Shown: piece by piece, positions 1 through 39,224 of the stretch | How positions within the stretch are numbered: the stretch's first letter is position 1 | How the letters are laid out: every line of letters begins with the position of its first letter | DNA from: Enterobacteria phage IME177 | Strand: one strand, 5' to 3' | Sequence record: MZ398247.1 | Length of the DNA stretch: 39,224 nt | The notes under the pieces: model-generated | The model's database searches: none | What the model was told of the DNA's origin: nothing | Seen by the model: only the letters and a program-made list of their open reading frames with translations | Position numbers and translations under genes: made by a program

Positions 1-1228
1 TGGAGTCCCAATTTTCCGTGACCTAGCCTTCCGTAACAAGAAGGTTGGGGCCTCAGAGATTAAGGACCTGCACAATGTTATCTTCGGTAAGGAACTGGAT
101 GACTCAATCCGTCCGTCTAAACAGGATGTCATTGACCGTCTGCGATCTTACAGTGACCTCGGTCGTGGTACAGCTACAGCTCTGGGGACTGCCAAGTATT
201 ACACTGGCGAACTTGCAGTACGCTCTCCGTTCACTAAACTCCTCAACGGTACGACCAACTACCTGTTAGATGCTGGACGTCAAGGCTTCCTGTCTGACAT
301 CGTGGAGCATAGCCTGACTGGTAGTAAGCGTAAGTTCGATGACCGCTGGCTTAAGACCGCTGGTATCTCTGACGAGCAGTGGAAGGGCATTAAGTCCCTC
401 ATCCGTGAGTCAGTGACTCGTGGTCCAGACGGGAAGTACACCATCAAGGATAAGAAGGCGTTCAGTCAGGACCCAAGGGCTATGGACCTGTGGCGTATGG
501 GTGACACCATCGCAGATGAAACGTTACTCCGTCCTCATAAGCTGTCCAACATGGACGCCAAGGCTTATGGTCCTCTCGCTAAGACTGTCCTTCAGTTTAA
601 GAACTTCGTCATCAAGTCCATCAATGGTCGAACCATGCGAACATTCTATAACGCCACGAAGAACAACCGAGCGATGGACGCTGCACTGTCTACTGTGATG
701 TCTATGGGTCTGGCTGGTATCTACTACATGGCTCAGGCGCACGTCAAGGCTTACGCTATGCAGGACGGTCGAGACCGAGATTATCTCAAGCAAGCTCTGG
801 ACCCAACGATGATTGCCTATGCGGCCCTGTCCCGTAGTTCACATCTGGGTGGACCACTTGGGGTAGCTAACATTCTAGGTGGCATCGCTGGGTATGAGGA
901 CACTAAGATGCTCCGTTCGTCTATCCTCCCGCGTTCACCTACAGAGAAACCCGAACGTGCCATCTCATATGGTGCGGCTACAAGTGACCCTGTGATGAAT
1001 GTCGTTGGTAACTTCTTGGAGCAGGTCCCGGCTTTCGGCTATGCTGCTAACGTTGGAGCTTCGGCATACAACTTGGCTGGCTACCTCAAGGCTGATACTC
1101 GTGTCAACGAGCGGGACTACATGACCGGGATGTATAATACGTTCCGTGAACTGGTTCCGAACGACCCGATTACTCAGAAGTTGCTACTGGGAACGTTTGA
1201 GGAGCAAGGTATCCACATCAAGGACTAA
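1..1228 (+). CDS. gp16: internal virion protein D (gp16), C-terminal part; 5' part of the same gene is at 36505-39224 (circular permutation)
   Basis: Frame beginning at nt 2 is open from the window start to the stop at 1226-1228. Translation (GVPIFRD...LLNGTTNYLLDAGRQG...SRSS...NDPITQKLL) is colinear with the C-terminal third of T7 gp16 as recalled. Window end ca + base 1 t completes a His codon. Confidence 0.9.
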   Translation, partial: GVPIFRDLAFRNKKVGASEIKDLHNVIFGKELDDSIRPSKQDVIDRLRSYSDLGRGTATALGTAKYYTGELAVRSPFTKLLNGTTNYLLDAGRQGFLSDIVEHSLTGSKRKFDDRWLKTAGISDEQWKGIKSLIRESVTRGPDGKYTIKDKKAFSQDPRAMDLWRMGDTIADETLLRPHKLSNMDAKAYGPLAKTVLQFKNFVIKSINGRTMRTFYNATKNNRAMDAALSTVMSMGLAGIYYMAQAHVKAYAMQDGRDRDYLKQALDPTMIAYAALSRSSHLGGPLGVANILGGIAGYEDTKMLRSSILPRSPTEKPERAISYGAATSDPVMNVVGNFLEQVPAFGYAANVGASAYNLAGYLKADTRVNERDYMTGMYNTFRELVPNDPITQKLLLGTFEEQGIHIKD

Positions 1229-1246
1229 ACTATCACTATAGGAAAC
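1224..1246 (+). promoter_or_regulatory. phage RNA polymerase promoter (phi17-like), predicted +1 at 1241
   Basis: actaaactatcactataggaaac; TCACTATAGG core identical to T7 class III promoters; 50 nt upstream of the tail fibre gene. Confidence 0.8.
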
Positions 1247-1292
1247 TGGAGGCGCTACCATAGGTCTCCGTTTAAATAACAAAGGAGGCATA

Positions 1293-3824
1293 ATGTCCAC
1301 GATTACACAATTCCCTACAGGAAACACTCAGTACAGGATTGAGTTCGACTACCTAGCCAGAACGTTTGTTGTTGTTACGCTGGTGAATAGCTCTAACCCT
1401 ACCCTGAACCGTGTACTGGAAGTTGGTCGAGATTACCGATTCCTTAATCCAACGATGGTTGAGATGTTGGTTGACCAATCAGGTTTCGACATCGTTCGCA
1501 TTCACCGTCAGACTGGAACTGACTTAGTGGTAGACTTCAGGAATGGCTCAGTGTTGACAGCTAGTGACCTGACCAATTCAGAGCTTCAGGCTATCCATAT
1601 TGCAGAAGAAGGTCGAGACCAAACGGTTGACTTAGCGAAGGAATATGCCGATGCTGCTGGTAGCTCTGCTGGCAACGCTAAGGATAGCGAGGACGAAGCA
1701 CGCCGAATCGCTGCGAGTATCAGGGAAGCTGGTCTAATTGGCTATATTACCCGTCGCTCCTTCGAGAAAGGCTACAACGTTACAACATGGAGCGAGGTCC
1801 TGCTATGGGAAGAGGATGGTGATTATTACCGCTGGGATGGTACGCTTCCAAAGAGTGTTCCTGCTGGTTCAACTCCTGAAACTTCCGGTGGGATTGGATT
1901 AGGTGCGTGGGTTAGTGTTGGTGATGCTGCTTTAAGAAGTCAGATTTCAAACCCGGAAGGGGCAATACTCTACCCGGAATTGCAGATGGCAAGATGGCGT
2001 GATGAGGGTGATGTTCGAGGCTGGGGTGCTAAAGGGGATGGTGTAACAGATAGTACGGAGAATATAGCCGCTTCACTAAATTCTCAAAAAGCTGTCGTAG
2101 CATCAGAAGGTGTATTCTCTAGTTCTGGTATTAATAGTGATTACTGTAACTTAGACGGTAGAGGCAGTGGGGTGCTAAGTCACCGTTCCAGTACAGGTAA
2201 CTACTTAGTATTTAACAATCCACGTACAGGTCGCTTAAGTAATATTACGGTAGAAAGTAATAAGGCGACGGATACCACTCAGGGACAGCAGGTATCTCTT
2301 GCTGGTGGCAGTGATGTTACGGTAAGTGACGTTAACTTCTCAAACGTTAAAGGTACTGGTTTCAGTTTAATCGCATACCCTAATGATGCGCCACCTGATG
2401 GGCTTATGATTAAAGGCATTCGAGGTAGCTATTCCGGCTATGCCACTAATAAGGCGGCTGGATGCGTACTTGCTGACTCCTCAGTTAACTCCCTCATAGA
2501 TAACGTCATTGCTAAGAACTACCCTCAGTTCGGAGCTGTAGAGCTGAAAGGTACAGCCAGTTACAACATAGTTAGTAATGTTATAGGGACAGATTGCCAG
2601 CATGTAACCTACAACGGTACTGAAGGGTCAATAGCTCCTTCTAATAACCTTATCAAGGGGGTAGTTGCTAATAATCCTAAATATGCAGCGGTTGTTGCAG
2701 GCAAAGGTAGTACCAACTTAATCTCCGATGTGCTTGTAGATTTCTCAACCTCTGATGCTAGGCAGGCTCATGGTGTTACAGTAGAAGGTCCTGATAACGT
2801 CATAAATAATGTGCTTATGTCAGGGTGTGATGGTACTAACTCTTTAGGGCAAGCTCAAACTGCTACAATTGCACGCTTTATAGATACAGCTAATAACAAC
2901 TATGCGTCTGTATTTCCTAGCTACAGTGCTACAGGTGTTATTACTTTCGAATCAGGTTCTACCCGTAACTTCGTAGAGGTAAAGCATCCGGGAAGGAGAA
3001 ACGACCTTCTCAGTGCTACTGGTACTATTAGCGGTGCAGATACTATTGACGGCACTAATAATAGCAACGTAGTGCACGCCCCTGCATTAGGGCAGTACAT
3101 AGGCAGTATGTCCGGTAGGTTCGAATGGCGGATTAAGTCCATGTCACTTCCATCAGGGGTTCTTACCTCTGCGGATAAGTACAGGATGCTTGCCGATGGG
3201 GCTGTGTCATTAGCTGTAGGCGGAGGTACTTCTTCTCAAGTACGCCTGTTCACTTCTGACGGCACTTATAGGAATATATCACTTACTAGCGGTAACGTGC
3301 GTCTTCCTACCAGTAGCACAGGTTATTTGCAGTTAGGTTCTAATGCAATGACCCCAGATAGTACTAATACATACGCATTAGGTTCCGCAAGTCGAGCATG
3401 GTCTGGCGGTTTTACTCAATCAGCATTCACTGTTGTCTCAGATGCTAGGGATAAAACAGAGCCTCTTAATATCTCAGATGCTTTACTGGATGCTTGGTCT
3501 GAAGTTGACTTTGTGCAGTTTCAGTACTTGGACCGAATTGAGGAGAAGGGTGCAGACTCAGCTAGATGGCACTTCGGCATCATCGCTCAGCGAGCTAAGG
3601 AGGCCTTCGAACGTCACGGTATAGATGCACACCGCTATGGCTTCCTGTGCTTCGACAGTTGGGATGATGTATACGAGGAAGATGCCAATGGCTCTCGTAA
3701 ACTGATTACACCAGCAGGTTCCCGCTACGGTATTCGTTACGAGGAAGTACTGATATTAGAGGCTGCGTTGATGCGGCGTACTATTAAGCGTATGCAGGAA
3801 GCATTAGCTGTTATGTCTAAGTGA
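1293..3824 (+). CDS. gp17: tail fibre / tailspike protein: T7 gp17-like N-terminal anchor + pectate-lyase-3-like beta-helix domain + C-terminal intramolecular chaperone (peptidase S74-like) domain
   Basis: 843-aa ORF with RBS aaaggagg. N-terminus (EFDYLARTFVVVTL...HIAEEGRD) resembles T7 gp17 N-terminal domain; WGAKGDGVTDSTENIAASL is the hallmark start of pectate-lyase-3 beta-helix domains; C-terminus carries SDARDK...RWHFGIIAQRAKEAF, the pattern of self-cleaving chaperone domains of phage tailspikes. Confidence 0.88.
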   Translation: MSTITQFPTGNTQYRIEFDYLARTFVVVTLVNSSNPTLNRVLEVGRDYRFLNPTMVEMLVDQSGFDIVRIHRQTGTDLVVDFRNGSVLTASDLTNSELQAIHIAEEGRDQTVDLAKEYADAAGSSAGNAKDSEDEARRIAASIREAGLIGYITRRSFEKGYNVTTWSEVLLWEEDGDYYRWDGTLPKSVPAGSTPETSGGIGLGAWVSVGDAALRSQISNPEGAILYPELQMARWRDEGDVRGWGAKGDGVTDSTENIAASLNSQKAVVASEGVFSSSGINSDYCNLDGRGSGVLSHRSSTGNYLVFNNPRTGRLSNITVESNKATDTTQGQQVSLAGGSDVTVSDVNFSNVKGTGFSLIAYPNDAPPDGLMIKGIRGSYSGYATNKAAGCVLADSSVNSLIDNVIAKNYPQFGAVELKGTASYNIVSNVIGTDCQHVTYNGTEGSIAPSNNLIKGVVANNPKYAAVVAGKGSTNLISDVLVDFSTSDARQAHGVTVEGPDNVINNVLMSGCDGTNSLGQAQTATIARFIDTANNNYASVFPSYSATGVITFESGSTRNFVEVKHPGRRNDLLSATGTISGADTIDGTNNSNVVHAPALGQYIGSMSGRFEWRIKSMSLPSGVLTSADKYRMLADGAVSLAVGGGTSSQVRLFTSDGTYRNISLTSGNVRLPTSSTGYLQLGSNAMTPDSTNTYALGSASRAWSGGFTQSAFTVVSDARDKTEPLNISDALLDAWSEVDFVQFQYLDRIEEKGADSARWHFGIIAQRAKEAFERHGIDAHRYGFLCFDSWDDVYEEDANGSRKLITPAGSRYGIRYEEVLILEAALMRRTIKRMQEALAVMSK

Positions 3825-3928
3825 GTAATACTGGTACGGTATTTTCTCACAATGAAATCGTTGAACACGCTAACCAACGTATGTAACAACTTTGGGTCAC
3901 GGACGACCCGCTTTAAACTGGAGGTTTT

Positions 3929-4123
3929 ATGATTGAGTTAGACTTCAAGAATGAGGTCCTTAAAGCCTCTCCTATCGTCGGGACCGCTGCGGCTGATGGT
4001 GCCAGTCGGTTCTTCTTCGGACTTACACTAAACGAATGGTTCTACGTTGCAGCTATCGCGTACACCGTTGTCCAGATTGGTGTGCTAGTCTACAAAACGA
4101 TTAAAGGAGGTGGTAAAACATGA
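3929..4123 (+). CDS. gp17.5: holin (T7 gp17.5-like)
   Basis: 64 aa, one TM segment, ...PIVGTAAADGASRFFFGLTLNEWFYVAAIAYTVVQIG closely matches T7 gp17.5 as recalled; RBS ctggagg. Confidence 0.85.
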   Translation: MIELDFKNEVLKASPIVGTAAADGASRFFFGLTLNEWFYVAAIAYTVVQIGVLVYKTIKGGGKT

Positions 4124-4383
4124 CGCAGATGGACTTAGAGAAGTTCCTCTTAATGCTAGATACTGAACGTGCTCGACTCATGCTGCAAGACCTGCGGGAT
4201 GACACTAAGCGTTCACCCCAGCTTTACAACGCCATTGAGAAGCTACTGGCTCGTCACAACTTTGTGTTAAGCAAGGTGTCCGTGGACGAGAAGACGCTGG
4301 CTGATATGGAGGCCCTGAACGCAGAGTACGATAAGGTGCTTTCAGCGACTGAGGATAATGACACCGGGTATGGTGTTCAATAA
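4120..4383 (+). CDS. gp18: terminase small subunit (gp18-like)
   Basis: 87 aa, start overlaps holin stop (ATGA); ...RSPQLYNAIEKLLARH matches T7 gp18 pattern; position upstream of large terminase. Confidence 0.8.
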   Translation: MTQMDLEKFLLMLDTERARLMLQDLRDDTKRSPQLYNAIEKLLARHNFVLSKVSVDEKTLADMEALNAEYDKVLSATEDNDTGYGVQ

Positions 4384-4387
4384 GTGT

Positions 4388-4437
4388 TAGACTCAAGGTC
4401 ATTACTGTATGTAGTGGCCTTTATGGTTAACACTAAC
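4388..4437 (+). promoter_or_regulatory. conserved hairpin element, candidate RNase III processing site (copy 1 of 3)
   Basis: tagactcaaggtcattactgtatgtagtggcctttatggttaacactaac; AAGGUCA pairs with UGGCCUU; near-identical copies at 12871-12920 and 20265-20312. Confidence 0.5.
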
Positions 4438-4484
4438 TAGTGGAGGCGACTCTACGTGAAATCTGATAAACCGGGAGGGCAACT

Positions 4485-4919
4485 ATGCTCGAATTTTTAA
4501 AGAGAGCGGCTCCGTGGCTACTTGCAGCAGTGATGTTTGCTGGTGGCTACCACACCGCTAACAATAAGTGGGAGGCTAAAGTAAATGAAGAATACATCAC
4601 GAAACTTGAGGCACGAGAGAGTCAACGAACTGCTATCCAAGCACGAGTCGATGAAGTCTCAGCGGAGTGGCAGGACAAGATGTCCTCGCTGGAAGGCTCT
4701 ACTGATAGGATTATTAATGACCTTAACCGCGATAACAAGCGGCTGCTCGTCAAAGTCAAGACCTCAGGTCTCAGCGAGCCAGATTACAGTCGATGCTTCC
4801 CTAATGGTAGAGTCGAACTACACCCAGAAACTTCTAAAAGTCTTATCCGAATAACGCAAGAAGCTGACCTTAAGGAGAAAGCTCTACAGGAAACCATAAG
4901 GAGGTTGCGTGGCGAATAA
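4485..4919 (+). CDS. gp18.5: Rz-like i-spanin (gp18.5-like)
   Basis: 144 aa, N-terminal TM segment then coiled-coil-like charged sequence; Rz1-like ORF embedded in +1 frame; T7 gp18.5 position. Confidence 0.8.
4585..4854 (+). CDS. gp18.7: Rz1-like o-spanin lipoprotein embedded in the i-spanin gene (gp18.7-like); true start may be internal
   Basis: +1 frame ORF inside 4485-4919; ...[23 protein letters not shown] contains a lipobox (ITSGC) and resembles T7 gp18.7 as recalled. Confidence 0.6.
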   Translation: MKNTSRNLRHERVNELLSKHESMKSQRSGRTRCPRWKALLIGLLMTLTAITSGCSSKSRPQVSASQITVDASLMVESNYTQKLLKVLSE

Positions 4920-6678
4920 GAAAACACCTGCTGAAAGACAGGCAGAAATGACCCAAAGGATGAGGGATGACTTCGTGTTCTTCATCTTCGTTCTATGGAA
5001 AGCTCTGAGCCTTCCTGTTCCAACACGCTGCCAGATAGATATGTGTAAGAAGCTGGCGGCTGGAGATAATCGACGCTTCATCCTTCAAGCATTCCGTGGT
5101 ATTGGAAAGTCGTTCCTGACCTGTGGTTTCGTGGTCTGGAAGTTATGGAATAACCCGGACTTGAAGTTCATGATTGTGTCGGCCTCAAAGGAACGAGCTG
5201 ATGCTAACTCCATATTCATCAAGCGAATCATCGACCTCATGCCTCAGCTTCAGGAACTCAAACCTAAGCAAGGGCAGCGAGATGCGGTTATCAGCTTCGA
5301 CGTTGGACCAGCCAAGCCAGACCACTCACCTTCGGTTAAGTCCGTTGGTATCACTGGTCAGTTGACTGGTAGTCGTGCTGACATCCTGATTGCCGATGAC
5401 GTGGAGGTTCCAAACAACTCAGCGACTCAGGCTGCACGAGACCGCCTGTCAGAGCTTGTGAAAGAGTTCGACGCTATCCTGAAGCCGGGAGGTACAATCA
5501 TTTATCTGGGTACTCCTCAGAACGAGATGACCCTGTACCGTGAGTTGGAAGGTCGTGGGTACACCACTACTATCTGGCCTGCTCGTTATCCACGAGACAG
5601 AAAGGACTGGCAGTCTTACGGCGACCGTCTGGCACCGATGCTTCAGGCAGAGCTGGAAGAGGACCCTGAGTCCTTCTACTGGCGTCCGACCGATGAAGTA
5701 CGATTTGATGATACGGACCTGAAGGAACGTGAGCTGTCCTATGGTAAAGCTGGCTTCGCTCTACAGTTCATGCTTAACCCTAACCTGAGTGATGCTGAGA
5801 AGTACCCTCTGAAGCTCCGTGACCTTATCGTAGCCGACTTGGACCCAGCGTCTAGCCCAATGGTATACCAATGGCTTCCTAACCCTCAGAACAAGCGTGA
5901 GGACGTTCCTAACGTTGGACTCATGGGTGACTCATACCACACGTATCAGACTGTAGGTTCTGCCTTCAGTTCGTACACCCAGAAGATTCTGGTCATTGAC
6001 CCTAGTGGTCGTGGTAAAGATGAAACTGGTTATGCGGTACTGTCCCAGCTCAACGGCTACATCTTCGCTATGGAAGTTGGCGGTATGCGAGGTGGCTATG
6101 AAGACTCTACGCTGGAAGCCTTGGCTAAGATTGGTCGTAAGTGGAAGGTCAACGAATACGTCATTGAGGGTAACTTCGGTGATGGTATGTACCTTGAGCT
6201 ATTCAAGCCTGTAGCTTCCCGTATTCATCCTGCTGCTGTAACTGAAGTGAAGAGTAAGGGTCAGAAGGAACTCCGCATCTGTGACGTTCTGGAGCCTATC
6301 ATGGGGTCTCACCGACTTATCGTCAACGCTTCTGCTATCGTCCAAGACTACCAGACAGCCTCTGACAAGGATGGTGTGCGTAACCCTATCTACTCTCTCT
6401 TCTATCAGATGACCCGTATCTCTCGTGAACGTGGAGCACTGGCACACGATGACCGACTTGATGCGCTGGCTATCGGTGTACAGTTCTTCGTTGAGTCTAT
6501 GGCTAAGGATGCCAACAAAGGCGAACGTGAAGTCACTGAGGAGTGGCTGGAGGAACAGATGGAGAACCCACGGAAAGGCTTCGAGTCCATCCACACTGAG
6601 TTCTGGGACAATGGGGTCCGGGTAACTCACGATACGGACGACGAGCTGGGGCTAGGGTCCTACGTTACGTTCCACTAG
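4909..6678 (+). CDS. gp19: terminase large subunit (gp19-like), probable GTG start
   Basis: 589 aa; RBS ataaggagg; ...[13 protein letters not shown]..., [40 protein letters not shown] colinear with T7 gp19 as recalled. Confidence 0.93.
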
Positions 6679-6772
6679 CTGAGTGAATAACTATGGGTGA
6701 AAGCTGCATGAATACGCAGTTAGTAACCTATAGTTACTACCAGTCTAACCTACTGTTTTATAAGGAGTTTAG

Positions 6773-6795
6773 ACTTAACTATCACTATAGGGAAG
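6773..6795 (+). promoter_or_regulatory. phage RNA polymerase promoter (phiOR-like), predicted +1 at 6790
   Basis: acttaactatcactatagggaag downstream of the large terminase gene, the position of T7 phiOR. Confidence 0.8.
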
Positions 6796-6854
6796 ACCCC
6801 CGGTTACTTATAGTATTACTGTAGTGAATATACATATGCAGACTTTATGCAAGA

Positions 6855-6931
6855 CCTTAGGAGGCAGACTCCGAGTTCTTACCTAAGGCTTGCACCGATG
6901 GAAGGAGGGTGATATTAATCATAATCCCTCC
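6855..6931 (+). promoter_or_regulatory. two hairpins downstream of phiOR-like promoter (7-bp IR ccttagg/cctaagg; 6-bp IR ggaggg/ccctcc around a palindromic AT-rich loop)
   Basis: Inverted repeats 6855-6861/6882-6888 and 6904-6909/6926-6931 read directly from the sequence; region corresponds to the T7 right-end packaging/junction region. Confidence 0.4.
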
Positions 6932-6975
6932 AATACAGATAGTCACCGACCATAGATACAGGAGGTATGTAGCAT

Positions 6976-7134
6976 ATGGCAAAGACCAAAGCTGTACTTA
7001 AAGCTCTGGCGACCAATCGAGCTACATACAGGTTTCTTGCTGCTGTTCTACTTGCTGCTGGCGTTACTGCTGGAAGTAAGTGGGTCGGGTGGGTCGAGAC
7101 TCTCGTATGTTCTCTGGTGTCTCAGTGTAATTAA
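6976..7134 (+). CDS. small hydrophobic protein (gp19.5-position ORF)
   Basis: 52-codon ORF with strong RBS caggagg 8 nt upstream; hydrophobic core LAAVLLAAGVTAG; last ORF before the genome-end region. Below the 60-aa cutoff of the ORF track. Confidence 0.45.
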   Translation: MAKTKAVLKALATNRATYRFLAAVLLAAGVTAGSKWVGWVETLVCSLVSQCN

Positions 7135-7167
7135 CGCAATCATGGTAACGATTCATGAGCGGAAGAC

Positions 7168-7210
7168 CTAAGGTCAGTACGTGGATAAAGACTCACTCTA
7201 CTGACCTTAG
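7168..7210 (+). promoter_or_regulatory. perfect 12-bp inverted repeat (ctaaggtcagta / tactgaccttag) with 19-nt loop
   Basis: Read directly; lies in non-coding DNA between the last late gene and the putative terminal repeat. Confidence 0.4.
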
Positions 7211-7372
7211 CTACTGTAGTCAAGGACTTTAGGTAACACCTTAATAGAAGCTCACCTAGGGTCATCCTACTTATTGGTCTATCCTAGTGTCGCCTGACCT
7301 ACGGTCCTTGACCTACAGTAGCTGCCACCTACGGTCACTCGATGAGTTTTGGACCAAAAGTTTGAGACCACA

Positions 7373-7590
7373 TCTCACAGTTCAAGAACCTCAAGTCTCC
7401 CCATAGGCCCTCTTTAAGTCCAGACCAAAGGCCCTACCCGTTACTGCTCCTTGCAGTCACAGCCAGTCTATCATAAGGTTAGACCGATGGTCAAGACGTT
7501 AGGTCAACTATAGGTCTAGGCTATGGCTGGAGGTCAGGACGATAGGTAGGGACTATGGGTCTGTCTCTGAGTCTCTATCTGTATAACCAT
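7373..7590 (+). repeat. probable direct terminal repeat / physical genome end region (single copy in this permuted assembly); boundaries approximate
   Basis: tctcacagttcaagaacctcaagtctccccatagg resembles the T7 left end (TCTCACAGTGTACGGACCTAAAGTTCCCCCATAGGGGG as recalled); flanked on both sides by ACCTAC(A/G)GT short repeats, as the T7 terminal repeat is flanked by CCTAAAG-type repeats. Confidence 0.4.
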
Positions 7591-7593
7591 AGG

Positions 7594-7623
7594 TCCTACA
7601 ACCTACAGTCCTACAACCTACAG
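7594..7623 (+). repeat. perfect tandem direct repeat, 15 bp x 2 (tcctacaacctacag), part of an array of ACCTAC(A/G)GT motifs (also 7305-7345, 7630-7670)
   Basis: Exact repeat read from the sequence; at least 7 copies of the core motif between 7305 and 7670. Confidence 0.7.
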
Positions 7624-7794
7624 TCTAACTAACCTACAGTATCAACCATAAGACACCAACACCTACGGTCATAGACCCACAGTTAATAGACACAAAGCTA
7701 TAGACTTGAGGTCAACGACATGTTAGTCAAAGACTATATCCTATTACACCATGGGGCCGACGATAGCTTAATCAATATTATTTAAGATTACCTA

Positions 7795-7823
7795 TTGACT
7801 ACAGGTCCAGACTATGGCTTAAT
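7795..7823 (+). promoter_or_regulatory. sigma70-type early promoter (A1-like): -35 TTGACT, 17-bp spacer, -10 CTTAAT
   Basis: ttgactacaggtccagactatggcttaat parallels T7 A1 (TTGACTtaaagtctaacctatagGATACT as recalled); downstream leader resembles the T7 A1-A2 interval. Confidence 0.45.
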
Positions 7824-7935
7824 AGCTTCCGTCAACACGACACGGCAACAACCGGATAGTGAAGACGCCGGGTCATCCCGGTTAAGTAGACAGCCTGATA
7901 AGTCATACGAACAACAGGCAGATGACAGAAAGTAG

Positions 7936-7965
7936 TTGACAAGATGTACCGACTTAAAGTAGTAT
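7936..7965 (+). promoter_or_regulatory. sigma70-type early promoter (A2/A3-like): -35 TTGACA, -10 TAGTAT
   Basis: ttgacaagatgtaccgacttaaagtagtatgtaccac parallels T7 A3 (TTGACAacatgaagtaaacacggTACGATgtaccac as recalled). Confidence 0.55.
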
Positions 7966-8173
7966 GTACCACATCAACACGAAACAACGGTGACGACCAA
8001 CACTGAAACGGTCTACCTGAAGTCCTCTGACTGAAGGGAATGCTCTTTAACAATCTGGATAAACTCTTAATGTGCGCCGACAGTGATTAACTACAGGGTC
8101 TTTGAGTCTACATCTGAAGGCCCTGACTGATAGTCACTAACATACACACAATTAACTTTGAGAGGATATAACT

Positions 8174-8677
8174 ATGGAACGTAACGCTAACGCATACTAT
8201 GAGCTGCTGGCTGCAACCGTTGAGGCATTTATCGAGCGTATTCAGTACGACCACCTGACTAAAGATGATGACTACAGCGATGCGCTGCATGAGGTCGTAG
8301 ACAGTCAGGTCCCGCTCTATTACCACGAGATTTTCACGGTGATGGCTGCTGATGGTATAGACCACGAGTTCGAAGACTCTGGGCTGATGCCTGAAACCAA
8401 GGACGTAACGCGTATCCTACAAGCTCGCATCTATGAGGCACTTTATAACGACGTGTCTAATAGCTTGGATGTAGTCTGGTTTGAGGATGAAGAGGCAGAC
8501 GAAGAGGATGAATATTGGGTAGTTGACGCTAAAACAGGCGCAATAATTGTGCAAGCTGTAGCTCTTGAGGTCGCTACTGCATGTGCCAAGGTCAACTATG
8601 TGATAGGTCGCCACCTGAAGGTGGAAGACATCAATGATAACGTAGTGTTCGACCCTGCGGCTGAGGACTGCGAGTGA
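8174..8677 (+). CDS. gp0.3: Ocr-like anti-restriction DNA-mimic protein (gp0.3-like) with an extra ~50-aa C-terminal extension
   Basis: 167 aa, first gene after the early promoters; [44 protein letters not shown] matches the core of T7 Ocr as recalled; highly acidic; T7 Ocr is 117 aa. Confidence 0.8.
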
Positions 8678-8893
8678 TGATAACTTACGGTTTATGCCAG
8701 CACCACGTCACCAACGCCCGGATTTTGGTCAAGACCGGGCGGTTAAACCACGAGGAGGCCATGCGTCTCTTGAAAGTGGTCTACAGGAGGCGCAAGCGCA
8801 TACACGACAGCCTACACGCTGAGTGATAAACGAGAGGTCATCTGACTGATAGGTGGCCTCAAAGATTATCACTTACATTGATAGGAGTTAACT

Positions 8894-8998
8894 ATGAGCA
8901 CTGCAATCATCTGGACTATCTCAGGCTTCGTAGCGTGGGGAATGTTTACTCTAGTCTGCAAACTACCGGTCCTTACTCAACTGTTATGGGGCTTATGA
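8894..8998 (+). CDS. small hydrophobic early protein (34 aa)
   Basis: ATG preceded by RBS ggag; sequence MSTAIIWTISGFVAWGMFTLVCKLPVLTQLLWGL is membrane-like; stop overlaps next start (ATGA). Not in ORF track because <60 aa. Confidence 0.4.
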   Translation: MSTAIIWTISGFVAWGMFTLVCKLPVLTQLLWGL

Positions 8999-9198
8999 CT
9001 ATGAGTATCGCACTATTGATAGCCATAGGCTATGGACTTATCGCCTACGTGCTGGTGAGAGACATCAACAAAGCGCGTAAAGTCTACAAATTAAACTATG
9101 TACGTCTGGGTCGCTGGACTGTACGTCAACCTAACGGACGATTCCTGCGCAATTTAGCGAACGTCTGGGATATAGCAACTCTTGGGAGCAAACTGTAA
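8995..9198 (+). CDS. small early membrane protein (67 aa)
   Basis: In-frame ATG of track ORF 8878-9198; TM segment SIALLIAIGYGLIAYVLV followed by basic tail; translationally coupled to flanking ORFs. Confidence 0.45.
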   Translation: MTMSIALLIAIGYGLIAYVLVRDINKARKVYKLNYVRLGRWTVRQPNGRFLRNLANVWDIATLGSKL

Positions 9199-9524
9199 TG
9201 AACAAGTCATACGGGATTAATCTGGTACACTCTATGGACGCAGAAATGAACATGTTAAGCCTACTGGCTACCGGGTATCGTCACGGAACGTCAAGTCACA
9301 CCGCACGTCAACAGCAGGAGCGGGACCGTGTACTACAGGCGCGACTCCGGGCAGAGGGCCATAAGTCCGAACTGATGTGTCTGGCGTATGGTGGACGACC
9401 AATCACCGACGATGGTAAACTTCTGGTATCAGGCTGGAAGGCGATAGACCAACGGTCAACCATCAAGCACACGACTCACGGTGACTTCAGCCATCTCCAC
9501 GCTAACCCACTGATATGCAAGTGA
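9198..9524 (+). CDS. hypothetical early protein (108 aa) at the position of T7 gene 0.7; no kinase motifs
   Basis: ORF starts with TAATG overlap of upstream stop; last gene before the RNA polymerase gene; no similarity recognised. Confidence 0.5.
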   Translation: MNKSYGINLVHSMDAEMNMLSLLATGYRHGTSSHTARQQQERDRVLQARLRAEGHKSELMCLAYGGRPITDDGKLLVSGWKAIDQRSTIKHTTHGDFSHLHANPLICK

Positions 9525-9529
9525 TTATG

Positions 9530-9552
9530 ACTTAACTATCACTATAGGACTC
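9530..9552 (+). promoter_or_regulatory. phage RNA polymerase promoter directly upstream of the RNA polymerase gene, predicted +1 at 9547
   Basis: cttaactatcactataggactca; 75 nt upstream of the gene 1 start codon. Confidence 0.75.
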
Positions 9553-9621
9553 AAGGTCTAAGACTCCAAGTGAAAGACCAAAGAGACTTTAAGTGAAAGA
9601 CTAATAACAAGGACTTTAAGT

Positions 9622-12303
9622 ATGAGCGTCATCTCTATTGATAAACACGACTTCTCTGATGTGTCGAACGCCATTGAGCCGTTTAACCTGCTGGCCGACC
9701 ACTACGGGCAAGACCTTGCAGTCAAACAGCTTCAGCTTGAGCATGAGGCATATACAGAAGGCGAGCGACGTTTCATCAAGAACCTTGAGCGCCAGACCGA
9801 GCGCGGGGAACTGGCAGACAATCAGGTCGCCAAGCCTTTGATGCAGACTCTGGTCCCTAAGATTGCGCAAGCCGTCAGGGAGTGGCACGAAGGCCTAGAC
9901 GGGAAGCTGTCAACCTCGCGTCCTAGCGTAGCGTTCACCATGTTGAGCACTGAAGAGAAGGCCGTAAAGGACCGCTCTATGCGCATCTCCTGTGAGTCCG
10001 CTGCGGTTATCATACTGAAGGTCATACTCTCCAAGCTGGTCAAGCCTGAAGGGATACCGATTACACCGATGGCCTCCGCGATAGGTCGCACACTTGAGGA
10101 CGAAATCCGCTTCGGTCGCATCCGTGACAAAGAGAAGGAGCACTTCAAGAAGGCGATAGCTGAGAACCTGAACAAGCGAGCTGGGGCATCCTACAAGAAA
10201 GCCTACATGCAAGCGGTCGAGGCGTCCATGCTGGAGCAAGGCCAACTGGAAGATGCATGGGGGACTTGGAGTCCTACAGAGGCTGTCCACGTTGGCATCA
10301 AGATGCTCGAGATTGTCATCCAGTCAACACAACTGGTCGAGCTTAAGCGGTACGGTGCTGGTAATGCAGCGGCTGACGTAGAGATGGTCCACCTGTCAGA
10401 CTTCTGGGTCAAGAAGATGGCACAACGAGGATTCAGCCTTGCGGGTATCGCTCCAGTCTACCAGCCTTGCGTCGTTCCGCCTAAGCCGTGGACTGGTGTC
10501 GTAGGTGGTGGGTACTGGGCCAAAGGTCGCAGACCGTTACCATTGATTCGCTTAGGGTCTAAGTCTGCGGTAGCACGTTATGAAGACGTATACATGCCTG
10601 AAGTCTATGACGCTGTGAACATCATTCAGAATACACCTTGGAAAGTTAACAAGAAGGTATTGGACGTGGTGAACATGGTCGAGAAGCTGAACAACACGCC
10701 TATTGATGACATCCCTCAGATGGAACCGCTGAAGCCTGAGGACTATGCTGGTGAAACCGAGGAGGAACTCAAGGCATGGAAGAAGGCTGCTGCTGGTATC
10801 TATCGCCGCGAGAAGGCCAGACAGTCACGCAGATTGTCCATGAGTTTCATCGTATCACAGGCCAACAAGTTCTCACAGTTTAAGGCCATCTGGTTCCCGT
10901 ACAACATGGATTGGCGAGGTCGTGTCTACGCTGTCCCGATGTTCAACCCTCAGGGTAACGACATGCAGAAGGGTCTACTGACTCTGGCGGTCGGAAAGCC
11001 TATCGGGGCGGATGGTTTCAAATGGCTTAAAGTCCACACCGCCAACTGCGCGGGTGTCGATAAGGTAACCTTTGAGGAGCGTATCAAATGGGTGGAAGAC
11101 AATCACGAGAACATTCTGGCAGCAGCCAAATCACCGATGGACAGCATCGAGTGGTGGGGGAGTATGGACAGCCCCTTCTGCTTCCTAGCGGCTTGCTTCG
11201 AGTATTCTGGGGTGATGAACCATGGCTTGACCTACAATTGCTCACTTCCGATTGCCTTCGACGGCTCGTGTTCGGGGATTCAGCACTTCAGCGCGATGCT
11301 GAGGGACCACGTAGGCGGACATGCAGTGAACTTAACGCCGTCTGGTCAGGTGCAGGACATCTACCGTATAGTCTCAGACCGTGTGTCAGACCAGTTGAAA
11401 GAGCTATTACTGAGCGGTACGGACGACGAGCTGGTGACCGTAGAGGACAAGAAGACTGGGGAAATCAGCGAACGCCTGAAGCTTGGGACCAAGAGTCTTG
11501 CGCGTCAGTGGCTGCAATTCGGTATGTCTCGCTCGGTCACTAAGCGCTCGGTCATGACTCTGGCCTACGGGTCGAAAGAGTATGGGTTCGCCGACCAAGT
11601 GTTCGAAGACACCGTGATGCCAGCGATTGACTCCGGTAAGGGAGCAATGTTCACCGAGCCAAGCCAAGCGTCTCGCTTCATGGCTAAGATGATTTGGGAA
11701 GCTGTGAGTGTGACAGTAGTTGCTGCGGTTGACGCGATGAAGTGGCTTCAAGGTGCCGCCAAGCTGCTGGCTGCTGAAGTGAAGGACAAGAAGACTGGTG
11801 AAATCCTGAAGCCATGCCTTCCGGTACACTGGGTCACACCTGATGGGTTCCCGGTCTGGCAGGAATACCGCAAGAAGGATACCACTCGTCTGAACCTGAT
11901 GTTCTTAGGGTCCTTCAACCTTCAACCTACGGTCAACAAAGGTACGAAGAAAGAGCTGGACAAGCACAAGCAGGAGTCAGGCATTAGCCCGAACTTCGTC
12001 CACTCACAAGATGGTAGCCACCTCCGCAAGACTGTAGTCCACACTCACCGAAAGTATGGCGTGATGTCATTCGCAGTGATTCACGATAGCTTCGGGACCA
12101 TCCCGGCTGACGCTGAGTATCTGTTCCGTGGCGTCCGTGAGACGATGGTAGAGACTTACCGCGATAACGATGTGCTGCTTGACTTCTACGAGCAGTTTGA
12201 ATACCAGCTTCATGAAAGTCAGCGCGACAAGTTGCCTGAGCTTCCGAAGAAAGGTAAACTGAATATCGAAGACATCTTGTCTTCAGACTTTGCATTCGCT
12301 TAA
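9622..12303 (+). CDS. gp1: single-subunit DNA-directed RNA polymerase (T7 gp1-like)
   Basis: 893 aa; colinear with T7 RNAP as recalled, including catalytic-Asp motifs AFDGSCSGIQHFSAMLRD and VIHDSFGTIPADA, specificity-loop region LNLMFLGSFNLQPTVNKGTK, C-terminal FAFA. Confidence 0.97.
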   Translation: MSVISIDKHDFSDVSNAIEPFNLLADHYGQDLAVKQLQLEHEAYTEGERRFIKNLERQTERGELADNQVAKPLMQTLVPKIAQAVREWHEGLDGKLSTSRPSVAFTMLSTEEKAVKDRSMRISCESAAVIILKVILSKLVKPEGIPITPMASAIGRTLEDEIRFGRIRDKEKEHFKKAIAENLNKRAGASYKKAYMQAVEASMLEQGQLEDAWGTWSPTEAVHVGIKMLEIVIQSTQLVELKRYGAGNAAADVEMVHLSDFWVKKMAQRGFSLAGIAPVYQPCVVPPKPWTGVVGGGYWAKGRRPLPLIRLGSKSAVARYEDVYMPEVYDAVNIIQNTPWKVNKKVLDVVNMVEKLNNTPIDDIPQMEPLKPEDYAGETEEELKAWKKAAAGIYRREKARQSRRLSMSFIVSQANKFSQFKAIWFPYNMDWRGRVYAVPMFNPQGNDMQKGLLTLAVGKPIGADGFKWLKVHTANCAGVDKVTFEERIKWVEDNHENILAAAKSPMDSIEWWGSMDSPFCFLAACFEYSGVMNHGLTYNCSLPIAFDGSCSGIQHFSAMLRDHVGGHAVNLTPSGQVQDIYRIVSDRVSDQLKELLLSGTDDELVTVEDKKTGEISERLKLGTKSLARQWLQFGMSRSVTKRSVMTLAYGSKEYGFADQVFEDTVMPAIDSGKGAMFTEPSQASRFMAKMIWEAVSVTVVAAVDAMKWLQGAAKLLAAEVKDKKTGEILKPCLPVHWVTPDGFPVWQEYRKKDTTRLNLMFLGSFNLQPTVNKGTKKELDKHKQESGISPNFVHSQDGSHLRKTVVHTHRKYGVMSFAVIHDSFGTIPADAEYLFRGVRETMVETYRDNDVLLDFYEQFEYQLHESQRDKLPELPKKGKLNIEDILSSDFAFA

Positions 12304-12318
12304 CAGGAGGAGAAGTAT

Positions 12319-12549
12319 ATGTCAATGAAACTTGTAGCACACAACAGGACATACAACGATGGGTCGGGACGTTGCCATGTAGAGCTGACTTATAGGGATT
12401 TAGTCATTCTCCGAGACAGATTACAAGCGGGTGTGACTGGGTGGATTCAACCTAACGAGTACAGCCTTATAGCTTCGATTGATGAAGTGCTTAACGCGTG
12501 GATGGAAGACGAGCGCACTCAGTATCCGTCACTCCCTATAATTAGATAA
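12319..12549 (+). CDS. hypothetical protein (76 aa)
   Basis: ORF with RBS caggagg; immediately after gene 1; no recognisable motif. Confidence 0.5.
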   Translation: MSMKLVAHNRTYNDGSGRCHVELTYRDLVILRDRLQAGVTGWIQPNEYSLIASIDEVLNAWMEDERTQYPSLPIIR

Positions 12550-12559
12550 GGAGAGAGTT

Positions 12560-12775
12560 ATGAAATTTGCACACAAGCATGCTGGAGTTAAGGGCGGGAC
12601 TCAAATCGTGACCGTAACAGAACACAACGGCAATGGTCTGGTGAAGACCACGGTCATTCCTACCGAAATGTCAAAGCAGCTTAACGTCCCATTCAAGACC
12701 CTCGTCTATCTTGTGGAATCCAGCCACGAGAAATACCTGAAAGACGCAGTGACCAAGCTGGAGCAGACCAAATGA
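12560..12775 (+). CDS. hypothetical protein (71 aa)
   Basis: ORF with RBS taaggag; no recognisable motif. Confidence 0.5.
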   Translation: MKFAHKHAGVKGGTQIVTVTEHNGNGLVKTTVIPTEMSKQLNVPFKTLVYLVESSHEKYLKDAVTKLEQTK

Positions 12776-12849
12776 CAGACCTACAGTTACTGGCCTTGTG
12801 GCTGGGAGCACTCGCATTATTCACTTTAATCCCACGCAGAAGAGGTTAA

Positions 12850-12872
12850 CCTAAACTATCACTATAGGATTA
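12850..12872 (+). promoter_or_regulatory. phage RNA polymerase promoter (phi1.1-like), predicted +1 at 12867
   Basis: cctaaactatcactataggatta. Confidence 0.8.
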
Positions 12873-12920
12873 GACTCAAGGTCATGACTCAAAGTCGTGG
12901 CCTTCATGATTAACCCTAAC
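12871..12920 (+). promoter_or_regulatory. conserved hairpin element, candidate RNase III processing site (copy 2 of 3)
   Basis: tagactcaaggtcatgactcaaagtcgtggccttcatgattaaccctaac; same motif as 4388-4437 and 20265-20312. Confidence 0.5.
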
Positions 12921-12942
12921 TCATTCAATCAGGAGCTACACC

Positions 12943-13122
12943 ATGTATCAGAACACTATCAACTTCGAGCGAATCCGTGAACGTCAGCAGACTGAAGGTT
13001 ACATTCCGAAGGGCCGCAAGCTGAACAAGACCAAGCGTGGCGGCGGTGTCAAGGGTGCTTTCCGTAACGCTGAAGGTAAAGACTCTCTGGTAAACCAAGC
13101 GAAATACTTCGTAGGAGCGTAA
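12943..13122 (+). CDS. gp1.1: gp1.1-like small basic protein (59 aa)
   Basis: ORF below track cutoff; KGRKLNKTKRGGG matches the KGRKLNKTKR core of T7 gp1.1 as recalled. Confidence 0.6.
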   Translation: MYQNTINFERIRERQQTEGYIPKGRKLNKTKRGGGVKGAFRNAEGKDSLVNQAKYFVGA

Positions 13123-13125
13123 GAC

Positions 13126-13374
13126 ATGAGCAGACGTTGGGTATTTGATGCGTCCACCAGCCAGTGGTCATCGTTAGGCCGGACACACCGCGAGCTGCGT
13201 GAGGCAGGACTTGAGGTCAGAATGGATGTCCTGCCGTGCTCCGGAAAGACTCTGGTCCTAATCATTGAAGCAGACGGGAAGCCTCTGGTATCCCGCGAGT
13301 TCACCGAACACGAAATCTTTAGCTGTGAGCAATGGTGCTTGCAACAACTGAATGCTTATAGGAGCTGGAAATAA
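13126..13374 (+). CDS. gp1.2-like protein (82 aa)
   Basis: Position between gp1.1 and ligase; size and C-terminal ...SWK similar to T7 gp1.2 (...DWK); weak similarity only. Confidence 0.5.
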   Translation: MSRRWVFDASTSQWSSLGRTHRELREAGLEVRMDVLPCSGKTLVLIIEADGKPLVSREFTEHEIFSCEQWCLQQLNAYRSWK

Positions 13375-14449
13375 TGACTACGACTATTAAAACTAACCCG
13401 CACCGCGCTGTAGATTACTCTGAGTCTGGCGTTAAGAAGGCTTTGGAAGCTGCCGGGTCGCTGGAAGCTGAAGTGAAGTATGACGGTGTGCGTATAAACA
13501 TCCCGGTCTTCCCTACTGGTGAGACCCAATGGTTGAGCCGTGAGTCTAAACCTCTCCCAGCCCTTGAGTGGCTGTCAGTCCTTACCAACATCGACAACAT
13601 CGTCAGGGACCAGCAAAAAGCTAGCGACTGGCGGTGGTTCCTGAAGCAGGCTGGCTACGAAGGCACTGGTCTGATGATTGACGGTGAGGTCATGGTAAAA
13701 GGAGTGGACTTCAATACGTCTTCAGGTCTAGTCCGTACCATGTGGTCAGACACTAAGAACTACGCTTGGAATGGCAACCCAGATGCTGACATCGACACCA
13801 AGAAGAAGCATAAGGTCCCTTTCCATCTGGCAACCGACTACATACGCGTGGTTGTCTACGGTATCGTGGACCTTAACGTCATCCTTGACCCGAAATCCGA
13901 GGTCCTATTCATAGCGTCACACGCCTGAAGGCCGAAGCTATCGTCCCTCTCCTCCAGAAATACTTCCCGGAAATCGACTGGGTTCTGTCTGAGTCACACA
14001 CGGTCTATGACCTTGAGTCGCTCAACTCCCTGTACGAACAGAAGCGTCTGGAAGGACACGAGGGTCTGGTAGTCAAGGACCCGCTTGGTAAATATAAGCG
14101 TGGCAAGAAGTCTGGCATGTGGAAAATGAAGCCTGAGGAGACCATCGACGGGACCGTGTGTGGCCTCGTGTGGGGGACTCCGGGTAAGGCCAACGAAGGT
14201 AAGGTGATTGGCTTTGAGGTTCTGCTTGAGGATGGCATGGTGGTTAACGCCTGTGGTCTGACTGAAGAACAGAAGGATGAGTTTACGGAAGCCTGTAACA
14301 CTGATACATATATTCTCGGTGGAATCAATCCATACGAAGGCTGGCAGTGTGAAGTCCTCTTCATGGAGCGCTTCCCTGATGGTTCCCTTCGTCACCCTAG
14401 CTTCAAGTGCTGGCGCGGGACGGAAGACAATCCAACCGTTAAGAGTTAA
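13374..14449 (+). pseudogene. gp1.3: ATP-dependent DNA ligase (gp1.3-like) with reading frame interrupted: N-terminal ORF 13374-13928 and C-terminal part in the -1 frame (open 13889-14449)
   Basis: N-part has ligase motif I EVKYDGVR and is colinear with T7 ligase; C-part (...PLLQKYFPEIDW...EGHEGLVVKDP...GSLRHPSFKCWRGTEDNP) continues the alignment in another frame. Adding one base near 13924-13926 (cc run) restores a ~370-aa ORF. Confidence 0.8.
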
Positions 14450-14458
14450 CTAAATGTC

Positions 14459-14493
14459 AACCCAGTGGTCTTCGGACTGCTGGGTTTCTTTGC
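14459..14493 (+). terminator. rho-independent terminator (TE-like, early terminator after ligase)
   Basis: aacccagtggtcttcggactgctgggtttctttgc: GC stem with UUCG loop followed by U-rich tract; T7 TE is also directly after gene 1.3. Confidence 0.65.
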
Positions 14494-14531
14494 TTGTGCT
14501 AGCAAGCTATCGTCTGGGCCACCAGCTGGAC

Positions 14532-14554
14532 CCTAAGCTATCACTATAGGACAA
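14532..14554 (+). promoter_or_regulatory. phage RNA polymerase promoter (phi1.5-like), predicted +1 at 14549
   Basis: cctaagctatcactataggacaa. Confidence 0.75.
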
Positions 14555-14578
14555 CCATCAACAACCTAAGGAGACTCT

Positions 14579-14833
14579 ATGTCTAAGAACTTAATGTTCA
14601 ACCGTTATACCGATACCTTCCACCTGTCCAACAACCCGTTCGCTTGCATTAAGCGAAACGAGAAGCTGGGCTACTTCGGGAAGGCCGTTAAGCTGTCACC
14701 TACAGTCTACGCTCTGATTACTCCGGGTAAAGCTGAAGAGGCCAGCCAGAAGCGTGAGGCCAACGTACCCGTGGTCTACACCAAGTGGCCTCGCGTTCGT
14801 CTGTTCGTTGAGGTCGTGAAGGAGATGTTCTGA
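14579..14833 (+). CDS. hypothetical protein (84 aa; gp1.6 position)
   Basis: ORF with RBS ctaaggag; position equivalent to T7 gene 1.6. Confidence 0.55.
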   Translation: MSKNLMFNRYTDTFHLSNNPFACIKRNEKLGYFGKAVKLSPTVYALITPGKAEEASQKREANVPVVYTKWPRVRLFVEVVKEMF

Positions 14834-14901
14834 CGGGATGTATAGCTTGCTTAGAGAAAGATGACCGTTACCCACATACATGCAATAAAGGAGCTAACAA
14901 T

Positions 14902-15371
14902 ATGAACGCACTTGAACAAGAGATTATCATTAAGTTGGTAGATAATAACGAAGGTCGCCCAGATGATTTGAATGGCTGCGGTATTTTCTGCCATAATGTC
15001 CCTTGCTACCTCTGTCCTGTAAATATCAATAAAAAGATAACCTTAGGTGAAATCCGAGCGATGGACATACGTAAGCCTAAACTGGAGAAACCAGAGGTAA
15101 CTACTACAGACGACCAGCCTTACGCTAAGGCTATCGACGACGTACGCAAGCCGTCCCACTATCAGTCTTTGACGGTGTGGAGTCCATTGAGATTATCGCT
15201 CGGTCCCTGACTGTCAGCGAGTTCCGTGGTTTCTGCATGGGTAACGTCCTGAAGTATCGACTCCGAGCTGGTAAGAAGTCCGAGCTGGCTACTATGGAGA
15301 AGGACCTGAACAAAGCAGCCTTCTATCAGGAGCTGTTCGACCTACATAGCGGTAAGTGCTATGACGCGTGA
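14902..15371 (+). pseudogene. gp1.7: gp1.7-like protein (putative nucleotide kinase) split into two overlapping ORFs (14902-15210 and 15177-15371) by a 1-nt frame disruption at a T run (15168-15170)
   Basis: N-part has Cys-rich CGIFCHNVPCYLCP; C-part ...IEIIARSLTVSEFRGFCMGNVLKYRLRAGKKSEL. Inserting one T in tcttTgac joins them into one ~155-aa ORF. Assignment to gp1.7 is by position and recalled similarity. Confidence 0.6.
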
Positions 15372-15588
15372 AGAACTTAAAGCTGTAGGGGTGAAGCGTA
15401 GAGCGCTCAGTTTTTACCGAGCATACAAGGCGCTACGTAAGGGTATGTTAGCGTTCTCATTAGGACACAGTGAGTATTATGACTCTGACCTCCTACCGTT
15501 TGCTTATATGAAGACTCCTAGTATGATTATTAGGGTAGAGGAGTATGACCATTCTGACGACTGTGTAATGGTGAACCGATATGCTTAA
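15361..15588 (+). CDS. hypothetical protein (75 aa)
   Basis: ATG overlapping the end of the preceding ORF; no motif recognised. Confidence 0.45.
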   Translation: MTREELKAVGVKRRALSFYRAYKALRKGMLAFSLGHSEYYDSDLLPFAYMKTPSMIIRVEEYDHSDDCVMVNRYA

Positions 15589-15675
15589 ACCGAGTGAGTG
15601 GTGCCGGGAGATGTACGAGAAGACTCTCAACCCGGACTACATTACGTTATACAACCAATGGAAGGAGCGTGGTCT

Positions 15676-15795
15676 ATGAACCAAGACCAGATTAACTTTG
15701 TGTGTCAGCTTATTAAGGAGTTCGTGGACTTCACTGATTTATCCGAAGAGGAACTTGTTAAGCTGGAAGAGATTCTCGACAAGGAGATTTTATGA
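15676..15795 (+). CDS. small acidic protein (39 aa); start uncertain (track ORF begins 15598)
   Basis: ATG with RBS ggag 9 nt upstream; stop overlaps gp2 start (ATGA). Confidence 0.35.
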
Positions 15796-15950
15796 CTGAG
15801 GTTGAGAAGAAGTACATCGTGGAGCTTGAGGGACGCGTTCAGTCCTTCGAGGTTCCGTTGTACGCAAAGTCTCTTGAAGAGGCTACCCTGAAGTCCCAAG
15901 AGTATGAGGACGCTGGTTTTGTGGTCGGTCGGATTCGTCCTGAGACCTAA
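15792..15950 (+). CDS. gp2: host RNA polymerase inhibitor (gp2-like)
   Basis: 52-aa ORF below track cutoff; [14 protein letters not shown]...[10 protein letters not shown] resembles T7 Gp2 (SFEVPIYAETLDEA...GFEVTRVRP as recalled); position before SSB. Confidence 0.65.
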
Positions 15951-15968
15951 ACTATCACTGTAGGACAG
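15946..15968 (+). promoter_or_regulatory. variant phage promoter (phi2.5-like), TCACTGTAGG core, predicted +1 at 15963
   Basis: cctaaactatcactgtaggacag; A to G change at -3 relative to the window consensus. Confidence 0.6.
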
Positions 15969-16007
15969 ACGTCCAGTTCGTAACTTTAAAATAGGAGATT
16001 TACACCG

Positions 16008-16706
16008 ATGGCTAAAGAGCAACTGAAGACTTTCACCACTCCGGTAGCTGGTATCGTTGAGCCTTACGCATGGCTGAACAAAGCAGACACCAAGTTTAAC
16101 GAGCGTGGTGAGCATAAGGTTAACCTGACATTCGACCTGAGCAACCCGAAGGTCCGTAAGATGATTGACGTCTTACAGAAGATTCACGACGATGCGTATG
16201 CGAAAGCACTTGCAGACCACGAGAAGAACCCACCTCAGGTTCAGCGTGGCAAGAAGCCTATTGAACCACGAGAAGGCGACATGCCGTGGATTGAGAATGG
16301 TGACGGTACTGTTACCATGAAGTTTAAATGCTTCGCGTCTTACCTGAAGGATGGTAAGTCAGAGCCTATCATATTACGGTTCTACGACACCGATGCTAAG
16401 TTAATCCGTGACGTCCCGAATATTGGCGCTGGCTCAAAGCTGAAGGTCAAGTTTAAAGTCCTGCCGTTCAAGTGGAACGCTGCGACTGGTGCAAGCGTTA
16501 AGCTCCAGCTTGAGTCCTGCCTTCTGGTAGAACTGAAGGAGTGGAAAGGTGATGGTGCTGGTGGCGATGGTGGCTGGGGTGATGATGAAGACCTCGGTAC
16601 TGGCTACAAAGCGTCAACCGATGGTGACTTCGGGTCTGATGACTTCGGTGACGATGGTTCCGAAGGTGGGGATGACTCCAACTCTGGTGGCGATTACGAC
16701 TTCTAA
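16008..16706 (+). CDS. gp2.5: single-stranded DNA-binding protein (gp2.5-like)
   Basis: 232 aa; GASVKLQLES and acidic C-terminal tail ending DYDF match T7 gp2.5 (ends DGDF as recalled). Confidence 0.93.
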   Translation: MAKEQLKTFTTPVAGIVEPYAWLNKADTKFNERGEHKVNLTFDLSNPKVRKMIDVLQKIHDDAYAKALADHEKNPPQVQRGKKPIEPREGDMPWIENGDGTVTMKFKCFASYLKDGKSEPIILRFYDTDAKLIRDVPNIGAGSKLKVKFKVLPFKWNAATGASVKLQLESCLLVELKEWKGDGAGGDGGWGDDEDLGTGYKASTDGDFGSDDFGDDGSEGGDDSNSGGDYDF

Positions 16707-17158
16707 TGGCCCAATGGTCTGCAAAACGGGGGCACTCTGTGGGTGCCTACCGCTCTGGACTTGAAGCCAAGAACCAGCAGTGGCTGGAACAGAACGGCGT
16801 CAAAGCGGAGTACGAAAGCCATTATATCAACTATGTGATTCCGGCTTCCGACCACAAGTACACACCAGACTTTATCCTTCCTAACGGTATCATCGTGGAG
16901 ACCAAAGGTATCTTCGATAGTGATGACCGTAAGAAGCACCTTCTGGTACGAGAACAGCACCCAGAGTTAGACATCCGGTTCGTGTTCTCAAGTTCCCGCT
17001 CCAAGTTATACAAAGGGTCTCCGACCACGTATGGCGCATGGTGCGAAAAGAACGGCTATAAGTATGCCGATAAGTTCATCCCGGTTGAGTGGCTGCGAGA
17101 GGCGACTGTACGTCTGCCTTCAGGTATCCTCATCCCCAAGAAGAAAGGAGTTAAGTGA
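16706..17158 (+). CDS. gp3: endonuclease I, Holliday junction resolvase (gp3-like)
   Basis: 150 aa; ...YTPDFILPNGIIVETKG...DDRKKHLLVREQHPELDIRFVFSSSRSKLYKGSPTTYG colinear with T7 gp3 as recalled. Confidence 0.93.
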   Translation: MAQWSAKRGHSVGAYRSGLEAKNQQWLEQNGVKAEYESHYINYVIPASDHKYTPDFILPNGIIVETKGIFDSDDRKKHLLVREQHPELDIRFVFSSSRSKLYKGSPTTYGAWCEKNGYKYADKFIPVEWLREATVRLPSGILIPKKKGVK

Positions 17159-17628
17159 TGACTCAGAAATATAGACTTAAGGTTAGTTGCTACGGGTGGC
17201 CTAAAGGTACTATCGTTACGAAATGTGAGAAAGACCCTGCACCAATATTCGGACTTACTCTGGTGGAATCCACTGAGCGTGGCAAATACAAACACGGAGC
17301 AGCAGGTTATAACACTCAGCCTGATGGTATGTGGGGGGCGTGGGTTGTAAACGAAAATCTTGAGGAAATCGTAGAGGATAAACCTCAAGTCCTGCCAGCC
17401 TCAAGCGTCCCTCCCGTCACCGTTAAACGTGAAGTCCTGACCATCAACAAGATTGGTGTAGGTCAGACGTTCATCGTCCACGGTAAGCCTGACGAAGTGT
17501 ACGTGAAGATTAGTAACTCTCACGTCTTCAACCATAAGTTGCTCCAGATGCACACGACTGACGCACATCGCTTCCAGTCACATCTGAATCTAGTGGTCGT
17601 AGAATTGGTGGTGTACAATGGTAAGTAA
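17158..17628 (+). CDS. hypothetical protein (156 aa), accessory ORF between endonuclease I and lysozyme
   Basis: ATG overlapping gp3 stop (TGATG), RBS aaaggag; no T7 gene occupies this position; no motif recognised. Confidence 0.6.
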   Translation: MTQKYRLKVSCYGWPKGTIVTKCEKDPAPIFGLTLVESTERGKYKHGAAGYNTQPDGMWGAWVVNENLEEIVEDKPQVLPASSVPPVTVKREVLTINKIGVGQTFIVHGKPDEVYVKISNSHVFNHKLLQMHTTDAHRFQSHLNLVVVELVVYNGK

Positions 17629-18076
17629 GGTACAGTTCAACCCACGGTCCCGGACTGACGCTATCTTCGTTCACTGTTCGGCTACCAAGCCAGATATGGA
17701 CATCGGGGTAGAGACCATCCGTATGTGGCACAAGCAGCAAGGATGGCTGGACGTAGGCTACCACTTTATCATCAAACGTGATGGCACTGTGGAAGAGGGT
17801 CGCCCGGTCAATGTCGTAGGGTCACACGTTAAGGACTGGAACTCCAAGTCCGTAGGCGTCTGCCTTGTAGGTGGAATTGACGCTAAGGGCAAGTTTGAAG
17901 CTAACTTCACTCCGGCCCAGATGAACTCACTGCGCAACAAGCTGGCTGACCTGAAGGCCCTGTATCCTCAGGCAGAAATAAAAGCACACCATGATGTAGC
18001 ACCTAAGGCGTGTCCAAGTTTCGACTTGCAGCGCTGGCTATCTACCAATGAACTGGTAACTTCCGACCGTGGTTAA
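17618..18076 (+). CDS. gp3.5: N-acetylmuramoyl-L-alanine amidase / lysozyme (gp3.5-like)
   Basis: 152 aa; DAIFVHCSATKP...WLDVGYHFIIKRDGTVEEGR...KAHHDVAPKACPSFDL...ELVTSDRG nearly colinear with T7 lysozyme as recalled. Confidence 0.95.
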   Translation: MVSKVQFNPRSRTDAIFVHCSATKPDMDIGVETIRMWHKQQGWLDVGYHFIIKRDGTVEEGRPVNVVGSHVKDWNSKSVGVCLVGGIDAKGKFEANFTPAQMNSLRNKLADLKALYPQAEIKAHHDVAPKACPSFDLQRWLSTNELVTSDRG

Positions 18077-18100
18077 TAAACTCTAAAGGAGAACAACTCA

Positions 18101-18316
18101 ATGATTAAACTTATCGAATTTCTTGGTCGTCTGGTGGTGCGTGGTTATCGTCGTGCTGCGGTTATGGAACGAAAGGTAGAAAAGAAGACTGCTGACAGTG
18201 CGGCTGATGCAGCTGCTCTGGCTGACAAGCTGGCCATCGCGTCACTGGAAGCTGGCATGAAGGCACGTCAAGCTGACACCAAAGCTGACCAGTTGGCTCA
18301 GTTCTTCAAAGCCTAA
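18101..18316 (+). CDS. hypothetical protein (71 aa), Ala/Lys-rich
   Basis: ORF with RBS taaaggag; predicted helical, charged. Confidence 0.5.
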   Translation: MIKLIEFLGRLVVRGYRRAAVMERKVEKKTADSAADAAALADKLAIASLEAGMKARQADTKADQLAQFFKA

Positions 18317-18334
18317 ACTATCACCTTAGGGATG
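18312..18334 (+). promoter_or_regulatory. variant phage promoter (phi4-like), TCACCTTAGG core, predicted +1 at 18329
   Basis: cctaaactatcaccttagggatg; followed by hairpin gggacaataagtcctgtccc (18335-18354) and ttt. Confidence 0.5.
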
Positions 18335-18381
18335 GGACAATAAGTCCTGTCCCTTTGTTCGCATTCGTGATTAAGGAGTGA

Positions 18382-20085
<1,704 letters not shown>

Positions 20086-20096
20086 GGAGGAGTACA

Positions 20097-20261
20097 TTGC
20101 TAAGAAAACTTAAAGCTCGCTACCATCGGTTCATGTACAAATGGTGGAGTGATGAAGCAACCTGCCTGTCCAACATTCTGGGAGACCAGAGGTTCGACTC
20201 TAAGGCATGGAAGAAAGCTAACCGGAAGTTTATGTATCACTTCTTGCGTACAGACTTCTAG
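20097..20261 (+). CDS. small basic protein; start uncertain (TTG 20097 after aggagg, or ATG 20133)
   Basis: In-frame with track ORF 20064-20261; RBS aggagg at 20085-20090. Confidence 0.35.
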   Translation: MLRKLKARYHRFMYKWWSDEATCLSNILGDQRFDSKAWKKANRKFMYHFLRTDF

Positions 20262-20264
20262 GTC

Positions 20265-20312
20265 TAGACTCAAGGTCATTCACATCGAGTGGCCTTTATG
20301 ATTAGACTAAAC
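20265..20312 (+). promoter_or_regulatory. conserved hairpin element, candidate RNase III processing site (copy 3 of 3)
   Basis: tagactcaaggtcattcacatcgagtggcctttatgattagactaaac; 15 nt upstream of the DNA polymerase start. Confidence 0.5.
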
Positions 20313-20326
20313 GCGGAGGATTAACC

Positions 20327-22498
20327 ATGTTTGACCTTAAGAGTATCTGGGGTTCTGATATCGAGACCAACGGTCTCCTTGATACAGTCTCCCAGTTTCA
20401 CTGTGGGGTCCTGATTAACGCCGAGTCGAATGAGACCCTTAAGTATGGGGTAACTCCGATGGTCGGTATCGTCGGTGGCTTCAAAGAGTATGTACAGAAG
20501 GTGGAAGAGATTGCCGCATCACCTGATGGTATGCTGGTATTCCACAACGGTATCAACTATGACGTCCCGGCTATTGACAAGCTGAAGCGTCTGTACTTTG
20601 GGAAACGCTTTAACTTCCCGAAACACAAGATGATTGATACCTTGGTGCTGGGCCGCTTGATGTATCCAAACATTAAGTTCTCAGACATGGGAGCAGTGAA
20701 AGCTGGTCGTCTGCCACCTAAGATGATGGGACGCCAGTCTCTTGAGGCTTGGGGCTATCGTCTCGGTGAGATGAAAGGTGAGTACAAACACGATTACGTT
20801 GCCAAGTGCAAGGCTGAAGGTGTCGAATATAAGGATGGGGACGAATGGTTGTTCCCGTCTCAGGAGATGCTAGACTATAACGTTCAAGACGTTGTGGTCA
20901 CACTGGCGTTGTTCAAGAAGTTCCTGACCGACAAGTATTACTTCCAGTCTGAACAGTTCGCTTTCGACCAGATTTATGCGTTGCGTCTGGAACATGATGC
21001 TGCGTGGACCTGTGCGAAGATGGAACGTAACGGCTATCCGATGAACACCGAGATGGTCGAAGGCTTATATCGTGAACTCACCGTCAAACGTGCAGAGTTG
21101 TTGGACAAGCTGCGTTCGACTTTCGGTAGCTGGTATGCACCAAAGGGAGGCAAGGAGTTCTTCAAGCACCCACGGACAGGCAAGGACCTTCCGAAGTATC
21201 CGCGAGTCGTGTATCCTAAGGTCGGGTCAGTATTCAAGAAGCCGAAGAACAAAGCTCAACGCTTAGGTCTGGAACCTTGCGAGTTCGACTCACGAGACAC
21301 GATGGAAGGAGCACCGTTCACGCCAATCACTTACGTTGAGTTTAATCCGGGAAGCGGAGACCACTTAGCGAAAGTCTTGATGGAGCGTGGTTGGGGGCCT
21401 GTGGACTTCACTGACACTGGGAAACCTGTAGTCGATGACGAGACGTTAGAACACGTTAAGCTACCAGACGCAGAGGCTCAGGCTTGCGTAGAGCTGGTCC
21501 GTGAGTATCTGGTAGTCCAGAAGCGCATCGGTCAGGCGGCTGAAGGTAAGAACGCATGGTTGAAACTTGTAGGTCCAGACGGACGTATGCACGGTTCAAT
21601 CAACCCATGCGGTGCAGTAACAGGACGTGCGACTCATAGTTCACCAAACATGGCTCAGGTCCCTGCTAACGGTGCTCCGTATGGTGAGATTTGCCGTGGT
21701 GCTTTCGGTGCAGCTTGGAACAAGACGGATGGTAAGCCAGACCCTTGGATTCAAGTGGGTGTGGATGCTTCAGGTCTTGAGCTTCGTTGTCTGGGGAACC
21801 GAGCAGCTCCGTTTGATGGTGGTGCCTATGCGAAGACTGTGGTCGAAGGTGACATCCACTGGGCCAACGCAGTAAACGCTGGTTTAGCACCTAACGTCCC
21901 ACGCGATAAATCGAACCACGACCATGATGCTTTCCGTAACAACGCTAAGACGTTCATCTATGCGTTCCTGTATGGTGCAGGGGCCGCTAAGATTGGACTG
22001 ATAGTCGGCGGTGGTAAGAAGGAAGGTTCAGCTCTCATGAAGAAATTCATTGAGGGTACACCAGCCATCAAAGACCTCAGGGAAGCTGTGAGTAATACGT
22101 TAATCTCAGACTCTAAGTGGGTGGACGGAGAGAACATCGTCAAGTGGAAACGCCGTTGGTTGCGCGGACTTGACGGGCGCCGTATCCACATCCGGTCGCC
22201 GCACTCAGCACTGAACGCCTTACTTCAAGGCGATGGTGCGGTAGTCTGTAAAACGTGGTTCACTTGGCTTGAGAGGAACCTAGAAGCTAAAGGCTACGTG
22301 CATGGCTGGGATGGTGACTTTGCGATTATGGCTTTTGTCCATGATGAAGTTCAAGTTGCCGCAAGGACTATGGAAATAGCTGAGGACATCGTTAAGGTGG
22401 CGCAATCCACAATGCGAGAGGTTGGAGAGTTCTACCAGTTCAAGTGTGTGCTTGACACCGAGGGAAAGATAGGGGCTACGTGGCGCGAATGTCACTAA
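20327..22498 (+). CDS. gp5: DNA polymerase (gp5-like, family A)
   Basis: 723 aa; exonuclease motif SDIETNGL, polymerase motifs VGVDASGLELRCL, KTFIYAFLYGAG, FVHDEVQV; colinear with T7 gp5 as recalled. Confidence 0.97.
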   Translation: MFDLKSIWGSDIETNGLLDTVSQFHCGVLINAESNETLKYGVTPMVGIVGGFKEYVQKVEEIAASPDGMLVFHNGINYDVPAIDKLKRLYFGKRFNFPKHKMIDTLVLGRLMYPNIKFSDMGAVKAGRLPPKMMGRQSLEAWGYRLGEMKGEYKHDYVAKCKAEGVEYKDGDEWLFPSQEMLDYNVQDVVVTLALFKKFLTDKYYFQSEQFAFDQIYALRLEHDAAWTCAKMERNGYPMNTEMVEGLYRELTVKRAELLDKLRSTFGSWYAPKGGKEFFKHPRTGKDLPKYPRVVYPKVGSVFKKPKNKAQRLGLEPCEFDSRDTMEGAPFTPITYVEFNPGSGDHLAKVLMERGWGPVDFTDTGKPVVDDETLEHVKLPDAEAQACVELVREYLVVQKRIGQAAEGKNAWLKLVGPDGRMHGSINPCGAVTGRATHSSPNMAQVPANGAPYGEICRGAFGAAWNKTDGKPDPWIQVGVDASGLELRCLGNRAAPFDGGAYAKTVVEGDIHWANAVNAGLAPNVPRDKSNHDHDAFRNNAKTFIYAFLYGAGAAKIGLIVGGGKKEGSALMKKFIEGTPAIKDLREAVSNTLISDSKWVDGENIVKWKRRWLRGLDGRRIHIRSPHSALNALLQGDGAVVCKTWFTWLERNLEAKGYVHGWDGDFAIMAFVHDEVQVAARTMEIAEDIVKVAQSTMREVGEFYQFKCVLDTEGKIGATWRECH

Positions 22499-22507
22499 GG
22501 AGATAAG

Positions 22508-22834
22508 ATGGGAGGTGTGGCAACCTTGCGCTTCCATAAGATGCCTACTGGATGTATCGTCTGTGTATCACATCGTCGCAATCATGATGGATACTTTCGG
22601 TACACGGTAGGCTCTGCCCGTAAGCCGGGACGCAAGGCGTTTATGTTTCACCGATGGGTGTGGGAACAGAAGCGCGGACCCATACCGGATGGCTATGAGA
22701 TAGACCATTTGTGTTTGAATCGTGGGTGCTGTAACGTAGAACATCTACAATGTATTCCAAAGCGTGATCACGTCATCAAGACGAACCGTGAGCGCAAACT
22801 TATTAAGAAGGAGAAGACTAATGGCTATTACTAA
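22508..22834 (+). CDS. HNH homing endonuclease
   Basis: 108 aa; EIDHLCLNRGCCNVEHLQ is an HNH motif with zinc-binding Cys; directly downstream of the DNA polymerase gene. Confidence 0.8.
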   Translation: MGGVATLRFHKMPTGCIVCVSHRRNHDGYFRYTVGSARKPGRKAFMFHRWVWEQKRGPIPDGYEIDHLCLNRGCCNVEHLQCIPKRDHVIKTNRERKLIKKEKTNGYY

Positions 22835-23105
22835 ACGTATTCGTGTAAGTTTCGACCTGAAGACGGTTGTTAGCTCAACGAAAGAAGAGACCATGTGTCG
22901 CCAACTGGCTGAGATGACTAAAGCCTACGCTGAGGGTGAGAAGCTGGATGGACTTCAGGTGGTTATGGTCAAAGCAGCAATCGAGTCAGGCCCTGAGTCT
23001 GCCCTTGAAATTGCCCTCAAGAAGACCATCAAGGAGGAGCTGGTAGACGCCTTTGGTGATGACCAGTTCGGAGTATCTAACCTGCGATTCGAGTTCAAGC
23101 AATGA
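22821..23105 (+). CDS. gp5.5: gp5.5-like protein (94 aa)
   Basis: ATG at 22821 with RBS aaggag; MAITKRIRVSFDL resembles the T7 gp5.5 N-terminus as recalled; overlaps HNH gene end. Confidence 0.6.
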   Translation: MAITKRIRVSFDLKTVVSSTKEETMCRQLAEMTKAYAEGEKLDGLQVVMVKAAIESGPESALEIALKKTIKEELVDAFGDDQFGVSNLRFEFKQ

Positions 23106-23311
23106 GTGAATACTTACGGGTCCTAGCGGCCCTTAAGTCCTGCCCGAAGACCTTCCAGTCCAACTATGTGCGCAACAACGCTGCACTGGTGGCTGAGGCT
23201 GCGAGTCGTGGACATCTAAGCTGCCTGTCTATGGATGGGCGTAACAACGGTGCGTGGGAGATTACCGCTGCTGGCACCAAGTTCCTGAACCAACACGGAG
23301 GCTGTCTATGA
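23102..23311 (+). CDS. gp5.7: gp5.7-like protein (69 aa)
   Basis: MSEYLRVLAALKSCPKTFQSNYVRNNAALVAEAASRGHLSC closely matches T7 gp5.7 as recalled. Confidence 0.75.
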   Translation: MSEYLRVLAALKSCPKTFQSNYVRNNAALVAEAASRGHLSCLSMDGRNNGAWEITAAGTKFLNQHGGCL

Positions 23312-23757
23312 AGATACCTGAAAGTCTGAAAGAGCTGGTCCTTGACATGGGTGAGTGCGAGAAGGAGCACCGCAAGTACGCTGAGTTCTACGCATCTTGG
23401 TCATACACCTTGACAGAGAAGGACGTTGAGTCATACACCGAGTCTCCCGCTGAGGCTTATGAGTGGCGTCCGTTCATCGGACTGACCATCGTAGCTAGCG
23501 GTATGTGGGATGACAGATACGGCTCAGAGGTAAACGACTGGGACGTGTACCGCCAAGTTGAGAAGGAGACCGAAATGTCTTCCAACTTCTGGAGCCTGAT
23601 GTCCCACCTCAACTCAGATGACAATGACATGGCCCATGAGTTCGCCAACAAATGGCTGAAGCCTGAGGTGACTCTGGAACGTATTGAGGAGCCTAAAGTG
23701 CCATTGATGCCATATGCAGTCGCTATGGCTACAGGAGGTCTGGACGATGGGTGCTGA
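23308..23757 (+). CDS. hypothetical acidic protein (149 aa) at the gp5.9 position
   Basis: ATG 23308 with RBS ggagg; overlaps gp5.7 stop and gp6 start; much larger than T7 gp5.9. Confidence 0.55.
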   Translation: MKIPESLKELVLDMGECEKEHRKYAEFYASWSYTLTEKDVESYTESPAEAYEWRPFIGLTIVASGMWDDRYGSEVNDWDVYRQVEKETEMSSNFWSLMSHLNSDDNDMAHEFANKWLKPEVTLERIEEPKVPLMPYAVAMATGGLDDGC

Positions 23758-24616
23758 GAAGAAGATAGCTCTTGTTCTTGATGGCGATTACCTAGTATTC
23801 TCTTCTATGGCTGCTGCCGAGGACGAGACAGACTGGGGTGATGACATCTGGACCCTTATCTGCGACCATGAGAAGGCTCGCCGTATCCTTGAGAACACCA
23901 TCGCTGAAATCGTTAAGAAGCGCAAGGCGTGGAAAGACGCTAAGATTGTGATGTGCTTTACTGATGATAACAACTGGCGTAAGGACGTTTTGCCTACCTA
24001 TAAGGCTAACCGTAAGGGTTCTCGCAAGCCTGTAGGTTACAAGAAGTTCGTAGCCGAAGTGATGGCTGACCCACGGTTCAACAGCTTCCTGCGTCCCACG
24101 CTTGAGGGTGATGACTGTATGGGTATCATCGGGACCAGACCTCAGATTGTCGGATGTGACCATGCGGTTCTGGTGTCCTGTGATAAGGACTTCAAGACCA
24201 TCCCGAACTGTGAGTTCTTCTGGTTAACCACTGGTGAAATCCTGAGTCATACGACTGCTGAGGCAGACTACTGGCACATGGAGCAGACCATCAAGGGAGA
24301 TACTACAGATGGCTACGGTGGCATTCCTGGAATGGGTGAGGACACCACTCGTGTGTTCCTTGACGAGCCGTACTACTTCGTGCAGGAGAGCCGTGAGCTT
24401 AAGACTGGCAAGAACAAAGGCCAGATTAAGACTGAGTGGAAGAAGTATCCGAAGCGTGAAGACATGACGCTGTGGGACTGCATGGTTACACTGGCTGCTA
24501 AGGCTGGCATGACCGAGGAGGAACTTCTGGTCCAAGCTCAGGTCGCTCGTATTTGTCGAGCATCTGACTATGACCCTAAGTCCAAGGAGGTCATCCTATG
24601 GACACCACCCATGTAA
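23747..24616 (+). CDS. gp6: 5'-3' exonuclease (gp6-like)
   Basis: ATG 23747 after aggagg; ...LVLDGDYLVF..., FTDDNNWRK, PVGY, SCDKDFKTIPNC, TIKGDTTDGY, AKAGMTEEEL colinear with T7 gp6 as recalled. Confidence 0.93.
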   Translation: MGAEKKIALVLDGDYLVFSSMAAAEDETDWGDDIWTLICDHEKARRILENTIAEIVKKRKAWKDAKIVMCFTDDNNWRKDVLPTYKANRKGSRKPVGYKKFVAEVMADPRFNSFLRPTLEGDDCMGIIGTRPQIVGCDHAVLVSCDKDFKTIPNCEFFWLTTGEILSHTTAEADYWHMEQTIKGDTTDGYGGIPGMGEDTTRVFLDEPYYFVQESRELKTGKNKGQIKTEWKKYPKREDMTLWDCMVTLAAKAGMTEEELLVQAQVARICRASDYDPKSKEVILWTPPM

Positions 24617-24690
24617 TTTACTGGGTCGGACTTCTGGCCCTTTACTGCATGTACAAGTGGTTCGGGTCGAACAACCGTCCTAAACACTGA
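24598..24690 (+). CDS. small hydrophobic protein (30 aa; gp6.3 position)
   Basis: ATG with RBS ggagg 7 nt upstream; MDTTHVIYWVGLLALYCMYKWFG...; overlaps gp6 end in another frame. Confidence 0.35.
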   Translation: MDTTHVIYWVGLLALYCMYKWFGSNNRPKH

Positions 24691-24742
24691 GTCTAACCGA
24701 TAGTCATATCCTATCAATCCAACAGTCATCCATAGGTGAAAC

Positions 24743-24765
24743 ACTAAACTATCACTATAGGGACT
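24743..24765 (+). promoter_or_regulatory. phage RNA polymerase promoter (phi6.5-like), predicted +1 at 24760
   Basis: cactaaactatcactatagggac. Confidence 0.8.
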
Positions 24766-24826
24766 TTAGGACCTAAGATATGACTATAAGATAGACTTTA
24801 GTCTTAACTTAAAGAGGAGATTCAAG

Positions 24827-25099
24827 ATGGCTATTACTGCTATTGAAAACGTTGTTAAGCAGTTACAGGAAGAAAGACTTGATGTCCCGAACATCTCACA
24901 GTCTGCTATCCAGTTCCTGCACGTATTGTTCAACGCAAGCTACGCTGAGAAGATGGGAGCTATCAGTCTCCTCAAGCAGCAAGGCTACAGCGATGCGTTC
25001 ATTGCCGGGTTCATCAAGGGTCTCCAGTATTGTTCTGACACTCTCGACTCTGCGATTGCTATGCGTCGTGAGCTGAAAGATACCGTTCAGTTCGATTAA
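24827..25099 (+). CDS. hypothetical protein (90 aa; gp6.5 position)
   Basis: ORF with RBS aaagaggag; first gene after the phi6.5-like promoter. Confidence 0.6.
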   Translation: MAITAIENVVKQLQEERLDVPNISQSAIQFLHVLFNASYAEKMGAISLLKQQGYSDAFIAGFIKGLQYCSDTLDSAIAMRRELKDTVQFD

Positions 25100-25113
25100 C
25101 TGTAGGAGGGACT

Positions 25114-25338
25114 ATGTGTTTCAGTCCAAAGATTAGCACTCCGAAGCCTTCGGTCCAAGCACCTGAACCAGCACCCCTGAGTGAGGAAGTTGCGTCAGTT
25201 GACATCGGGGCTGAATCGGATGTGGACACCAACGAGACCAAAGGTATCAAAGACCTGAAGGTCAAGAAGGAGTCTGCACCTAAAGATAAATCGTCAGTAA
25301 GTCGCGCTATGCGTAACTCTGGCGTCAACATGGGGTAA
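25114..25338 (+). CDS. gp6.7: gp6.7-like virion protein (74 aa)
   Basis: MCFSPKISTPK...EPAPLSEEV matches the T7 gp6.7 N-terminus as recalled. Confidence 0.7.
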   Translation: MCFSPKISTPKPSVQAPEPAPLSEEVASVDIGAESDVDTNETKGIKDLKVKKESAPKDKSSVSRAMRNSGVNMG

Positions 25339-25342
25339 GATA

Positions 25343-25747
25343 ATGCTACCATATCTCAACTCACGCGAAGGTCGCCACATGTGCGCTTGTCGCCTCTGGG
25401 AAGACGGGCAGTCTAACTTCAAGTCATTCGAGGACTTCAAGGCTCATACTTACCGTATGGCTGACGAGTTCGATGGTGAAGAGTACACAATCTACGATGT
25501 CTCAGGCCAACCAGTAGCGTATCTCTACATGCTGGCTACCGCATCTTGGCACCGACCGACTCCCGGTCTTGACCTTTCAATAATCGCTATTCGTCGTGAC
25601 TCGCAGTCCTCCCGCAAGGTTCTTGAGACTGTCAGGCACATCATAGACGAAGAGTGCAAGCGTTGGGGTCTTGGCTGGTATTCTCGTGTCAAGCATGTTT
25701 CCGGGTCGGTAGACATCGTAACAACTAAGGAGATTAACCGTGGGTAA
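25343..25747 (+). CDS. gp7: gp7-like virion protein (134 aa)
   Basis: Size and position match T7 gene 7 (133 aa); between gp6.7 and gp7.3. Confidence 0.6.
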   Translation: MLPYLNSREGRHMCACRLWEDGQSNFKSFEDFKAHTYRMADEFDGEEYTIYDVSGQPVAYLYMLATASWHRPTPGLDLSIIAIRRDSQSSRKVLETVRHIIDEECKRWGLGWYSRVKHVSGSVDIVTTKEINRG

Positions 25748-25994
25748 ATCAATCAGTAAAGCTTTCAAGAAAGTAGTAAAAGGTACGTTAGGGGCAGTTG
25801 GTCTTGGAGCTGATGATGCACCTAAAGTTGTTGAGGCTCAGACCCCAGCACCAGCAGCACCAGTGGAAGTACCGAACGACAAAGTGGAGGATGTGGATAC
25901 TGAAGCAACCGCATCTGATGAGAAGAAAGTGAAGCGTTCCGGTAAGCGTAGCCTTCAGGTCTCTCGCACCTCTGGTGGCGGTATTTCTATTTAA
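25740..25994 (+). CDS. gp7.3: gp7.3-like tail/ejection-associated protein (84 aa)
   Basis: MGKS...KKVVKG..., C-terminal ...RTSGGGISI resembles T7 gp7.3 (...ARSSGGGINI as recalled). Confidence 0.7.
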   Translation: MGKSISKAFKKVVKGTLGAVGLGADDAPKVVEAQTPAPAAPVEVPNDKVEDVDTEATASDEKKVKRSGKRSLQVSRTSGGGISI

Positions 25995-26005
25995 GGAGGT
26001 GACGA

Positions 26006-27574
26006 ATGGCTGAACGTGAAGGGTTCGCTGCTGAAGGAGCCAAAGCGGTCTATGACCGACTGAAGAACGGTAGACAGCCATATGAGACACGCGCTCAGAA
26101 CTGTGCTGCTGTCACTATCCCGTCACTGTTTCCTAAGGAGTCCGACAACTCGTCTACTGAGTACACAACTCCGTGGCAAGCTGTAGGTGCTCGCTGTTTG
26201 AACAACTTGGCTGCAAAGCTGATGTTGGCATTATTTCCCCAGTCACCGTGGATGCGACTGACAGTCTCCGAATATGAGGCCAAGACCTTGAGTCAGGACT
26301 CAGAGGCTGCTGCTCGTGTTGACGAAGGGCTGGCTATGGTCGAGCGTGTGTTGATGGCCTACATGGAGACCAACAGTTTCCGTGTGCCATTGTTCGAAGC
26401 TCTGAAGCAGCTTATCGTCTCCGGTAACTGTCTGCTTTACATTCCAGAGCCTGAACAGGGTACTTACAGTCCTATGCGAATGTACCGCTTAGTGTCCTAC
26501 GTTGTTCAACGTGATGCTTTCGGTAATATCTTGCAGATTGTGACTCTCGACAAGGTAGCGTTTAGTGCTCTACCGGAAGACGTTAAGTCACAACTCAACG
26601 CAGACGACTATGAGCCTGACACAGAGCTGGAAGTATATACGCACATCTACCGTCAAGACGACGAGTATCTACGTTATGAGGAAGTGGAAGGCATTGAGGT
26701 AGCAGGGACCGAGGGTTCTTACCCACTGACTGCATGTCCATACATCCCGGTACGAATGGTTCGACTGGATGGTGAAGACTATGGTCGTTCTTACTGCGAG
26801 GAGTATCTGGGAGACCTGAACTCGCTGGAGACGATTACAGAAGCTATCACCAAAATGGCTAAGGTAGCCTCCAAGGTGGTGGGCCTCGTTAACCCGAACG
26901 GTATCACGCAACCTCGTCGTCTGAACAAGGCGGCTACAGGTGAGTTCGTTGCCGGTCGCGTTGAGGACATCAACTTCCTGCAACTGACTAAGGGTCAGGA
27001 CTTTACGATTGCCAAGTCGGTGGCTGATGCTATCGAGCAACGTTTAGGCTGGGCCTTCCTTCTTAATAGTGCTGTTCAGCGTAATGCCGAGCGAGTCACT
27101 GCTGAAGAGATTCGTTATGTTGCTGGAGAACTGGAGGCGACCTTAGGTGGCGTGTACTCAGTACAATCCCAAGAGCTTCAGTTACCTATCGTCCGTGTGC
27201 TTATGAACCAGCTTCAGTCTGCTGGCATGATTCCTGACCTTCCGAAAGAAGCGGTAGAGCCTACGGTATCCACTGGTCTGGAAGCGTTAGGTCGTGGTCA
27301 AGACTTAGAGAAGCTGACTCAGGCAGTCAACATGATGACCGGGCTACAGCCTCTGCAACAGGACCCAGACATTAACTTGCCGACCCTGAAGCTGCGACTG
27401 CTGAATGCCTTAGGCATTGATACTGCTGGCCTTCTGCTGACTCAGGACGAGAAGATGCAACGTATGGCTGAACAGTCCGCTCAAGGAGCTGTGGTCAACG
27501 GTGCGTCTGCTGCTGGTGCTAACATGGGCGCTACTGTTGGACAAGTAGCTGGTGAGGACATGGCTCAAGCCTAA
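26006..27574 (+). CDS. gp8: head-to-tail connector (portal) protein (gp8-like)
   Basis: 522 aa; YETRAQNCA, TPWQAVGAR, YRLVSYVVQRDAFGN, GLVNPNGITQPRRL, RVTAEEIRYVAGELE colinear with T7 gp8 as recalled. Confidence 0.96.
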   Translation: MAEREGFAAEGAKAVYDRLKNGRQPYETRAQNCAAVTIPSLFPKESDNSSTEYTTPWQAVGARCLNNLAAKLMLALFPQSPWMRLTVSEYEAKTLSQDSEAAARVDEGLAMVERVLMAYMETNSFRVPLFEALKQLIVSGNCLLYIPEPEQGTYSPMRMYRLVSYVVQRDAFGNILQIVTLDKVAFSALPEDVKSQLNADDYEPDTELEVYTHIYRQDDEYLRYEEVEGIEVAGTEGSYPLTACPYIPVRMVRLDGEDYGRSYCEEYLGDLNSLETITEAITKMAKVASKVVGLVNPNGITQPRRLNKAATGEFVAGRVEDINFLQLTKGQDFTIAKSVADAIEQRLGWAFLLNSAVQRNAERVTAEEIRYVAGELEATLGGVYSVQSQELQLPIVRVLMNQLQSAGMIPDLPKEAVEPTVSTGLEALGRGQDLEKLTQAVNMMTGLQPLQQDPDINLPTLKLRLLNALGIDTAGLLLTQDEKMQRMAEQSAQGAVVNGASAAGANMGATVGQVAGEDMAQA

Positions 27575-27592
27575 ACTATCACTATAGGAACA
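27570..27592 (+). promoter_or_regulatory. phage RNA polymerase promoter (phi9-like), predicted +1 at 27587
   Basis: cctaaactatcactataggaaca; overlaps the portal gene stop. Confidence 0.8.
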
Positions 27593-27679
27593 ACGGGACA
27601 CACATTCACCGCGAGTGTGCCACTGGGAGCTACCATACTCTGTCCCGTCACCTATTAACTACCAAAGGAGAATGACTCA

Positions 27680-28564
27680 ATGTCTCAATCAGTTTATGCC
27701 GAGTTCGGCGTTAGCTCTAATGCAATCACTGGTTCTGTTGAGGACCTGAACGAACACCAGAAGTCTATGCTTGAACAGGACGTAGCTGTTCGTGATGGCG
27801 ATGACGCTATTACCTTCAAGCAACTGGAAGCTGAAAATGAAGAGGCGACCGAAGAAGACGAAAACGTCGAAGAGACCGATGGTGAAGAAGACATCGAGTC
27901 CGATGACGAAGAGTCTGAGACCGATGGTGAGCAGCCTGAGTTCATCGAACTAGGTGATGCACCGAAAGAGCTGACTGAAAGTGTCACCGCTCTGGATGAA
28001 AACGAAGCTGCATTTGACGACATGGTGTCTTCTGCTGTAGAAGCTGGCAAGGTCACTGCTGATGAAATTACCGCTATCAAGGCTGAATACGCCAAGGACG
28101 GTAAGCTGTCTGACGCATCCTACGCTAAGTTGCAGGAAGCAGGTTACACCAAGCGTTTCGTAGATTCGTTTGTCCGTGGTCAGGAAGCTCTTGCTGAACA
28201 GTATGCTGCTGGTGTGGTTCGCTACGCTGGTGGTGCTGAACAGTTTAATCGCATCCTGTCACACCTTGAGTCCAACGACCCGTCAACTCGTGAAGCACTG
28301 GAAGCTGCTATCGTTCGTAAGGACATTGCGACTACCAAAGCTCTGCTGAATCTGGCTGGCAAGACTCTGGGTAAAGCTGTAGGTGTTAAACCTCAGCGAA
28401 CCATCACCACTCAGGCTAAACCTGTGGTCGCACCTAAGGCTCCTCAGACCGAAGCATTCAGCTCCAAGGCTGACATGATTAAGGCTATGAGTGACCCGCG
28501 ATACCTGCGTGACGCTAAGTACACGATGGAAGTTCGCGCTAAGGTAGCTGCATCAAGCCTGTAG
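27680..28564 (+). CDS. gp9: capsid assembly (scaffolding) protein (gp9-like)
   Basis: 294 aa, highly acidic Glu/Asp-rich N-terminal half; RBS aaaggag; between portal and major capsid genes. Confidence 0.88.
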   Translation: MSQSVYAEFGVSSNAITGSVEDLNEHQKSMLEQDVAVRDGDDAITFKQLEAENEEATEEDENVEETDGEEDIESDDEESETDGEQPEFIELGDAPKELTESVTALDENEAAFDDMVSSAVEAGKVTADEITAIKAEYAKDGKLSDASYAKLQEAGYTKRFVDSFVRGQEALAEQYAAGVVRYAGGAEQFNRILSHLESNDPSTREALEAAIVRKDIATTKALLNLAGKTLGKAVGVKPQRTITTQAKPVVAPKAPQTEAFSSKADMIKAMSDPRYLRDAKYTMEVRAKVAASSL

Positions 28565-28565
28565 G

Positions 28566-28588
28566 ACTAAACTATCACTATAGGGAGA
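28566..28588 (+). promoter_or_regulatory. phage RNA polymerase promoter (phi10-like, strong), predicted +1 at 28583
   Basis: ctaaactatcactatagggagac; TCACTATAGGGAGA identical to T7 strong promoters from -7 to +6. Confidence 0.85.
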
Positions 28589-28690
28589 CCAAGATACAGA
28601 CTCAAGGTTCCCCTATTACTTCAGTCCATACGGATTGGGCGTAAAGCAAGTAATAAACTTTATCTTTCAATTGAATAGGAGAATTATCAT

Positions 28691-29740
28691 ATGGCAAACG
28701 TTCCGGGTCAGAAAGTAGGTACAGACCAAGGTAAAGGCAAATCTGGTTCCGACGCTCTGGCGTTGTTCCTGAAGGTCTTTGCTGGCGAAGTCCTGACCGC
28801 ATTCACTCGCCGCTCTGTAACTGCTGACAAGCATATTGTCCGTACAATTCAGAACGGTAAGTCTGCTCAGTTCCCGGTCATGGGTCGCACCTCTGGTGTG
28901 TATCTGGCTCCGGGTGAGCGACTGTCCGATAAGCGTAAAGGTATCAAACATACCGAGAAAACAATTACCATTGATGGTCTGCTGACTGCCGATGTGATGA
29001 TTTTCGACATTGAAGACGCGATGAACCACTATGACGTGGCTGGTGAGTATTCCAACCAGTTGGGTGAAGCTCTGGCTATCGCTGCTGATGGTGCGGTTCT
29101 GGCTGAAACGGCTCTCTTGTGTAACCTCCCAGCTGCATCCAACGAGAACATCGCTGGTCTGGGTACTGCGTCCGTACTGGAAGTTGGTACGAAAGCTGAC
29201 CTCAACACCCCGGCTAAACTGGGCGAAGCAATCATCGGTCAACTGACCATCGCTCGTGCGAAACTGACCTCCAACTACGTTCCTGCTGGCGACCGTTATT
29301 TCTATACAACGCCGGATAACTATTCTGCAATCCTCGCGGCTCTGATGCCGAACGCTGCTAACTATGCTGCGCTGATTGACCCAGAGACTGGTAACATCCG
29401 TAACGTAATGGGCTTCGTGGTTGTTGAAGTCCCACACTTGACTCAGGGTGGTGCTGGTGAAACTCGTGGTGATGATGGTATCACTATTGCGACTGGTCAG
29501 AAGCACGCCTTCCCAGCTACTGCTACTGGTAATGTTAAAGTTGCTCTGGACAACGTTGTGGGCCTGTTCTCTCACCGTTCTGCTGTGGGTACTGTGAAGC
29601 TTCGTGACTTGGCGCTGGAACGTGACCGTGACGTTGATGCTCAGGGCGACCTGATTGTTGGTAAGTACGCTATGGGTCACGGTGGTCTGCGTCCTGAAGC
29701 GGCGGGTGCGCTGGTTTTCACAGCAGCGTCAGCGGGCTAA
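28691..29740 (+). CDS. gp10A: major capsid protein (gp10A-like)
   Basis: 349 aa, codon usage typical of highly expressed gene (cgt/ctg/ggt rich); strong RBS ataggag; follows phi10-like promoter and precedes Tphi-like terminator. Confidence 0.96.
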   Translation: MANVPGQKVGTDQGKGKSGSDALALFLKVFAGEVLTAFTRRSVTADKHIVRTIQNGKSAQFPVMGRTSGVYLAPGERLSDKRKGIKHTEKTITIDGLLTADVMIFDIEDAMNHYDVAGEYSNQLGEALAIAADGAVLAETALLCNLPAASNENIAGLGTASVLEVGTKADLNTPAKLGEAIIGQLTIARAKLTSNYVPAGDRYFYTTPDNYSAILAALMPNAANYAALIDPETGNIRNVMGFVVVEVPHLTQGGAGETRGDDGITIATGQKHAFPATATGNVKVALDNVVGLFSHRSAVGTVKLRDLALERDRDVDAQGDLIVGKYAMGHGGLRPEAAGALVFTAASAG

Positions 29741-30003
29741 CGACCTTTAAGGCCCTCTCTACAGAGGGTCCTACCTTAGAGACGTACAGTTCTACGGTGG
29801 GGACCAGCCTGAAGGTTGACTTACCTGAGCTTTCAGATGTGACCGATTGGTCGCTGCTTGAGGTGACTACGCCTGATGGTGTTAGCTACTCCCGTAGAAC
29901 CAACAGTCTCTACTTCAAGGCCACCTCTGGCGCGGAAGGTCTGGTGATTGTTGGGTATGACGGTTCGCCTGTGCGTTCCTTCAACGTATCTTTCACAAAC
30001 TAA
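29713..30003 (+). CDS. gp10B: -1 frameshift site (G GTT TTC at 29713-29719) and -1 frame extension giving a minor capsid protein (10B-like, ~437 aa)
   Basis: Slippery heptamer GGTTTTC sits 6 codons before the 10A stop; the -1 frame is open from 29716 to the stop at 30001-30003, which directly abuts the terminator. Confidence 0.6.
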   Translation, partial: GFHSSVSGLTTFKALSTEGPTLETYSSTVGTSLKVDLPELSDVTDWSLLEVTTPDGVSYSRRTNSLYFKATSGAEGLVIVGYDGSPVRSFNVSFTN

Positions 30004-30006
30004 TTG

Positions 30007-30046
30007 AAACCCCTTGGGTGCCTTCGGGTGCTTGAGGGGTTTTTTT
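30007..30046 (+). terminator. rho-independent terminator (Tphi-like)
   Basis: aaccccttgggtgccttcgggtgcttgaggggttttttt, very similar to T7 Tphi (AACCCCTTGGGGCCTCTAAACGGGTCTTGAGGGGTTTTTTG as recalled). Confidence 0.9.
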
Positions 30047-30059
30047 GCTTAGAGTGAGG

Positions 30060-30155
30060 ATGATTATGTTTTACTTACTTACAGCCTTGGGACTATTTGT
30101 TAGTTTCTGGGCGATTATATTATTAACCGGACCATGCAGTCCTTACGACAGATAG
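30060..30155 (+). CDS. small hydrophobic ORF (31 aa) between Tphi and gene 11
   Basis: MIMFYLLTALGLFVSFWAIILLTGPCSPYDR; weak RBS gagg; speculative. Confidence 0.25.
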   Translation: MIMFYLLTALGLFVSFWAIILLTGPCSPYDR

Positions 30156-30163
30156 GAGGGAGT

Positions 30164-30730
30164 ATGGCTCAATACATTCCACTGAATGCTAACGATGACT
30201 TAGACGCTATCAACGATATGTTAGCTGCTATCGGTGAACCAGCAGTCCTACAGCTTGACGAGGGGAATGCTGACGTCTCGAACGCCCAACGTATCCTGCA
30301 TCGTGTCAATCGTCAGGTCCAAGCTAAAGGCTGGAACTTTAACATCAACGAAGCTGCTGTCCTGACACCTGATGTCCAAGACAATAGGATTCGATTCTTG
30401 CCGTCATACCTTCGTGTAATGACCGCTGGGGCCACCAGCTACTACAGCAACATGGGTGGATACCTGTACGACCTGTCCACTCAGTCGACCACTTTCACCG
30501 ACCCTATCACGGTAGAGCTTGTGGAGATGAAGCCATTCTCAGAGATGCCTGTGGTCTTCAGGGACTACATCGTCACTAAAGCTAGCCGTGAGTTCAACGC
30601 TAAGTTCTTCGGTAGCCCAGAGTCTGAACTGTACCTTCGTGAGCAGGAAGCAGAACTCTATCAGCAGGTCATGGAATACGAGATGGATACTGGTCGCTAC
30701 AACATGATGTCCGACATTGGGAGAGACTAA
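30164..30730 (+). CDS. gp11: tail tubular protein A (gp11-like)
   Basis: ATG 30164 after gataggaggg; ...AIGEPAV..., RDYIVTKASREFNAKFFGSPE, MEYEMDTGRYNM colinear with T7 gp11 as recalled (track ORF starts at upstream in-frame ATG 30134). Confidence 0.93.
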   Translation: MAQYIPLNANDDLDAINDMLAAIGEPAVLQLDEGNADVSNAQRILHRVNRQVQAKGWNFNINEAAVLTPDVQDNRIRFLPSYLRVMTAGATSYYSNMGGYLYDLSTQSTTFTDPITVELVEMKPFSEMPVVFRDYIVTKASREFNAKFFGSPESELYLREQEAELYQQVMEYEMDTGRYNMMSDIGRD

Positions 30731-33087
30731 TGCCACTAATTACTCAATCAATCAAGAACCTTAAGGGTGGCATTAGCCAACAGCCTGACATACTGAGGTT
30801 CTCAGACCAAGGCGAGTCACAGGTTAACTGCTGGTCATCAGAGAGTGATGGCCTCCAGAAGCGTCCACCTACAGTCTTCAAGCGACGTCTTAACATCGAC
30901 GTTGGGAGCAACCCTAAGTTCCACCTGATTAACCGTGATGAGCATGAGCAGTATTACATCGTGTTCAATGGGTCCAACATTCAGGTAGTTGACTTGAGTG
31001 GTAATCAATACTCAGTGTCAGGTGCGGTAGACTACGTTAAGTCCTCCAACCCACGAGATGACATCCGTGTCGTTACCGTGGCAGACTATACGTTCGTCGT
31101 TAACCGTAAGGTTGTCGTCAAAAGTGGAAGCGAGAAGTCACACTCTGGTTATAACCGCAAAGCACGAGCTTTAATTAACCTGCGTGGTGGGCAGTATGGT
31201 CGAACCCTTAAGGTGGGAATCAACGGTGGCGTTAAGGTCTCGCATAAGCTACCAGCAGGTAATGATGCCGAGAATGACCCACCTAAGGTGGACGCTCAAG
31301 CCATTGGTGCAGCTCTGAGAGACCTTCTTGTTCAGTCCTATCCTGACTTCACGTTTGACCTTGGGTCTGGCTTCCTGCTAATCACAGCTCCTTCAGGGAC
31401 CGACATTAACTCAGTGGAGACGGAGGATGGCTACGCTAACCAGCTAATAAGCCCAGTCCTAGACACTGTGCAGACAATCTCTAAACTACCTCTTGCCGCT
31501 CCTAATGGGTATATCATTAAGGTTCAAGGTGAAACAAACAGTAGCGCCGATGAATACTACGTGATGTATGACTCCAACACTAAGACGTGGAAGGAGACAG
31601 TGGAGCCGGGAGTTGTCACTGGGTTCAACAACACCACAATGCCACATGCTCTGGTAAGACAGTCTGACGGCTCCTTTGAGTTCAAGACTCTGGATTGGTC
31701 CAAGCGTGGTGCTGGTAACGATGACACCAACCCTATGCCTAGCTTCGTGGATGCTGCGATTAATGATGTGTTCTTCTACAGGAACAGGCTAGGGTTCTTG
31801 TCGGGTGAGAACGTAATCATGAGCCGTTCAGCCAGCTACTTTGCGTTCTTCCCTAAGAGTGTGGCGACACTGAGTGATGCCGATCCTATTGATGTAGCTG
31901 TAAGTCACCCTCGAATCTCAATCCTTAAGTATGCCGTTCCGTTTAGCGAGCAGCTACTACTTTGGTCGGATGAGGTTCAGTTCGTGATGACAAGCTCTGG
32001 GGTCCTTACCTCGAAGTCTATCCAGCTTGATGTAGGCTCAGAGTTTGCCTTAGGCGATAATGCCAGACCGTTCGCTGTAGGACGCTCAGTCTTCTTCTCA
32101 GCTCCTCGTGGGTCATTCACCAGCATTAAGCGATACTTCGCTGTAGCTGATGTGTCTGATGTGAAGGACGCTGATGATACAACCGGTCACGTATTGTCCT
32201 ACATCCCTAACGGGGTGTTTGATATTCAAGGTACAGGGACTGAGAACTACATCTGCGTCAACTCTACAGGTGCATACAACCGAATCTACATCTACAAGTT
32301 CTTGTTTAAGGACGGCGTACAGCTTCAAGCCTCTTGGTCACACTGGGAGTTCCCTAAAGATGATAAGATTCTGGCGTCTGCTTCTATTGGCTCTACCATG
32401 TTCATTGTTCGTCAGCACCAAGGAGGGGTAGACATTGAGCACCTTAAGTTCATCAAGGAGGCAACTGACTTCCCGTCAGAGCCATATAGACTACACATTG
32501 ACTCCAAGGTGTCTATGGTAATTCCAATTGGCTCATATAACGCTGACACCTATAAGACTACGGTTGACATTGGTGCTGCTTATGGCGGCAACGCTCCGTC
32601 TCCCGGTCGGTACTATCTGATTGACAGTCAGGGTGCTTATGTGGACCTTGGGGACTTGACCAGTATCTCTACTGTGATTACCCTCAACGGCGATTGGTCA
32701 GGACGTACAGTGTTCATCGGACGGCCCTATCTGATGTCCTACAAGTTCTCACGGTTCCTGATTAAGATTGAAGATGATAGTGGCACTCAGTCTGAAGACA
32801 CTGGTCGTCTACAGCTTCGTCGGGCTTGGGTCAACTACAAGGACACTGGCGCTCTGAGACTCATTGTCAGAAACGGTGAGCGGGAGTTCGTGAATACCTT
32901 CAACGGGTACACCCTTGGTCAGCAAACCATCGGTACTACAAACATTGGTGACGGGCAGTATCGATTCGCTATGAATGGTAACGCATTAACCACGAGTCTA
33001 ACCTTAGAGTCCGACTATCCTACCCCAGTGTCCATCGTTGGGTGTGGCTGGGAGGCATCATACGCTAAGAAAGCTCGTTCAGTCTAA
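30730..33087 (+). CDS. gp12: tail tubular protein B (gp12-like)
   Basis: 785 aa; start overlaps gp11 stop (TAATG); size and position match T7 gp12 (794 aa). Confidence 0.93.
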   Translation: MPLITQSIKNLKGGISQQPDILRFSDQGESQVNCWSSESDGLQKRPPTVFKRRLNIDVGSNPKFHLINRDEHEQYYIVFNGSNIQVVDLSGNQYSVSGAVDYVKSSNPRDDIRVVTVADYTFVVNRKVVVKSGSEKSHSGYNRKARALINLRGGQYGRTLKVGINGGVKVSHKLPAGNDAENDPPKVDAQAIGAALRDLLVQSYPDFTFDLGSGFLLITAPSGTDINSVETEDGYANQLISPVLDTVQTISKLPLAAPNGYIIKVQGETNSSADEYYVMYDSNTKTWKETVEPGVVTGFNNTTMPHALVRQSDGSFEFKTLDWSKRGAGNDDTNPMPSFVDAAINDVFFYRNRLGFLSGENVIMSRSASYFAFFPKSVATLSDADPIDVAVSHPRISILKYAVPFSEQLLLWSDEVQFVMTSSGVLTSKSIQLDVGSEFALGDNARPFAVGRSVFFSAPRGSFTSIKRYFAVADVSDVKDADDTTGHVLSYIPNGVFDIQGTGTENYICVNSTGAYNRIYIYKFLFKDGVQLQASWSHWEFPKDDKILASASIGSTMFIVRQHQGGVDIEHLKFIKEATDFPSEPYRLHIDSKVSMVIPIGSYNADTYKTTVDIGAAYGGNAPSPGRYYLIDSQGAYVDLGDLTSISTVITLNGDWSGRTVFIGRPYLMSYKFSRFLIKIEDDSGTQSEDTGRLQLRRAWVNYKDTGALRLIVRNGEREFVNTFNGYTLGQQTIGTTNIGDGQYRFAMNGNALTTSLTLESDYPTPVSIVGCGWEASYAKKARSV

Positions 33088-33094
33088 CTTATTG

Positions 33095-33144
33095 AAGGGC
33101 CTATAGATTTACCTTAACTATCACTATAGGGACTATAGGCCCTT
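33095..33144 (+). promoter_or_regulatory. 12-bp perfect inverted repeat (aagggcctatag / ctataggccctt) bracketing the phi13-like promoter
   Basis: Arms at 33095-33106 and 33133-33144 read directly from sequence. Confidence 0.5.
33112..33134 (+). promoter_or_regulatory. phage RNA polymerase promoter (phi13-like), predicted +1 at 33129
   Basis: accttaactatcactatagggac. Confidence 0.8.
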
Positions 33145-33163
33145 AAGGTTATAAGGAGACTTT

Positions 33164-33634
33164 ATGTATATTCGCAAGGCTACGGAACCGGATGTCCACT
33201 ACTTTCTGTGGCATCTTTCAGCAGATGATGTTAATGAGTGCAAAGCAAACTACGGGTCAACCGTTGGTCTCTCTGAAAGACTGCTTAAGCACCTATCTCC
33301 GTCATCTGTGGTTTTAACGAACGGTGTAGGCGAAGTGTTTGCCTATGGTGGAAACCAAGGGGATAACGTATGGTTCTTGACTTCCGGTCTGGTCTATAAG
33401 CTGAGACCTAAAGAGAAGCGAGAGTTCATAAAGCGTATCTCTGAGTACAGGGACTTAATGTTAGACCAATACGGGACCATCTGGAACTACGTGTGGTCAG
33501 GCAATAAGTCTCACATTAAATTCTTGAAGTTGCTTGGGGCTAAGTTCCATGATGATTGGACTATCAGCCCGGTAACTGGTGAGCGTTTTCAATTATTCAC
33601 TATCTCTAAGGAGGACGTATGTGTGAACCCGTAA
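33164..33634 (+). CDS. gp13: internal virion protein A (gp13-like)
   Basis: 156 aa ORF with RBS taaggag after phi13-like promoter; assignment by position. Confidence 0.7.
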   Translation: MYIRKATEPDVHYFLWHLSADDVNECKANYGSTVGLSERLLKHLSPSSVVLTNGVGEVFAYGGNQGDNVWFLTSGLVYKLRPKEKREFIKRISEYRDLMLDQYGTIWNYVWSGNKSHIKFLKLLGAKFHDDWTISPVTGERFQLFTISKEDVCVNP

Positions 33635-34206
33635 GTATCGGTCTAGGAATCATGGCTGTAGCCGGGGCCACTATGTCCGCATCCCAACAGGCCAAGGCAG
33701 AAGGTGCAGCAATTGACGCTCAGAACCGACAGGCTCAGGAAATGGTTAAGCAGATGAACTACTCTGACGCCAACCTGAAGATGCAGGAGCGAGACCTGAA
33801 GGAGCAGCAGATGGCTGAACTGACAGAGACCACTCTAAACGGTATCCGCAATCAGGGGATGGTCCGAGCTGCAGTGGCTGAGTCAGGTCTGGAAGGTAAC
33901 TCTATGGACAGGATTGAACGTCAGGTCGAAGGAGATACAGTCAAGGAGCGAGCAGGGATTACCGAAAGTTACAACCGCGACTATGCGGCTATCTTCGGGA
34001 ACCGTATCGCCAACATTGAGAACACCAAGTCTGCTATCCGTGGTCAAGGTAAAATCATCAGGACCAGCCCACTGGCTCATGCACTTAATGTTGCTAACTC
34101 CGGGATGCAAGGTTACGCTGCTGGTGAATCAATGTCTGGGTCATCCAGCTCTGGCGGTTCTGCACCAATTAGGGCTGCTAAAGGCACACCTACAGGTCAT
34201 AGCTAA
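33619..34206 (+). CDS. gp14: internal virion protein B (gp14-like)
   Basis: 195 aa; MCEP..., ...GNSMDRIERQVEGD..., ...NRDYAAIFG... colinear with T7 gp14 as recalled. Confidence 0.88.
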   Translation: MCEPVSIGLGIMAVAGATMSASQQAKAEGAAIDAQNRQAQEMVKQMNYSDANLKMQERDLKEQQMAELTETTLNGIRNQGMVRAAVAESGLEGNSMDRIERQVEGDTVKERAGITESYNRDYAAIFGNRIANIENTKSAIRGQGKIIRTSPLAHALNVANSGMQGYAAGESMSGSSSSGGSAPIRAAKGTPTGHS

Positions 34207-34217
34207 TAGGAGGACTA

Positions 34218-36500
34218 ATGGCTAGTAATATTGAATCAGCTCTGGCTAATCGGACTATGGGTCGCGGCAGAGCGCCGGGTAAAACTATCGCCGTAAACTA
34301 TCAAGCAGCCAGCGTTCAGGCTCCGACTGGTGACTCCGGTCTGGCTCGTGCGTTAACCAACTTCGTTGAGTCTGGGACTGGATTGTACAAGCAGTTCAAG
34401 GACGATGAAAAGACACGGGCCGACGAGAGGTCTAACGAGATTATCCGTAAGCTGACACCTCAGCAAAGACGTGAGGCTATCCAGAACGGCACATTGCTGT
34501 ATCAGGATGACCCTTACGCTATGGAAGCACTTCGAGTCAAGACTGGTCGTAATGCTGCCTTTGCTGTAGACGACGAGATTAACGTTAAGATTCAGAACGG
34601 TGAGTTCCGTACACGTCAGGACATGGAAGAGTATCGCCACCAGCGACTTCAGGATGCCGCTAAGTCCTATGCTGAAGAGGCAGGTATTAACCCTACCGAC
34701 GAGTTCTTCCAGCGTGGCTTCAACGATAACATCACGGACAGAAACATCGCTATCTATGGGTCTTTCAATAAGTATTTCAGCAAGCAGTCTGAAGAGACAG
34801 CAATGTTGAACACTCGTATTGAGATGAACTCATTCCTGAACGATGGCGACCTGATGCGTTCACCTGAGTCTGGCAAGACATTCATGGCCTACCTTCGGGA
34901 TGGATTGACGACTGCTGCTATACCTTCGGACCAGAGAGCACGGGAGGTCATTACCCAGACGGTCCGTGACGCAATCCAGAAGTCAGGAGGCTCAAACTTC
35001 CTACAGCAAGTCCGTGGCGAGCGTATCACCCTTAACGGTGTTGACGCTACCATCGAAGAGATTGTAGGACCTGACGTCTTCAATGCTGCTACGGTTGAGG
35101 CCCAAGGTACTGAGTATAAACTGGTGGCTAAGTATCAGGAAGACTTGTCGTTAGGCGTTCAGTCTGCGATTCTTCAGGATGACCCAACCATCGGTCTGGC
35201 CCAGATTCAGAAACTCAAGGAGCAGAACAACCTGCTTCAGCCGGGTGAAGAACTAACGCCTCAGCGTCAGATGCTTATTAATGCCGAAGCCAGCTTACTG
35301 GAAGCGGTCAAGCGTAAGTCTGCTGAACAGGCAAAGGAGAACACTAAGTTAATCCAGACCCAGAACAAGCAACTGGTCATCGACCAAGTTTATCAGCGAC
35401 GTCTGGCTGGGGACAACGTGTCCACCAACTATGAGGACCTTCCGGTCTCTGAAGCTACAGGAGAGTTCAAGCGTTCAGACATGAACAACTATGCGTCTGC
35501 TAAGCTACAGCAGATTGACCAGATGGACATCCCTGAGGCTGCTAAAGACGCACAGAAGGTGGCATTGTTAAGGGCTGACACTAACAATGGTCCGTTCCGT
35601 AATGCCTTCCAGACGCTGACTCAGGACGCTGCTGGTGAGTGGCAAGCTGCGGTCATCCGTGGGCAGTACGACCCAGACAAGATGCAACGCTTCGAATCTC
35701 TTCGTCGTGCCTACACTCAGGACCCTTCAAGTTTTGCTGCTCTGTATCCTGACCAAGCTCAGTTGTTCTCTACGTTCGACCAGATGGACAAGATGGGTCT
35801 GGACCCTCAGACGATGATTGAAGCTGATAAGCAAGCTGCAAGTCAAAGCCGTGAGATGCGCATGGAGTCAGACAAGGCGTGGCAGGAGTTGAAGAATGAC
35901 TCTCGGAATAAGGACCTTTCGCGTCTTCCTACGTCTCTGGACGCAAGTGCTCGTAAGGTCTGGGACTCATGGTACTATCGTACAGGTAACGCTGACGCTG
36001 CAACTCAGCAGACTCAACGCTGGCTGAATGAGAACACCATAACGTTCCAGTCTGAAGGTTCTGACGGTAAGTCCATCGGCATGGTGTCCAAGCACCAGCT
36101 TATGGTCGGGGATAACCCAGAGTCGTGGCAGGTGGGTCGAGACATTATCGACACCGCTCGTAAGCAGCTCATTAAGGCCAACCCTTGGGTAGTGAACTCT
36201 CAGTTGTCCGTTGTTGAACAGAACGGCTCTATCTTCCTCCAAGACGCTACAGGGACTATTCGTATTCGGTACGATAAAGAACTTGTAGGTAAACTCTACC
36301 GCGAACAACAGCAGAAGGCACAAGATGCCGCATACGCTCAGGCAGAACGTGACGCTAACAAGCGAGCGCGTATCGTCGGGACTAAAGCTGCTGGTGACAA
36401 ACGTCGAGCTGACCGAGAGGCCAACATCGAGAAGCGCGGTGGGATGTACAATGACGTCTCACTGGAGGGTATCGCAAAAGTACTAATTGGTAAGGAGTAA
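34218..36500 (+). CDS. gp15: internal virion protein C (gp15-like)
   Basis: 760 aa, RBS taggagg; size and position match T7 gp15 (747 aa). Confidence 0.9.
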   Translation: MASNIESALANRTMGRGRAPGKTIAVNYQAASVQAPTGDSGLARALTNFVESGTGLYKQFKDDEKTRADERSNEIIRKLTPQQRREAIQNGTLLYQDDPYAMEALRVKTGRNAAFAVDDEINVKIQNGEFRTRQDMEEYRHQRLQDAAKSYAEEAGINPTDEFFQRGFNDNITDRNIAIYGSFNKYFSKQSEETAMLNTRIEMNSFLNDGDLMRSPESGKTFMAYLRDGLTTAAIPSDQRAREVITQTVRDAIQKSGGSNFLQQVRGERITLNGVDATIEEIVGPDVFNAATVEAQGTEYKLVAKYQEDLSLGVQSAILQDDPTIGLAQIQKLKEQNNLLQPGEELTPQRQMLINAEASLLEAVKRKSAEQAKENTKLIQTQNKQLVIDQVYQRRLAGDNVSTNYEDLPVSEATGEFKRSDMNNYASAKLQQIDQMDIPEAAKDAQKVALLRADTNNGPFRNAFQTLTQDAAGEWQAAVIRGQYDPDKMQRFESLRRAYTQDPSSFAALYPDQAQLFSTFDQMDKMGLDPQTMIEADKQAASQSREMRMESDKAWQELKNDSRNKDLSRLPTSLDASARKVWDSWYYRTGNADAATQQTQRWLNENTITFQSEGSDGKSIGMVSKHQLMVGDNPESWQVGRDIIDTARKQLIKANPWVVNSQLSVVEQNGSIFLQDATGTIRIRYDKELVGKLYREQQQKAQDAAYAQAERDANKRARIVGTKAAGDKRRADREANIEKRGGMYNDVSLEGIAKVLIGKE

Positions 36501-36504
36501 CATA

Positions 36505-39224
36505 ATGGCGACTCGTGGTATTCGCAATAACAATCCGGGTAACATCCGGGTAAGTAAGGACCAATGGGAAGGAATGACTGGAGATGATGGCGCATTCGTC
36601 ACCTTCGATAGTCCAGAGTCTGGCGTCCGAGCTTTAGGTAAAAACCTGCTGTCCTACGGTCGCCGAGGTTATGACTCCATCGAGAAGATTATCAACCGAT
36701 GGGCACCTCCTAACGAGAACGACACTAAGGCTTATATCGACTCAGTGGTGGCTGCAACTGGTATTCCAGCTACCCAGAGTCTCGACCTATCGGACCCTGA
36801 CACCCTGTCTTCTCTGGCTCAAGCTATCAGCTTCCATGAGACAGGCTCCCGGTACGACCCTGAAGTCTATCAGAAGGGAGTCGCACGAGCGCTCAATGGC
36901 ATTAGCCCAAAGACTCCACCAGTAAGCGCTAACGTATTTGACGCACTCACGGAAGGACTCAAGGCTAAACCTAAAGTAGCTCTTGGTGAGAACCTTCCGA
37001 CCGCTGCTGGTCTAAACATTGAGGGTCAAGCACCTGAAGCTCCCAACGAATCGTTCGGTGAGATGTTCTATAAGTCTACTGGCGAGACCATGCAGGAACG
37101 AGAGGATCGCTCTACGTGGTTCGGTTTCGGTGCTGCTACAGAAGCTGAAGTGAAGAACTCTATGGTAGGCGTGGCTATCCGCGCTGGGCAGACAGAGGAC
37201 TCACTTGATGTCATTGGCGATGTGTTCAACCCGACCCGCTGGAACAACCATAAGTGGACTCGTGAAGAGCTTGACCAGATTCGTAACGCTGGGGTTCTGC
37301 CTCAGTATTACGGAGTCATTACTGGTGGCTCCCCTCAGAACCTGACCGAGCTTATTAACTTGGCGCTTGAGAACCAGAAGTTGGACCAAGAGAAGGCCAA
37401 GGCTGGGACTGGTGCTCAGTTAGCTGCTGGTGTGATTGGCGCTGGTGTAGACCCTCTGACATACGTTCCTATCGCTGGACAGGTTGGTAAAGGCGGTAAG
37501 CTGGTCAACAAGATGTTCACCGTGGCTGCTCAATCTGGAGCACTGGCTGGTGTGTCCGAGATGGCCCGTACCTCAGTGGCTGGTGGTGATGCTCATGTGG
37601 CTGAAGCTATCCTTGGTGGTGCTCTCTTCGGTGGTGGTATGACTGCTATCGCTGATGGGTTAGGCAGAGCCTTAGGTCGCAACACTAATGAGTTTGCTGG
37701 CCCAGCTACACGTCTGGAAGCTCGTGAGACCGCTCGTAACGTTGATGGTCAGGACCTGTCTCGTCTCCCTATTCAGGAAGGTGAGCAGACCTTTAGTCAT
37801 CAAGGCGTTAAGTTCGCTGACGTTCCGAACGAGCCGGGTAGTGTACGACTGGAAGATGGTTCAATCCTGATTGGTGAGAACCCTCTGAACCCTAAGACAC
37901 GTCAAGTCTTTGATGAAGTGATTGAGCCTGAACGTGCCGCTGCTGGTGTGAACCTTGGTGGGCTTACTGAGATTGGCCTGAAGCTGCTTCGGTCAGAGAA
38001 CCCTGAGATTCGTGGAGTCGCTGCTGACTTAGTGCGTTCACCAACTGGTATGCAGTCAGGGGCCTCAGGTAAAATCGGGACCACTGCGTCAGACGTATTT
38101 GAGAGACTTCGTGCTGTGGACCATCGGTTCTACAACGACATCGACGACGCGGTTACTGAGGCGCTCAAGGACCCATACTTCCAGACAGCATTCTGGCGAG
38201 ACTCTGGCGCATTCCGTCAGGACATCTACCAGCGTGTGTCTATGGCTATTGAAGACGGAAGTGGGAACCTGAAGGCTGAACTGACTCCGGGAGAACTGAA
38301 AGTATATGACCTGCTGAAGAACCAGTTTGACGCCAAGCGTGAGATGATGGAGAACCCGGCGATGTTTGGTCGTCCAGACGCTCAGTCTATCTTTCCGGGT
38401 AGCCGCTTCAAGGGAACCTACGTCCCGCATGTGTATAGCAACCAGATGAAGGAGCTGTACATCAAGGAGCTTGGGAGTCCAGAGGCACTACAGGAGGCCA
38501 TCAAGAAGTCATGGTTGACCAGCTATGCGTCTCGACCTGAGGTCAAGAAACGTGTGGACGAGGCACTCTTAGAGGCTGACCCTACGTTGACTCCAGAAGG
38601 ACTTGCGGCTGCGGTCGATAAGTACGCCAACGATAAGGCTTATGGTATCTCTCACACCGAGCAGTTCGAGCGTTCATCCGTAATGGAAGAGAACATCAAT
38701 GGTCTGGTGGGTCTGGAGAACAACAGCTTCCTTGAGGCTCGTAACCTGTTCGATAGCGATATGTCAATCGTCCTACCTAACGGTCAGACCTTCAGTGTCA
38801 ACAACCTGCGTGAGTGGGACATGGACAAGATTGTCCCGGCCTACAACCGTCGAGTTAATGGCGATATTGCTATCATGGCTGGTACAGGCAAGACCACGAA
38901 GGACATGAAGGACTTGGTTGAGACCATGATGAACAAGGCTGGGGATGACGGTAAGTTGAAAGGTGAAGTATCTACCTTACGTGACACCTTGAAGATTCTA
39001 ACTGGTCGTGCTCGACGTGATGGCGCTGATGATGCAGCCTTCGCTACCGTGATGCGCACAATGACAGACCTATCGTTCTTCGCTAAGAATGCCTACATGG
39101 GTGTTCAGAACTTAACGGAGATTGGTGGTATGCTGGCTCGTGGCAACGTTCGTGCAATGCTGCATCAGAACTTAACGGAGATTGGTGGTATGCTGGCTCG
39201 TGGCAACGTTCGTGCAATGCTGCA
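36505..39224 (+). CDS. gp16: internal virion protein D (gp16-like) with N-terminal lytic transglycosylase-like domain; 3' part continues at window positions 1-1228
   Basis: ATG 36505 after taaggag; ...SPTGMQSGASGK..., ...SRFKGTYVPHVY..., ...YGISHTEQFERSS..., ...NGDIAIMAGTGKTTKD... colinear with T7 gp16 as recalled; frame open to window end. Confidence 0.93.
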   Translation, partial: MATRGIRNNNPGNIRVSKDQWEGMTGDDGAFVTFDSPESGVRALGKNLLSYGRRGYDSIEKIINRWAPPNENDTKAYIDSVVAATGIPATQSLDLSDPDTLSSLAQAISFHETGSRYDPEVYQKGVARALNGISPKTPPVSANVFDALTEGLKAKPKVALGENLPTAAGLNIEGQAPEAPNESFGEMFYKSTGETMQEREDRSTWFGFGAATEAEVKNSMVGVAIRAGQTEDSLDVIGDVFNPTRWNNHKWTREELDQIRNAGVLPQYYGVITGGSPQNLTELINLALENQKLDQEKAKAGTGAQLAAGVIGAGVDPLTYVPIAGQVGKGGKLVNKMFTVAAQSGALAGVSEMARTSVAGGDAHVAEAILGGALFGGGMTAIADGLGRALGRNTNEFAGPATRLEARETARNVDGQDLSRLPIQEGEQTFSHQGVKFADVPNEPGSVRLEDGSILIGENPLNPKTRQVFDEVIEPERAAAGVNLGGLTEIGLKLLRSENPEIRGVAADLVRSPTGMQSGASGKIGTTASDVFERLRAVDHRFYNDIDDAVTEALKDPYFQTAFWRDSGAFRQDIYQRVSMAIEDGSGNLKAELTPGELKVYDLLKNQFDAKREMMENPAMFGRPDAQSIFPGSRFKGTYVPHVYSNQMKELYIKELGSPEALQEAIKKSWLTSYASRPEVKKRVDEALLEADPTLTPEGLAAAVDKYANDKAYGISHTEQFERSSVMEENINGLVGLENNSFLEARNLFDSDMSIVLPNGQTFSVNNLREWDMDKIVPAYNRRVNGDIAIMAGTGKTTKDMKDLVETMMNKAGDDGKLKGEVSTLRDTLKILTGRARRDGADDAAFATVMRTMTDLSFFAKNAYMGVQNLTEIGGMLARGNVRAMLHQNLTEIGGMLARGNVRAML
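39105..39224 (+). repeat. perfect 60-bp tandem direct repeat (2 copies, 39105-39164 and 39165-39224), in frame within gp16, ending exactly at the window end
   Basis: Both copies read tcagaacttaacggagattggtggtatgctggctcgtggcaacgttcgtgcaatgctgca; encodes a duplicated 20-aa segment QNLTEIGGMLARGNVRAMLH that T7 gp16 has once. Confidence 0.9.

Follow-up and report, generated by a model that had tools for sequence, protein, structure and literature searches.

A K1F-class set of eleven phage promoters and the RNA polymerase of Enterobacteria phage IME177

A repeat that resembles the T7 promoter and departs from it at positions -12 to -9 occurs eleven times in Enterobacteria phage IME177 (record MZ398247.1), and raises the question whether the phage RNA polymerase (RNAP) and its promoters form a pair with a specificity of their own. 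The original prediction took this to be the case and considered the pair potentially orthogonal to T7 RNAP. The window, by which we mean the whole stretch of 39,224 nucleotides analysed here, represents a Kayfunavirus genome (K1F-like, Studiervirinae) in circularly permuted form; in the regions that were searched, the records closest to it show 97-99% identity, and no deposited record is identical. An apparent one-base deletion lies in the ligase gene near 13900, and the end of the window carries an apparent 60-nt duplicate.

The repeat itself proved to be real. At two mismatches or fewer, TAAACTATCACTATAGG matched at 11 sites in the window, all on the + strand, against a chance expectation of 0.08 estimated from shuffled sequences, and 0 of 100 shuffles gave 11. 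A genome-wide position-weight-matrix scan of both strands recovered the same sites at 31.7-37.8 bits (26.6-37.0 in leave-one-out scoring), followed only by a single site of 14.6 bits and by others at 8 bits or less; with this clear gap in score to everything else, the set of 11 promoters is complete. The 14.6-bit site, at 24774, is a remnant that was not accepted as a functional promoter, having C-7 changed to G, G+1 changed to A and three further changes from the consensus. The promoter alignment holds about 33 bits over -23 to +8, mostly within -17 to +4, and its consensus reads (a/c)CT(A/T)AACTATCACTATAGG(G/A)A. The coordinates first assigned to the sites agree with this frame, each lying 2 nt upstream of a TAAACTATCACTATAGG match and thus marking position -17 of a 23-bp promoter (Table 1).

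All 11 promoters are oriented with the genes and stand at positions syntenic with T7 (1.x, 1.6, 2.5, 4, 6.5, 9, 10, 13, 17 and OR/right end), with genes that possess a Shine-Dalgarno sequence beginning 30-259 nt downstream. Their description as always intergenic is an approximation: at the matches starting at 1226, 15948, 18314 and 27572 the preceding gene ends with the TAA at -15 to -13 as its stop codon, and the promoter at 6775 lies within a small ORF that is annotated in the K1F record DQ111067. Repeats of this kind might in principle serve recombination, packaging or replication rather than transcription, a reading whose probability we regard as practically negligible given the T7 promoter core, the spacing to genes, the syntenic placement and the gene-directed orientation. 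It is also at odds with experiments on phage Ro45lw (MK301532), whose purified RNAP, 93% identical to that of the window, transcribes from ACTTAACTATCACTATAGGGA with a G mapped as +1 (PMC12272871); this minimal promoter is the sequence that the window carries at 6773. By analogy with that enzyme and its identical promoter, for which initiation at the +1 G is experimental, the cognate RNAP of the window would be expected to initiate at the same base. The start sites of the eleven promoters, like their relative strengths, are predicted. Nothing in the window reached the gathering threshold in an Rfam scan of its full length.

Sequence variation among the sites is limited and largely conserved between phages. 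The core TCACTATAGG is unchanged in 9 of the 11, and ACTAT occupies -12 to -8 in all except the 14534 site, which like its orthologue in K1F has GCTAT; this A-12G variant is found in Ro45lw (annotated 'phi1.6') and in R1 as well. Two variants ahead of replication genes, TCACTGTAGG at 15948 and TCACCTTAGG at 18314, had been quoted correctly in the original prediction as natural down-variants, and a weaker activity of these candidates is plausible. The first (A-3G) is kept in K1F, Ro45lw, R1 and many IMG/VR contigs, while the second (T-4C/A-3T) is shared with K1F and R1, unlike the gene 4 promoter of Ro45lw, which reads TCACCTAAGG.

Table 1. Promoters, polymerase features and terminators in the window, with the start of each TAAACTATCACTATAGG match and the K1F orthologue where given.
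Feature	Position	Strand	Match start	Context	K1F
phi17-like promoter (-17 to +6)	1224..1246	+	1226	+1 G at 1241; gene 17 (tail spike, 1293-3824) 52 nt downstream; TAA 1226-1228 is gp16 stop	32599
phiOR-like promoter	6773..6795	+	6775	downstream of terminase gene 19; ~600-800 bp ahead of collapsed terminal repeat (~7373-7575)	38854
Gene 1 (RNAP) promoter	9530..9552	+	9532	75 nt upstream of gene 1	2476, identical over -23 to +8
Gene 1, T7-like single-subunit RNAP, 893 aa	9622..12303	+		Pfam RNA_pol (E 4e-105) and RPOL_N
AT-rich recognition loop codons	9898..9930	+		aligned to T7 93-101; DGKLSTSRPSV vs KAKRGKRPT in T7
Specificity hairpin codons, TTRLNLMFLGSFNLQPTV	11881..11934	+		window residues 754-771 = T7 Q744-I761
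phi1.1/1.3-like promoter	12850..12872	+	12852	after gene 1, before small ORFs and ligase gene	5554, identical
TE-like intrinsic terminator hairpin	14459..14486	+		12-bp stem and T-rich tail, directly after ligase gene
phi1.6-like promoter, A-12G variant TAAGCTATC...	14532..14554	+	14534	gene 1.6 30 nt downstream
phi2.5-like promoter, A-3G variant	15946..15968	+	15948	SSB gene 45 nt downstream; TAA is gene 2 stop
Gene 4 (primase/helicase) promoter, T-4C/A-3T variant	18312..18334	+	18314	TAA is stop of ORF 18101-18316
phi6.5-like promoter	24743..24765	+	24745	gene 6.5 67 nt downstream
phi9-like promoter	27570..27592	+	27572	gene 9 93 nt downstream; TAA is gene 8 (portal) stop
phi10-like promoter	28566..28588	+	28568	start region complete, ...TATAGGGAGA; major capsid gene 108 nt downstream
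Tphi-like terminator	30006..30043	+		17-bp stem, T7-run tail, after capsid gene
phi13-like promoter	33112..33134	+	33114	gene 13 35 nt downstream

The general design is that of T7, with which the window shares the 23-bp promoter, the +1 G, the class II/III layout, the TE and Tphi terminators and an identical core; the latter had been placed at -7 to +2, whereas TCACTATAGG in fact covers -8 to +2. T7 has 17 promoters with the consensus TAATACGACTCACTATAGGGAGA as opposed to 11 here, one of which, in distinction to T7, immediately precedes gene 1. The difference previously noticed at -12 to -9 (CGAC in T7, ACTA in the window) is genuine, and a second divergent block at -17 to -14 (TAAT in T7, (A/C)CT(A/T) in the window) had been missed together with a matching change in an N-terminal loop of the polymerase, so that eight of the nine positions between -17 and -9 differ.

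Gene 1 encodes an RNAP with 95.4% identity to that of K1F, 93% to that of Ro45lw and 64% to that of T7, in which equivalents of the T7 catalytic residues D537, K631, Y639, H784 and D812 are all present. Protein alignment bears out both loop sequences that had been compared from the outset, GSFNLQPTVNKGTK for the window and GQFRLQPTINTNK for T7, although within the quoted stretch only S and N (T7 754 and 756) belong to the base-reading hairpin, VNKGTK lying mostly past it. In T7 numbering the hairpin keeps R746, N748 and Q758 and carries the changes Q744T, Q754S, R756N and I761V. The AT-rich recognition loop has likewise diverged from T7, with two one-residue insertions in the alignment, and we infer, by analogy with what is established for the T7 RNAP-promoter complex, that it reads the divergent block at -17 to -14.

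Whether this combination is new was decided by comparison with coliphage K1F. A match to the promoter set of a characterised phage had been named beforehand as an outcome that would speak against a new specificity, and K1F provides it: the genome (DQ111067, AM084414) has 11 promoters in the same order and map positions, 11 of 11 identical to those of the window over -15 to +2, the three non-consensus ones included, and 7 of 11 identical over -23 to +8, with few flanking bases differing. Promoter annotation is absent from both K1F GenBank records, and the genome itself and PMC11880802 (Table 2) served as sources of the K1F promoter sequence. Over the specificity segment (T7 725-790) the two polymerases are 100% identical, and all 41 substitutions that separate them fall outside the specificity loop. 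N748, N756, Q758, S754 and V761 (T7 numbering), hairpin residues expected of the K1F specificity class, are all present in the window RNAP, and genome-wide relatedness to K1F and other Kayfunavirus phages and one-to-one promoter orthology are found as well. The combination of 754S/756N/761V with ACTAT at -12 to -8 is moreover that of the published T7(K1F) graft and its cognate promoter (PMC11880802, Table 2).

The motif also recurs elsewhere, with several copies in each genome, namely in Ro45lw, in R1 and in about 25 IMG/VR contigs of 39-40 kb. Twelve such sites are present in Ro45lw, seven of them annotated as promoters in its record, with an additional promoter ahead of the DNA polymerase gene relative to the window; its RNAP agrees with that of the window in the residues corresponding to T7 746, 748, 754, 756 and 758, and has one conservative change in the hairpin, where L replaces M at T7 position 750. 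CTWAACTATCACTATAGG, the same repeat, has been reported as a promoter of another Kayfunavirus (PMC13298934). A new, uncharacterised specificity, and hence a new orthogonal pair, is therefore very improbable: the loop and the -12 to -9 block are indeed different from those of T7 and the genome is identical to no deposited record, but K1F has the same promoters and loop segment, the motif is repeated across these relatives, and the pair has been published and in use since 2012. What stands of the original prediction is the pairing of a polymerase with a changed loop to its promoters, -12 to -9 co-varying with Q754S, R756N and I761V, and what falls is its novelty; the specificity is that of the K1F class, already known.

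We thus read the 11 sites, with a probability of roughly 95%, as the complete middle and late promoter set of a K1F-like phage of the T7 group, recognised by its own gp1 RNAP. By analogy with T7, the early region and gene 1 would first be transcribed by the host RNA polymerase, after which gp1 would bind each 23-bp promoter, its C-terminal specificity hairpin reading the major groove at about -12 to -7 through R756, N758, N766 and Q768 of the window (T7 positions 746, 748, 756 and 758) and its N-terminal AT-rich recognition loop reading -17 to -13. The conserved TATA at -4 to -1 would then melt and RNA would start at the G of GG(G/A), with the TE-like terminator that follows the ligase gene and the Tphi-like one behind the capsid gene probably closing the transcription units. 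In T7 RNAP the arginine at 756 reads the G:C pair at -9, and R756N, together with Q754S and I761V, goes along with the replacement of CGAC by ACTA at -12 to -9. However, since N748 is unchanged while -11 and -10 differ from T7, such residue-to-base reading leaves part of the -12 to -9 change unexplained.

The degree of orthogonality to T7 is a separate matter, on which the published data on K1F-derived systems bear. The K1F loop placed in T7 RNAP, combined with a promoter carrying the K1F -12 to -7 block, gave 17-fold induction (Temme et al., 2012, PMC3458549), and this T7(K1F) graft was reported as orthogonal to T7, T3 and N4. For the loop-graft set, orthogonality has elsewhere been put at only about 8-fold, with non-cognate activity still relatively high (PMC11880802), and a background signal was ascribed to cross-reactivity of T7 RNAP with the promoters tested (PMC12272871). 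These observations, and the identical -8 to +2 core, would fit a polymerase that is not meaningfully orthogonal to T7 and shows substantial cross-recognition. We nevertheless consider this unlikely, as Temme et al. call each graft highly orthogonal (PMC3458549), as eight of the nine positions from -17 to -9 are changed relative to T7 in the natural promoters where the grafts changed only four, and as neither genome has a near-match to the consensus of the other (no site for the T7 consensus in the window, nor for the window consensus in T7, at three mismatches or fewer). Full-length K1F RNAP with PK1F serves both for expression and as a mutator system, in which on-target mutations became about 46,000-fold more frequent with the cognate promoter, compared with 6-27-fold for the two non-cognate promoters assayed, those of MmP1 and VP4 (PMC12218169).

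In the published K1F grafts both the -17 to -14 block and the AT-rich loop are kept in their T7 version. It is possible, and we put it forward only tentatively, that the natural -17 to -14 block and the remodelled AT-rich loop contribute independently to discrimination. Should this be true, orthogonality to T7 would be far stricter for the full-length enzyme acting at a natural 23-mer than the ~8-fold of the graft, and the block with its loop could be a separately transferable specificity element.

The finding is an ordinary one, since the promoter set and specificity loop of K1F were known before and already serve as a T7-orthogonal pair. The specificity exemplifies the textbook co-variation of the T7-family specificity loop with positions -12 to -8, and synthetic biology already has the pair among its tools, with PK1F combined with T7(K1F) or K1F RNAP. 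Its importance lies mainly in annotation, namely the K1F-like placement of the phage and a full transcription map comprising the 11 promoters, TE, Tphi and the collapsed terminal repeat. Scans for sigma-70 promoters and terminators gave overall counts at or below shuffle expectation in the window, and from the terminator scan just two long hairpins, both syntenic with T7, were retained: that at 14459-14486 has the map position of T7 TE, and that at 30006-30043 the position of T7 Tphi, with a terminator annotated at the equivalent place in the Ro45lw record. Apart from this shared transcriptional layout, the window differs from K1F in its tail spike, whose receptor-binding body is a different one and not the K1F endosialidase, and in its DNA polymerase gene, which, unlike that of K1F, is free of interruption by a homing endonuclease.

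A search of the whole window with the motif TAAACTATCACTATAGG, allowing up to three mismatches, returned exactly 11 matches, all on the + strand and each with at most two mismatches, against a chance expectation of 0.08 from dinucleotide-preserving shuffles. The eleven coordinates of the original prediction agree with these, each lying 2 nt upstream of the match, at -17 of the 23-bp promoter. When a weight matrix spanning -18 to +4 was run over both strands, the same 11 sites scored 31.7-37.8 bits (26.6-37.0 in leave-one-out scoring), the runner-up reached 14.6 bits, and no other site on either strand exceeded 8 bits; given this clean separation of scores, the promoter set is complete and unambiguous. 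The runner-up, TAAGATATGACTATAAG at 24774-24790, is a decayed promoter-like copy with 4 mismatches, located 29 nt past the phi6.5-like promoter and conserved in coliphage K1F (17208); the - strand carries a related inverted copy at 24713. This decayed copy may have been left behind when a promoter was duplicated in tandem, or may belong to an RNA-processing hairpin.

Features of the window and the aligned specificity hairpins (promoters listed by start of match)
Feature	Position	Strand	Remarks
Promoter	1226	+	TAA is stop codon of gene 16
Promoter	6775	+	
Promoter	9532	+	
Promoter	12852	+	
Promoter	14534	+	
Promoter	15948	+	TAA is stop codon of gene 2
Promoter	18314	+	TAA is stop codon of ORF 18101-18316
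Promoter	24745	+	
Promoter	27572	+	TAA is stop codon of gene 8
Promoter	28568	+	
Promoter	33114	+	
Gene 1, RNAP	9622-12303		893 aa; Pfam RNA_pol and RPOL_N domains
Ligase adenylation domain	13374-13928		first frame
Ligase C-terminal domain	14117-14449		second frame
Strong hairpin terminator, TE-like	14459-14486		after ligase gene, T7-syntenic place
Strong hairpin terminator, Tphi-like	30006-30043		after capsid gene, T7-syntenic place
Specificity hairpin, T7	Q744-I761 (T7 numbering)		QTRLNLMFLGQFRLQPTI
Specificity hairpin, window	Q744-I761 (T7 numbering)		TTRLNLMFLGSFNLQPTV

Aligned on +1, the sites give the consensus (a/c)CT(A/T)AACTATCACTATAGG(G/A)A. Compared with the 17 annotated T7 promoters, the core from -8 to +2 (TCACTATAGG) is identical, whereas -12 to -9 reads ACTA in place of CGAC, as had been predicted, and a second block differs at -17 to -14, with (A/C)CT(A/T) where T7 has TAAT. 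Within three mismatches, the window holds no T7-consensus site and T7 no site of the window consensus. Every promoter is followed, 30-259 nt downstream, by a gene with a Shine-Dalgarno sequence, and the positions mirror the T7 promoter map (phi1.x, 1.6, 2.5, 4, 6.5, 9, 10, 13, 17, OR). The description of the sites as always intergenic is approximately right, but in four promoters the TAA at -15 to -13 also terminates the gene before it. By analogy with the T7 class II promoters, those before genes 2.5 and 4 are plausibly weak variants, a reading consistent with the conservation of these variants across the genus. Short repeated motifs, GACTCAAGGTC and GACTCAAAGTC, follow just after several promoters (9547, 12867, 28583) in positions resembling those that RNase III processing hairpins occupy in T7; Rfam matched no family to them.

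One of the 11, a full-strength promoter at 9530-9552, lies 75 nt before gene 1, the gene for the phage's own RNA polymerase (RNAP), which would mean positive autoregulation of its product, gp1. T7 has just the E. coli promoter C at this position, while K1F and Escherichia phage vB_EcoP-R1 share the arrangement of the window and Escherichia phage Ro45lw carries it as a T-2A variant.

The polymerase is 64% identical to T7 RNAP and has equivalents of all five of D537, K631, Y639, H784 and D812. Its specificity hairpin retains R746, N748 and Q758 and differs by Q744T, Q754S, R756N and I761V. Residues 746, 748, 756 and 758 of T7 RNAP (R, N, R and Q) hydrogen-bond promoter bases, and the dominant specificity code comprises residues 748, 756 and 758 with promoter positions -12 to -8 (PMC11880802); R756N is thus the key difference from T7. 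The mechanism put forward in the original prediction, in which promoter and specificity loop co-vary so that the specificity differs from that of T7, is upheld. The stretch that aligns with residues 93-101 of T7, the AT-rich recognition loop, has diverged as well and includes two one-residue insertions, which would fit the differing -17 to -14 block.

This pair is nevertheless already known, and belongs to the K1F specificity class. The promoters coincide with those of a phage characterised before, an outcome that the original prediction had itself named as refuting it. All 11 recur in K1F (DQ111067), with order and downstream genes unchanged; 7 are identical to those of the window over -23 to +8 and all 11 over -15 to +2, including the non-consensus TAAGCTATC..., TCACTGTAGG and TCACCTTAGG. 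Its gp1 is 95.4% identical, the 41 differences all falling at or before residue 673 and the segment equivalent to T7 725-790 being 100% identical. In Ro45lw, a Kayfunavirus whose RNAP is 93% identical, the motif occurs 12 times, and 7 of these sites are annotated as promoters; vB_EcoP-R1 has 10 in the genome portion searched, and about 25 IMG/VR contigs of 39-40 kb carry several copies apiece. The A-3G variant, which the window has before gene 2.5, is present in 20 of the 100 loci compared. Temme et al. (2012) transplanted the K1F hairpin into T7 RNAP and the K1F -12 to -7 block into the T7 promoter, obtaining 17-fold induction and reporting orthogonality to T7, T3 and N4 (PMC3458549). The substitutions and promoter bases of the window are exactly those listed for this graft, 754S/756N/761V with cognate ACTAT, and the orthogonality of the grafted set is rated about 8 (PMC11880802). 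The K1F loop was reused as a "sigma fragment" (Segall-Shapiro et al., 2014; PMC4299498), and full-length K1F RNAP with its promoter PK1F serves as an expression and mutator system, raising mutation frequency ~46,000-fold on target at the cognate promoter and 6-27-fold at the non-cognate MmP1 and VP4 promoters (PMC12218169). The RNAP of Ro45lw has been purified and characterised on ACTTAACTATCACTATAGGGA, where +1 mapped to G (PMC12272871), and a 2026 genome note on another Kayfunavirus gives its promoter repeat as CTWAACTATCACTATAGG (PMC13298934). Together, the -17 to -14 block and the remodelled N-terminal loop may act as a second module of specificity, which the published grafts kept in its T7 form.

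Across the RNAP region the window and vB_EcoP-R1 are 99.4% identical, with Kayfunavirus matches in hundreds of records, and 12400-37000 (24.6 kb) shares 95-97% identity with other Kayfunavirus phages; synteny with K1F is complete (tblastn of K1F proteins against the window). The window is circularly permuted and starts within gene 16. The K1F ends align at ~7373 (left) and ~7575 (right), and the interval of about 7373-7575 holds a single collapsed copy of the direct terminal repeat, which in K1F is 178 bp long. The top sigma-70-like site of the early region (7936-7965; TTGACA, 18 nt, TAGTAT; 10/12 matches) falls between this repeat and gene 0.3, the location of the T7 A1-A3 promoters.

The last 59 nt (39166-39224) exactly repeat 39106-39164 at 60-nt spacing inside gene 16 (units 39106-39165 and 39166-39224, the second running on into position 1), which, if real, would duplicate 20 aa in tandem and in frame, giving HQNLTEIGGMLARGNVRAML twice. 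Only a single copy (165 query bases to 106 record bases) is present in the eight top-scoring of 188 matching phage records, both K1F records (DQ111067, AM084414) included. Since the repeat lies exactly at the window boundary, its likeliest origin is an artefact of assembly or circularisation. In the DNA ligase gene (gene 1.3, 13374-14449), a one-base deletion relative to vB_EcoP-R1 (CCG-AGG vs CAGAAGG) splits the coding sequence over two frames near 13900, which reflects either an error in sequencing or a true ligase pseudogene; T7 can do without its ligase where the host is ligase-proficient. The DNA polymerase gene (gene 5, 20327-22498) is a single uninterrupted ORF of 723 aa, whereas K1F and Ro45lw have an HNH homing endonuclease insertion within or after it. 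The tail spike gp17 (1293-3824) is a mosaic: its N-terminal 263 aa, comprising the T7 tail-fibre N domain and the TSP1/Gp66 N domain, are 92% identical to K1F gp17, but its central receptor-binding body bears no relation to the K1F endosialidase and the C-terminal Peptidase_S74 intramolecular chaperone domain only about 29% identical, which would imply a capsule or receptor specificity other than that of K1F.

Follow-up and report, generated by a model that had tools for sequence, protein, structure and literature searches.

Gene 17 of the T7-like coliphage IME177 very probably encodes a K5 capsule lyase tailspike that sits on a K1F/T7-type anchor, ends in a self-cleaving Peptidase_S74 chaperone and owes its body to the exchange of an enzymatic cassette. 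IME177 belongs to the genus Kayfunavirus and is K1F-like; the window, that is, the whole stretch of DNA that was analysed, is 39,224 nt long (MZ398247.1). The spike is of a well-known kind and its architecture, which is already known, holds no novelty. Solved structures at 93% and 98.5% identity can be taken to settle its fold, and 13 near-identical phage genes its distribution. The features to which we refer are these:

1224..1246, + strand: phage-RNA-polymerase promoter, core ACTATCACTATAGG, a repeated motif directly upstream of gene 17
1281..1288, + strand: ribosome-binding site AAAGGAGG, read from the sequence, 4 nt before the ATG at 1293
1293..3824 (stop included), + strand: gene 17, 843-aa tailspike precursor of 90.3 kDa (ORF call, ATG start)
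1293..1742, + strand: T7 gp17-type tail-attachment domain and short Ala/Glu-rich neck, to about aa 150 (Pfam, PDB, K1F DNA)
1758..1925, + strand: Tail_spike_N (PF18668), TSP1/Gp66-type N-terminal domain, aa 156-211 (Pfam)
1965..1975, + strand: left recombination junction at about aa 226-230 (AIL/YPELQMARW), from K1F-like anchor to K5-lyase cassette
2016..3440, + strand: K5 (heparosan) lyase body, aa 242-716, corresponding to KflA 31-505 (2X3H and KflA alignments)
3438..3455, + strand: predicted autoproteolysis site SDARDK, aa 716-721, with S716 as nucleophile, K721 as base and cleavage expected after S716
3441..3821, + strand: intramolecular chaperone domain of the Peptidase_S74 class, aa 717-843, 14.7 kDa (Pfam, PDB)
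3835..3874, + strand: non-coding endosialidase-gene relic of 40 nt, 10 nt past the stop, equivalent to K1F gene 17 codons ~994-1006 (TVFSHNEIVEH)

Gene 17, its expression signals and its relatives

Gene 17 is the sole long ORF across 1293..3824 in the ORF list, and its protein is identical in sequence to QYC97309.1, the GenBank entry from phage IME177 that is labelled "hypothetical protein". Its neighbours are gene 16 on one side and the holin gene 17.5 on the other, an arrangement also present in K1F and R1. Genes 8-16 follow the T7 order and a second fibre or spike gene is absent. Since gene 17 is thus the only fibre or spike gene of this structural module, the earlier proposal that it is the main host-range determinant of the phage is reasonable.

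As read from the sequence, gene 17 is served by its own phage promoter and by a strong ribosome-binding site. Across the window the motif ACTATCACTATAGGAAA has 10 copies on the + strand, where 0.1 would be expected, and the consensus of the aligned promoter sites is ctaaactatcactataGG(G/A)A. The copy at 1224..1246 overlaps the stop codon of gene 16 (1226-1228), and by analogy with T7-type promoters transcription would start (+1) at G1241. Searches within 1000-4200 gave no excess over shuffled sequences of either sigma-70 promoters (3 vs 5.2) or intrinsic terminators (1 vs 2.4). The relevant promoter of gene 17 is of the phage-polymerase type, not sigma-70.

The closest structure is PDB 9VVR ('Tail spike protein', 843 aa), which is identical to the gene 17 protein at 830/843 positions (98.5%, E=0). 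The two are collinear over their full length and have the same architecture, differing by 13 substitutions, and the 18 chains of the 843-aa spike sequence in 9VVR make 6 trimers. An assignment of 9VVR to phage vB_EcoP-R1 was ruled out, the R1 spike having a different set of 12 substitutions, and a literature search found no paper that mentions 9VVR. At the nucleotide level, the full gene is present at an identity of at least 95.6% in 13 other Kayfunavirus genomes, in several of which it has been named a K5 lyase (PMC8614997). The protein also matches PHROG 14895, which is of the K5-lyase type (aa 209-843, E=0), and a search of it against NCBIfam matched 0 families. Literature searches on the hosts of AN24P4, PDP21P1 and AN17P1, or on K5-specific T7-like phages, returned nothing specific. 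The sole paper on IME177 has been retracted.

The lyase body and the predicted receptor

The evidence for a K5 lyase comes from the body of the spike. A PDB sequence search aligned aa 242-716 without gaps to 2X3H, the KflA protein of coliphage K5A (93% identical, E=7e-282), and BLASTP against KflA extended the match to the C terminus (aa 242-843, 560/602 identical or 93%, 0 gaps). A 149-residue core (aa 284-432) has 0 substitutions relative to KflA. Within aa 254-716 there are 30, clustered at aa 575-590 and 659-692 in the stalk, where they could modulate binding. In the same alignment E417, K419, H437 and Y440 are identical to KflA E206, K208, H226 and Y229; E417, K419 and Y440, with H437 nearby, are what we take to be the candidate catalytic residues, and the roles of their KflA counterparts reportedly stem from Thompson et al. 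2010. KflA is a right-handed parallel beta-helix with its catalytic site in a groove (PMC8822698), and lyase activity on the K5 polysaccharide is documented for both KflA and K1-5 ORF46 (PMC5380687). Judging from these alignments, the lyase body of IME177 qualifies as a right-handed single-stranded parallel beta-helix trimer with an intertwined C-terminal stalk, in agreement with the depolymerase module that the sequence-only reading had predicted.

The likeness to KflA (Y10025; PDB 2X3H), to near-identical 632-aa Vectrevirus spikes and to K1-5 ORF46 takes in the beta-helix, the stalk and the S74 chaperone, and the DNA identity of gene 17 to KflA-type genes is 92-93%. The difference lies at the ends. 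KflA, at 632 aa, begins with an N-terminal peptide of only ~30 aa, which fits into an adaptor that is a protein of its own in SP6-like phages (PMC5380687), whereas the IME177 spike has a K1F/T7-type anchor of ~230 aa fused in cis. The two genes differ, too, in their last three codons and in the 3' flank.

Because the body is 93% identical to KflA and its relatives carry the name K5 lyase, the K5 capsule of E. coli is the predicted receptor. A capsule, EPS or O-antigen had been proposed before in place of the rough LPS core; the alignments support a capsule and would narrow it to K5 (heparosan). We infer the enzyme activity, K5 specificity, processing and stoichiometry of the IME177 spike as parts of one mechanism. 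The gene 17 product would be the only receptor-binding protein, a trimer expected in six copies per tail, docked through aa 1-~230 (T7 N-domain, short helical neck and TSP1/Gp66-type domain). Its lyase body (aa ~242-716) would bind heparosan, -4GlcA-beta1,4-GlcNAc-alpha1-, and cut the capsule by beta-elimination, so that the virion tunnels through to the outer membrane.

The same body could be read in other ways. The KflA fold might have shifted in function, such that the spike binds heparosan, glycans resembling heparan or a different capsule of group 2 but fails to cleave it efficiently and serves mainly as an adhesin. A precedent exists in ES17-TFP, a distantly K5-lyase-like fibre of a T7-like coliphage, which bound heparan sulfate while capsule depolymerase activity was undetected (PMC7885116), and the mature part of the IME177 spike does carry the 30 substitutions relative to KflA. 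However, ES17 is a distant match and the IME177 spike is 93% identical to an active enzyme, the substitutions cluster in the distal stalk, and the invariant core and the four candidate catalytic residues are kept, so that we consider a pure adhesin very improbable. Less credible still is a generic depolymerase of the pectate-lyase family PF12708 (Pect-lyase_RHGA_epim, formerly Pectate_lyase_3), directed at O-antigen or EPS and not at a capsule. A pectate-lyase-3 signature had been placed at nt ~2018-2070; the motif is there (WGAKGDGVTDSTENIAASL, aa 244-262, nt 2022-2078), and the identity to KflA argues for a beta-helix lyase, but assignment to the Pfam family fell, since the match to PF12708 (aa 241-366, E=0.019) reaches 15.2 bits, under the cut-off of 27. 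That weak match speaks for the generic reading, as does the GAxGDGxTD motif with which the beta-helix opens, a motif common to many spikes, including the K1F endosialidase. Against it stand the score and the near-identity of this region to a K5 capsule lyase of known biochemistry and structure. The spike resembles PF12708 in fold class and should not be filed as a member; the family to which it properly belongs is that of the K5 lyase KflA.

With a K5 lyase as the preferred reading, the "hypothetical protein" of IME177, vB_EcoP-R1 and several other Kayfunavirus records becomes a tailspike that can be named with confidence, and the name predicts a host range, namely K5-encapsulated E. coli. Gene 17 would also point to a ready-made, predicted heparosan-cleaving enzyme. 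K5 is a common extra-intestinal capsule type and is found in strain Nissle 1917 as well. The unsulfated N-acetylated domains of mammalian heparan sulfate have the same chemical structure as heparosan, and it is therefore conceivable, if rather doubtful, that the spike also tethers the virion to, or trims, epithelial or mucus heparan-sulfate proteoglycans, which would bring the phage to the mucosa of the gut or urinary tract, the habitat of K5 E. coli. For the ES17 fibre, a distant relative, a comparable mucosal placement has been suggested (PMC7885116).

The C-terminal chaperone

The S74 chaperone domain claimed for the C terminus is borne out by its Pfam match and by structural alignments. 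Peptidase_S74 (PF13884) matches aa 716-776 with E=5e-14 and 52.7 bits, well over its cut-off of 22, and the matching structures are 3GUD (1e-23), 3GW6 (5e-19), 7Y5S, 6EU4 and 4UW8, the five together spanning E=1e-23 to 7e-9. A Ser-x4-Lys dyad, S716/K721, is present at the domain boundary with the spacing of SNGERK in K1F and SDERHK in GA-1. The alignments with the K1F and GA-1 structures bring the dyads into register: SDERHK forms the first residues of 3GUD (GA-1), and the 3GW6 chain (K1F) carries Ala at the position of the dyad Ser. In KflA, the Ser aligned to S716 is the very last residue of the 2X3H chain. Further into the domain, RWHFGIIAQRAKEAF lies at aa 759-773 (nt 3567-3611). Chance does not account for these features, given the Pfam and PDB matches.

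By analogy with these proteins, the chaperone is predicted to be released after trimerisation by a cut after S716. It would drive trimer folding and then cleave itself off through the Ser716/Lys721 dyad, turning the 90-kDa precursor into a mature spike of 75.6 kDa and a fragment of 14.7 kDa. That the mature spike instead keeps its S74 domain, to serve as a distal tip or as a knob for receptor binding, seems to us distinctly improbable. All 843 residues are listed in PDB 9VVR, which favours retention, but a deposited sequence is that of the construct or gene and not of what was modelled, and an entry with the full 843-aa sequence is thus silent on chaperone removal in the virion. The intact dyad, aligned to the K1F and GA-1 chaperones, and the KflA crystal chain that stops at the homologous Ser both argue against retention, as does the maturation of the K5 lyase from a 67-kDa precursor to 52 kDa (PMC5380687).

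Anchor, junction and 3' flank

The N terminus had been described as a T7-type anchor of ~150 aa. The anchor stands: Phage_T7_tail (PF03906) matches aa 10-115 with E=5e-15 and 55.9 bits (cut-off 25.2), and the T7 gp17 N-terminal structures 7BOZ, 8DSP and 8E4G were matched by aa 6-116 in the PDB sequence search. Its extent had to be revised, since the conserved, exchangeable part is the first ~230 aa, which IME177 has in common with K1F. These include a TSP1/Gp66-type domain that was missed at first, to which PF18668 assigns E=8e-19 and 67.9 bits (cut-off 25); the CBA120 TSP structures 4OJ5, 5W6H and 6NW9 match aa 151-263. A further Pfam match, LEA_4 (aa 104-132, E=0.018), was dismissed as noise, the Ala/Glu-rich neck being of low complexity. 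With T7 gp17 itself the spike shares the tail-attachment domain (aa 6-116 vs T7 12-122, E=2e-15) and has no homology to it beyond aa ~116. T7 gp17 continues as a coiled-coil shaft with a non-enzymatic tip that binds rough LPS.

K1F, the Kayfunavirus type species, agrees with IME177 in promoter position, in the flanking genes 16 and 17.5 and in chaperone class. Its gp17, the endosialidase endoNF (1064 aa), has a sialidase beta-propeller and stalk specific for the K1 polysialic acid capsule, in contrast to the K5 lyase of IME177, and beyond aa ~253 the two spikes are 13-46% identical. Over its first ~675-759 nt, gene 17 matches its K1F counterpart at 95.8% identity. A comparison in 30-nt bins shows full agreement with K1F (100%) as far as window position 1969, then 73-80%, then background, and at 1970 identity to the K5 lyase gene of phage UE-S5b jumps from 66% to 93-100%; the protein alignment agrees.

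Among candidates for the donor type, this K5 lyase of UE-S5b, an N4-like Gamaleyavirus (PP301341, 784 aa), comes first. Between aa 231 and the C terminus the two spikes agree at 587/613 residues, with 0 differences after aa 684, and the stop codon and the next 16 nt are identical too. The UE-S5b protein has another N-terminal adaptor (<35% identity before aa ~180), and its gene adjoins a separate endosialidase gene in a 73-kb Schitoviridae genome. An ElmA-like prophage or chromosomal copy in E. coli was also considered and rejected, as a megablast search of the lyase cassette against 5,426 complete E. coli genomes gave no match.

The 3' side preserves a remnant of an endosialidase gene. The 40-nt relic matches internal stretches of two genes, K1F gene 17 and the endosialidase gene of UE-S5b, at 37/40 positions, and its frame-2 translation reads TVFSHNEIVEHAN against TVFSHNEIVEHTD in K1F. 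It is flanked on one side by 16 nt of UE-S5b-type K5-lyase 3' sequence (to 3840) and on the other by K1F-type 17/17.5 intergenic DNA (100% from 3865). In 13/13 K5-lyase Kayfunavirus records the relic is contiguous with the stop of the K5 lyase gene, and in 37 other records it lies inside endosialidase-type spike genes. Its position just after the stop indicates that the K5-lyase cassette overwrote an endosialidase, and we infer the direction of exchange accordingly from the sequence: a cassette most like the Gamaleyavirus (N4-like) type would have taken the place of the endosialidase portion in a gene 17 of the K1F type. The more modest reading is that the relic records how the K1F lineage switched directly from the K1 to the K5 capsule, with a cassette from an N4-like phage.

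The junctions and the relic together would make a clean, datable case of T7-like phages changing capsule specificity: anchor and 3' flank are conserved, and the enzymatic cassette that lies between them is exchanged. The cassette swap as a principle has been familiar ever since K1E, K1-5 and K1F were studied; the K1F-type gene start and the 40-nt endosialidase relic are one small addition.

Domain content and K5-lyase body of the gene 17 product

Gene 17 is a single long open reading frame with an ATG start, and both its extent and the motifs quoted in the sequence-only reading were recovered: WGAKGDGVTDSTENIAASL at aa 244-262 (nt 2022-2078), SDARDK at aa 716-721 (nt 3438-3455) and RWHFGIIAQRAKEAF at aa 759-773. 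The promoter directly 5' of the gene overlaps the stop codon of gene 16, and its motif recurs in the window, with 10 copies where chance would give 0.1. Pfam domains were called at curated thresholds.

1229-1245, + strand: gene 17's own phage-polymerase promoter, motif ACTATCACTATAGG, from motif enrichment
1229, 6778, 9535, 12855, 14537, 15951, 24748, 27575, 28571 and 33117, all + strand: the 10 K1F-type phage-RNA-polymerase promoters, consensus ctaaactatcactataGG(G/A)A
1281-1288, + strand: strong ribosome-binding site AAAGGAGG of gene 17, from the sequence
1293..3824, + strand: gene 17, 843 aa
aa 10-115: Phage_T7_tail, Pfam, E=5e-15, above threshold
aa 156-211: Tail_spike_N (TSP1/Gp66 N-terminal domain, PF18668), Pfam, E=8e-19, above threshold
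aa 716-776: Peptidase_S74, Pfam, E=5e-14, above threshold

The T7-type anchor and the S74 domain that had been proposed for this protein were thus both confirmed. Its supposed pectate-lyase-3 signature fared worse: PF12708 (formerly Pectate_lyase_3) did match at the claimed place (aa 241-366), but under the family cut-off (15.2 against 27 bits, E=0.019), and the filing was rejected. A search of NCBIfam with the gene 17 protein matched no model.

At the sequence level, a search of the PDB was decisive for the nature of the middle part. Residues 242-716 aligned without gaps to the chain of 2X3H ("K5 lyase", E=7e-282), the structure of KflA, the K5 (heparosan) capsule lyase tailspike of coliphage K5A, and the full-length protein was identical at 830 of 843 positions to 9VVR, an 843-aa "Tail spike protein" whose 18 chains of this sequence make up six trimers. 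Compared by BLASTP with the full 632-aa KflA (Y10025), aa 242-843 showed 560/602 identities, with zero substitutions in aa 284-432; the 30 substitutions in aa 254-716 clustered at aa 575-590 and 659-692. KflA residues E206, K208, H226 and Y229 are kept as E417, K419, H437 and Y440, and positions 206, 208, 226 and 229 are those that Thompson and colleagues reportedly proposed in 2010 as the catalytic site. KflA, a K5 polysaccharide lyase, is a beta-helical trimer with its catalytic site in a groove; a beta-prism or triple beta-helix comes after the beta-helix (PMC8822698).

The near-identity to KflA and 2X3H supports the earlier depolymerase interpretation and sharpens it to a K5 heparosan lyase. 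A generic pectate-lyase-family depolymerase for O-antigen or EPS, to which the sub-threshold PF12708 match might point, seems unlikely beside that near-identity. An adhesin-only spike, or one of altered specificity, could be imagined from the clustered substitutions, yet with all four proposed catalytic residues retained it too appears improbable.

As to the C-terminus, aa 696-843 matched 3GUD, the chaperone of the GA-1 neck appendage (1e-23; chain starting at SDERHK), 3GW6, that of the K1F endosialidase (5e-19), and further self-cleaving fibre ends (7Y5S, 6EU4, 4UW8). In the alignment with solved chaperones, Ser716 and Lys721 sit at the positions of the Ser-x4-Lys dyad, and the 2X3H chain (KflA plus 37 N-terminal residues) has its last residue exactly at the serine aligned with Ser716. 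These observations point to autocleavage after Ser716, which would convert the precursor of 90.3 kDa into products of 75.6 and 14.7 kDa (computed masses); a chaperone that stays uncleaved on the spike is the less probable reading.

All the sequence-level features tested for were found, and by these the gene 17 protein belongs among the KflA K5-lyase tailspikes, with a K1F/T7 anchor fused in front and an S74 chaperone behind. In the proposed mechanism, spike trimers would attach to the tail via the T7 gp17-type N-domain, the beta-helix would bind the K5 capsule and cleave it by beta-elimination, giving the virion access to the outer membrane, and the S74 domain would help the trimer to fold and then remove itself. 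The architecture and the enzyme are public already, and so are near-identical genes and the solved structure of a near-identical protein. The additions are modest: a correct functional name for the exact protein deposited as "hypothetical protein" (QYC97309.1, Enterobacteria phage IME177), and an endosialidase relic documenting cassette replacement.

Cassette junctions and the endosialidase relic

The modular reading held, refined by the extra PF18668 domain and by an exchangeable anchor of ~230 aa. The first 633-759 nt of gene 17 share 93-99% identity with ~150 Kayfunavirus-type phages bearing other spike bodies, and K1F, whose gene 17 encodes an endosialidase, is 95.8% identical over nt 1-759. 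In 30-nt bins, identity to K1F was 100% through window position 1969 and decayed after it, and identity to the K5 lyase gene of phage UE-S5b (Gamaleyavirus) rose from 66% to 93-100% at 1970. We therefore place the left crossover near aa 226-230, between AIL and YPELQMARW, upstream of the GAKGDGVTD motif common to K1F, KflA and the gene 17 protein. The cassette core (aa 271-420) is nearer to K5A; no difference from UE-S5b occurs in the last 159 residues, the stop codon or the 16 nt that follow it. The cassette has a GC content of 42-48%, its flanks one of 50-53%.

3835-3874: non-coding 40-nt endosialidase-gene relic, 10 nt after the gene 17 stop, 37/40 identical to the K1F and UE-S5b endosialidase genes

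The counterpart of this relic lies in the interior of the K1F gp17 endosialidase gene (codons ~994-1006), and in one frame it reads TVFSHNEIVEHAN, against TVFSHNEIVEHTD in K1F. Its joints fall at the short microhomologies TACGGT and ACAC, and from 3865 on there is 100% identity with the K1F 17/17.5 intergenic region and holin gene. In 13/13 K5-lyase Kayfunavirus records the relic is contiguous with the stop codon of the lyase gene, and the same 40 nt occur within endosialidase-type spike genes in 37 others. The simplest inference is one event that put a K5-lyase cassette in place of the endosialidase body, and of most of its chaperone, in a K1F-like gene 17; we infer likewise the direction of exchange and the donor type. 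Such a replacement would be a switch of capsule specificity from K1 to K5.

Distribution of the cassette and genome setting

Full-length gene 17 was present in 13 other phage records, all Kayfunavirus, at 95.6-98.9% nucleotide identity, and its counterpart in the MZ2340xx Kayfunavirus phages, CDS 002, has already been named "K5 lyase" (PMC8614997). On its own, the lyase cassette was found at ~93% DNA identity in Vectrevirus phages as 632-aa spikes, in record Y10025 of the K5A lyase gene (placed under Zindervirus) and in N4-like Gamaleyavirus phages of 73 kb, where it belongs to a 784-aa "K5 lyase" gene adjoining an endosialidase gene. This side-by-side pair (UE-S5b record L004, 1-5918) is a K1-plus-K5 dual-spike arrangement as in the SP6-like phage K1-5. 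The cassette was absent from all 5,426 complete E. coli genomes searched by megablast.

Three of the matching records call for comment. Gene 17 of Escherichia phage ZG49 (L006, NC_047777, 1501-4741) holds a 711-nt tandem duplication within the K5-lyase body, equivalent to window 2632-3342, and its annotation splits it into two 'tail spike' CDSs (686 and 386 aa); the duplication could be genuine, accompanied by a frameshift, or could have arisen in assembly. The host label of 'Acinetobacter phage vB_Aba_01KA' (PV615262.1, hit H39) looks doubtful, because the record is ~93% identical to the IME177 coliphage genome. In vB_EcoM_SHAK7854 (OR594182.1, hit H3) the tailspike match coincides with features annotated as terminase, holin and spanin, suggesting that its annotation coordinates are shifted out of register.

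The window is the complete 39,224-bp IME177 record, circularly permuted to begin inside gene 16; its closest genome is that of Escherichia phage vB_EcoP-R1 (Kayfunavirus; 96.5% across 99% of the first 25 kb). The sole paper describing IME177 drew an expression of concern and was then retracted in 2025. Gene 17 is preceded by the C-terminal part of gene 16 and followed by the holin, small terminase, spanin and large terminase genes. Since genes 8-16 stand in T7 order and no second fibre or spike gene was found among these structural genes of the window, gene 17 encodes the sole receptor-binding protein. A small hairpin (GGGTC-ACGGAC-GACCC, 3894-3909) lies 20 nt 5' of the holin start, is 100% conserved with K1F and is without the T-run typical of an intrinsic terminator. 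Elsewhere, a 337-aa ORF on the - strand (28667-29680) runs opposite the major capsid gene (28691-29740, + strand) and is probably a spurious shadow ORF.

Follow-up and report, generated by a model that had tools for sequence, protein, structure and literature searches.

The segment at positions 7166-7683 of Enterobacteria phage IME177 (MZ398247.1) is very probably the concatemer junction of a K1F-like phage with T7-type ends, lying in a circular assembly in which the terminal repeat (TR) has collapsed to a single 204-bp copy at 7373-7576. Positions are those of the window, by which we mean the whole 39,224-bp stretch that was analysed, equal to the entire genome. The original prediction, made from the letters of the DNA, had put the genome ends near 7373 and the length of the TR at roughly 200 bp; the first agrees to the base with the deposited ends of homologous relatives, and alignment to the exact repeats of those relatives gives 204 bp, with the right boundary at 7576. 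The junction brings nothing new in kind, because the TRs of T7-type phages, with the arrays beside them, became known when T7 was sequenced, and the ends of close relatives are already deposited and in part mapped experimentally. Its use is in annotation: the IME177 record can be opened and oriented at 7373, with 7373-7576 appended to the right end.

The layout of open reading frames and the family matches place the genome in the T7 group, and by genome-wide nucleotide identity IME177 belongs to the genus Kayfunavirus, that is, the K1F-like phages of that group. Over 24 kb of the window, Kayfunavirus records are 94-96% identical with 90-95% covered, phage pO2 being the best match (96.3% identity, 95% covered); a nucleotide search with the junction region matched 221 records, most of them Kayfunavirus. 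Joining base 39224 to base 1 creates a 1321-codon gene 16-like frame (about 36,500 to 1228) that is open only across the join, and we looked for an overlap between the window ends and found none. Since the frame opens on joining and the ends do not overlap, the window appears to be a circularised whole genome cut arbitrarily within gene 16. A search of the window for a second copy of the TR likewise found none, as expected if circularisation merged both copies into one; in T7-like phages assembled from short reads, TR copies commonly collapse and the opening point is arbitrary (PMC10438801). With the second 204-bp copy added to the 39,224 bp, the mature linear virion genome would be about 39,428 bp long, with its first base at 7373 and its last near 7576 on the next pass round the circle.

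Table 1. Features of the predicted IME177 concatemer junction and its surroundings, in window coordinates.
Feature	Position	Strand	Basis or detail
Tail fibre/spike gene	1293-3824		ORF layout and family matches
Gene 18-like small terminase subunit, 87 aa	4120-4383	+	Pfam PF11123 DNA_Packaging_2, E 3e-12
Gene 19-like large terminase subunit, 589 aa, T7 type	4909-6678	+	Pfam PF22530 Terminase-T7_RNaseH-like, E 6e-38
Predicted phage-RNA-polymerase promoter, phiOR position	6773-6795	+	core TCACTATAGG at 6782-6791, inferred start 6790
Gene 19.5 homologue, 52 aa, last gene before right end	6976-7134	+	ORF list; equivalent ORF is gp19.5 in PE3-1
Left-flank array	7166-7335	+	ACCTAAGGT 7166, ACCTAGGGT 7254, ACCTACGGT 7297, ACCTACAGT 7311, ACCTACGGT 7327
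Perfect 12-bp inverted repeat CTAAGGTCAGTA / TACTGACCTTAG	7168-7210	.	arms 7168-7179 and 7199-7210, 19-nt loop, centre 184 bp left of TR
Last 32 bases of unique right-end DNA, GATGAGTTTTGGACCAAAAGTTTGAGACCACA	7341-7372	+	directly left of the predicted left-end cut or nick
Predicted terminal repeat, one collapsed copy, 204 bp	7373-7576	+	alignment; right boundary uncertain by -1/+4 nt
ATCTGTA, putative counterpart of the T7 concatemer-junction class II pause/termination signal ATCTGTT	7577-7583	+	directly after TR
Right-flank array	7586-7683	+	ACCTACAGT 7601, 7616 and 7632, ACCTACGGT 7661, ACCCACAGT 7675; holds 15-bp tandem pair
Predicted early host-RNA-polymerase promoter region	7795-7965	+	A1-like -35 TTGACT 7795-7800; A2-like TTGACA-18-TAGTAT 7936-7965
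ocr (gene 0.3) homologue, first early gene, 167 aa	8174-8677	+	Pfam PF08684 ocr, E 9e-29
Single-subunit RNA polymerase gene	9622-12303		ORF layout and family matches

The genes and promoters around the junction are those of the T7 group. To its left are phiOR and then gene 19.5, to its right the host-type early promoters and then gene 0.3; from gene 19 through phiOR, gene 19.5, the repeat and A1-A3 to gene 0.3, the elements follow one another in the T7 order and with T7 spacing. From the gene 19 stop to phiOR the distance is 104 bp (99 in T7, 103 in T3), and from the gene 19.5 stop to the repeat it is 239 bp (240 in T7, 234 in T3). The large terminase is 64% identical to T7 gp19 over 579 aa, and its PF22530 match is the T7-specific nuclease domain. 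The plus strand of the window holds nine exact matches to TCACTATAGG, the phiOR-like core among them. On the other side, the early promoter region can be aligned to T7 A1/A2 and shares with T7 and T3 the 21-mer AAGTAGACAGCCTGATAAGTC (window 7884, T7 552, T3 535), the A2-like site scoring 10/12 in a consensus scan. No phiOL-type phage promoter was found in 7577-9538, from the TR to the gene upstream of the RNA polymerase, when we searched for TCACTATAGG with at most one mismatch; a phiOL equivalent thus seems to be absent from IME177, unlike in T7 and T3. In the ocr homologue the Pfam domain covers residues 8-94 only, with about 70 C-terminal residues beyond it.

The stretch had been described beforehand as non-coding DNA between the late genes and the early promoters, and this description held: no gene lies between gene 19.5 and ocr, leaving about 1 kb without a credible gene. 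Recognising the junction for what it probably is keeps such non-coding DNA from being taken for genes. Many deposited relatives carry a 'hypothetical protein' annotated across the non-coding junction; these are probably over-calls.

The left boundary rests on the ends of deposited relatives. A segment resembling the left end of T7 had been proposed from about 7373; tctcacagttcaagaacctcaagtctccccatagg begins exactly there, and its first nine bases are those of the T7 left end. A search with 7373-7580 as query returned 243 phage records, and in at least 13 deposited Kayfunavirus genomes base 1 corresponds to position 7373 (TCTCACAGTTCAAG...). The homologous base is the first of the record, or the last on the minus strand, in K1F, EcoIv39_Milel, Mt1B1_P3, phiYIO1-1, HC12 and YZ1, and is likewise a record terminus in LS2, LS3, ECG4, PR_Kaz2018, Emlis and Midid; the CR44b record starts 2 nt from it. 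Comparing both ends of five records gave exact terminal repeats, each starting with TCTCACAGTTCAAG, of 178 bp in K1F as deposited, 184 bp in SH3, 191 bp in SH4 and 202 bp in both Milel and Mt1B1_P3. Lengths for the group are thus 178-179 bp for K1F (the 179 being given second-hand in PMC4925675), 183-184 bp for SH3 and 190-191 bp for SH4/SH5. For SH3, SH4 and SH5 the ends were mapped by experiment, with run-off Sanger reads taken from virion DNA (PMC4925675). The forward run-off primer used for SH4/SH5, CTGCTGTTCTACTTGCTGCT (primer from PMC4925675), equals window 7040-7059.

Conservation continues on both sides of this base. The 32 bases of GATGAGTTTTGGACCAAAAGTTTGAGACCACA stand, identical, directly before the right repeat copy in K1F, Milel, SH3, SH4 and Mt1B1_P3 (five of five), and in the Kayfunavirus TRs (K1F, SH3, SH4/SH5, Milel and Mt1B1_P3) at least the first 40 bases of the repeat, together with the preceding 32, are identical to the window. 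At the position of GATGAGTTTTGGACCAAAAGTTTGAGACCACA, T7 and T3 have AAAAATCTGA....TA. Over the first 35 bases of the repeat, the window, T7 and T3 share the skeleton TCTCA.AGT..A.G.ACC..AAGT..CCCC, and all three repeats start with TCTCA(C/T)AGT: TCTCACAGT at window 7373-7381 and at base 1 of T7, TCTCATAGT at base 1 of T3. The T3 start, TCTCATAGTTCAAGAACC..., is nearer to the first 18 bases of the window's repeat than that of T7. A junction 23-mer was found in 16 IMG/VR contigs, seven of which stop 179-196 nt after the base homologous to 7373.

These ends also bear on a quite different account, in which the stretch would be a regulatory or replication-origin region only, its repeats decorative, with headful or other packaging making the ends elsewhere. 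The phiOR and phiOL regions of T7 do double as secondary replication origins, and the region's promoters, for the phage polymerase upstream and for the host enzyme downstream, would suit such an account. Yet the terminase is of T7 type, many independent relatives have been deposited with ends exactly here, some of them experimentally determined, and IMG/VR contigs terminate at the repeat end, so that we consider this account highly improbable. We rejected headful (pac-type) and cos-type ends on the T7-specific nuclease domain of the terminase and the fixed ends of relatives at the homologous base.

For a T7-type junction, the right boundary can be placed by alignment. The repeat ends directly before ATCTGT in the records of T7, T3, Milel, SH4 and Mt1B1_P3; the K1F record is 1 nt shorter and that of SH3 4 nt longer than this consensus. 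Alignment to the exact repeats of relatives would put the boundary at 7576, with an uncertainty of -1/+4 nt, and hence give a TR of 204 bp. Measured from TCTCACAG to ATCTGTA, the repeat is 166-231 bp long among relatives, both boundary sequences being fixed; the repeat of IME177 is among the longest of the set, with only L032 longer at 231 bp. Most of its excess length over K1F comes from 24 nt inserted at 7439-7462, which K1F and SH3 lack and Milel has; the TR region is 98.1% identical to that of phiYIO1-1.

Could the cut sites have moved with this insertion, so that T7-type ends lie at this locus but at boundaries other than 7373-7576? The spread of repeat lengths among relatives and the small departures of K1F and SH3 from the consensus boundary are what such a shift might leave behind. 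The variation in length, however, consists of internal insertions and deletions, whereas both boundaries (...GAGACCACA/TCTCACAG and .../ATCTGTA, the slash marking the boundary) are invariant, and Milel and Mt1B1_P3, which have the longer form of the repeat, still end directly before ATCTGT. We therefore think shifted boundaries improbable and retain 7373-7576.

Inside the predicted repeat, a consensus scan also picked out a leftward sigma-70-like site on the minus strand (7494 to 7465: TTGACC, an 18-nt spacer with TG, TAGACT; 9/12). T3 has an annotated leftward host promoter, A0, within its repeat, to which this match is comparable; we treat the site at 7465-7494 as weak evidence, because sites found by the scan are no more frequent than in shuffled sequence.

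The heptamer directly after the predicted repeat, ATCTGTA, is the sole plus-strand copy in the window and is invariant in all nine related contigs that read through the boundary; the PE3-1 record labels CTATCTGT 'concatemeric junction'. In T7 and T3, the repeat is followed directly by ATCTGTT, the class II pause signal, which is called 'strictly conserved' (bioRxiv 10.1101/2021.01.11.426313; 10.64898/2026.02.12.705533) and described with A, C or T before it. The window's T/ATCTGTA (7576-7583) has T in that place and matches the signal at six of seven bases, the last being A. Any base change in ATCTGTT has been reported to abolish the signal for T7 polymerase (bioRxiv 10.1101/2021.01.11.426313). 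The class II signal has been linked to packaging (PMC3276506, citing Zhang and Studier 2004), the paused polymerase complex contacting gp18 and gp19 and so starting maturation (PMC3276506; bioRxiv 10.1101/2021.01.11.426313; 10.64898/2026.02.12.705533).

By analogy with T7 and T3, the IME177 junction would most likely work as follows. Replication would yield head-to-tail concatemers with a single repeat between adjacent genomes, as described for such phages, in which each junction holds one repeat and the second copy is synthesised in maturation (PMC10438801; PMC4281155). The phage RNA polymerase would start from the phiOR-like promoter at about 6790, run rightward through gene 19.5 and the TR, and pause at the ATCTGTA at 7577. 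There the paused polymerase, the gene 18/19 terminase and a prohead would together begin maturation; the small terminase subunit is known to recognise the packaging signal and the large subunit to cut (PMC9860248). Cuts or nicks at both TR boundaries, with repair synthesis duplicating the TR, would then leave a full repeat on each genome end.

A perfect 12-bp inverted repeat lies further left, its centre 184 bp from the TR (Table 1). As single-stranded DNA, 7168-7210 has a predicted folding energy of -11.3 kcal/mol (z = -4.55 against shuffled sequence). Across 16 related contigs both arms keep an 11-bp core (CTAAGGTCAGT / ACTGACCTTAG) without exception, and the loops between them come in five different sequences. 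At the matching offset after gene 19.5, an imperfect inverted repeat is present in both T7 and T3; in T7 it lies some 185-190 bp to the left of the right repeat copy, and the IME177 element may correspond to it. In the work of Chung, Nardone and Hinkle, a hairpin intermediate of T7 concatemer processing is said to map about 190 bp left of the repeat. The palindrome TTTTGGACCAAAA at 7347-7359, just left of the TR, folds no better than shuffled sequence (z = -0.29), and we do not propose it as a structure.

Two conjectures drawn from these likenesses to T7 and T3 are, in our estimate, possible but rather doubtful. The first is that K1F-like phages use ATCTGTA as a variant pause signal; if true, the K1F-type RNA polymerase would have a shifted specificity for class II signals. 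The second, separate from it, is that the inverted repeat at 7168-7210 is the functional counterpart of those of T7 and T3, forming a hairpin that primes duplication of the TR; if so, position and structure, not sequence, would be conserved across the T7 group.

Both flanks of the TR carry arrays of a short repeat, ACCTACRGT. There are 12 exact matches in the 39,224 bp against 0.81 expected, a number that none of 100 dinucleotide-preserving shuffles reached, and seven of the 11 on the plus strand fall within 7297-7669, three left of the TR and four right of it (Table 1). Allowing up to one mismatch adds the copies at 7166, 7254 and 7675, which makes ten in a single 581-bp interval; the genome-wide median is 0, and no other interval comes close. 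The ACCTAC(A/G)GT repeats on both sides had been noticed before, along with a perfect 15-bp tandem pair at 7594-7623; the pair is there, as two copies of TCCTACAACCTACAG, and so are the flanking repeats, although those on the left had been put at 7305-7345 and in fact occupy 7297-7335, 8-10 nt further left. Nor do the repeats keep strictly outside the TR: two-mismatch copies lie within it at 7388 and 7483, so that the motif family extends into the TR. The copy at 7388 falls on TR position 16, which in the T7 repeat is occupied by the first ACCTAAAGT (CCTAAAG there runs from position 17).

The prediction had drawn on T7, whose TR was said to be flanked by arrays of short repeats. On the T7 sequence itself we found CCTAAAG on both sides of the exact 160-bp repeat, eight times in 175-332 and at 39671 and 39700, and three times inside the repeat; in T7 as in the window, a 9-bp motif recurs to either side of the repeat and within its left portion. 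The T7 motif, ACCTAAAG(T), differs from ACCTACRGT at one position. The likening to T7 is correct as a description, since the arrays are found there and the motifs differ at that one position. Judged by sequence, the ACCTACRGT-type repeats are the Kayfunavirus lineage's version of the T7 ACCTAAAG arrays.

That such arrays are used in concatemer processing, as the prediction stated for T7, is an assumption. In the accessible literature we found no demonstrated function for the T7 flanking arrays, only general statements. The likeliest roles for the arrays are as protein-binding sites or structural DNA elements within the packaging signal. Like the window, its Kayfunavirus relatives have the .../ATCTGTA boundary, the inverted repeat and ACCTACRGT arrays to either side of the TR, and they differ from it in that the window has one TR copy only; the right flank has four exact copies of the motif in the window and between two and seven among relatives. 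In the PE3-1 record, a 16-bp unit, AACCATAGGTCTCAAC, is repeated in tandem about five additional times right of the repeat, at 735-830. Variation in right-flank copy number fits slippage and loose constraint. The 210 bp left of the TR (7163-7372), by comparison, show hardly any variation across five relatives and are better conserved than the TR interior; because this segment is conserved as a whole, the left-flank repeats in it may be conserved for reasons other than being repeats.

The ACCTACRGT copies could accordingly be filler made by slippage, with only the TR boundaries, the pause motif and the conserved left flank mattering for packaging. We take this seriously, with a chance of being right that is substantial although short of even: right-flank copy number differs among otherwise close relatives, the five extra 16-bp units of PE3-1 being one instance, and the 15-bp tandem pair resembles a recent duplication. 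Against it, the core motif has been retained to either side of the TR throughout Kayfunavirus, its copies on the left do not vary, and it stays within one base of the T7/T3 ACCTAAAG despite about 35% divergence of the terminase proteins.

Beyond the shared layout, the junctions of T7 and T3 differ from that of IME177 in detail. The T7 repeat cannot be aligned to the window's past the first 35 or so bases; it is followed by ATCTGTT where the window has ATCTGTA, and the T7 inverted repeat has another sequence, that of the window being perfect over 12 bp. T3 has a boundary of the same type as the window's, ...CCCT/ATCTGTTA, but its 'redundant terminal repeat' measures 231 bp against 204 bp, its interior sequence is different and its flank motif is CCTAAAG.

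Outside the junction, the tail fibre or spike gene at 1293-3824 combines the N-terminal domain of the T7 tail fibre with Tail_spike_N and a C-terminal Peptidase_S74 (endosialidase chaperone) domain. This predicted domain set indicates a depolymerase-type spike, shorter than the endosialidase of K1F.

Follow-up and report, generated by a model that had tools for sequence, protein, structure and literature searches.

What, if anything, does an Ocr protein gain from a second domain near its C-terminal end? Ocr of phage T7 is the textbook DNA-mimic anti-restriction protein and also a trigger of "anti-anti-restriction" abortive-infection systems. Its acidic dimer passes for bent B-DNA and fills the groove in which type I restriction–modification (R-M) and BREX methyltransferase complexes hold their DNA. 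A preliminary description of Enterobacteria phage IME177 had noted that the Ocr-like protein of this phage runs on for roughly 50 residues that T7 Ocr lacks, and had suggested that these could be a fused second anti-defense function or a decoy/modifier domain. We analyzed the gene in the window, by which we mean the whole 39,224-nt stretch (record MZ398247.1), a circularly permuted and essentially complete K1F-like genome belonging to the genus Kayfunavirus, a T7 relative. The early region contains the following features:

7936..7965, + strand: sigma-70-like early promoter match, TTGACA-18-TAGTAT (consensus scan, 10/12), ~210 nt upstream of ocr.
8160..8166, + strand: ribosome-binding site GAGAGGA, 8 nt ahead of the ocr start, read in the sequence; an RBS is annotated at the equivalent site in phage Pipis.
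8174..8677, + strand: gene 0.3 homologue (ocr), long allele, with an ATG start, 167 aa and a stop codon (ORF list, sequence).
8677..8826, + strand: gp0.4-like gene, 49 aa (ORF; phrog_5058, E=1e-24).
8878-9198: small ORF matching phrog_2385, probably a membrane protein.
9198-9524: small ORF matching phrog_7066.

The promoter-like site is the sole sigma-70-like match on the + strand of the interval scanned (6800-9700), and it is a pattern match only, in a region where matches are not above shuffled expectation. Downstream of it, ocr is the first conserved ORF, and in this approximate sense the gene is the "first early gene" of the preliminary description. It is followed by the gp0.4-like gene, the two small ORFs and the phage RNA polymerase gene (9622-12303); a gp0.7-type protein kinase is absent between ocr and the RNA polymerase gene (8678-9621), an interval with small ORFs only. 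The ATG of the gp0.4-like gene overlaps the ocr stop codon (TGATG), suggesting translational coupling of the two genes, and its Shine-Dalgarno sequence sits inside the last ocr codons. Orthologues of the 49-aa gene in five related loci (L005, L006 and L076-78) carry a precomputed match to PF26807 (Phage_T7_GP04); BLASTP of the gene product from the window against T7 gp0.4 itself gave no alignment. Upstream, the early region is preceded by a 589-aa ORF (4909-6678), whose counterpart in related loci carries a terminase domain match (T7, PF22530), and by a conserved 52-aa ORF (6976-7134). Given that the window is permuted and that these two ORFs lie upstream of the early genes, we expect the physical genome ends at roughly 7140-7900.

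The Ocr protein itself can be divided into three protein segments and a short tail, with the cassette discussed below spanning the last part of the linker, the C-domain and the first residues of the tail:

8174..8482, + strand: Ocr DNA-mimic domain, residues 1-103, net charge -16 (PF08684, T7 Ocr structure, AF2, charge, dN/dS).
8483..8512, + strand: poly-acidic linker, residues 104-113, net charge -9 (unstructured in AF2, length varying between alleles, dN/dS).
8504..8662, + strand: in-frame cassette of 159 nt, 53 codons, in long but not in short Kayfunavirus alleles (DNA alignment).
8513..8656, + strand: accessory C-domain, residues 114-161, net charge -2 (AF2, conservation, dN/dS).
8657..8674, + strand: acidic tail AAEDCE, common to short alleles (…EEDCE); it overlaps the Shine-Dalgarno GAGGA of the next gene (8663-8667), and an RBS is annotated equivalently in Pipis.

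Membership of the first segment in the Ocr family was apparent from sequence, homology to the solved T7 Ocr, predicted helical fold, acidity and position as the earliest gene. The Pfam family PF08684 ("DNA mimic ocr") matched residues 8-94 with E=9.4e-29 and 100.3 bits (cut-off 25), and phrog_2568 ("ocr-like anti-restriction") matched with E=2e-53. A phmmer search of the PDB returned T7 Ocr (1s7z and nine further entries) at E=8e-24, with residues 11-113 of the query aligned to residues 11-116 of the 117 in T7 Ocr; local alignment with T7 Ocr gave 55% identity over 87 residues. The profile and PDB sequence searches (PF08684, 1s7z) thus agreed on Ocr, bearing out the earlier claim that the first ~110 aa are Ocr-like, and the peptide strings quoted in the preliminary description are all present in the translation of 8174..8677. 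At the nucleotide level, identity of the gene to those annotated "ocr-like anti-restriction" in Kayfunavirus phages (vB_EcoP-R1, Pipis, LM33_P1 and many others) is 96-98%. Several deposited genomes in GenBank (hits H16, H18, H22, H64 and H70) label the gene "Phage protein kinase," "protein kinase" or "similar to N4-like RNA polymerase," and we found no sequence support for these names.

The full-length AlphaFold2 (AF2) model has an all-helical Ocr part with a long last helix (helices 7-26, 35-59, 62-65 and 75-93), at a pLDDT that is moderate (52-85) since the protein was modeled as a monomer. Net charge is -16 for the Ocr domain (pI 4.16) and -30 for the whole protein, compared with -28 for T7 Ocr. 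The likeness to T7 Ocr (gp0.3, PF08684, 1S7Z) is that of a homologue, with a similarly acidic composition (pI about 4.1), a conserved F54 and the same genomic position, followed by a gp0.4-like gene and the gene for RNA polymerase. The two differ in that the last Ocr helix is predicted to be ~10 residues shorter in the window protein, and in that T7 Ocr stops at residue 117, where its acidic tail runs out, whereas the window protein has a 53-codon cassette in the tail. From the homology we infer that the Ocr of the window dimerizes and blocks type I R-M and BREX methyltransferases.

The alignment with T7 Ocr stops at residue 113, placing everything from Y114 onward beyond the end of T7 Ocr. 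The roughly 50 additional residues of the preliminary description were therefore correctly located: residues 114-167 (YWVVD...EDCE, 54 aa) extend past T7 Ocr and comprise a real domain. They are not purely a C-terminal addition, however, since the final EDCE is common to short alleles, and the extra sequence is better described as an internal cassette of 53 codons. It is bounded by a direct repeat, GAGGAT (8504-8509) and GAGGAC (8663-8668), of which the GAGGAC copy doubles as the Shine-Dalgarno of the downstream gene.

This cassette is polymorphic within the genus. Short-allele loci (L010-L016 and L018) are 84-97% identical to the window on either side and skip ~8496/8509-8662. They encode an Ocr of 110-114 aa that ends in …EEDCE as does the long form (114 aa compared with the 167 aa of the window). 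Short alleles include those of EcoDS1, CR44b, vB_EcoP_F, PE3-1, Vec13 and Bas105; their Ocr domain is indistinguishable from that of the window, and their EEDCE end and flanking genes are the same, the difference being the absence of 8504-8662. Among the best 60 phage records to a short-allele query, 32 aligned contiguously (short) and 28 with a gap (long), and the Kayfunavirus loci in IMG/VR were three long and eight short. In a neighbor-joining tree of Ocr-domain DNA, which carries no support values, long and short alleles were interleaved. The long architecture is common to several genera, which makes loss in the short Kayfunavirus alleles likelier than gain in the long ones. The short alleles have two junction types; these are no proof of two independent deletions, since a further slip of 12 nt within the acidic repeat could turn type A into type B. 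No residue of the Ocr domain differed systematically between 120 long and eight short alleles, and we found no early gene that co-varies with the allele and no compensating gene in short-allele phages. Such clean short alleles imply that the C-domain is dispensable as well as polymorphic. We consider the identification as Ocr and the description of the cassette virtually certain.

The segment within the cassette is predicted to be a compact domain on a flexible tether. Residues 94-113 have no secondary structure in the AF2 model (mean pLDDT of 58 at 101-110, and <50 at 106-109), and residues 114-159 follow as strand-strand-helix-strand-strand with a pLDDT of 84-88. Modeled in isolation (a 56-aa construct with 40 homologous segments), the C-domain reached a pLDDT of 92.9 and a pTM of 0.76, with strands at 3-7 and 13-18, a helix at 20-32, and strands at 37-40 and 46-48 of the construct. 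The 48 residues thus form a beta-hairpin, a helix and two short strands (beta-beta-alpha-beta-beta), and these models make it probable that the C-domain folds autonomously. With a net charge of -2 it is mildly acidic, and so is not simply further DNA-mimic surface.

Across 120 protein clusters, conservation of the C-domain equals that of the Ocr part. Pairwise Nei-Gojobori comparison of seven long alleles put dN/dS lowest in the Ocr part (0.19), at 0.30 in the C-domain and at 0.47 in the linker; synonymous divergence was alike in the three segments, which locates the constraint at the protein level. The C-domain is under purifying selection.

We then considered where else the C-domain occurs. 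A tblastn search of 50,697 phage records with the 54-residue segment found matches in 71 records, every one of them inside an ocr-like gene. K1F gp0.3 is among these records, its C-domain being 68% identical to that of the window. In a collection of 5.8 billion proteins there were 472 relatives, of which the best 120 were all 162-179 aa long and carried the C-domain; protein clusters with the C-domain number more than 120. The long Ocr proteins of K1F (gp0.3) and of other Kayfunaviruses (SH3, LM33_P1, CLB_P1, Pipis and vB_EcoP-R1) have the same architecture at 162-179 aa and do not differ in any essential respect. The window carries an unremarkable representative of an allele class that is already known and annotated, the K1F gp0.3-type Ocr. 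It is not an unusual variant of a single phage but the standard "long" gp0.3 allele of Kayfunavirus (K1F, SH3, LM33_P1, CLB_P1 and others, 71 phage records), annotated as "ocr-like anti-restriction" in GenBank/RefSeq. Full-text literature searches returned no experimental study of any long-form Ocr, nor any description of such cassette-like presence and absence within a genus. A characterized Ocr homologue with the extension, which would have counted against the preliminary description, was thus not encountered in these searches.

Diverged C-domains are also found, at the corresponding site, in the Ocr proteins of Stenotrophomonas phage IME15, Aeromonas phages PZL-Ah1, PZL-Ah8, PZL-Ah152 and avDM11-UST, Escherichia phage Ebrios and Kosakonia phage Kc166A. 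As in the window, the long Ocr of IME15, PZL-Ah1/Ah8/Ah152, Ebrios and Kc166A consists of the Ocr domain, an acidic linker and the C-domain. In these diverged phages the Ocr part is 76-78% identical to that of the window and the C-domain ~25-37% (local alignments of the C-domain gave 27% for IME15 and 37% for PZL-Ah152; the multiple alignment gave 22-25%). The pattern they share is W-x-V...G...[SD]-[LF]-E-x-A...G...V-E-D...P, and near-invariant surface residues, for example the VED motif, are kept across subtypes at only ~25% identity. A further difference in Ebrios is an early region (L075 154-2565) in which its long-form Ocr, here 174 aa, lies together with genes for a T3-type SAM hydrolase (SAMase) and a gp0.7-type kinase.

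The C-domain is found only attached to Ocr, an association that could reflect limited search sensitivity for a fast-diverging domain of 48 residues. Two profile searches of the 5.8 billion proteins returned pieces of ocr genes only, and the C-domain was not found in plasmids, in complete E. coli genomes or in 185,579 species genomes. Neither the window nor any fetched locus contains a second copy. Two candidate stand-alone copies were rejected on inspection: P0122 is the downstream half of an ocr gene frameshifted by a +1 G, and P0125 is an internal-deletion remnant of ocr.

Comparison of the C-terminal segment with structural databases, which the preliminary description had suggested, yielded no relative of known function. 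The C-domain of the window and 15 diverse members had no match at meaningful E-values in Pfam, PHROGs, NCBIfam or PADLOC, and PDB sequences gave nothing consistent. The sole phmmer match among 1.84 billion representatives, P0121, is an Ig-like surface protein with 11 Big_3 repeats; its score adds up matches of ~20 bits each, and we dismissed it as spurious. Foldseek against the PDB returned nothing below E=0.6, and a fold search of BFVD returned only uncharacterized small phage proteins at E>=0.013; we read these fold similarities as the generic likeness of small alpha/beta domains. Among the closest known systems are the ClpS / ribosomal bL12 C-terminal domain fold, the T4 Dmd antitoxin and AcrIF9. 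The three helices on a three-stranded sheet and the N-degron pocket that mark a ClpS-like adaptor were not found in the C-domain, and membership in the T4 Dmd family was likewise rejected (Foldseek TM 0.37-0.39, E>1). No signature of a catalytic family was seen in the C-domain.

Several loci carry other rearrangements at the 3' end of gene 0.3. In L004 (2667-3180; also in L005 and L006), a +1 G insertion (TGGG to TGGGG) falls exactly at the Y-W|V-V boundary of Ocr and C-domain, which leaves Ocr just as long as its T7 counterpart (117 aa) and turns the C-domain into a separate, overlapping ORF of 59 codons; these three loci come from three sequencing runs of one study. In P0096 (167 aa), a natural allele, the reading frame passes from the C-domain, after ...GRHLK, into the end of the downstream gp0.4-like protein. 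Phage vB_EcoP_IMEP24 (L082 262-822) has a 186-aa Ocr in which the C-domain breaks off after its first strands and continues into unrelated …KDFKSKDEAIRYAVELAGG…; the gp0.4 position has no annotated gene in this phage, and the next CDS lies ~160 nt downstream. Contigs resembling Kosakonia phage Kc166A, from three samples (L076 3001-3174, L077 and L078), retain a 57-aa ocr remnant without the Ocr core, in which Ocr residues 1-11 run directly into the second half of the C-domain and the DNA mimic is deleted. Finally, a 37,555-bp IMG/VR contig (L057 906-1328) encodes a T7-type Ocr of 140 aa whose acidic tail is replaced by an unrelated sequence of 30 residues. Judged from these sequences, gene 0.3 is evidently prone to rearrangement at its 3' end.

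How might such a domain act? In the T7 Ocr structure of Walkinshaw et al. (2002), the long last helix is reportedly directed from the dimer interface to the distal tip, and T7 Ocr tolerates C-terminal changes. In the explanation that we favor, the Ocr part would dimerize, pose as bent B-DNA and, early in infection, block the groove with which type I R-M and BREX methyltransferases bind DNA, and the flexible poly-acidic linker would tether the compact C-domain to it. By analogy with T7 Ocr, the dimer would carry a C-domain on both of its distal tips, at the points where flanking DNA would leave a bound enzyme, near the motor or nuclease subunits. The C-domain would then be a non-catalytic protein-binding module working in cis, providing an extra contact to the host complex that binds or senses Ocr; this contact may tune affinity or target range, and the domain would be dispensable for basic Ocr function. 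We give this explanation as a whole, an Ocr mimic with a tethered, cis-acting accessory binding module, a probability of roughly 45%.

The proposed cis-acting role in protein binding, taken on its own, is a tentative assignment that we hold with less than even confidence. It draws on the occurrence of the C-domain only on Ocr, its constant attachment point on a flexible linker, its divergence at a faster rate than the core, its lack of a catalytic signature and its removal from short alleles without adjustment elsewhere. Faster divergence between genera is as expected for a partner-specific surface. Against this role stand the frequent clean loss of the domain (32/60 best records and 8/11 IMG/VR loci are short) and the frameshift allele; frequent clean loss suggests that whatever the C-domain does is conditional or marginal. 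A more specific version, in which C-domains at the tips of the Ocr dimer neutralize an Ocr-sensing system (of PARIS, EcoR22I or Ronin type) or extend inhibition to another defense subunit that tracks along DNA, for example HsdR or a BREX or type III component, with the polymorphism a sign of an ongoing arms race, seems to us doubtful.

Several other explanations have to be weighed against a cis-acting accessory module. That the extension is an error of sequencing or assembly, or a read-through joining a neighboring ORF, might be suspected from the indel-prone, GA-rich linker and from the one lineage in which a +1 G shifts the frame right at the domain boundary. However, 71 independent phage records and more than 120 protein clusters (162-179 aa) share the same uninterrupted frame, with conservation at the protein level (dN/dS) and a confidently predicted fold, and we regard an artefact as excluded for practical purposes. 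The C-domain could instead be a separate anti-defense or host-takeover protein (like T4 Dmd or an anti-CRISPR), fused to Ocr for early, high-level expression and directed at a target unrelated to that of Ocr. We think this unlikely, because the domain never stands alone or in a fusion to anything other than Ocr across phage records, the 5.8 billion proteins, plasmids and genomes, its only apparently free copies having arisen from ocr itself, one by frameshift and one by deletion; because three subtypes at ~25-37% identity keep the same attachment point; and because the resemblance to Dmd is weak.

Two further readings were considered. In one, the C-domain would act as a shield, preventing recognition of Ocr by PARIS AriA, EcoR22I or Ronin through steric masking or through binding of the sensor, and the polymorphism would be the footprint of an arms race. 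Ocr is a documented trigger of the abortive-infection systems PARIS, EcoR22I (type III) and Ronin; the C-domain diverges faster between genera than the Ocr core, and the cassette is gained or lost within a genus; and the deletion remnants in Kc166A-like phages show that selection against carrying Ocr does occur. This support is purely circumstantial, though, and F54, at which a change lets T7 escape PARIS, is the same in long and short alleles, while a long flexible tether would make a poor steric mask. A search of the literature for data on the sensitivity of Kayfunavirus to PARIS returned none. We accordingly rate shielding as rather improbable. The same low rating goes to the other reading, in which the C-domain has no host target and affects folding, solubility, proteolytic stability or expression of Ocr (or of the coupled downstream gene), or is nearly neutral. 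It would fit with about half of the closest Kayfunavirus records doing without the domain and without visible compensation, with the frameshift allele truncated to 117 aa and assembled from three runs, with a cassette that ends in the ribosome-binding site of the next gene, and with no functional homologue of the C-domain being known. Yet a passenger sits poorly with a dN/dS of 0.30, with surface residues of the VED type kept across subtypes, and with retention of the module in several genera; and as short alleles share the 3' end, coupling to the next gene needs no cassette.

If the C-domain proves inert, the finding amounts to a correct description of a known gene. The long and short natural alleles constitute a natural experiment on how far a DNA mimic reaches or how visible it is. 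Some Kayfunaviruses, among them K1F, LM33_P1 and CLB_P1, are used as therapeutic candidates, and it would be of practical value to learn whether the allele alters their host range on strains with type I R-M, BREX or PARIS.

What the first reader, a model, noticed from the sequence alone, without database searches (positions are those of the whole stretch)
8894..9524. Early-region accessory module replacing T7 genes 0.4-0.7; no protein kinase
Between the Ocr-like gene and the RNA polymerase gene, T7 has genes 0.4-0.7 including the 0.7 kinase. Here there are instead two tiny translationally coupled membrane-type ORFs (8894-8998, 8995-9198) and a 108-aa protein (9198-9524), none with kinase motifs. 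Small early membrane proteins in T7-like phages include cell-division inhibitors (T7 gp0.4 targets FtsZ), so these are candidate host-takeover factors with unknown targets.
Basis: partly seen in the sequence, partly recalled or inferred. Interest (0 to 1): 0.5.

Follow-up and report, generated by a model that had tools for sequence, protein, structure and literature searches.

The report
Ordinary K1F-type phage early genes
The three small genes are real, conserved early genes of K1F-like (T7-related) phages whose functions are still unknown, but they do not replace T7's cell-division inhibitor, because a diverged copy of that gene sits just upstream and was overlooked.

Summary
The window is a Kayfunavirus (K1F-like) genome. 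The three ORFs at 8894-8998, 8995/9001-9198 and 9198-9524 exist and are real genes. All are under purifying selection (dN/dS 0.05-0.22), and the first two have a hydrophobic N-terminal segment. No kinase is encoded anywhere in the window.

It belongs to the same Pfam family (PF26807) as T7 gp0.4 and keeps 5 of 6 FtsZ-contact residues. Gene 0.4 is therefore retained.
- The T7/T3 RNase III site R0.5 is also retained (8822-8873).
- The 65-67-aa protein is a homologue of T3 gp0.6, not of T7 gp0.6.
- The 34-aa peptide is the CR44b gp0.41 / CR8 gp0.705 family. It is one of three unrelated hydrophobic peptides that alternate in this slot.
- The 108-aa protein is the orphan EcoDS1 gp0.38 family, with a helical model and no informative fold match.
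- In relatives the same trio sits next to a short gp0.7-type kinase, so it does not replace the kinase.

All three families are already deposited as hypothetical proteins in about 36-220 phage records. Function is unproven. The likeliest role is non-essential host-takeover or counter-defence, with two proteins at the inner membrane. The best FtsZ-inhibitor candidate is the upstream gp0.4-like gene.

The parts
8174..8677 (+). ocr (gene 0.3) homologue, 167 aa; upstream context
   Evidence: Pfam ocr PF08684 E 9.4e-29 over residues 8-94. phrog_2568, ocr-like anti-restriction, E 2.2e-53.
8677..8826 (+). 49-aa gp0.4-like gene (EcoDS1 'gp0.35', K1F AAZ72965). Its ATG overlaps the ocr stop (TGATG). 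It is the best candidate FtsZ inhibitor.
   Evidence: phrog_5058 E 8.9e-25, and it hits the T7-gp0.4 family phrog_7202 at 0.022. T7 gp0.4 hits phrog_5058 at 9e-5. hhalign probability 86.5%, E 4.6e-6, 35% identity over 40 columns. PF26807.1 is precomputed on both subfamilies. Five of six FtsZ-contact residues are identical.
8822..8873 (+). RNase III site R0.5 homologue: a hairpin with an internal loop that starts in the last codons of the gp0.4-like gene
   Evidence: MFE -24.7 kcal/mol, z -4.44, 0 of 200 shuffles as stable. Invariant blocks are shared with the T7 sequence at the position corresponding to T3's R0.5 and with the annotated T3 R0.5 (alignment A3; T3 feature table).
8883..8887 (+). 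Shine-Dalgarno AGGAG, 6 nt before ATG 8894, inside the conserved leader cattgataggagttaact
   Evidence: Read from the sequence. The same leader precedes whichever peptide gene occupies this slot in most relatives.
8894..8998 (+). 34-aa single-pass hydrophobic peptide gene (family of CR44b gp0.41 and CR8 gp0.705)
   Evidence: Found in 36 phage records at 100% coverage, always 34 codons. dN/dS 0.05-0.15 at pS 0.44-0.75. Kyte-Doolittle maximum 1.82 at residues 4-22. No PHROG or Pfam hit. Not homologous to T7 gp0.5.
8995..9198 (+). T3-type gp0.6 homologue: an N-terminal membrane anchor followed by a very basic ~45-aa tail. 67 aa from ATG 8995; 65 aa from ATG 9001, which is the more probable start.
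   Evidence: phrog_2385 E 4.7e-32. blastp to T3 gp0.6: 41% identity, E 9e-10; 80% identity to CR8 gp0.71. pI 11.0, Kyte-Doolittle maximum 2.35 at residues 3-21. dN/dS 0.15 over the C-terminal 43 codons. No homology to T7 gp0.6A.
9198..9524 (+). 108-aa soluble basic helical protein of the EcoDS1 gp0.38 / CR8 '0.38' family. Its ATG overlaps the preceding TAA; SD GGGAG at 9184-9188.
   Evidence: phrog_7066 E 3.2e-46. 144 clusters, none with a Pfam domain. Only 13 representatives among 1.84 billion proteins. AF2 pLDDT 70.6 with helices 9-25, 33-52, 56-63 and 71-88. BFVD hit to EcoDS1 Gp0.38. dN/dS 0.17, including the first 30 codons.
9526..9550 (+). Phage-RNAP promoter (cttaactaTCACTATAGG) between the 108-aa gene and gene 1. 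It marks the downstream end of the host-RNAP-only stretch that holds the trio.
   Evidence: The core TCACTATAGG occurs 9 times exactly, plus once with one mismatch, on the + strand; 11 matches on both strands against 2.3 expected. Flanks match the consensus. No copy lies between 6791 and 9539.
9622..12303 (+). Gene 1, T7-type single-subunit RNA polymerase (893 aa); downstream context
   Evidence: ORF. 97-100% identical to the RNAP of K1F and other Kayfunaviruses and 48% to T7 over the first 193 residues.

Best explanation
Interval 8894-9524 is the distal part of the early (class I, host-RNA-polymerase-transcribed) operon of a K1F-like Kayfunavirus.

Shown:
- It holds three genuine protein genes with overlapping or nearly overlapping stop and start codons.
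- They lie downstream of a conserved homologue of the T7/T3 RNase III site R0.5 and upstream of the first phage promoter.
- Gene 1 is a 34-aa single-pass hydrophobic peptide. It is one of at least three unrelated small hydrophobic peptides (34, 29 or 55 aa) that alternate in this slot among close relatives.
- Gene 2 is a homologue of T3 gp0.6. It has an N-terminal membrane anchor and a strongly conserved, very basic ~45-residue tail.
- Gene 3 is a soluble, basic, helical 108-aa protein of the orphan gp0.38 family. Its most conserved element is the C-terminal motif HTTxGDFSHL.
- The T7 gene 0.4 homologue is retained immediately upstream, at 8677-8826.
- Lack of the gp0.7 kinase is the majority state in this clade.

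Inferred:
- RNase III releases the trio as a separate mRNA, and coupling sets the protein ratios.
- The basic tail of the gp0.6-like protein faces the cytoplasm (positive-inside rule) and binds a conserved membrane-proximal host component.
- The gp0.38-like protein binds a cytoplasmic host factor through its C-terminal motif.
- All three are dispensable host-takeover or counter-defence factors. The rapidly swapped peptide slot reflects host- or competitor-specific selection.
- FtsZ inhibition is most probably done by the upstream gp0.4-like protein, not by these ORFs.
For: - Identity of the phage: 95-97% nucleotide identity to Kayfunavirus genomes.
- Coding status: dN/dS 0.05-0.22 for all three genes, and strict length conservation of the 34-codon ORF.
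- Family assignments: phrog_2385 and phrog_7066; T3 gp0.6 at E 9e-10, CR8 gp0.71 at 80% identity and CR8 '0.38' at 44% identity; CR8 gp0.705 at 47% identity; EcoDS1 Gp0.38.
- R0.5 homologue.
- Slot turnover and modularity: ORF maps of 27 loci show three alternative peptides, HNH endonuclease insertions between gene 2 and gene 3, and CR44b (L018) with the 34-aa gene but no gp0.6-like gene.
- Kinase coexists with the trio in CR8 and in six Kayfunavirus loci. The short kinase at 80% identity or more is in 47 records, against about 220 records with the trio's larger genes.
- gp0.4 is retained.
- FtsZ-contact residues are taken from PMC13423816.
- K1F infection filaments cells and produces multiple Z-rings although 'no gp0.4' was found by BLAST (PMC9372555).
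- No phage promoter core lies between 6791 and 9539.
Against: - No experiment or database annotation gives a function for any of the three families. Pfam, NCBIfam, PADLOC and PDB sequence searches were empty. Fold searches returned only generic helical matches.
- Membrane insertion and topology rest on hydropathy and the positive-inside rule only.
- RNase III cleavage is inferred from homology to annotated T3 and T7 sites and was not measured.
- The TM segment of the gp0.6-like protein does not co-vary with the type of upstream peptide. That argues against a specific peptide-gp0.6 complex.
- In the gp0.4-like protein, the residue equivalent to the essential W28 of T7 gp0.4 is His. FtsZ binding is therefore not assured.
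Confidence: 0.7

Rival explanations
1. One reading: the two small membrane ORFs, or one of them, are the phage's cell-division inhibitors and functionally replace T7 gp0.4 by acting on FtsZ or the divisome from the membrane.
For: K1F infection causes filamentation with multiple Z-rings, and the responsible protein is unidentified (PMC9372555). These are early membrane proteins with unknown targets. The positional analogue T7 gp0.6 is described in the literature as targeting MreB (cited; otherwise my own knowledge).
Against: A gp0.4 homologue with 5 of 6 FtsZ-contact residues conserved lies immediately upstream, so no replacement is needed. T7 gp0.4 is not described as a membrane protein. The 34-aa peptide is in only about 36 of roughly 220 related records, and K1F itself carries a different 55-aa peptide. 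The 65-aa protein shows no homology to T7 gp0.6A.
Confidence: 0.08
2. The hydrophobic peptide and/or the gp0.6-like protein are superinfection-exclusion or membrane-level counter-defence factors. They would block DNA entry of competing phages, or neutralise a membrane-associated abortive-infection effector, at the inner membrane.
For: Early expression; predicted inner-membrane location; three unrelated peptides exchanged in one slot between flanks that are about 90-95% identical, the pattern expected of genes in an arms race. Accessory regions of enterobacterial phages are enriched in such functions (bioRxiv 10.1101/2023.04.06.535777).
Against: There is no homology to any known exclusion or anti-defence protein. 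PADLOC is empty. None of the peptide strings tested occurs in the supplementary files of two accessory-gene screens. The gp0.6-like tail is almost invariant across genera, which fits a conserved housekeeping target better than a fast-evolving defence target.
Confidence: 0.17
3. The 34-codon ORF is not a functional protein. It would be only a translated leader whose role is to deliver ribosomes to the weakly initiating gp0.6-like gene.
For: Whichever peptide ORF is present stops within 0-4 nt of the gp0.6-like start, and that start has only a weak SD (GGGG or GGA).
Against: The amino-acid sequence is itself conserved: dN/dS 0.05-0.15 with near-saturated synonymous sites, exact length kept, and the motif KLPVxTQ kept as far as Caroctavirus CR8. 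CR44b keeps the 34-aa gene without any gp0.6-like gene, and L015 and L024 have the gp0.6-like gene without any leader ORF.
Confidence: 0.04
4. The 108-aa protein is the detached host-transcription shut-off module of gp0.7, or another transcription regulator. It would compensate for the missing kinase gene and act on host RNA polymerase or DNA.
For: It occupies the position just before gene 1, where T7 has gene 0.7. It is basic (pI 9.3) and helical. The Kayfunavirus and CR8 kinases are 242-244 aa and align only to the first ~230 residues of T7/T3 gp0.7, so they lack its C-terminal part.
Confidence: 0.08

Closest known systems
T3 gene 0.6 protein (NP_523298; phrog_2385; also phiYeO3-12 / AP5 gp0.6, EcoDS1 gp0.6, K1F '0.6', CR8 gp0.71)
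   Same: The 65-67-aa ORF has the same length, the same N-terminal TM helix, the conserved motif TVRxxNGRF...IAT, and the same position after the R0.5 site. A TM helix is also predicted for AP5 gene 0.6 (PMC4283147).
   Different: Only 41% identical to T3 gp0.6. In T3 no small peptide ORF precedes it, and genes 0.65 and 0.7 follow it instead of a gp0.38-like gene. No function is known for any member.
T7 genes 0.5 and 0.6A/B (a hydrophobic 47-aa protein, then gp0.6, described in the literature as an MreB inhibitor)
   Same: Same slot and same architecture: the R0.5 site, then a small hydrophobic ORF whose stop overlaps the start of a ~55-65-aa basic protein (ATGA).
   Different: No detectable sequence relationship. 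BLASTP finds nothing at E up to 100 and hhalign probability is below 1%. T7 gp0.6A has no TM segment. The genes are positional analogues, not homologues.
T7 gp0.4, the FtsZ inhibitor and trigger of CapRel-Ebc (Pfam PF26807)
   Same: This applies to the upstream 49-aa ORF, not to the finding's ORFs. It has the same size, the same one-base overlap with the ocr stop, the same Pfam family, and identical equivalents of V15, V22, M32, L35 and Y39.
   Different: 28-33% identity in alignment A6 (35% over the 40 hhalign columns). W28 is replaced by His. None of the five residues that contact CapRel-Ebc is identical. FtsZ binding has not been tested.
EcoDS1 gp0.38 / CR8 '0.38' / phrog_7066
   Same: The 108-aa ORF is a full member. 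It has the conserved ~80-aa core, the position immediately upstream of gene 1, and coupling to the preceding gene.
   Different: The N-terminal extension varies (forms of 83, 86, 108, 130 and 139 aa). The family is uncharacterised and confined to roughly 40-kb T7-like phages.
T7/T3 gp0.7 protein kinase
   Same: Nothing in the window resembles it. Relatives carry a 242-244-aa kinase-domain-only homologue in the same early region.
   Different: Absent here. The 108-aa protein is not related to the gp0.7 C-terminal domain.

Membership tests
T3 gp0.6 family (phrog_2385), for ORF 8995/9001-9198 | Significant sequence similarity over the full length | tested here: met
   phrog_2385 E 4.7e-32. blastp to T3 gp0.6: 41% identity, E 9e-10.
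T3 gp0.6 family (phrog_2385), for ORF 8995/9001-9198 | N-terminal TM helix followed by a basic tail, located downstream of RNase III site R0.5 in the early operon | tested here: met
   Kyte-Doolittle maximum 2.35 at residues 3-21 and pI 11.0. R0.5 homologue at 8822-8873. T3 layout.
T7 gp0.6 (MreB inhibitor; phrog_8393) | Sequence or profile similarity to T7 gp0.6A | tested here: not met
   BLASTP finds no alignment at E up to 100. hhalign probability 0.6%. PHROG families differ.
T7 gp0.5 (phrog_16572), for ORF 8894-8998 | Sequence or profile similarity | tested here: not met
   BLASTP finds no alignment. hhalign probability 0.4%. No PHROG hit.
T7 gp0.5 (phrog_16572), for ORF 8894-8998 | Small hydrophobic protein encoded right after R0.5 and overlapping the next gene | tested here: met
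   This is positional and physicochemical analogy only.
CR44b gp0.41 / CR8 gp0.705 peptide family, for ORF 8894-8998 | 34 codons, conserved sequence under purifying selection | tested here: met
   91% identity to CR44b and 47% to CR8. dN/dS 0.05-0.29.
EcoDS1 gp0.38 family (phrog_7066), for ORF 9198-9524 | Conserved ~80-aa core ending in HTTxGDFSHL, encoded immediately upstream of gene 1 | tested here: met
   phrog_7066 E 3.2e-46. Alignments A1 and A5. BFVD hit to EcoDS1 Gp0.38.
gp0.7 serine/threonine kinase | Kinase-domain homology anywhere in the window | tested here: not met
   tblastn with four gp0.7 proteins gives no hit below E=1. No Pfam kinase domain.
gp0.7 C-terminal host shut-off domain, for ORF 9198-9524 | Profile similarity to the C-terminal ~130 residues of T7/T3 gp0.7 | tested here: not met
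   hhalign probability 0.1-0.7%.
T7 gp0.4 / PF26807, for upstream ORF 8677-8826 | Profile-level homology and shared Pfam family | tested here: met
   (a family member against T7 gp0.4, E 4.6e-4). The name of PF26807 could not be read, because the local Pfam copy lacks it.
T7 gp0.4 / PF26807, for upstream ORF 8677-8826 | FtsZ-contact residues V15, V22, W28, M32, L35, Y39 | tested here: inconclusive
   Five of six are identical; W28 is replaced by His (alignment A6; residues from PMC13423816).
T7 gp0.4 / PF26807, for upstream ORF 8677-8826 | Binds FtsZ and blocks division | not testable with these tools
   Indirect support only: K1F infection filaments cells (PMC9372555).

The most novel reading that the evidence does not exclude
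The almost invariant basic tail of the T3-type gp0.6 protein and the HTTxGDFSHL motif of gp0.38 define a previously unrecognised host-takeover pair, one protein at the membrane and one in the cytoplasm. The pair would be conserved across Kayfunavirus and Caroctavirus and would hit a conserved host target. This would explain how roughly 80% of K1F-like phages manage without the broadly anti-defence gp0.7 kinase. The swappable 29/34/55-aa peptide slot would be a separate arms-race cassette. Alongside this, the upstream 49-aa gp0.4-like protein would be the unidentified K1F FtsZ inhibitor, with a surface that no longer matches the CapRel-Ebc sensor.
Probability: 0.12. Interest if true: 0.6.

Novelty: new member of a known kind. 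Interest (0 to 1): 0.3.

Why it matters
- For annotation: the early region of K1F-like phages is syntenic with T7 and T3 (0.3, 0.4-like, R0.5, hydrophobic peptide, 0.6-like, then gp0.38 and gene 1). It is not a foreign replacement module, and lack of the kinase is the normal state of the genus.
- For biology: a 2022 study reported that K1F blocks FtsZ yet 'lacks gene 0.4' and left the inhibitor unknown (PMC9372555). The 49-aa gene next to this finding is a profile-level gp0.4 homologue, which makes that question directly testable.
- The three ORFs of the finding itself are conserved, selected and completely uncharacterised. They are reasonable but not exceptional targets for host-takeover or anti-defence screens in phages used therapeutically against E. 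coli K1, Salmonella Typhi and Enterobacter.

Tried and rejected
1. Homology of the 34-aa and 65-aa ORFs to T7 gp0.5 and gp0.6A. BLASTP and hhalign were negative, so they are positional analogues only.
2. The 108-aa protein as the detached C-terminal shut-off domain of gp0.7. hhalign against T7 and T3 gp0.7, and against a 16-sequence alignment of the C-terminal domain, gave probability below 1%.
3. Fold-based function for the 108-aa protein.
   - The first AF2 model (23 sequences) had pLDDT 58.6, and Foldseek against PDB found nothing.
4. Distant homologues of the 108-aa family. An exhaustive profile search of 1.84 billion representatives gave 13 hits, all of them members or fragments.
5. Pfam, NCBIfam, PADLOC and PDB sequence searches gave no informative hits.
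6. Published accessory-gene screens (Silas et al. preprint and the 2025 Nat Commun paper). None of the peptide strings tested occurs in the supplementary files.
7. The 9520-9624 spacer as an R1 RNase III site. The hairpin is not more stable than shuffles (z -0.6) and aligns poorly with T7 and T3 R1. The strong feature there is a phage promoter instead.
8. The K1F genome paper could not be read because it is not held.
9. The hhalign probability of 100% between the 65-aa family and 'T3 gp0.6' is inflated, because both alignments contain Kayfunavirus sequences. I rely on the direct blastp result.
Full report
**What the window is.** The 1.6 kb around the finding is 95-97% identical to many Kayfunavirus genomes (K1F-like Studiervirinae), including EcoIv10b_Midid, vB_EcoP-R1 and LM33_P1. 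In all, 261 phage records match. vB_EcoP-R1 has the same region length and the same homologous ORFs. Many other relatives carry about 670 extra bases in this region.

**Check of the observation.** The three ORFs are present at the stated coordinates. The junctions are as described.
- The stop of the 34-codon ORF (TGA 8996-8998) overlaps ATG 8995 and lies 2 nt before ATG 9001.
- The stop of the middle ORF (TAA 9196-9198) overlaps ATG 9198.
- AGGAG lies 6 nt before ATG 8894, and GGGAG lies before ATG 9198.

Hydropathy supports one TM-length segment in each of the first two proteins. The Kyte-Doolittle 19-residue maxima are 1.82 at residues 4-22 and 2.35 at residues 3-21. The 108-aa protein has none (0.74).

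No kinase is present. There is no Pfam kinase hit. tblastn with T7, T3, CR8 and Kayfunavirus gp0.7 against the whole window gives no hit below E=1.

The ORFs are not chance ORFs.
- The 34-codon ORF is found at full length in 36 phage records. It shows dN/dS 0.05-0.15 in pairs whose synonymous sites are 44-75% different.
- Pooled dN/dS is 0.22 for the middle gene, and 0.15 for its C-terminal 43 codons.
- Pooled dN/dS is 0.17 for the 108-aa gene. Its first 30 codons also give 0.17, which supports the 9198 start.

K1F and most relatives begin the middle gene at the position of ATG 9001. I consider 9001 (65 aa) the likelier start.

A 49-codon ORF lies directly after ocr (8174-8677; Pfam ocr 9.4e-29). 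It runs 8677-8826, and its ATG overlaps the ocr stop (TGATG). T7 gene 0.4 overlaps gene 0.3 in the same way. Several results show it is a diverged gp0.4.
- It belongs to phrog_5058, and T7 gp0.4 hits that family at 9e-5. In return it hits the T7 gp0.4 family phrog_7202 at 0.022.
- A profile-profile comparison of 21 Kayfunavirus sequences with 13 T7-type sequences gives probability 86.5% and E 4.6e-6. The match is collinear over 40 of 49 residues.
- A family member matches T7 gp0.4 directly at E 4.6e-4.
- In the 5.8-billion-protein collection, both the Kayfunavirus type and the T7 type (for example a protein 92% identical to T7 gp0.4, and CR8 gp0.4) carry the same precomputed Pfam family, PF26807.1. 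The local Pfam copy does not hold that model, so I could not read its name.

PMC13423816 shows that T7 Gp0.4 is a two-helix protein that binds FtsZ. Alanine substitutions at V15, V22, W28, M32, L35 or Y39 abolish its toxicity. In alignment A6 these positions correspond to V11, V18, H25, M29, L32 and Y36 of the window protein. Five of six are identical. The five residues that contact the CapRel-Ebc sensor (A12, T14, L16, S19, R23) are all different.

PMC9372555 reports that K1F infection gives filaments with multiple Z-rings. It states that K1F 'lacks the 0.4 genes' by BLAST and that the inhibitor is unknown. The K1F orthologue (AAZ72965, 82% identical) is the obvious candidate.

**RNA signals.** The spacer between the gp0.4-like gene and the 34-aa gene folds into a long interrupted hairpin (8822-8873). 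Its MFE is -24.7 kcal/mol with z -4.4. It shares invariant blocks with the annotated T3 R0.5 RNase III site and with the corresponding T7 sequence. The same element precedes the homologous peptide gene in CR8.

Downstream of the 108-aa gene lies a perfect copy of the phage promoter (cttaactaTCACTATAGG, core at 9539-9548). The core occurs 10 times on the + strand, nine exact and one with a single mismatch, and the 11 matches on both strands compare with 2.3 expected by chance. None lies between 6791 and 9539. The trio is therefore transcribed only from the host-type early promoters. A candidate TTGACA-18-TAGTAT promoter sits at 7936-7965. A proposed R1 hairpin in the 9520-9624 spacer is not supported (z -0.6; poor alignment).

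**The 34-aa gene.** It has no PHROG or Pfam match and no relation to T7 gp0.5. It is the family annotated gp0.41 in Citrobacter phage CR44b and gp0.705 in Caroctavirus CR8 (47% identical).

ORF maps of 27 related loci show that the slot after the conserved leader 'cattgataggagttaactATG' holds one of three unrelated hydrophobic peptides.
- The 34-aa peptide.
- A 29-aa peptide, the most frequent.
- A 55-aa peptide with two hydrophobic segments, as in K1F.
- Sometimes two of these occur together, and sometimes none.

**The middle gene.** It is phrog_2385. It is 41% identical to T3 gp0.6 (E 9e-10) and 80% identical to CR8 gp0.71. It is the gene K1F's authors called 0.6. It is unrelated to T7 gp0.6A. 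Its tail ...LGRWTVRQPNGRFxRNLANVWDIATLGSKL is almost invariant from Kayfunavirus to CR8.

**The 108-aa gene.** It is phrog_7066, the same family as EcoDS1 Gp0.38 and CR8 '0.38'.
- It has 144 clusters at 90% identity, none with a Pfam domain, almost all on contigs of about 40 kb.
- An exhaustive profile search of 1.84 billion representatives returns only 13 proteins.
- The conserved part is the C-terminal ~80 residues. N-terminal extensions differ, giving forms of 83, 86, 108, 130 and 139 aa.
- AF2 with 33 sequences gives pLDDT 70.6, with helices at 9-25, 33-52, 56-63 and 71-88. The tail (89-108) has low confidence, although it contains the invariant T92, G95, D96, F97, H99 and L100.
- It is not related to gp0.7 or to its C-terminal domain.

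**Kinase.** Some Kayfunavirus loci (L014, L015, L020-L022, L024) and CR8 encode a 242-244-aa protein. It is 31-42% identical to the N-terminal kinase part of T7 and T3 gp0.7 (E 1e-34 to 1e-39). In those genomes the gp0.6-like and gp0.38-like genes are still present, and CR8 also has the 34-aa gene.

Proteins at least 80% identical to this short kinase occur in 47 phage records. The gp0.38 family occurs in 223 records and the gp0.6-like family in 220. Absence of the kinase is therefore the common state of the clade, and the trio is not its substitute.

**Modularity.** Several relatives show that the three genes are separable units rather than an obligate complex.
- Homing-type Endonuclease_7 genes are inserted between the gp0.6-like and gp0.38-like genes in four relatives.
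- CR44b has the 34-aa gene but no gp0.6-like gene.
- Deletion fusions exist, such as gp0.4-like::gp0.6-like (P0247) and 29-aa::gp0.6-like (L009).
- The TM segment of the gp0.6-like protein does not co-vary with the type of upstream peptide.

**Most likely mechanism (inference).**
- RNase III cuts at the R0.5 homologue. This leaves an mRNA that starts with a strong SD for the peptide gene.
- Ribosomes then pass to the weakly initiating gp0.6-like gene, and on to gp0.38, by termination-reinitiation.
- The peptide and the gp0.6-like protein insert into the inner membrane. By the positive-inside rule, the basic tail of the latter faces the cytoplasm.
- The near-invariance of that tail points to a conserved host partner.
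- gp0.38 is a cytoplasmic binder that uses its conserved, probably disordered, C-terminal motif.
- All three are probably dispensable accessory factors for host takeover or counter-defence.
- The rapid exchange of the peptide slot fits host- or competitor-specific selection.
- None of this has been tested. No homologue has a known function: T7 gp0.5 is still called uncharacterised (PMC12798971 and PMC11863960), and T3-type gp0.6 is listed as a hypothetical TM protein (PMC4283147).

**Verdict.** The finding is an ordinary, already-deposited Kayfunavirus early gene set made of uncharacterised families. The one point of wider interest is the overlooked gp0.4 homologue next to it, which bears on an open question about K1F.

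Noticed in passing
window 8677-8826: A 49-aa gene coupled to ocr is a diverged homologue of T7 gp0.4 (same Pfam family, PF26807). Five of six FtsZ-contact residues are conserved, and none of the five CapRel-Ebc-contact residues is. A published study says K1F lacks gene 0.4 and that its FtsZ inhibitor is unknown.
   Followed up: yes
window 9526-9550: A consensus phage-RNAP promoter (cttaactaTCACTATAGG) sits immediately upstream of the phage RNA polymerase gene, which suggests self-transcription of gene 1. The T7 feature table for bases 1-6200 lists no phage promoter between phiOL and gene 1. The element is conserved in K1F, and CR8 has a predicted promoter at the same place.
   Followed up: partly
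window 8822-8873: A conserved homologue of the T7/T3 RNase III processing site R0.5. It starts in the last codons of the gp0.4-like gene.
   Followed up: yes
L001 (K1F, DQ111067) 2208-2468: The K1F record does not annotate its gp0.38 homologue. The reading frame is broken by an in-frame stop that looks like a +1/-1 pair of indels relative to L028, so only a 59-codon C-terminal ORF remains. This may be a sequencing error in the 2005 record.
   Followed up: partly
L012 2076-2498; L020 2076-2498; L021 2118-2552; L024 2076-2498: Endonuclease VII / HNH-type homing endonuclease genes (Pfam Endonuclease_7, 2.8e-26) are inserted exactly between the gp0.6-like and gp0.38-like genes in several relatives.
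   Followed up: partly
L014 1416-2150; L049 (CR8) 703-1431: Some Kayfunaviruses and CR8 encode a short (242-244 aa) gp0.7 homologue that aligns only to the N-terminal ~230 residues of T7/T3 gp0.7. Pfam does not recognise it. It occurs in about 47 of roughly 220 related phage records.
   Followed up: partly
P0247; L009 2358-2501; P0245: Natural deletion fusions occur in this region: gp0.4-like N-terminus fused to the gp0.6-like C-terminus, the 29-aa peptide fused to the gp0.6-like C-terminus, and the 34-aa peptide fused to the gp0.6-like protein. These show frequent rearrangement. The 29-aa peptide also resembles the N-terminus of the gp0.6-like protein (IGYGIYDCIKRK against IGYGLIAYVLVRDINKARK).
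   Followed up: no
window 8174-8677: The Ocr homologue is 167 aa, against 117 aa in T7. The Pfam ocr domain covers only residues 8-94, so there is a ~70-residue C-terminal extension that several relatives lack. In two GenBank records (ZH4, and LM33_P1 LT594300) this gene is mislabelled 'protein kinase'.
   Followed up: no
window 4909-7134: The window is circularly permuted relative to the phage genome. The terminase large subunit (4909-6678), a phage promoter (core at 6782-6791) and a 52-aa hydrophobic gp19.5-like ORF (6976-7134) precede the early region, so the physical genome ends lie roughly between 7135 and 7930.
   Followed up: no
L006 1237-1362 and many other loci: A conserved 41-aa ORF (MYQITYSSEQAFYDGCYEMMKRGACYVANHHSLTITLTGGY) follows the gp0.4-like gene in many relatives but is absent from the window. 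LM33_P1-type genomes instead carry a 75-aa Cys-rich ORF there.
   Followed up: no

Follow-up and report, generated by a model that had tools for sequence, protein, structure and literature searches.

The closest described counterparts of the locus studied here are found in Kayfunavirus. In the curated record of EcoDS1 (NC_011042), a feature labelled 'regulatory, promoter, phi' lies at 2244-2266, directly ahead of gene 1, the phage RNA polymerase gene, which starts at 2336. K1F has the same site at 2474-2496. Both sites come right after gp0.38, 70 to 75 nt before gene 1, and both are followed by the same leader. A promoter annotation upstream of gene 1 is absent from both K1F records and from the feature table of the Ro45lw paper. 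For Sparklingdew, 18-bp CTWAACTATCACTATAGG repeats have been reported, one of them at the 3' end of SPD_007, and the next number, SPD_008, is the polymerase gene (PMC13298934). The papers on Kvp1, Citrobacter SH1-5, UAB_Phi and phi15 are silent on promoters upstream of gene 1, and no transcript mapping for a Kayfunavirus was found in the literature searched. In phiA318, a phage promoter is predicted before the kinase and RNA polymerase genes, and 'autoregulation' has been suggested (PMC4099482).

The window, by which we mean the whole 39,224-nucleotide stretch analysed (Enterobacteria phage IME177, MZ398247.1), carries such a site. The 3.6 kb round its gene 1 promoter is 99.1% identical to Escherichia phage vB_EcoP-R1 (over 8800-12400) and 92 to 98% identical to many Kayfunavirus (K1F-like, Studiervirinae) genomes. 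Judged by these identities, the window is a further isolate of the genus, alongside K1F and EcoDS1. Its large ORFs are all on the plus strand. The tail fibre and terminase genes stand ahead of the early region, and the genome is therefore circularly permuted in the window. The first nucleotide of both K1F and EcoDS1 aligns to position ~7373, which puts the start of gene 1 ~2.25 kb from the physical left end, a distance similar to that in K1F (gene 1 at 2566) and EcoDS1 (2336). Both the physical ends and the terminal repeat are internal to the window, located after the right-end promoter (6790) and before the early genes.

The promoter in front of gene 1

A consensus promoter for the phage polymerase lies between the upstream ORF and the gene 1 ATG, in the same orientation as the genes (Table 1). 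The stop codon of the ORF, a TGA at 9522-9524, is 6 nt ahead of the promoter, and 9527-9558 reads g ACTTAACTATCACTATAGGACTC aaggtc. The initial annotation had placed a consensus promoter 75 nt upstream of gene 1, with +1 at 9547. These coordinates are right. A weight matrix spanning -17 to +6 finds exactly 11 sites in the window, at 31 to 37.5 bits, and the next best match has 15 bits. Scored with a matrix built without it, the gene 1 promoter reaches 31.6 bits, and the range of the other sites is 25.2 to 36.2. The 18-mer core TTAACTATCACTATAGGA has 10 matches in the window at up to 3 mismatches, all on the plus strand, versus 0.03 expected. The gene 1 promoter is confirmed, far above chance. 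It is identical to the right-end promoter (6790) from -20 to +2. The initial transcribed sequence at 9547 is GGACTC, and a GGA start is found in 6 of the 11 window promoters. Elsewhere, a weak promoter-like site (15 bits) occurs at 24789, 29 nt downstream of the strong 24760 promoter, amid GACTTTAGG/GACTATAAG repeats.

Table 1. Positions of features in the window, with two reference hairpins from other phages (bottom)
Feature	Position	Strand	Basis or details
Complete RNase III-type hairpin	4384-4438	+	-22.0 kcal/mol, z -4.8
Candidate host (sigma-70) early promoter	7795-7831	+	Homologue of the host promoter annotated in EcoDS1 at 469-505, 3 mismatches
Candidate host early promoter, TTGACA-18-TAGTAT	7936-7974	+	10/12 consensus; homologue of EcoDS1 609-647, 8 mismatches in 39 nt
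Upstream early gene, gp0.38-like	9198-9524	+	phrog_7066; K1F and EcoDS1 records name it 0.38
Phage RNA polymerase promoter, -17 to +6, ACTTAACTATCACTATAGGACTC	9530-9552	+	Exact consensus, matrix score, EcoDS1 annotation
Gene 1 leader segment, folded	9542-9596		-10.0 kcal/mol, z -0.22; 82 of 200 shuffles fold equally well
Predicted transcription start, +1 G	9547	+	Position within consensus
Predicted leader of phage-polymerase transcript, 75 nt	9547-9621	+	Without significant structure
GACTCAAGGTC, 5' arm of RNase III-type hairpin motif without 3' partner	9548-9558	+	Likely vestige
Shine-Dalgarno-like AAGGA, 8 nt ahead of gene 1 ATG	9609-9613	+	Sequence; within invariant block AAGGACTTTAAGTATG
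Gene 1, single-subunit RNA polymerase, 893 aa	9622-12303	+	Identity to K1F, Ro45lw and T7 RNAP
Next phage promoter, following gene 1 and corresponding to T7 phi1.1A	12850-12872	+	Consensus and matrix
Complete RNase III-type hairpin after the 12850-12872 promoter	12867-12921	+	-17.7 kcal/mol, z -3.5
Intrinsic-terminator-like hairpin after ligase region, corresponding to T7 TE, the host-polymerase terminator	14459-14486	+	12-bp stem, then T-rich tail
gp2-like inhibitor of host RNA polymerase	15792-15950	+	phrog_1307, E 6.5e-23
gp3.5-like amidase/lysozyme	17618-18076	+	phrog_822, E 4.6e-81
Complete RNase III-type hairpin	20261-20315	+	-19.1 kcal/mol, z -4.5
Phage promoters, +1 of all 11	1241, 6790, 9547, 12867, 14549, 15963, 18329, 24760, 27587, 28583, 33129	+	Weight matrix
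T7 R1 hairpin			-20.2 kcal/mol, z -4.4
Berlin equivalent hairpin			-13.9 kcal/mol, z -4.3

By its sequence, the site belongs to the promoters of the T7 group of phage RNA polymerases, in the K1F specificity class, with initiation predicted at 9547. The polymerase of the window is 95% identical to that of K1F, 93% to that of Ro45lw and 64% to that of T7. Its specificity-loop sequence (WVTPDGFPVWQEYRKKDTTRLNLMFLGSFNLQPTVNKG...) equals that of K1F and differs from that of Ro45lw at two positions only, which we read as non-contact positions. A 2025 biochemical study showed that the Ro45lw polymerase transcribes in vitro from ACTTAACTATCACTATAGGGA, a 21-mer that constitutes the minimal promoter, and that +1 is a G, as mapped from sequenced transcript 5' ends (PMC12272871). 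The window site shares 19 of these 21 bases, the two differences being at +3 and +4; the start tested in vitro was GGGA, whereas that of the window promoter is GGACTC. K1F polymerase/promoter pairs also work as orthogonal expression parts (PMC12218169). Given the near-identity of polymerase and loop, the in vitro data for Ro45lw and the K1F expression parts, the predicted recognition of the gene 1 site by the phage enzyme is well grounded. We infer its use in vivo, and its strength, at 9547.

The promoter is shared across the genus. Relatives were retrieved with the N-terminal 250 residues of the polymerase, which makes the sampling independent of the promoter; this yielded 20 IMG/VR loci, to which K1F and Cronobacter phage Dev2 were added. 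All 22 relatives, K1F included, have the promoter at the same position. A 126-nt promoter-plus-leader query matched 218 phage records, each at a coverage of at least 80%, and the N-terminus of the polymerase is at least 90% identical to that of the window in about 206 records. Taken together, these three counts make the promoter essentially genus-wide. It is a fixed Kayfunavirus feature and no peculiarity of this genome. Enterobacter phage 03_vB_Eclo_IJM, a candidate intermediate relative (79% identity), was set aside for its heavily frameshifted assembly. Among records carrying the promoter plus leader are MT350292.1 (Enterococcus phage EFA-1, 96.8% identity) and OR786095.1 (Staphylococcus phage MBBL139, 79.9%); either these host labels look wrong or the isolates look contaminated.

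Variability was tabulated for 23 aligned sequences, and each segment was compared with the promoter by Fisher test. Only 3 of the 23 promoter columns (-17 to +6) vary, versus 6 of 8 in the spacer after the upstream stop codon (p = 0.003) and 35 of 76 in the leader (p = 0.006). As far as the alignment indicates, the gene 1 promoter is under purifying selection. Its excess of conservation over the adjacent gene 1 coding sequence was not significant with 23 sequences (80 of the first 300 nt variable, p = 0.2). The block AAGGACTTTAAGTATG near the end of the leader is invariant across the 23 genomes.

Two leader types exist in the genus. Group A, with TATAGG, includes the window, K1F and EcoDS1. 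Group B, with TAAAGG, includes Ro45lw, Dev2 and others. Its promoter has a T-to-A change at -2 (CACTAAAGG) and lies ~90 nt upstream of gene 1, and its leader has diverged and is longer by 6 nt. Among the group B genomes examined, the change is confined to the gene 1 promoter, and the next downstream promoter has TATAGG. In Dev2, it is found in 0 of the 11 other promoters. The variant may be an attenuated, or tuned-down, self-amplifying promoter.

A phage promoter ahead of gene 1 had been put forward in the initial annotation as a departure from T7. The comparison with relatives found the arrangement to be standard in all sampled Kayfunavirus. Since it is present in all close relatives and is annotated in EcoDS1, the claim to novelty fails. 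The EcoDS1 site is an identical 23-mer, and there is no difference of substance between the gene 1 promoters of EcoDS1 or K1F and that of the window. A gene-1-proximal promoter is already known from the EcoDS1 record, and among other Autographiviridae feedback has been proposed in LUZ100 and autoregulation suggested for phiA318.

Early transcription and a proposed self-amplifying polymerase gene

The initial annotation had argued from T7, stating that there the first phage promoter comes after gene 1. That part does not hold, because T7 phiOL is at 405 and gene 1 at 3171; what does hold is that T7 has no phage promoter close to gene 1. In the outgroups, the region ahead of gene 1 was scanned for words with further same-strand copies elsewhere, such words being taken as the phage's own promoter. 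The scan covered 400 to 700 nt upstream of gene 1, and 117 nt in Erwinia phage pEp_SNUABM_10, whose record starts there. Within this region, no phage promoter was found in T7, in Berlin and 285P (Berlinvirus), in fPS-53 (Helsettvirus, with annotated promoters), in SH1 (Teetrevirus), in IME205 and cp31 (Przondovirus), in Ayanbimpe (Apdecimavirus), in JSF37 (Chatterjeevirus) or in pEp_SNUABM_10. In most of these phages, an RNase III-type hairpin occupies that place. Left-end phage promoters were located in T7 (phiOL, 405), Berlin (569), fPS-53 (536-558), SH1 (386), IME205 (439) and cp31 (414). No phiOL-type promoter near the left end was found in the window (7373-9530), K1F (1-2478) or Dev2 (1-2380), and from the left end to gene 1 no site scores above 7 bits in the matrix (window 6800-9530; K1F 1-2478). 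In the absence of a phiOL-type site, Kayfunavirus has its leftmost phage promoter at gene 1, and this is also the leftmost of the 11 on the physical map of the window.

Two candidate host promoters lie near the left end (Table 1), in a window where the sigma-70 scan overall was no richer than shuffled sequence (8 found versus 8.5 expected). Neither a terminator-like site nor a significant hairpin was found between +1 (9547) and the gene 1 ATG, and no terminator-like site was found on the plus strand from the early region to 13966. The DNA ligase gene (1.3), which precedes the terminator-like hairpin, is split over two frames, with an N-terminal part at 13374-13928 (184 aa) and a C-terminal part at 14117-14449 (110 aa). 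Continuous translation of 13374-14449 meets stops from codon 185 on, and the ligase is intact in K1F and EcoDS1. The split ligase is a frameshifted pseudogene, unless it stems from a sequencing error.

We consider it likely that the phage polymerase uses the gene 1 site as a functioning promoter ahead of its own gene, and that the site drives self-amplified polymerase synthesis. Host RNA polymerase would start at the sigma-70-type promoters ~420 to 560 bp from the left end. Its read-through of the early genes into gene 1 would give the first polymerase molecules, and this would be the ignition route. The first polymerase would then bind 9530-9552, start at the G at 9547, and carry transcription through gene 1 into the genes that follow. 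Polymerase synthesis would thereby amplify itself and would go on after gp2 silences the host enzyme. In T7, the gp3.5 lysozyme binds and damps the phage polymerase, and the gp3.5 homologue of the window would presumably damp the loop in the same way. Self-amplification, which the initial annotation had also proposed, is predicted as the most likely function because the promoter is a consensus promoter on the correct strand, no terminator or strong hairpin separates it from gene 1, and it appears to be under purifying selection.

A more far-reaching version goes with the -2 variant. In it, Kayfunavirus would have replaced an ancestral phiOL plus R1 layout by a promoter fused to a remnant of R1, self-amplification would be obligatory and tuned, and the T-to-A change would be a natural down-tuning. 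We hold this only tentatively and think it rather doubtful. If true, comparing the two -2 variants would amount to a natural experiment on the degree of positive feedback that a T7-type phage can tolerate.

The gene 1 leader and alternative readings

The transcript predicted from 9547 would begin with a sequence found at other sites. Exact copies of GACTCAAGGTC on the plus strand are at 4390, 9548, 12873 and 20267, and at up to one mismatch there are 15 matches versus 1.1 expected. The initial annotation had noted that the leader begins with a hairpin motif seen at 4388, 12871 and 20265, and the exact copies bear this out. At the three other sites both arms are present (GACUCAAGGUCA...GUGGCCUUUAUGRUUA), and the hairpins are like T7 R sites. 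The first 7.5 kb of the EcoDS1 record, which include the homologue of the 12867 site, carry no annotation for any of the three. Exact minus-strand copies of GACTCAAGGTC at 14009-14019 and 26284-26294 are within coding regions and may be due to chance. A fourth, partial hairpin motif, GACTCAAGGTT, is at 28599, after the gene 10 promoter.

It had been suggested from this motif that the leader may carry a processing site. The start of the leader would then be cut by RNase III (or another enzyme) and control the stability or translation of gene 1 mRNA, a reading that draws on the presence of GACTCAAGGTC in three well-folded hairpins of the window, on the RNase III-type hairpins just upstream of gene 1 in T7, Berlin, fPS-53, SH1 and others, and on a small interrupted stem that can be drawn in the leader (CUC..GGUCU..ACU/AGU..AGACC..GAG). 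However, only one of the two conserved arms (GACUCAAGGUC ... GUGGCCUUUAUGAUU) is present, the 3' arm GUGGCCUUUAUGAUU being missing, and the leader folds at -10 kcal/mol with z -0.22, against z -3.5 to -4.8 for the window sites and T7 R1. A fold of 9547-9640 (whole leader plus 19 nt of coding sequence) gave no significant structure (z +0.78), and no stable ~50-nt hairpin with upper stem, internal loop and lower stem was found in the leader. An alignment fold over both leader types has a consensus energy of -6.4 kcal/mol and only a 4-bp stem. The 5-bp GGUCU/AGACC stem of group A (GGTCT/AGACC in the DNA) is absent from group B leaders, so that no stem is conserved between the types, and a scan of the whole window against Rfam gave no family at gathering score. 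The minimum-energy fold of the Ro45lw leader pairs ACUCAAGGUC with GGACUUUAAGU (z -2.1), a pairing that the minimum-energy fold of the window does not have; both blocks are invariant, which leaves no covariation signal possible. With only a 5' arm, and a fold no better than that of shuffled sequence, the processing site is unsupported, and we regard it as very improbable. GACTCAAGGTC in the gene 1 leader is probably not an active processing site. Most likely, we infer, the first 12 nt of the leader are what is left of the R1 site of an ancestor, or of a cassette of promoter plus hairpin such as that at 12850-12921, because the motif (A)CTCAAGG(T/C)C of the 5' arm in the window leader also occurs in the fPS-53, Titus and Berlin hairpins, which have the same map position. 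T7 R1, between genes 0.7 and 1, has the same map position as well, but it folds well and the window leader does not.

Two further readings concern the promoter itself. It may be functional and yet be selected for something other than self-amplification, as a take-over point for the middle genes or as a stand-in for phiOL, with the extra gene 1 mRNA a by-product. Transcripts from 9547 would also feed all downstream middle genes, and self-amplification therefore need not be the selected function. In T7, phiOL is linked to replication or concatemer processing. A phiOL substitute would fit the lack of a phiOL-type promoter to the left of gene 1 in Kayfunavirus, the presence of a promoter near the left end in genera without a gene-1-proximal one (T7, Berlin, fPS-53, SH1, IME205 and cp31 are the cases), and the identity of the gene 1 site with the right-end promoter at 6790 from -20 to +2. 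Against this, the promoter is 75 nt from gene 1 and ~2.2 kb from the left end, the middle genes are already served by the 12850-12872 promoter, and every transcript from 9547 would include gene 1 with its ribosome-binding site, so that self-amplification would follow anyway. We judge another selected role unlikely. Less likely still is that the site is a weak or silent copy, left by recombination of promoter/RNase III-site cassettes and kept by descent. Such an origin would suit the resemblance of the promoter-plus-GACTCAAGGTC module to the 12850-12921 cassette after gene 1, and the -2 variant in one subgroup; the overall similarity of close relatives also makes conservation alone weak evidence. 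But the promoter is less variable than the flanking spacer and leader, across two diverged leader types, and the full consensus is kept in 218 records. The same layout, moreover, is found in Pseudomonas genera, in SP6 (~1.3 kb upstream) and, from transcriptomics, in LUZ100.

Comparison with other phages

A self-driven polymerase gene, the reading we prefer for the window, has natural parallels. In gh-1 (Ghunavirus, Pseudomonas), the annotated 'phi1' at 939-961 lies ~100 nt upstream of the RNA polymerase gene (1058) and downstream of host promoters. Luke-2 and PSV6 (Pseudomonas) have the same layout, with a phage promoter ~100 nt upstream of gene 1. These three differ from the window in having another consensus (TAAAAACCCTCACTGTGGC) and a promoter-like site near the left end. 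The phage promoter is ~600 nt upstream of gene 1 in Titus and ~1.3 kb upstream in SP6.

In LUZ100, an ONT-cappable-seq study placed phi1 directly upstream of the polymerase gene and proposed a positive-feedback loop (PMC10134795). The likeness to the window is in the promoter directly ahead of the polymerase gene and in the order of events, with host read-through giving the first polymerase, which drives its own gene (PMC10134795). Unlike the window, LUZ100 is a distant, temperate-like phage for whose loop gating by a MarR-type repressor has been proposed, whereas the window has no such repressor and its promoter is known from sequence.

For the window itself, the result matters little beyond correct annotation. 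The textbook layout of T7, in which gene 1 is transcribed from host promoters only, is not general for T7-like phages, and K1F-like and gh-1-like phages would have a natural self-driven polymerase gene. This may be of interest for modelling the timing of T7-type expression and for the use of K1F-type polymerases as orthogonal expression parts.

The nearest experimental parallels come from T7. In the T7 autogene engineered by Dubendorff and Studier in 1991, the polymerase gene was placed behind its cognate promoter, reportedly with auto-amplification as the outcome. One element of an autogene, a cognate promoter upstream, on the same strand, with no terminator between, is found at gene 1 of the window. 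A further paper describes auto-amplification in rearranged T7 genomes when gene 1 directly follows a T7 promoter (PMC3737178, citing Endy et al. 2000). The autogene and the rearranged genomes are artificial constructs, whereas the arrangement in Kayfunavirus is natural and fixed in the genus.

Follow-up and report, generated by a model that had tools for sequence, protein, structure and literature searches.

The region from 13374 to 14449 of the Enterobacteria phage IME177 record (MZ398247.1; all 39,224 nucleotides of which were analysed and are referred to below as the window) is, judged from its sequence, an ordinary T7-type gene 1.3 encoding an ATP-dependent DNA ligase, the reading frame of which is broken in the record by the loss of a single A at 13900/13901. 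What the gene is, where the lesion lies, that the lesion is restricted to the window sequence and that recoding signals are missing are all established here. On present evidence the missing A is probably, by a modest degree, a consensus or assembly error, and the phage itself would make an intact ligase of 358 residues; the same holds for a G missing from gene 1.7 a little further downstream.

The ligase gene and its broken frame

The features of the ligase locus, all on the plus strand, are as follows.

13374..14449, plus strand: gene 1.3 DNA ligase, 358 aa with one A restored, assigned from nucleotide identity to Escherichia phage HC12, the match to 1A0I and Pfam.
13374..13928, plus strand: N-terminal ORF as written, 184 aa, consisting of 176 native residues followed by VLFIASHA and ending at a TGA at 13926-13928.
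13900..13901, plus strand: site of the missing A, in the codon for Glu176; GAAGG in relatives, GAGG here.
13901..14449, plus strand: out-of-frame remainder of the ligase, residues 177-358, with motif IV (EGLVVK), motif V (MWKMK) and the OB-fold domain.
14117..14449, plus strand: the only ORF with a start codon in the C-terminal frame, 110 aa, with motif V and the OB domain and lacking motif IV.
13126..13374, plus strand: upstream gene, 82 aa, at the position labelled dGTPase inhibitor (gene 1.2) by RefSeq in relatives.
14459..14486, plus strand: terminator-like hairpin and T-tract 3' of the ligase, where EcoDS1 has its annotated TE terminator.

An initial annotation, made from the letters of the sequence, had described a 184-residue N-terminal ORF containing KYDG, and this ORF is present at 13374-13928 with the KYDG of motif I at residues 34-37, aligned to the KYDG of 1A0I. 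The second frame is open from 13889 to a stop codon at 14447-14449 and encodes the rest of the ligase. When the ligases of phages vB_EcoP-R1 (R1), pO2 and HC12 were used as tblastn queries, each gave two matches in two frames, which met at 13889-13901; together with the two ORFs, these matches indicate that the frame disruption is real, as is the overlap of the two frames at 13889-13928 that had been proposed. A base inserted anywhere in 13889-13925 would join both frames, and the site was located by alignment with HC12, YZ1 and EcoDS1, in which a single column is gapped in the window only, the relatives reading TCCGAAGGTCC and the window TCCGAGGTCC. The initial annotation was thus right that one base is involved, but had placed the lesion near 13924-13926, in a CC run, where the alignment points to an A at 13900/13901. 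The passage from frame 0 to the C-terminal frame at 13900/13901 corresponds to a −1 shift.

With the A restored, the protein is 358 residues long, rather than the approximately 370 residues first estimated. It matches T7 DNA ligase (1A0I) over residues 4-348 with an E-value of 1.7e-101, in agreement with the earlier proposal of colinearity with T7 gp1.3, and it matches PF01068 over positions 9-204 of 204 (78.5 bits) as well as PF17879, both above their cut-offs. The Pfam and 1A0I matches together argue that the likeness to ligase is not a chance resemblance. In the sequence as written, the 204-position PF01068 profile is divided between the N-terminal ORF (positions 9-102) and the second frame (130-204), and only with the A restored does one polypeptide contain the complete adenylation domain. 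Similarly, the PF17879 OB-fold domain lies in the shifted frame (95-98 bits) and joins the adenylation domain only when the A is put back. Alignment to 1A0I shows that the 184-residue fragment contains motifs I (KYDG), III (DGE) and IIIa and lacks motif IV, motif V and the OB domain. If the sequence were translated as written, synthesis would stop at 13926-13928, producing a presumably inactive 184-residue fragment that contains the adenylated lysine of motif I. The C-terminal frame (residues 177-358) is 98.4% identical in amino acid sequence to the ligases of HC12 and R1, and the peptide DPKSEGPIHSVTR would fall within a full-length ligase of ~41 kDa.

The gene has the features of the T7 gene 1.3 ligase (1A0I), including the KYDG, DGE, EGLxxK and WKMK motifs, the OB domain and both the PF01068 and PF17879 domains, but differs in being broken after codon 176 and, as written, would be predicted not to encode an active enzyme. 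The restored protein is 98.3% identical to the HC12 ligase (URY99446.1, OL362275), which differs in that its gene reads GAAGG at the site and is an uninterrupted ORF of 357 residues. The gene occupies the same position as in EcoDS1, with a small ORF preceding it and the TE terminator and gene 1.6 following, and the synteny of the locus is kept with HC12, YZ1, EcoDS1 and R1. The ligase ATG overlaps the stop codon of the 82-residue upstream gene (TAATG), an arrangement that is the same in relatives.

Relatives of the window and distribution of the deletion

Megablast places the window in the genus Kayfunavirus (Autographiviridae, Studiervirinae), a group of T7-like coliphages, with no record identical to it. 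Nucleotide identity to HC12 in the ligase region is 96.1%, whilst R1 is 96.5% identical to the first 25 kb of the window and pO2 is 99.0% identical to its last 14 kb. The early region is mosaic (13374-14560 versus 14560-16700): the ligase is near-identical to HC12 over ~13527-14492, and R1 reaches only ~52-82% identity to the window at 13500-13900; in contrast to this HC12-like ligase tract, 14884-16300 is near-identical to R1.

Across the 966 nucleotides of 13527-14492, the window differs from HC12 by three substitutions and the one-base deletion. A query of 86 nucleotides spanning the site matched 87 nucleotides in each of the full-span phage matches listed, from a set of 45 INPHARED records with at least 80% query coverage. 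When both alleles were allowed for in a pattern search, only the wild-type form, of 35 nucleotides, was recovered, in eight IMG/VR and five metagenome contigs, and the bacterial genome collection gave no match; a shared deletion allele elsewhere was therefore rejected, since IMG/VR, the metagenomes and INPHARED carry the wild-type form only. At the protein level, a tblastn search with the restored ligase found it in one piece in the best 60 of 1297 records, and 1291 of the 1297 covered at least 80% of it; among the more than 90 relatives examined, none has a ligase in two pieces. That the deletion is private to a sequence so nearly identical to HC12 implies that the event is either extremely recent or absent from the phage.

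A Logan contig from a different Kayfunavirus (ERR11438929; 40,484 nt) has an RNA polymerase identical to that of the window over all 893 residues, and contains an intact ligase of 351 residues and a likewise intact gp1.7 of 179 residues. Searches for products exactly matching the truncated ligase, the truncated gp1.7 and the tail spike of the window gave no match.

Gene 1.7 and frame-breaking indels across the genome

The initial annotation had stated that a second gene has the same problem, and this gene was identified as gene 1.7.

14902..15371, plus strand: gene 1.7 nucleotide kinase, frame-broken, with one G missing at 15165/15166 (CAGGTC to CAGTC).

Restoring the G gives a protein of 156 residues like that of R1. 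The deletion is the sole difference from R1 over 424 nucleotides (14884-15307), and relatives in which the motif was found all have the wild-type site. Placement of the two deletions at mosaic or recombination junctions was considered and rejected, as each lies well inside a tract near-identical to one relative. In one IMG/VR sequence (IMGVR_UViG_2974604219_000001; 40,291 nt), the C-terminal domain of gp1.7 occurs twice in tandem, in different frames, at 4965-5700.

To survey indels, the complete annotated protein sets of R1, pO2 and HC12 were used as tblastn queries, and every gap in the alignments was listed. Genome-wide, the only frame-breaking indels are those in the ligase gene and gene 1.7. 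A single additional base at position 8843, absent from R1, pO2 and HC12, falls between small ORFs in a part of the early region that is variable. The homologues of classically essential T7 genes are all intact by tblastn (19 of 19). These homologues amount to ~27.3 kb of coding sequence, against ~8.5 kb of other coding sequence, from which the probability that two random coding errors would both miss essential genes is ~0.057.

The deleted bases sit in AA and GG pairs and not in long homopolymers. Runs of at least five nucleotides inside genes are intact, including a G6 at 17333 that is in frame, and there are thirteen runs of five nucleotides. These intact homopolymers give no support to homopolymer-driven platform error, whilst leaving error as such possible. 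The longest homopolymer in the window is an intergenic run of seven Ts at 30040-30046, which varies from six to eight Ts among relatives. Both deleted bases fall within a wild-type AGGTC; the probability of a shared 5-mer or longer, estimated post hoc by simulation, is ~0.045-0.075, and this shared context is too weak, being post hoc, to be used as evidence.

Record error or recent null mutation

The initial annotation had offered a pseudogene, a sequencing or assembly error and a split gene as explanations; the first two remain, whereas a split gene is disfavoured by a break that lies inside the nucleotidyltransferase domain. From sequence alone, a consensus error is given slightly better than an even chance, and a genuine and recent null allele a substantial chance that falls short of even.

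According to the reading preferred here, it is the record, and not the phage, that would have lost the base. Two indels set against three and zero substitutions relative to HC12 and R1, which are independent isolates, are unlike natural divergence in conserved coding DNA and favour error. Both lesions are single-nucleotide deletions, a typical form of residual consensus error. Also in favour of error, the deletion allele is found in none of the 45 phage records, eight IMG/VR contigs and five metagenome contigs, the ligase is intact in essentially all relatives, and the family does include error-laden records, such as ON528733, in which the DNA polymerase is annotated as ‘nonfunctional’. Against error, both of the frame-breaking indels in 39 kb hit genes that T7 or T3 can lose, and the deletions fall in 2-nt runs with the G6 and the 5-nt runs intact, which is atypical for platform error driven by homopolymers. 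The suggestion that a second frameshift raises the chance of error is accordingly a reasonable one, but it cuts both ways, both genes being ones that T7 can lose.

The window also resembles an unfinished assembly, in that it is circularly permuted and has a 60-nt tandem duplicate at the circular junction. In this permuted form gp16 leaves the right end and resumes at position 2; HC12 has its physical ends at a point that corresponds to ~7372/7373 of the window. The segment 39165-39224 is an exact tandem copy of 39105-39164, inside gp16 and in frame (20 codons); gp16 continues at position 1 directly after the duplicate, and R1, pO2 and HC12 have a single copy. The duplicate is either an artefact of assembly circularisation or a real duplication of 20 residues that broke the assembly graph.

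Alternatively, the phage may truly lack the A, in which case it would have no functional ligase and would use the NAD-dependent ligase of the host, and gene 1.7 would be a second real knockout. This explanation is credible, if somewhat less probable than error in the record. Loss of the ligase is tolerated by T7 or T3 (PMC2696425), as is loss of gene 1.7 (PMC7697293), and a viability filter predicts what is observed, namely that the two frame-breaking indels fall where T7 or T3 can do without the gene and that all 19 homologues of essential T7 genes are intact; the low probability (~0.057) of hitting both sites by random error and the location of the deletions in 2-nt runs, not long homopolymers, point the same way. 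However, relatives almost without exception retain an intact ligase, and pooled knockouts group T7 g1 to g2.5 as essential, although genes 1.3 and 1.7 are unnamed there (PMC11482910); both observations suggest that a null allele should be rare and short-lived. In addition, a genuine null requires two independent private frameshifts on a branch with almost no substitutions, which would need selection or luck.

Selection is conceivable for gene 1.7, since T7 gp1.7 is reported to activate the defence protein Avs5 (PMC11897194) and its real loss could be selected for that reason. For the ligase, a preprint ascribes the ability of PhiKMV-type phages to resist DNA-targeting nucleases to ligase-dependent repair (bioRxiv 10.64898/2026.09.21.753257), which points to a benefit of keeping the ligase. 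The most elaborate version of the null reading supposes that both deletions are real and selected, so that a wild Kayfunavirus lineage would just have lost its ligase and its nucleotide kinase, the loss of gp1.7 being an escape from a sensor such as Avs5 and that of the ligase a hitch-hiker or an escape from a hypothetical sensor of phage ligase; this scenario is improbable. To our knowledge, losing the phage ligase confers no comparable selective advantage, and this weighs against a genuine null.

If the deletion were real, the phage would resemble T3 and T7 from which the ligase has been deleted, which are viable on a ligase-normal host, dependent on host ligase and less fit (PMC2696425). 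It would differ in that those are laboratory deletions, made in studies of compensatory evolution, whereas the window has a candidate spontaneous point frameshift in a Kayfunavirus.

Recoding and split-gene explanations

That anything is programmed at the ligase break is very unlikely. The first such possibility, that full-length ligase arises by a programmed −1 ribosomal frameshift or by transcriptional slippage, is highly improbable, even though a −1 slip directly after the GAG at 13899-13901 would recreate the wild-type protein sequence and gene 10 of T7-like phages does employ −1 frameshifting, with GGTTTTC present in the window at 29713-29719. The ligase overlap shares with T7 gene 10A/10B the two overlapping frames and the −1 shift needed to join them, but gene 10 has a T7-type slippery heptamer, whereas the ligase overlap lacks a slippery site, structure and conservation. 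Read codon by codon, the frame-0 sequence of the overlap is GAC CCG AAA TCC GAG GTC CTA TTC ATA GCG TCA CAC GCC TGA, and 13889-13925 contains no X XXY YYZ heptamer and no run of A or T for RNA polymerase slippage. The minimum free energy of the 126 nucleotides at 13885-14010 is −27.5 kcal/mol, compared to a mean of −29.4 kcal/mol for shuffled sequences (z +0.55), which offers no stimulatory fold, and an Rfam scan gave no match at E-values up to 1. Recoding was rejected on these three grounds, namely the lack of a slippery heptamer, the z-score and the lack of an Rfam match; furthermore, the two-frame arrangement occurs in none of the more than 90 relatives, so that there is nothing conserved about it.

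At the capsid gene (28691-29740), the GGTTTTC at 29713-29719 is in frame near the end of the gene, and an open −1 frame runs to 30003, resembling the T7 10A/10B arrangement.

Equally improbable is a functional split gene, in which two separately translated polypeptides would form an active ligase: both halves are indeed ligase-like, with 98% amino acid identity to relatives, but this high identity is explained by the lesion being so recent, the break interrupts the adenylation domain, falling between motifs IIIa and IV instead of where that domain meets the OB domain, and no relative has a split ligase. For 228 nt, from 13889 to 14117, no ATG, GTG or TTG occurs in the second frame, so that residues 177-247, which include motif IV, would not be made by independent initiation, and the ORF that begins at 14117 lacks an obvious ribosome-binding site. 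A split ligase was rejected from this absence of a second-frame start before 14117 and from the break within PF01068.

Implications

The break in the ligase is a commonplace one-base frameshift affecting a familiar gene, and does not represent a new gene arrangement. For annotation, the appropriate label is a gene 1.3 DNA ligase, frameshifted at 13900/13901 and marked either as a pseudogene or with the remark ‘sequence needs checking’; descriptions as a split ligase, a recoding site or a pair of novel ORFs should be avoided. A real deletion would make the phage a naturally occurring case of a T7-like virus that relies on the ligase of its host, which would be of limited biological novelty given that laboratory mutants of T7 and T3 have already shown this dependence to be possible.

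Follow-up and report, generated by a model that had tools for sequence, protein, structure and literature searches.

Two overlapping ORFs lie on the + strand, in different frames, at 14902-15210 (102 aa) and 15177-15371 (64 aa) of the window, by which is meant the whole stretch of 39,224 nucleotides that was analysed. The window is the complete genome, in circularly permuted form, of a T7-like coliphage of the genus Kayfunavirus (Autographiviridae, Studiervirinae); its genes follow the order of T7, and its ends fall inside gene 16. BLAST of the regions 14500-15700 and 9000-33000 against deposited phage genomes returned Kayfunavirus relatives only. The top whole-region identity was 96.5%, and no record identical to the window was found among these genomes. 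The order of the class II block (ligase 1.3, 1.6, 1.7, 1.8, 2, 2.5) is the same in the window, in the phages R1, YZ1, Esher7 and HC12, and in T7. The two ORFs stand where T7 has its gene 1.7, after gene 1.6 and before genes 1.8/2, and a phage-promoter-like site is present upstream of genes 1.6, 1.7, 1.8 and 2. The promoter-like set to which ACTATCACTATAGG belongs comprises 13 matches at three mismatches or fewer, all on the + strand, as against 3.3 expected by chance. The coordinates of the features are collected in Table 1.

Table 1. Features of the class II region and other sites referred to in the text
Feature	Position	Strand	Remarks
Phage-RNA-polymerase promoter-like sites, exact	1229, 6778, 9535, 12855, 24748, 27575, 28571, 33117	+	ACTATCACTATAGG
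Promoter-like sites with 1-2 mismatches to the above	14537, 15951, 18317	+	
ATP-dependent DNA ligase gene 1.3	13374..14449	+	Split into 13374-13928 and 14117-14449
Phage-promoter-like site	14537..14550	+	GCTATCACTATAGG; 1 mismatch vs a 14-mer present exactly 8 times in the genome
Upstream extension of long-form gp1.7	14833..14901	+	T-GCIACLEKDDRYPHTCNKGANN; in frame; start codon ACG at 14833-14835
Shine-Dalgarno AAGGAG	14888..14893	+	8 nt upstream of ATG 14902, the short-form start
Gene 1.7, 5' fragment	14902..15210	+	Native codons 1-88 (14902-15165), then 14 out-of-frame codons; TGA 15208-15210
1-base deletion in gene 1.7, one G of GG	15165..15166	+	Relatives CAG GTC TTT (Q-V-F), window CAG TC TTT
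Gene 1.7, 3' fragment	15166..15371	+	-1 frame; last two bases of Val89, F90 at 15168; TGA 15369-15371
Private codon change AAA to AGC (Lys150 to Ser)	15348..15350	+	Two-nucleotide change
Gene 1.8	15361..15588	+	Intact; 100% identical to R1; ATG overlaps the normal end of gene 1.7
Private 2-base (CG) insertion, ACGG to ACGCGG	20312-20315		Spacer/ribosome-binding region upstream of the DNA polymerase ATG 20327

Some features elsewhere in the genome should be mentioned. The tailspike/tail-fibre gene (1293-3824, 843 aa) is mosaic: over its full length it shares 98.6% identity with that of R1, and its match to pO2 and YZ1 is limited to the N-terminal 225-275 aa. This mosaicism is the usual exchange of receptor-binding modules. 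A perfect 60-bp tandem duplication stands at the end of the window, in gene 16 (39105-39164 = 39165-39224). When read round the circle it lengthens gp16 by 20 aa (1315 codons vs 1295), and its position at the contig end suggests an artefact of assembly or circularisation. In the Esher7 record (PQ593108.1) about 4 kb at the expected place of gene 16, 7081-11049, carry no annotated CDS, and this deposited record may have a frame problem of its own in that gene.

The two ORFs are halves of one gene

A sequence-only reading of this DNA had taken the two ORFs together for one protein, a gp1.7-like nucleotide kinase, and on both points it was right. ORF 14902-15210 matches positions 24-105 of the profile phrog_2585, 'nucleotide kinase' (E 1.6e-21), ORF 15177-15371 matches positions 111-173 (E 5.8e-36), and the joined ORFs match positions 24-173 of 175 (E 1.3e-67). 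Because each ORF matches a consecutive part of one family profile, the two are certainly the halves of one gene, gene 1.7. The joined ORFs also match Pfam DUF3310 (PF11753; E 1e-20). The Pfam gathering cut-off for this domain is 24 bits; the repaired protein, which is 156 aa long, scores 74 bits over residues 81-143 (profile positions 1-59 of 60), and the 3' ORF by itself reaches 57 bits (positions 13-59 of 60, E 1.6e-15).

By tblastn the repaired protein is 71.4% identical to T7 gp1.7 over residues 1-154 of its 156, in a single colinear piece, and the matching T7 segment (V01127.1 8289-8750) bears the annotation of the 1.7 protein. The Cys cluster and the PSHYxxFD and GNxLKYRLRAGKK motifs are shared with T7 gp1.7, and the window gene, like that of T7, follows gene 1.6 and overlaps gene 1.8. 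The internal ATG of the window, with its strong Shine-Dalgarno sequence, aligns with an internal Met of T7 gp1.7. The work of Tran et al. from 2010/2012 is said to place the beginning of the short form of the T7 enzyme at this Met. The window gene differs from that of T7 in its frame, which is broken after codon 88, in the ACG that stands at the long-form start and in the Ser that replaces the near-invariant Lys150. In addition, the T7-specific first 18 residues (MGLLDGEAWEKENPPVQA) are missing from Kayfunavirus. T7 gp1.7 phosphorylates dTMP and dGMP, and it is the only member of the family for which this activity is known (PMC11897194; PMC9712115). Gene 1.7 is also reported to make T7 sensitive to dideoxythymidine (Tran et al. 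2008).

The nearest relatives are the gp1.7 proteins of R1 (vB_EcoP-R1, OQ703102), Esher7 (MirsaeidiM_Esher7, PQ593108) and YZ1 (MG845865), with 96.8-99.4% protein identity to the repaired gp1.7 of the window; for R1 and Esher7 the value is 99.4%. The DNA of all three is near-identical to the window on either side of the lesion, and their genes are intact, with annotated products of 156, 179 and 157 aa for R1, Esher7 and YZ1 respectively. Over its own length the 5' fragment is 96.7-97.8% identical to residues 1-90 of YZ1 and R1 gp1.7.

A single frame is the rule in the family. The repaired gp1.7 aligns as a single piece to each of the 60 best phage records, and in 490 records 80% or more of it is covered at one place. 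Of the best 120 homologue clusters from a collection of 5.8 billion proteins, every one is a single protein, 141-262 aa in length, that carries PF11753, and all but one of them (119/120) cover at least 94% of the repaired protein. Separate conservation of the two halves, which the sequence-only reading had named as an observation that would speak against a split gene, was found neither in these 120 clusters nor in the 60 best phage records, and the comparison with the closest relatives that it had called for gave gene 1.7 in one frame in all relatives examined. Measured against the single uninterrupted frame of the PF11753/phrog_2585 family, gene 1.7 of the window, which occupies two frames, falls short. 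The locus is thus a homologue of the family, but a disrupted copy as written. Apart from the broken frame it is a typical T7 gp1.7 family gene at the usual location, and nothing about it is new in kind.

The lesion in gene 1.7

The sequence-only reading had placed the split in a T homopolymer (TTT, 15168-15170) and had proposed to repair it by insertion of a T. The single-base break of the frame was confirmed, but its site and type were not. Alignment with R1, YZ1 and Esher7 gave a single gap, with CAC TAT CAG GTC TTT GAC in the relatives vs CAC TAT CAG TC TTT GAC in the window, so that it is a G of the GG pair that is missing. The placement of the deletion is ambiguous between 15164/15165 and 15165/15166. 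The GG is kept at this site in 11/11 relatives (6 GenBank genomes and 5 IMG/VR contigs). All 7 complete genomes of the comparison panel have it too, and against them the window alone shows the deletion. The TTT run is TTT in all relatives compared.

The homologues agree with this placement. The motif PS[HY]Y..FD is present in 112/120 homologue cluster representatives, and the two residues between PS[HY]Y and FD are ML in 93 of them, QV in 17, SM in 1 and TL in 1; QS, which the inserted T would give, occurs in none of the 112. Repair in the TTT run was therefore ruled out. The correct reconstruction reads ...KPSHYQVFDGVES..., and the restored residue is Val (HYQVFDG), not Ser.

The deletion allele was not found in any other public sequence. 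A degenerate 22-base pattern across the deletion gave no match in IMG/VR, JGI metagenomes or GTDB genomes, and the intact version of the pattern is present in 5 IMG/VR contigs. Nor are there exact records of the truncated gp1.7 proteins, of the truncated ligase or of the gene 1.6 product.

Consequences for the product

Codon 88 is the last before the deletion, which interrupts the Pfam domain (residues 81-143) at its start, in the conserved PSHYxxFD motif, with PSHY on one side and the invariant F/D on the other. The Cys-rich domain at the N-terminus, the linker and the first part of the PSHYQ motif are encoded by native codons 1-88, and the helical DUF3310 core by the 3' ORF, which is listed mechanically from GTG 15177. 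The PDB contains no relative of gp1.7 detectable by sequence, and there is no solved structure. An AlphaFold (AF2) model of the repaired protein, with a mean pLDDT of 66, consists of an N-terminal domain at 1-59 (pLDDT 73-89), a disordered linker at 60-94 and a three-helix C-terminal domain at 93-150, the last of which holds most of the invariant residues of the family. Foldseek of this model against the PDB gave helical-hairpin matches only, with E of 1 or more and no informative fold match.

Translation from ATG 14902 would give 88 native residues followed by 14 unrelated ones, and the helical C-terminal core would not be made. A Shine-Dalgarno sequence was found neither before GTG 15177 nor before ATG 15237. 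Since the core would be lost, and neither a ribosome-binding site nor a slippery sequence is there to rescue it, the allele as written is predicted from its sequence to be null. The next gene may be affected as well: the ATG of gene 1.8 lies within the normal 3' end of gene 1.7, and with translation stopping at 15210 the coupling of the two genes may be lost.

Start codons and other private changes in gene 1.7

In T7, YZ1 and Esher7 the long form of gp1.7 starts at an ATG that overlaps the stop of gene 1.6 (TGATG), whereas the window has ACG in its place. Apart from this start codon, the 23-codon extension (GCIACLEKDDRYPHTCNKGANN) is conserved with T7. In the window, translation can start at the internal ATG 14902 only. 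The same extension is broken in phage R1 by a 2-bp insertion, and for this reason the long form seems dispensable in Kayfunavirus. Another private change, in the 3' part of the gene, affects residue 150, which is Lys in 119/120 and Arg in 1/120 homologue clusters, and which has become Ser. Both ATG to ACG and Lys150 to Ser are private changes of a damaging type.

A companion lesion in the ligase gene and the count of private indels

The claim that a neighbouring class II gene suffers a second single-base frame break was also upheld. In ligase gene 1.3 one A of an AA pair has been lost (GAAGG to GAGG) at 13899/13900, where relatives have CCG AAG GTC and the window has CCG AGG TC. The gene is intact in 7/7 complete relatives, the closest allele being that of phage HC12, which shows 98.2% DNA identity and encodes an intact ligase of 357 aa. 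The repaired ligase of the window has 358 aa and carries both Pfam domains, DNA_ligase_A_M and DNA_ligase_C, as in the T7 gene 1.3 ligase; in contrast to T7, the gene of the window is split after codon 175 and its DNA_ligase_C domain is out of frame. The frame breaks in the ligase gene and gene 1.7 are 1,265 bp apart.

Over 39 kb, no more than three private indels set the window apart from the 7 complete genomes: the -1 in the ligase gene, the -1 in gene 1.7 and the +2 (CG) ahead of the DNA polymerase gene, in the spacer. None of the three lies in the approximately 27 kb estimated as essential coding sequence, which is the pattern expected after purifying selection. By a rough estimate, the chance of such a pattern under random errors is (12/39)^3 = 0.03. 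About 40 other conserved genes are each in a single frame, as judged by tblastn of all annotated proteins of three relatives. Private substitutions were also counted against the 7 genomes. Gene 1.7 has 1 non-synonymous change in 153 codons vs 0.32 expected, the ligase gene has 1 synonymous and 1 non-synonymous change in 357 codons, and neither broken gene shows a significant excess.

Discussion

Several explanations of the split gene have to be weighed, and those other than a genuine loss or an error of the consensus are, all together, very unlikely. One of these is programmed recoding, in which a -1 ribosomal frameshift or transcriptional slippage would yield the full-length kinase along with a shorter product, in the manner of T7 gene 10A/10B. 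The frame relation is indeed -1 and the frames overlap over 15129-15210. However, the X XXY YYZ heptamer is absent throughout the zero frame of the first ORF, no run of four or more bases occurs within 15100-15215, and the arrangement is not conserved, the protein being continuous in 11/11 relatives and also in the top 60 phage records and the top 120 homologue clusters. With neither slippery site, base run nor conservation, programmed frameshifting or slippage is effectively refuted and is scarcely credible. It could also be imagined that the gene functions in two pieces, the N-terminal Cys-rich domain and the C-terminal DUF3310 core working as separate polypeptides. Some relatives such as pO2 (109 aa) have no N-terminal domain, so the core can stand alone, and in the AF2 model a disordered linker connects two domains. 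Yet the break splits the Pfam domain itself, separating the PSHYQ motif from what follows; of the profile, the downstream ORF retains positions 13-59 only, it has no Shine-Dalgarno sequence at either candidate start, and such a split occurs in 0/120 homologue clusters. A functional two-piece gene is, on these grounds, highly improbable.

The choice then lies between an error in the record and a real loss of the genes. The sequence-only reading had offered systematic sequencing error as one of its two options, and an error tied to homopolymer length does not fit the data. Both frame lesions sit in 2-base runs (GG and AA), whereas the intact coding sequence (33.1 kb) contains 104 runs of 4, nine of 5 and one of 6, and all 114 keep the frame. 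An error specific to the sequence context was considered as well. AGGTC is common to both lesion sites, but the motif is abundant: counting both strands there are 143 copies, and on the + strand the window retains 44 further CAGGTC or AAGGTC sites. The kept sites argue against a context-specific error, and the shared motif was judged a coincidence. There is also the simpler case of a phage with intact gene 1.7 and ligase in which one base was dropped per site at basecalling, polishing or assembly, perhaps at low coverage. It is in keeping with this that the frame downstream of the gene 1.7 lesion is perfectly preserved and near-identical to relatives, that the two breaks lie within 1.3 kb, as a locally poor stretch of assembly would also explain, that the suspicious terminal duplication shows the assembly not to be flawless, and that the gene 1.7 deletion is seen nowhere else. 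Against it stand the correct longer runs, the surviving copies of the same hexamer contexts, the small number of private indels with their position outside the estimated essential coding sequence, and the changes ATG to ACG and AAA to AGC in gene 1.7, which are untypical of indel-type errors. A consensus or assembly error is thus possible but rather doubtful. We consider it probable, with some reserve, that the deletions in gene 1.7 and in the ligase gene are genuine and represent the recent loss of two dispensable genes. Of the two options in the sequence-only reading, real decay of dispensable genes is thus the better one, although no significant excess of substitutions, such as decay might leave behind, was seen.

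If the loss of both genes is genuine, the lineage of this phage would have lost gene 1.7 and ligase 1.3 through independent single-base deletions, and the thymidylate/guanylate kinases and the ligase of the host would be used in place of gp1.7 and gp1.3. As there is no significant excess of substitutions, the loss, if real, must be very recent. The dispensability of the two genes, which the sequence-only reading had assumed, holds for T7 under laboratory conditions. T7 gp1.7 is known to be non-essential under these conditions (PMC9712115), and both gp1.3 and gp1.7 have been deleted or disrupted in viable genome-reduced T7 (PMC9825161).

T7 gp1.7 was reported to activate Avs5, a SIR2-STAND defence protein of Escherichia fergusonii, and the authors of that study could not isolate spontaneous T7 mutants escaping from Avs5 (PMC11897194). 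It could be asked whether the loss of gp1.7 in the present phage is adaptive and not neutral, the phage having evaded immune sensing by giving up a trigger that it can do without. The sole basis for this idea is the null allele itself, and the idea is very unlikely to be correct. Were it true, the frameshift, the lost long-form start and K150S would make a natural example of escape from immune sensing, and the loss of the ligase could go back to the same host background.

The broken gene 1.7 is best seen as a common type of null allele, with a sequence error as the less likely alternative, and it is not a new kind of feature. For annotation this means that the two ORFs should be entered as one disrupted gene 1.7 (a pseudogene or frameshifted gene) with its lesion at CAG|GTC and not at TTT, and that ligase gene 1.3 should likewise be handled as one disrupted gene. 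Beyond annotation the importance of the finding is little. If the deletions are artefacts, the record contains two errors to be corrected. If they are real, the phage is a natural double knock-out of two accessory genes of DNA metabolism. It would then be mildly useful for studying the dependence of T7-like phages on the nucleotide kinases and ligase of the host, and could be used for testing the reported relation between gp1.7 and Avs5 as trigger and sensor.
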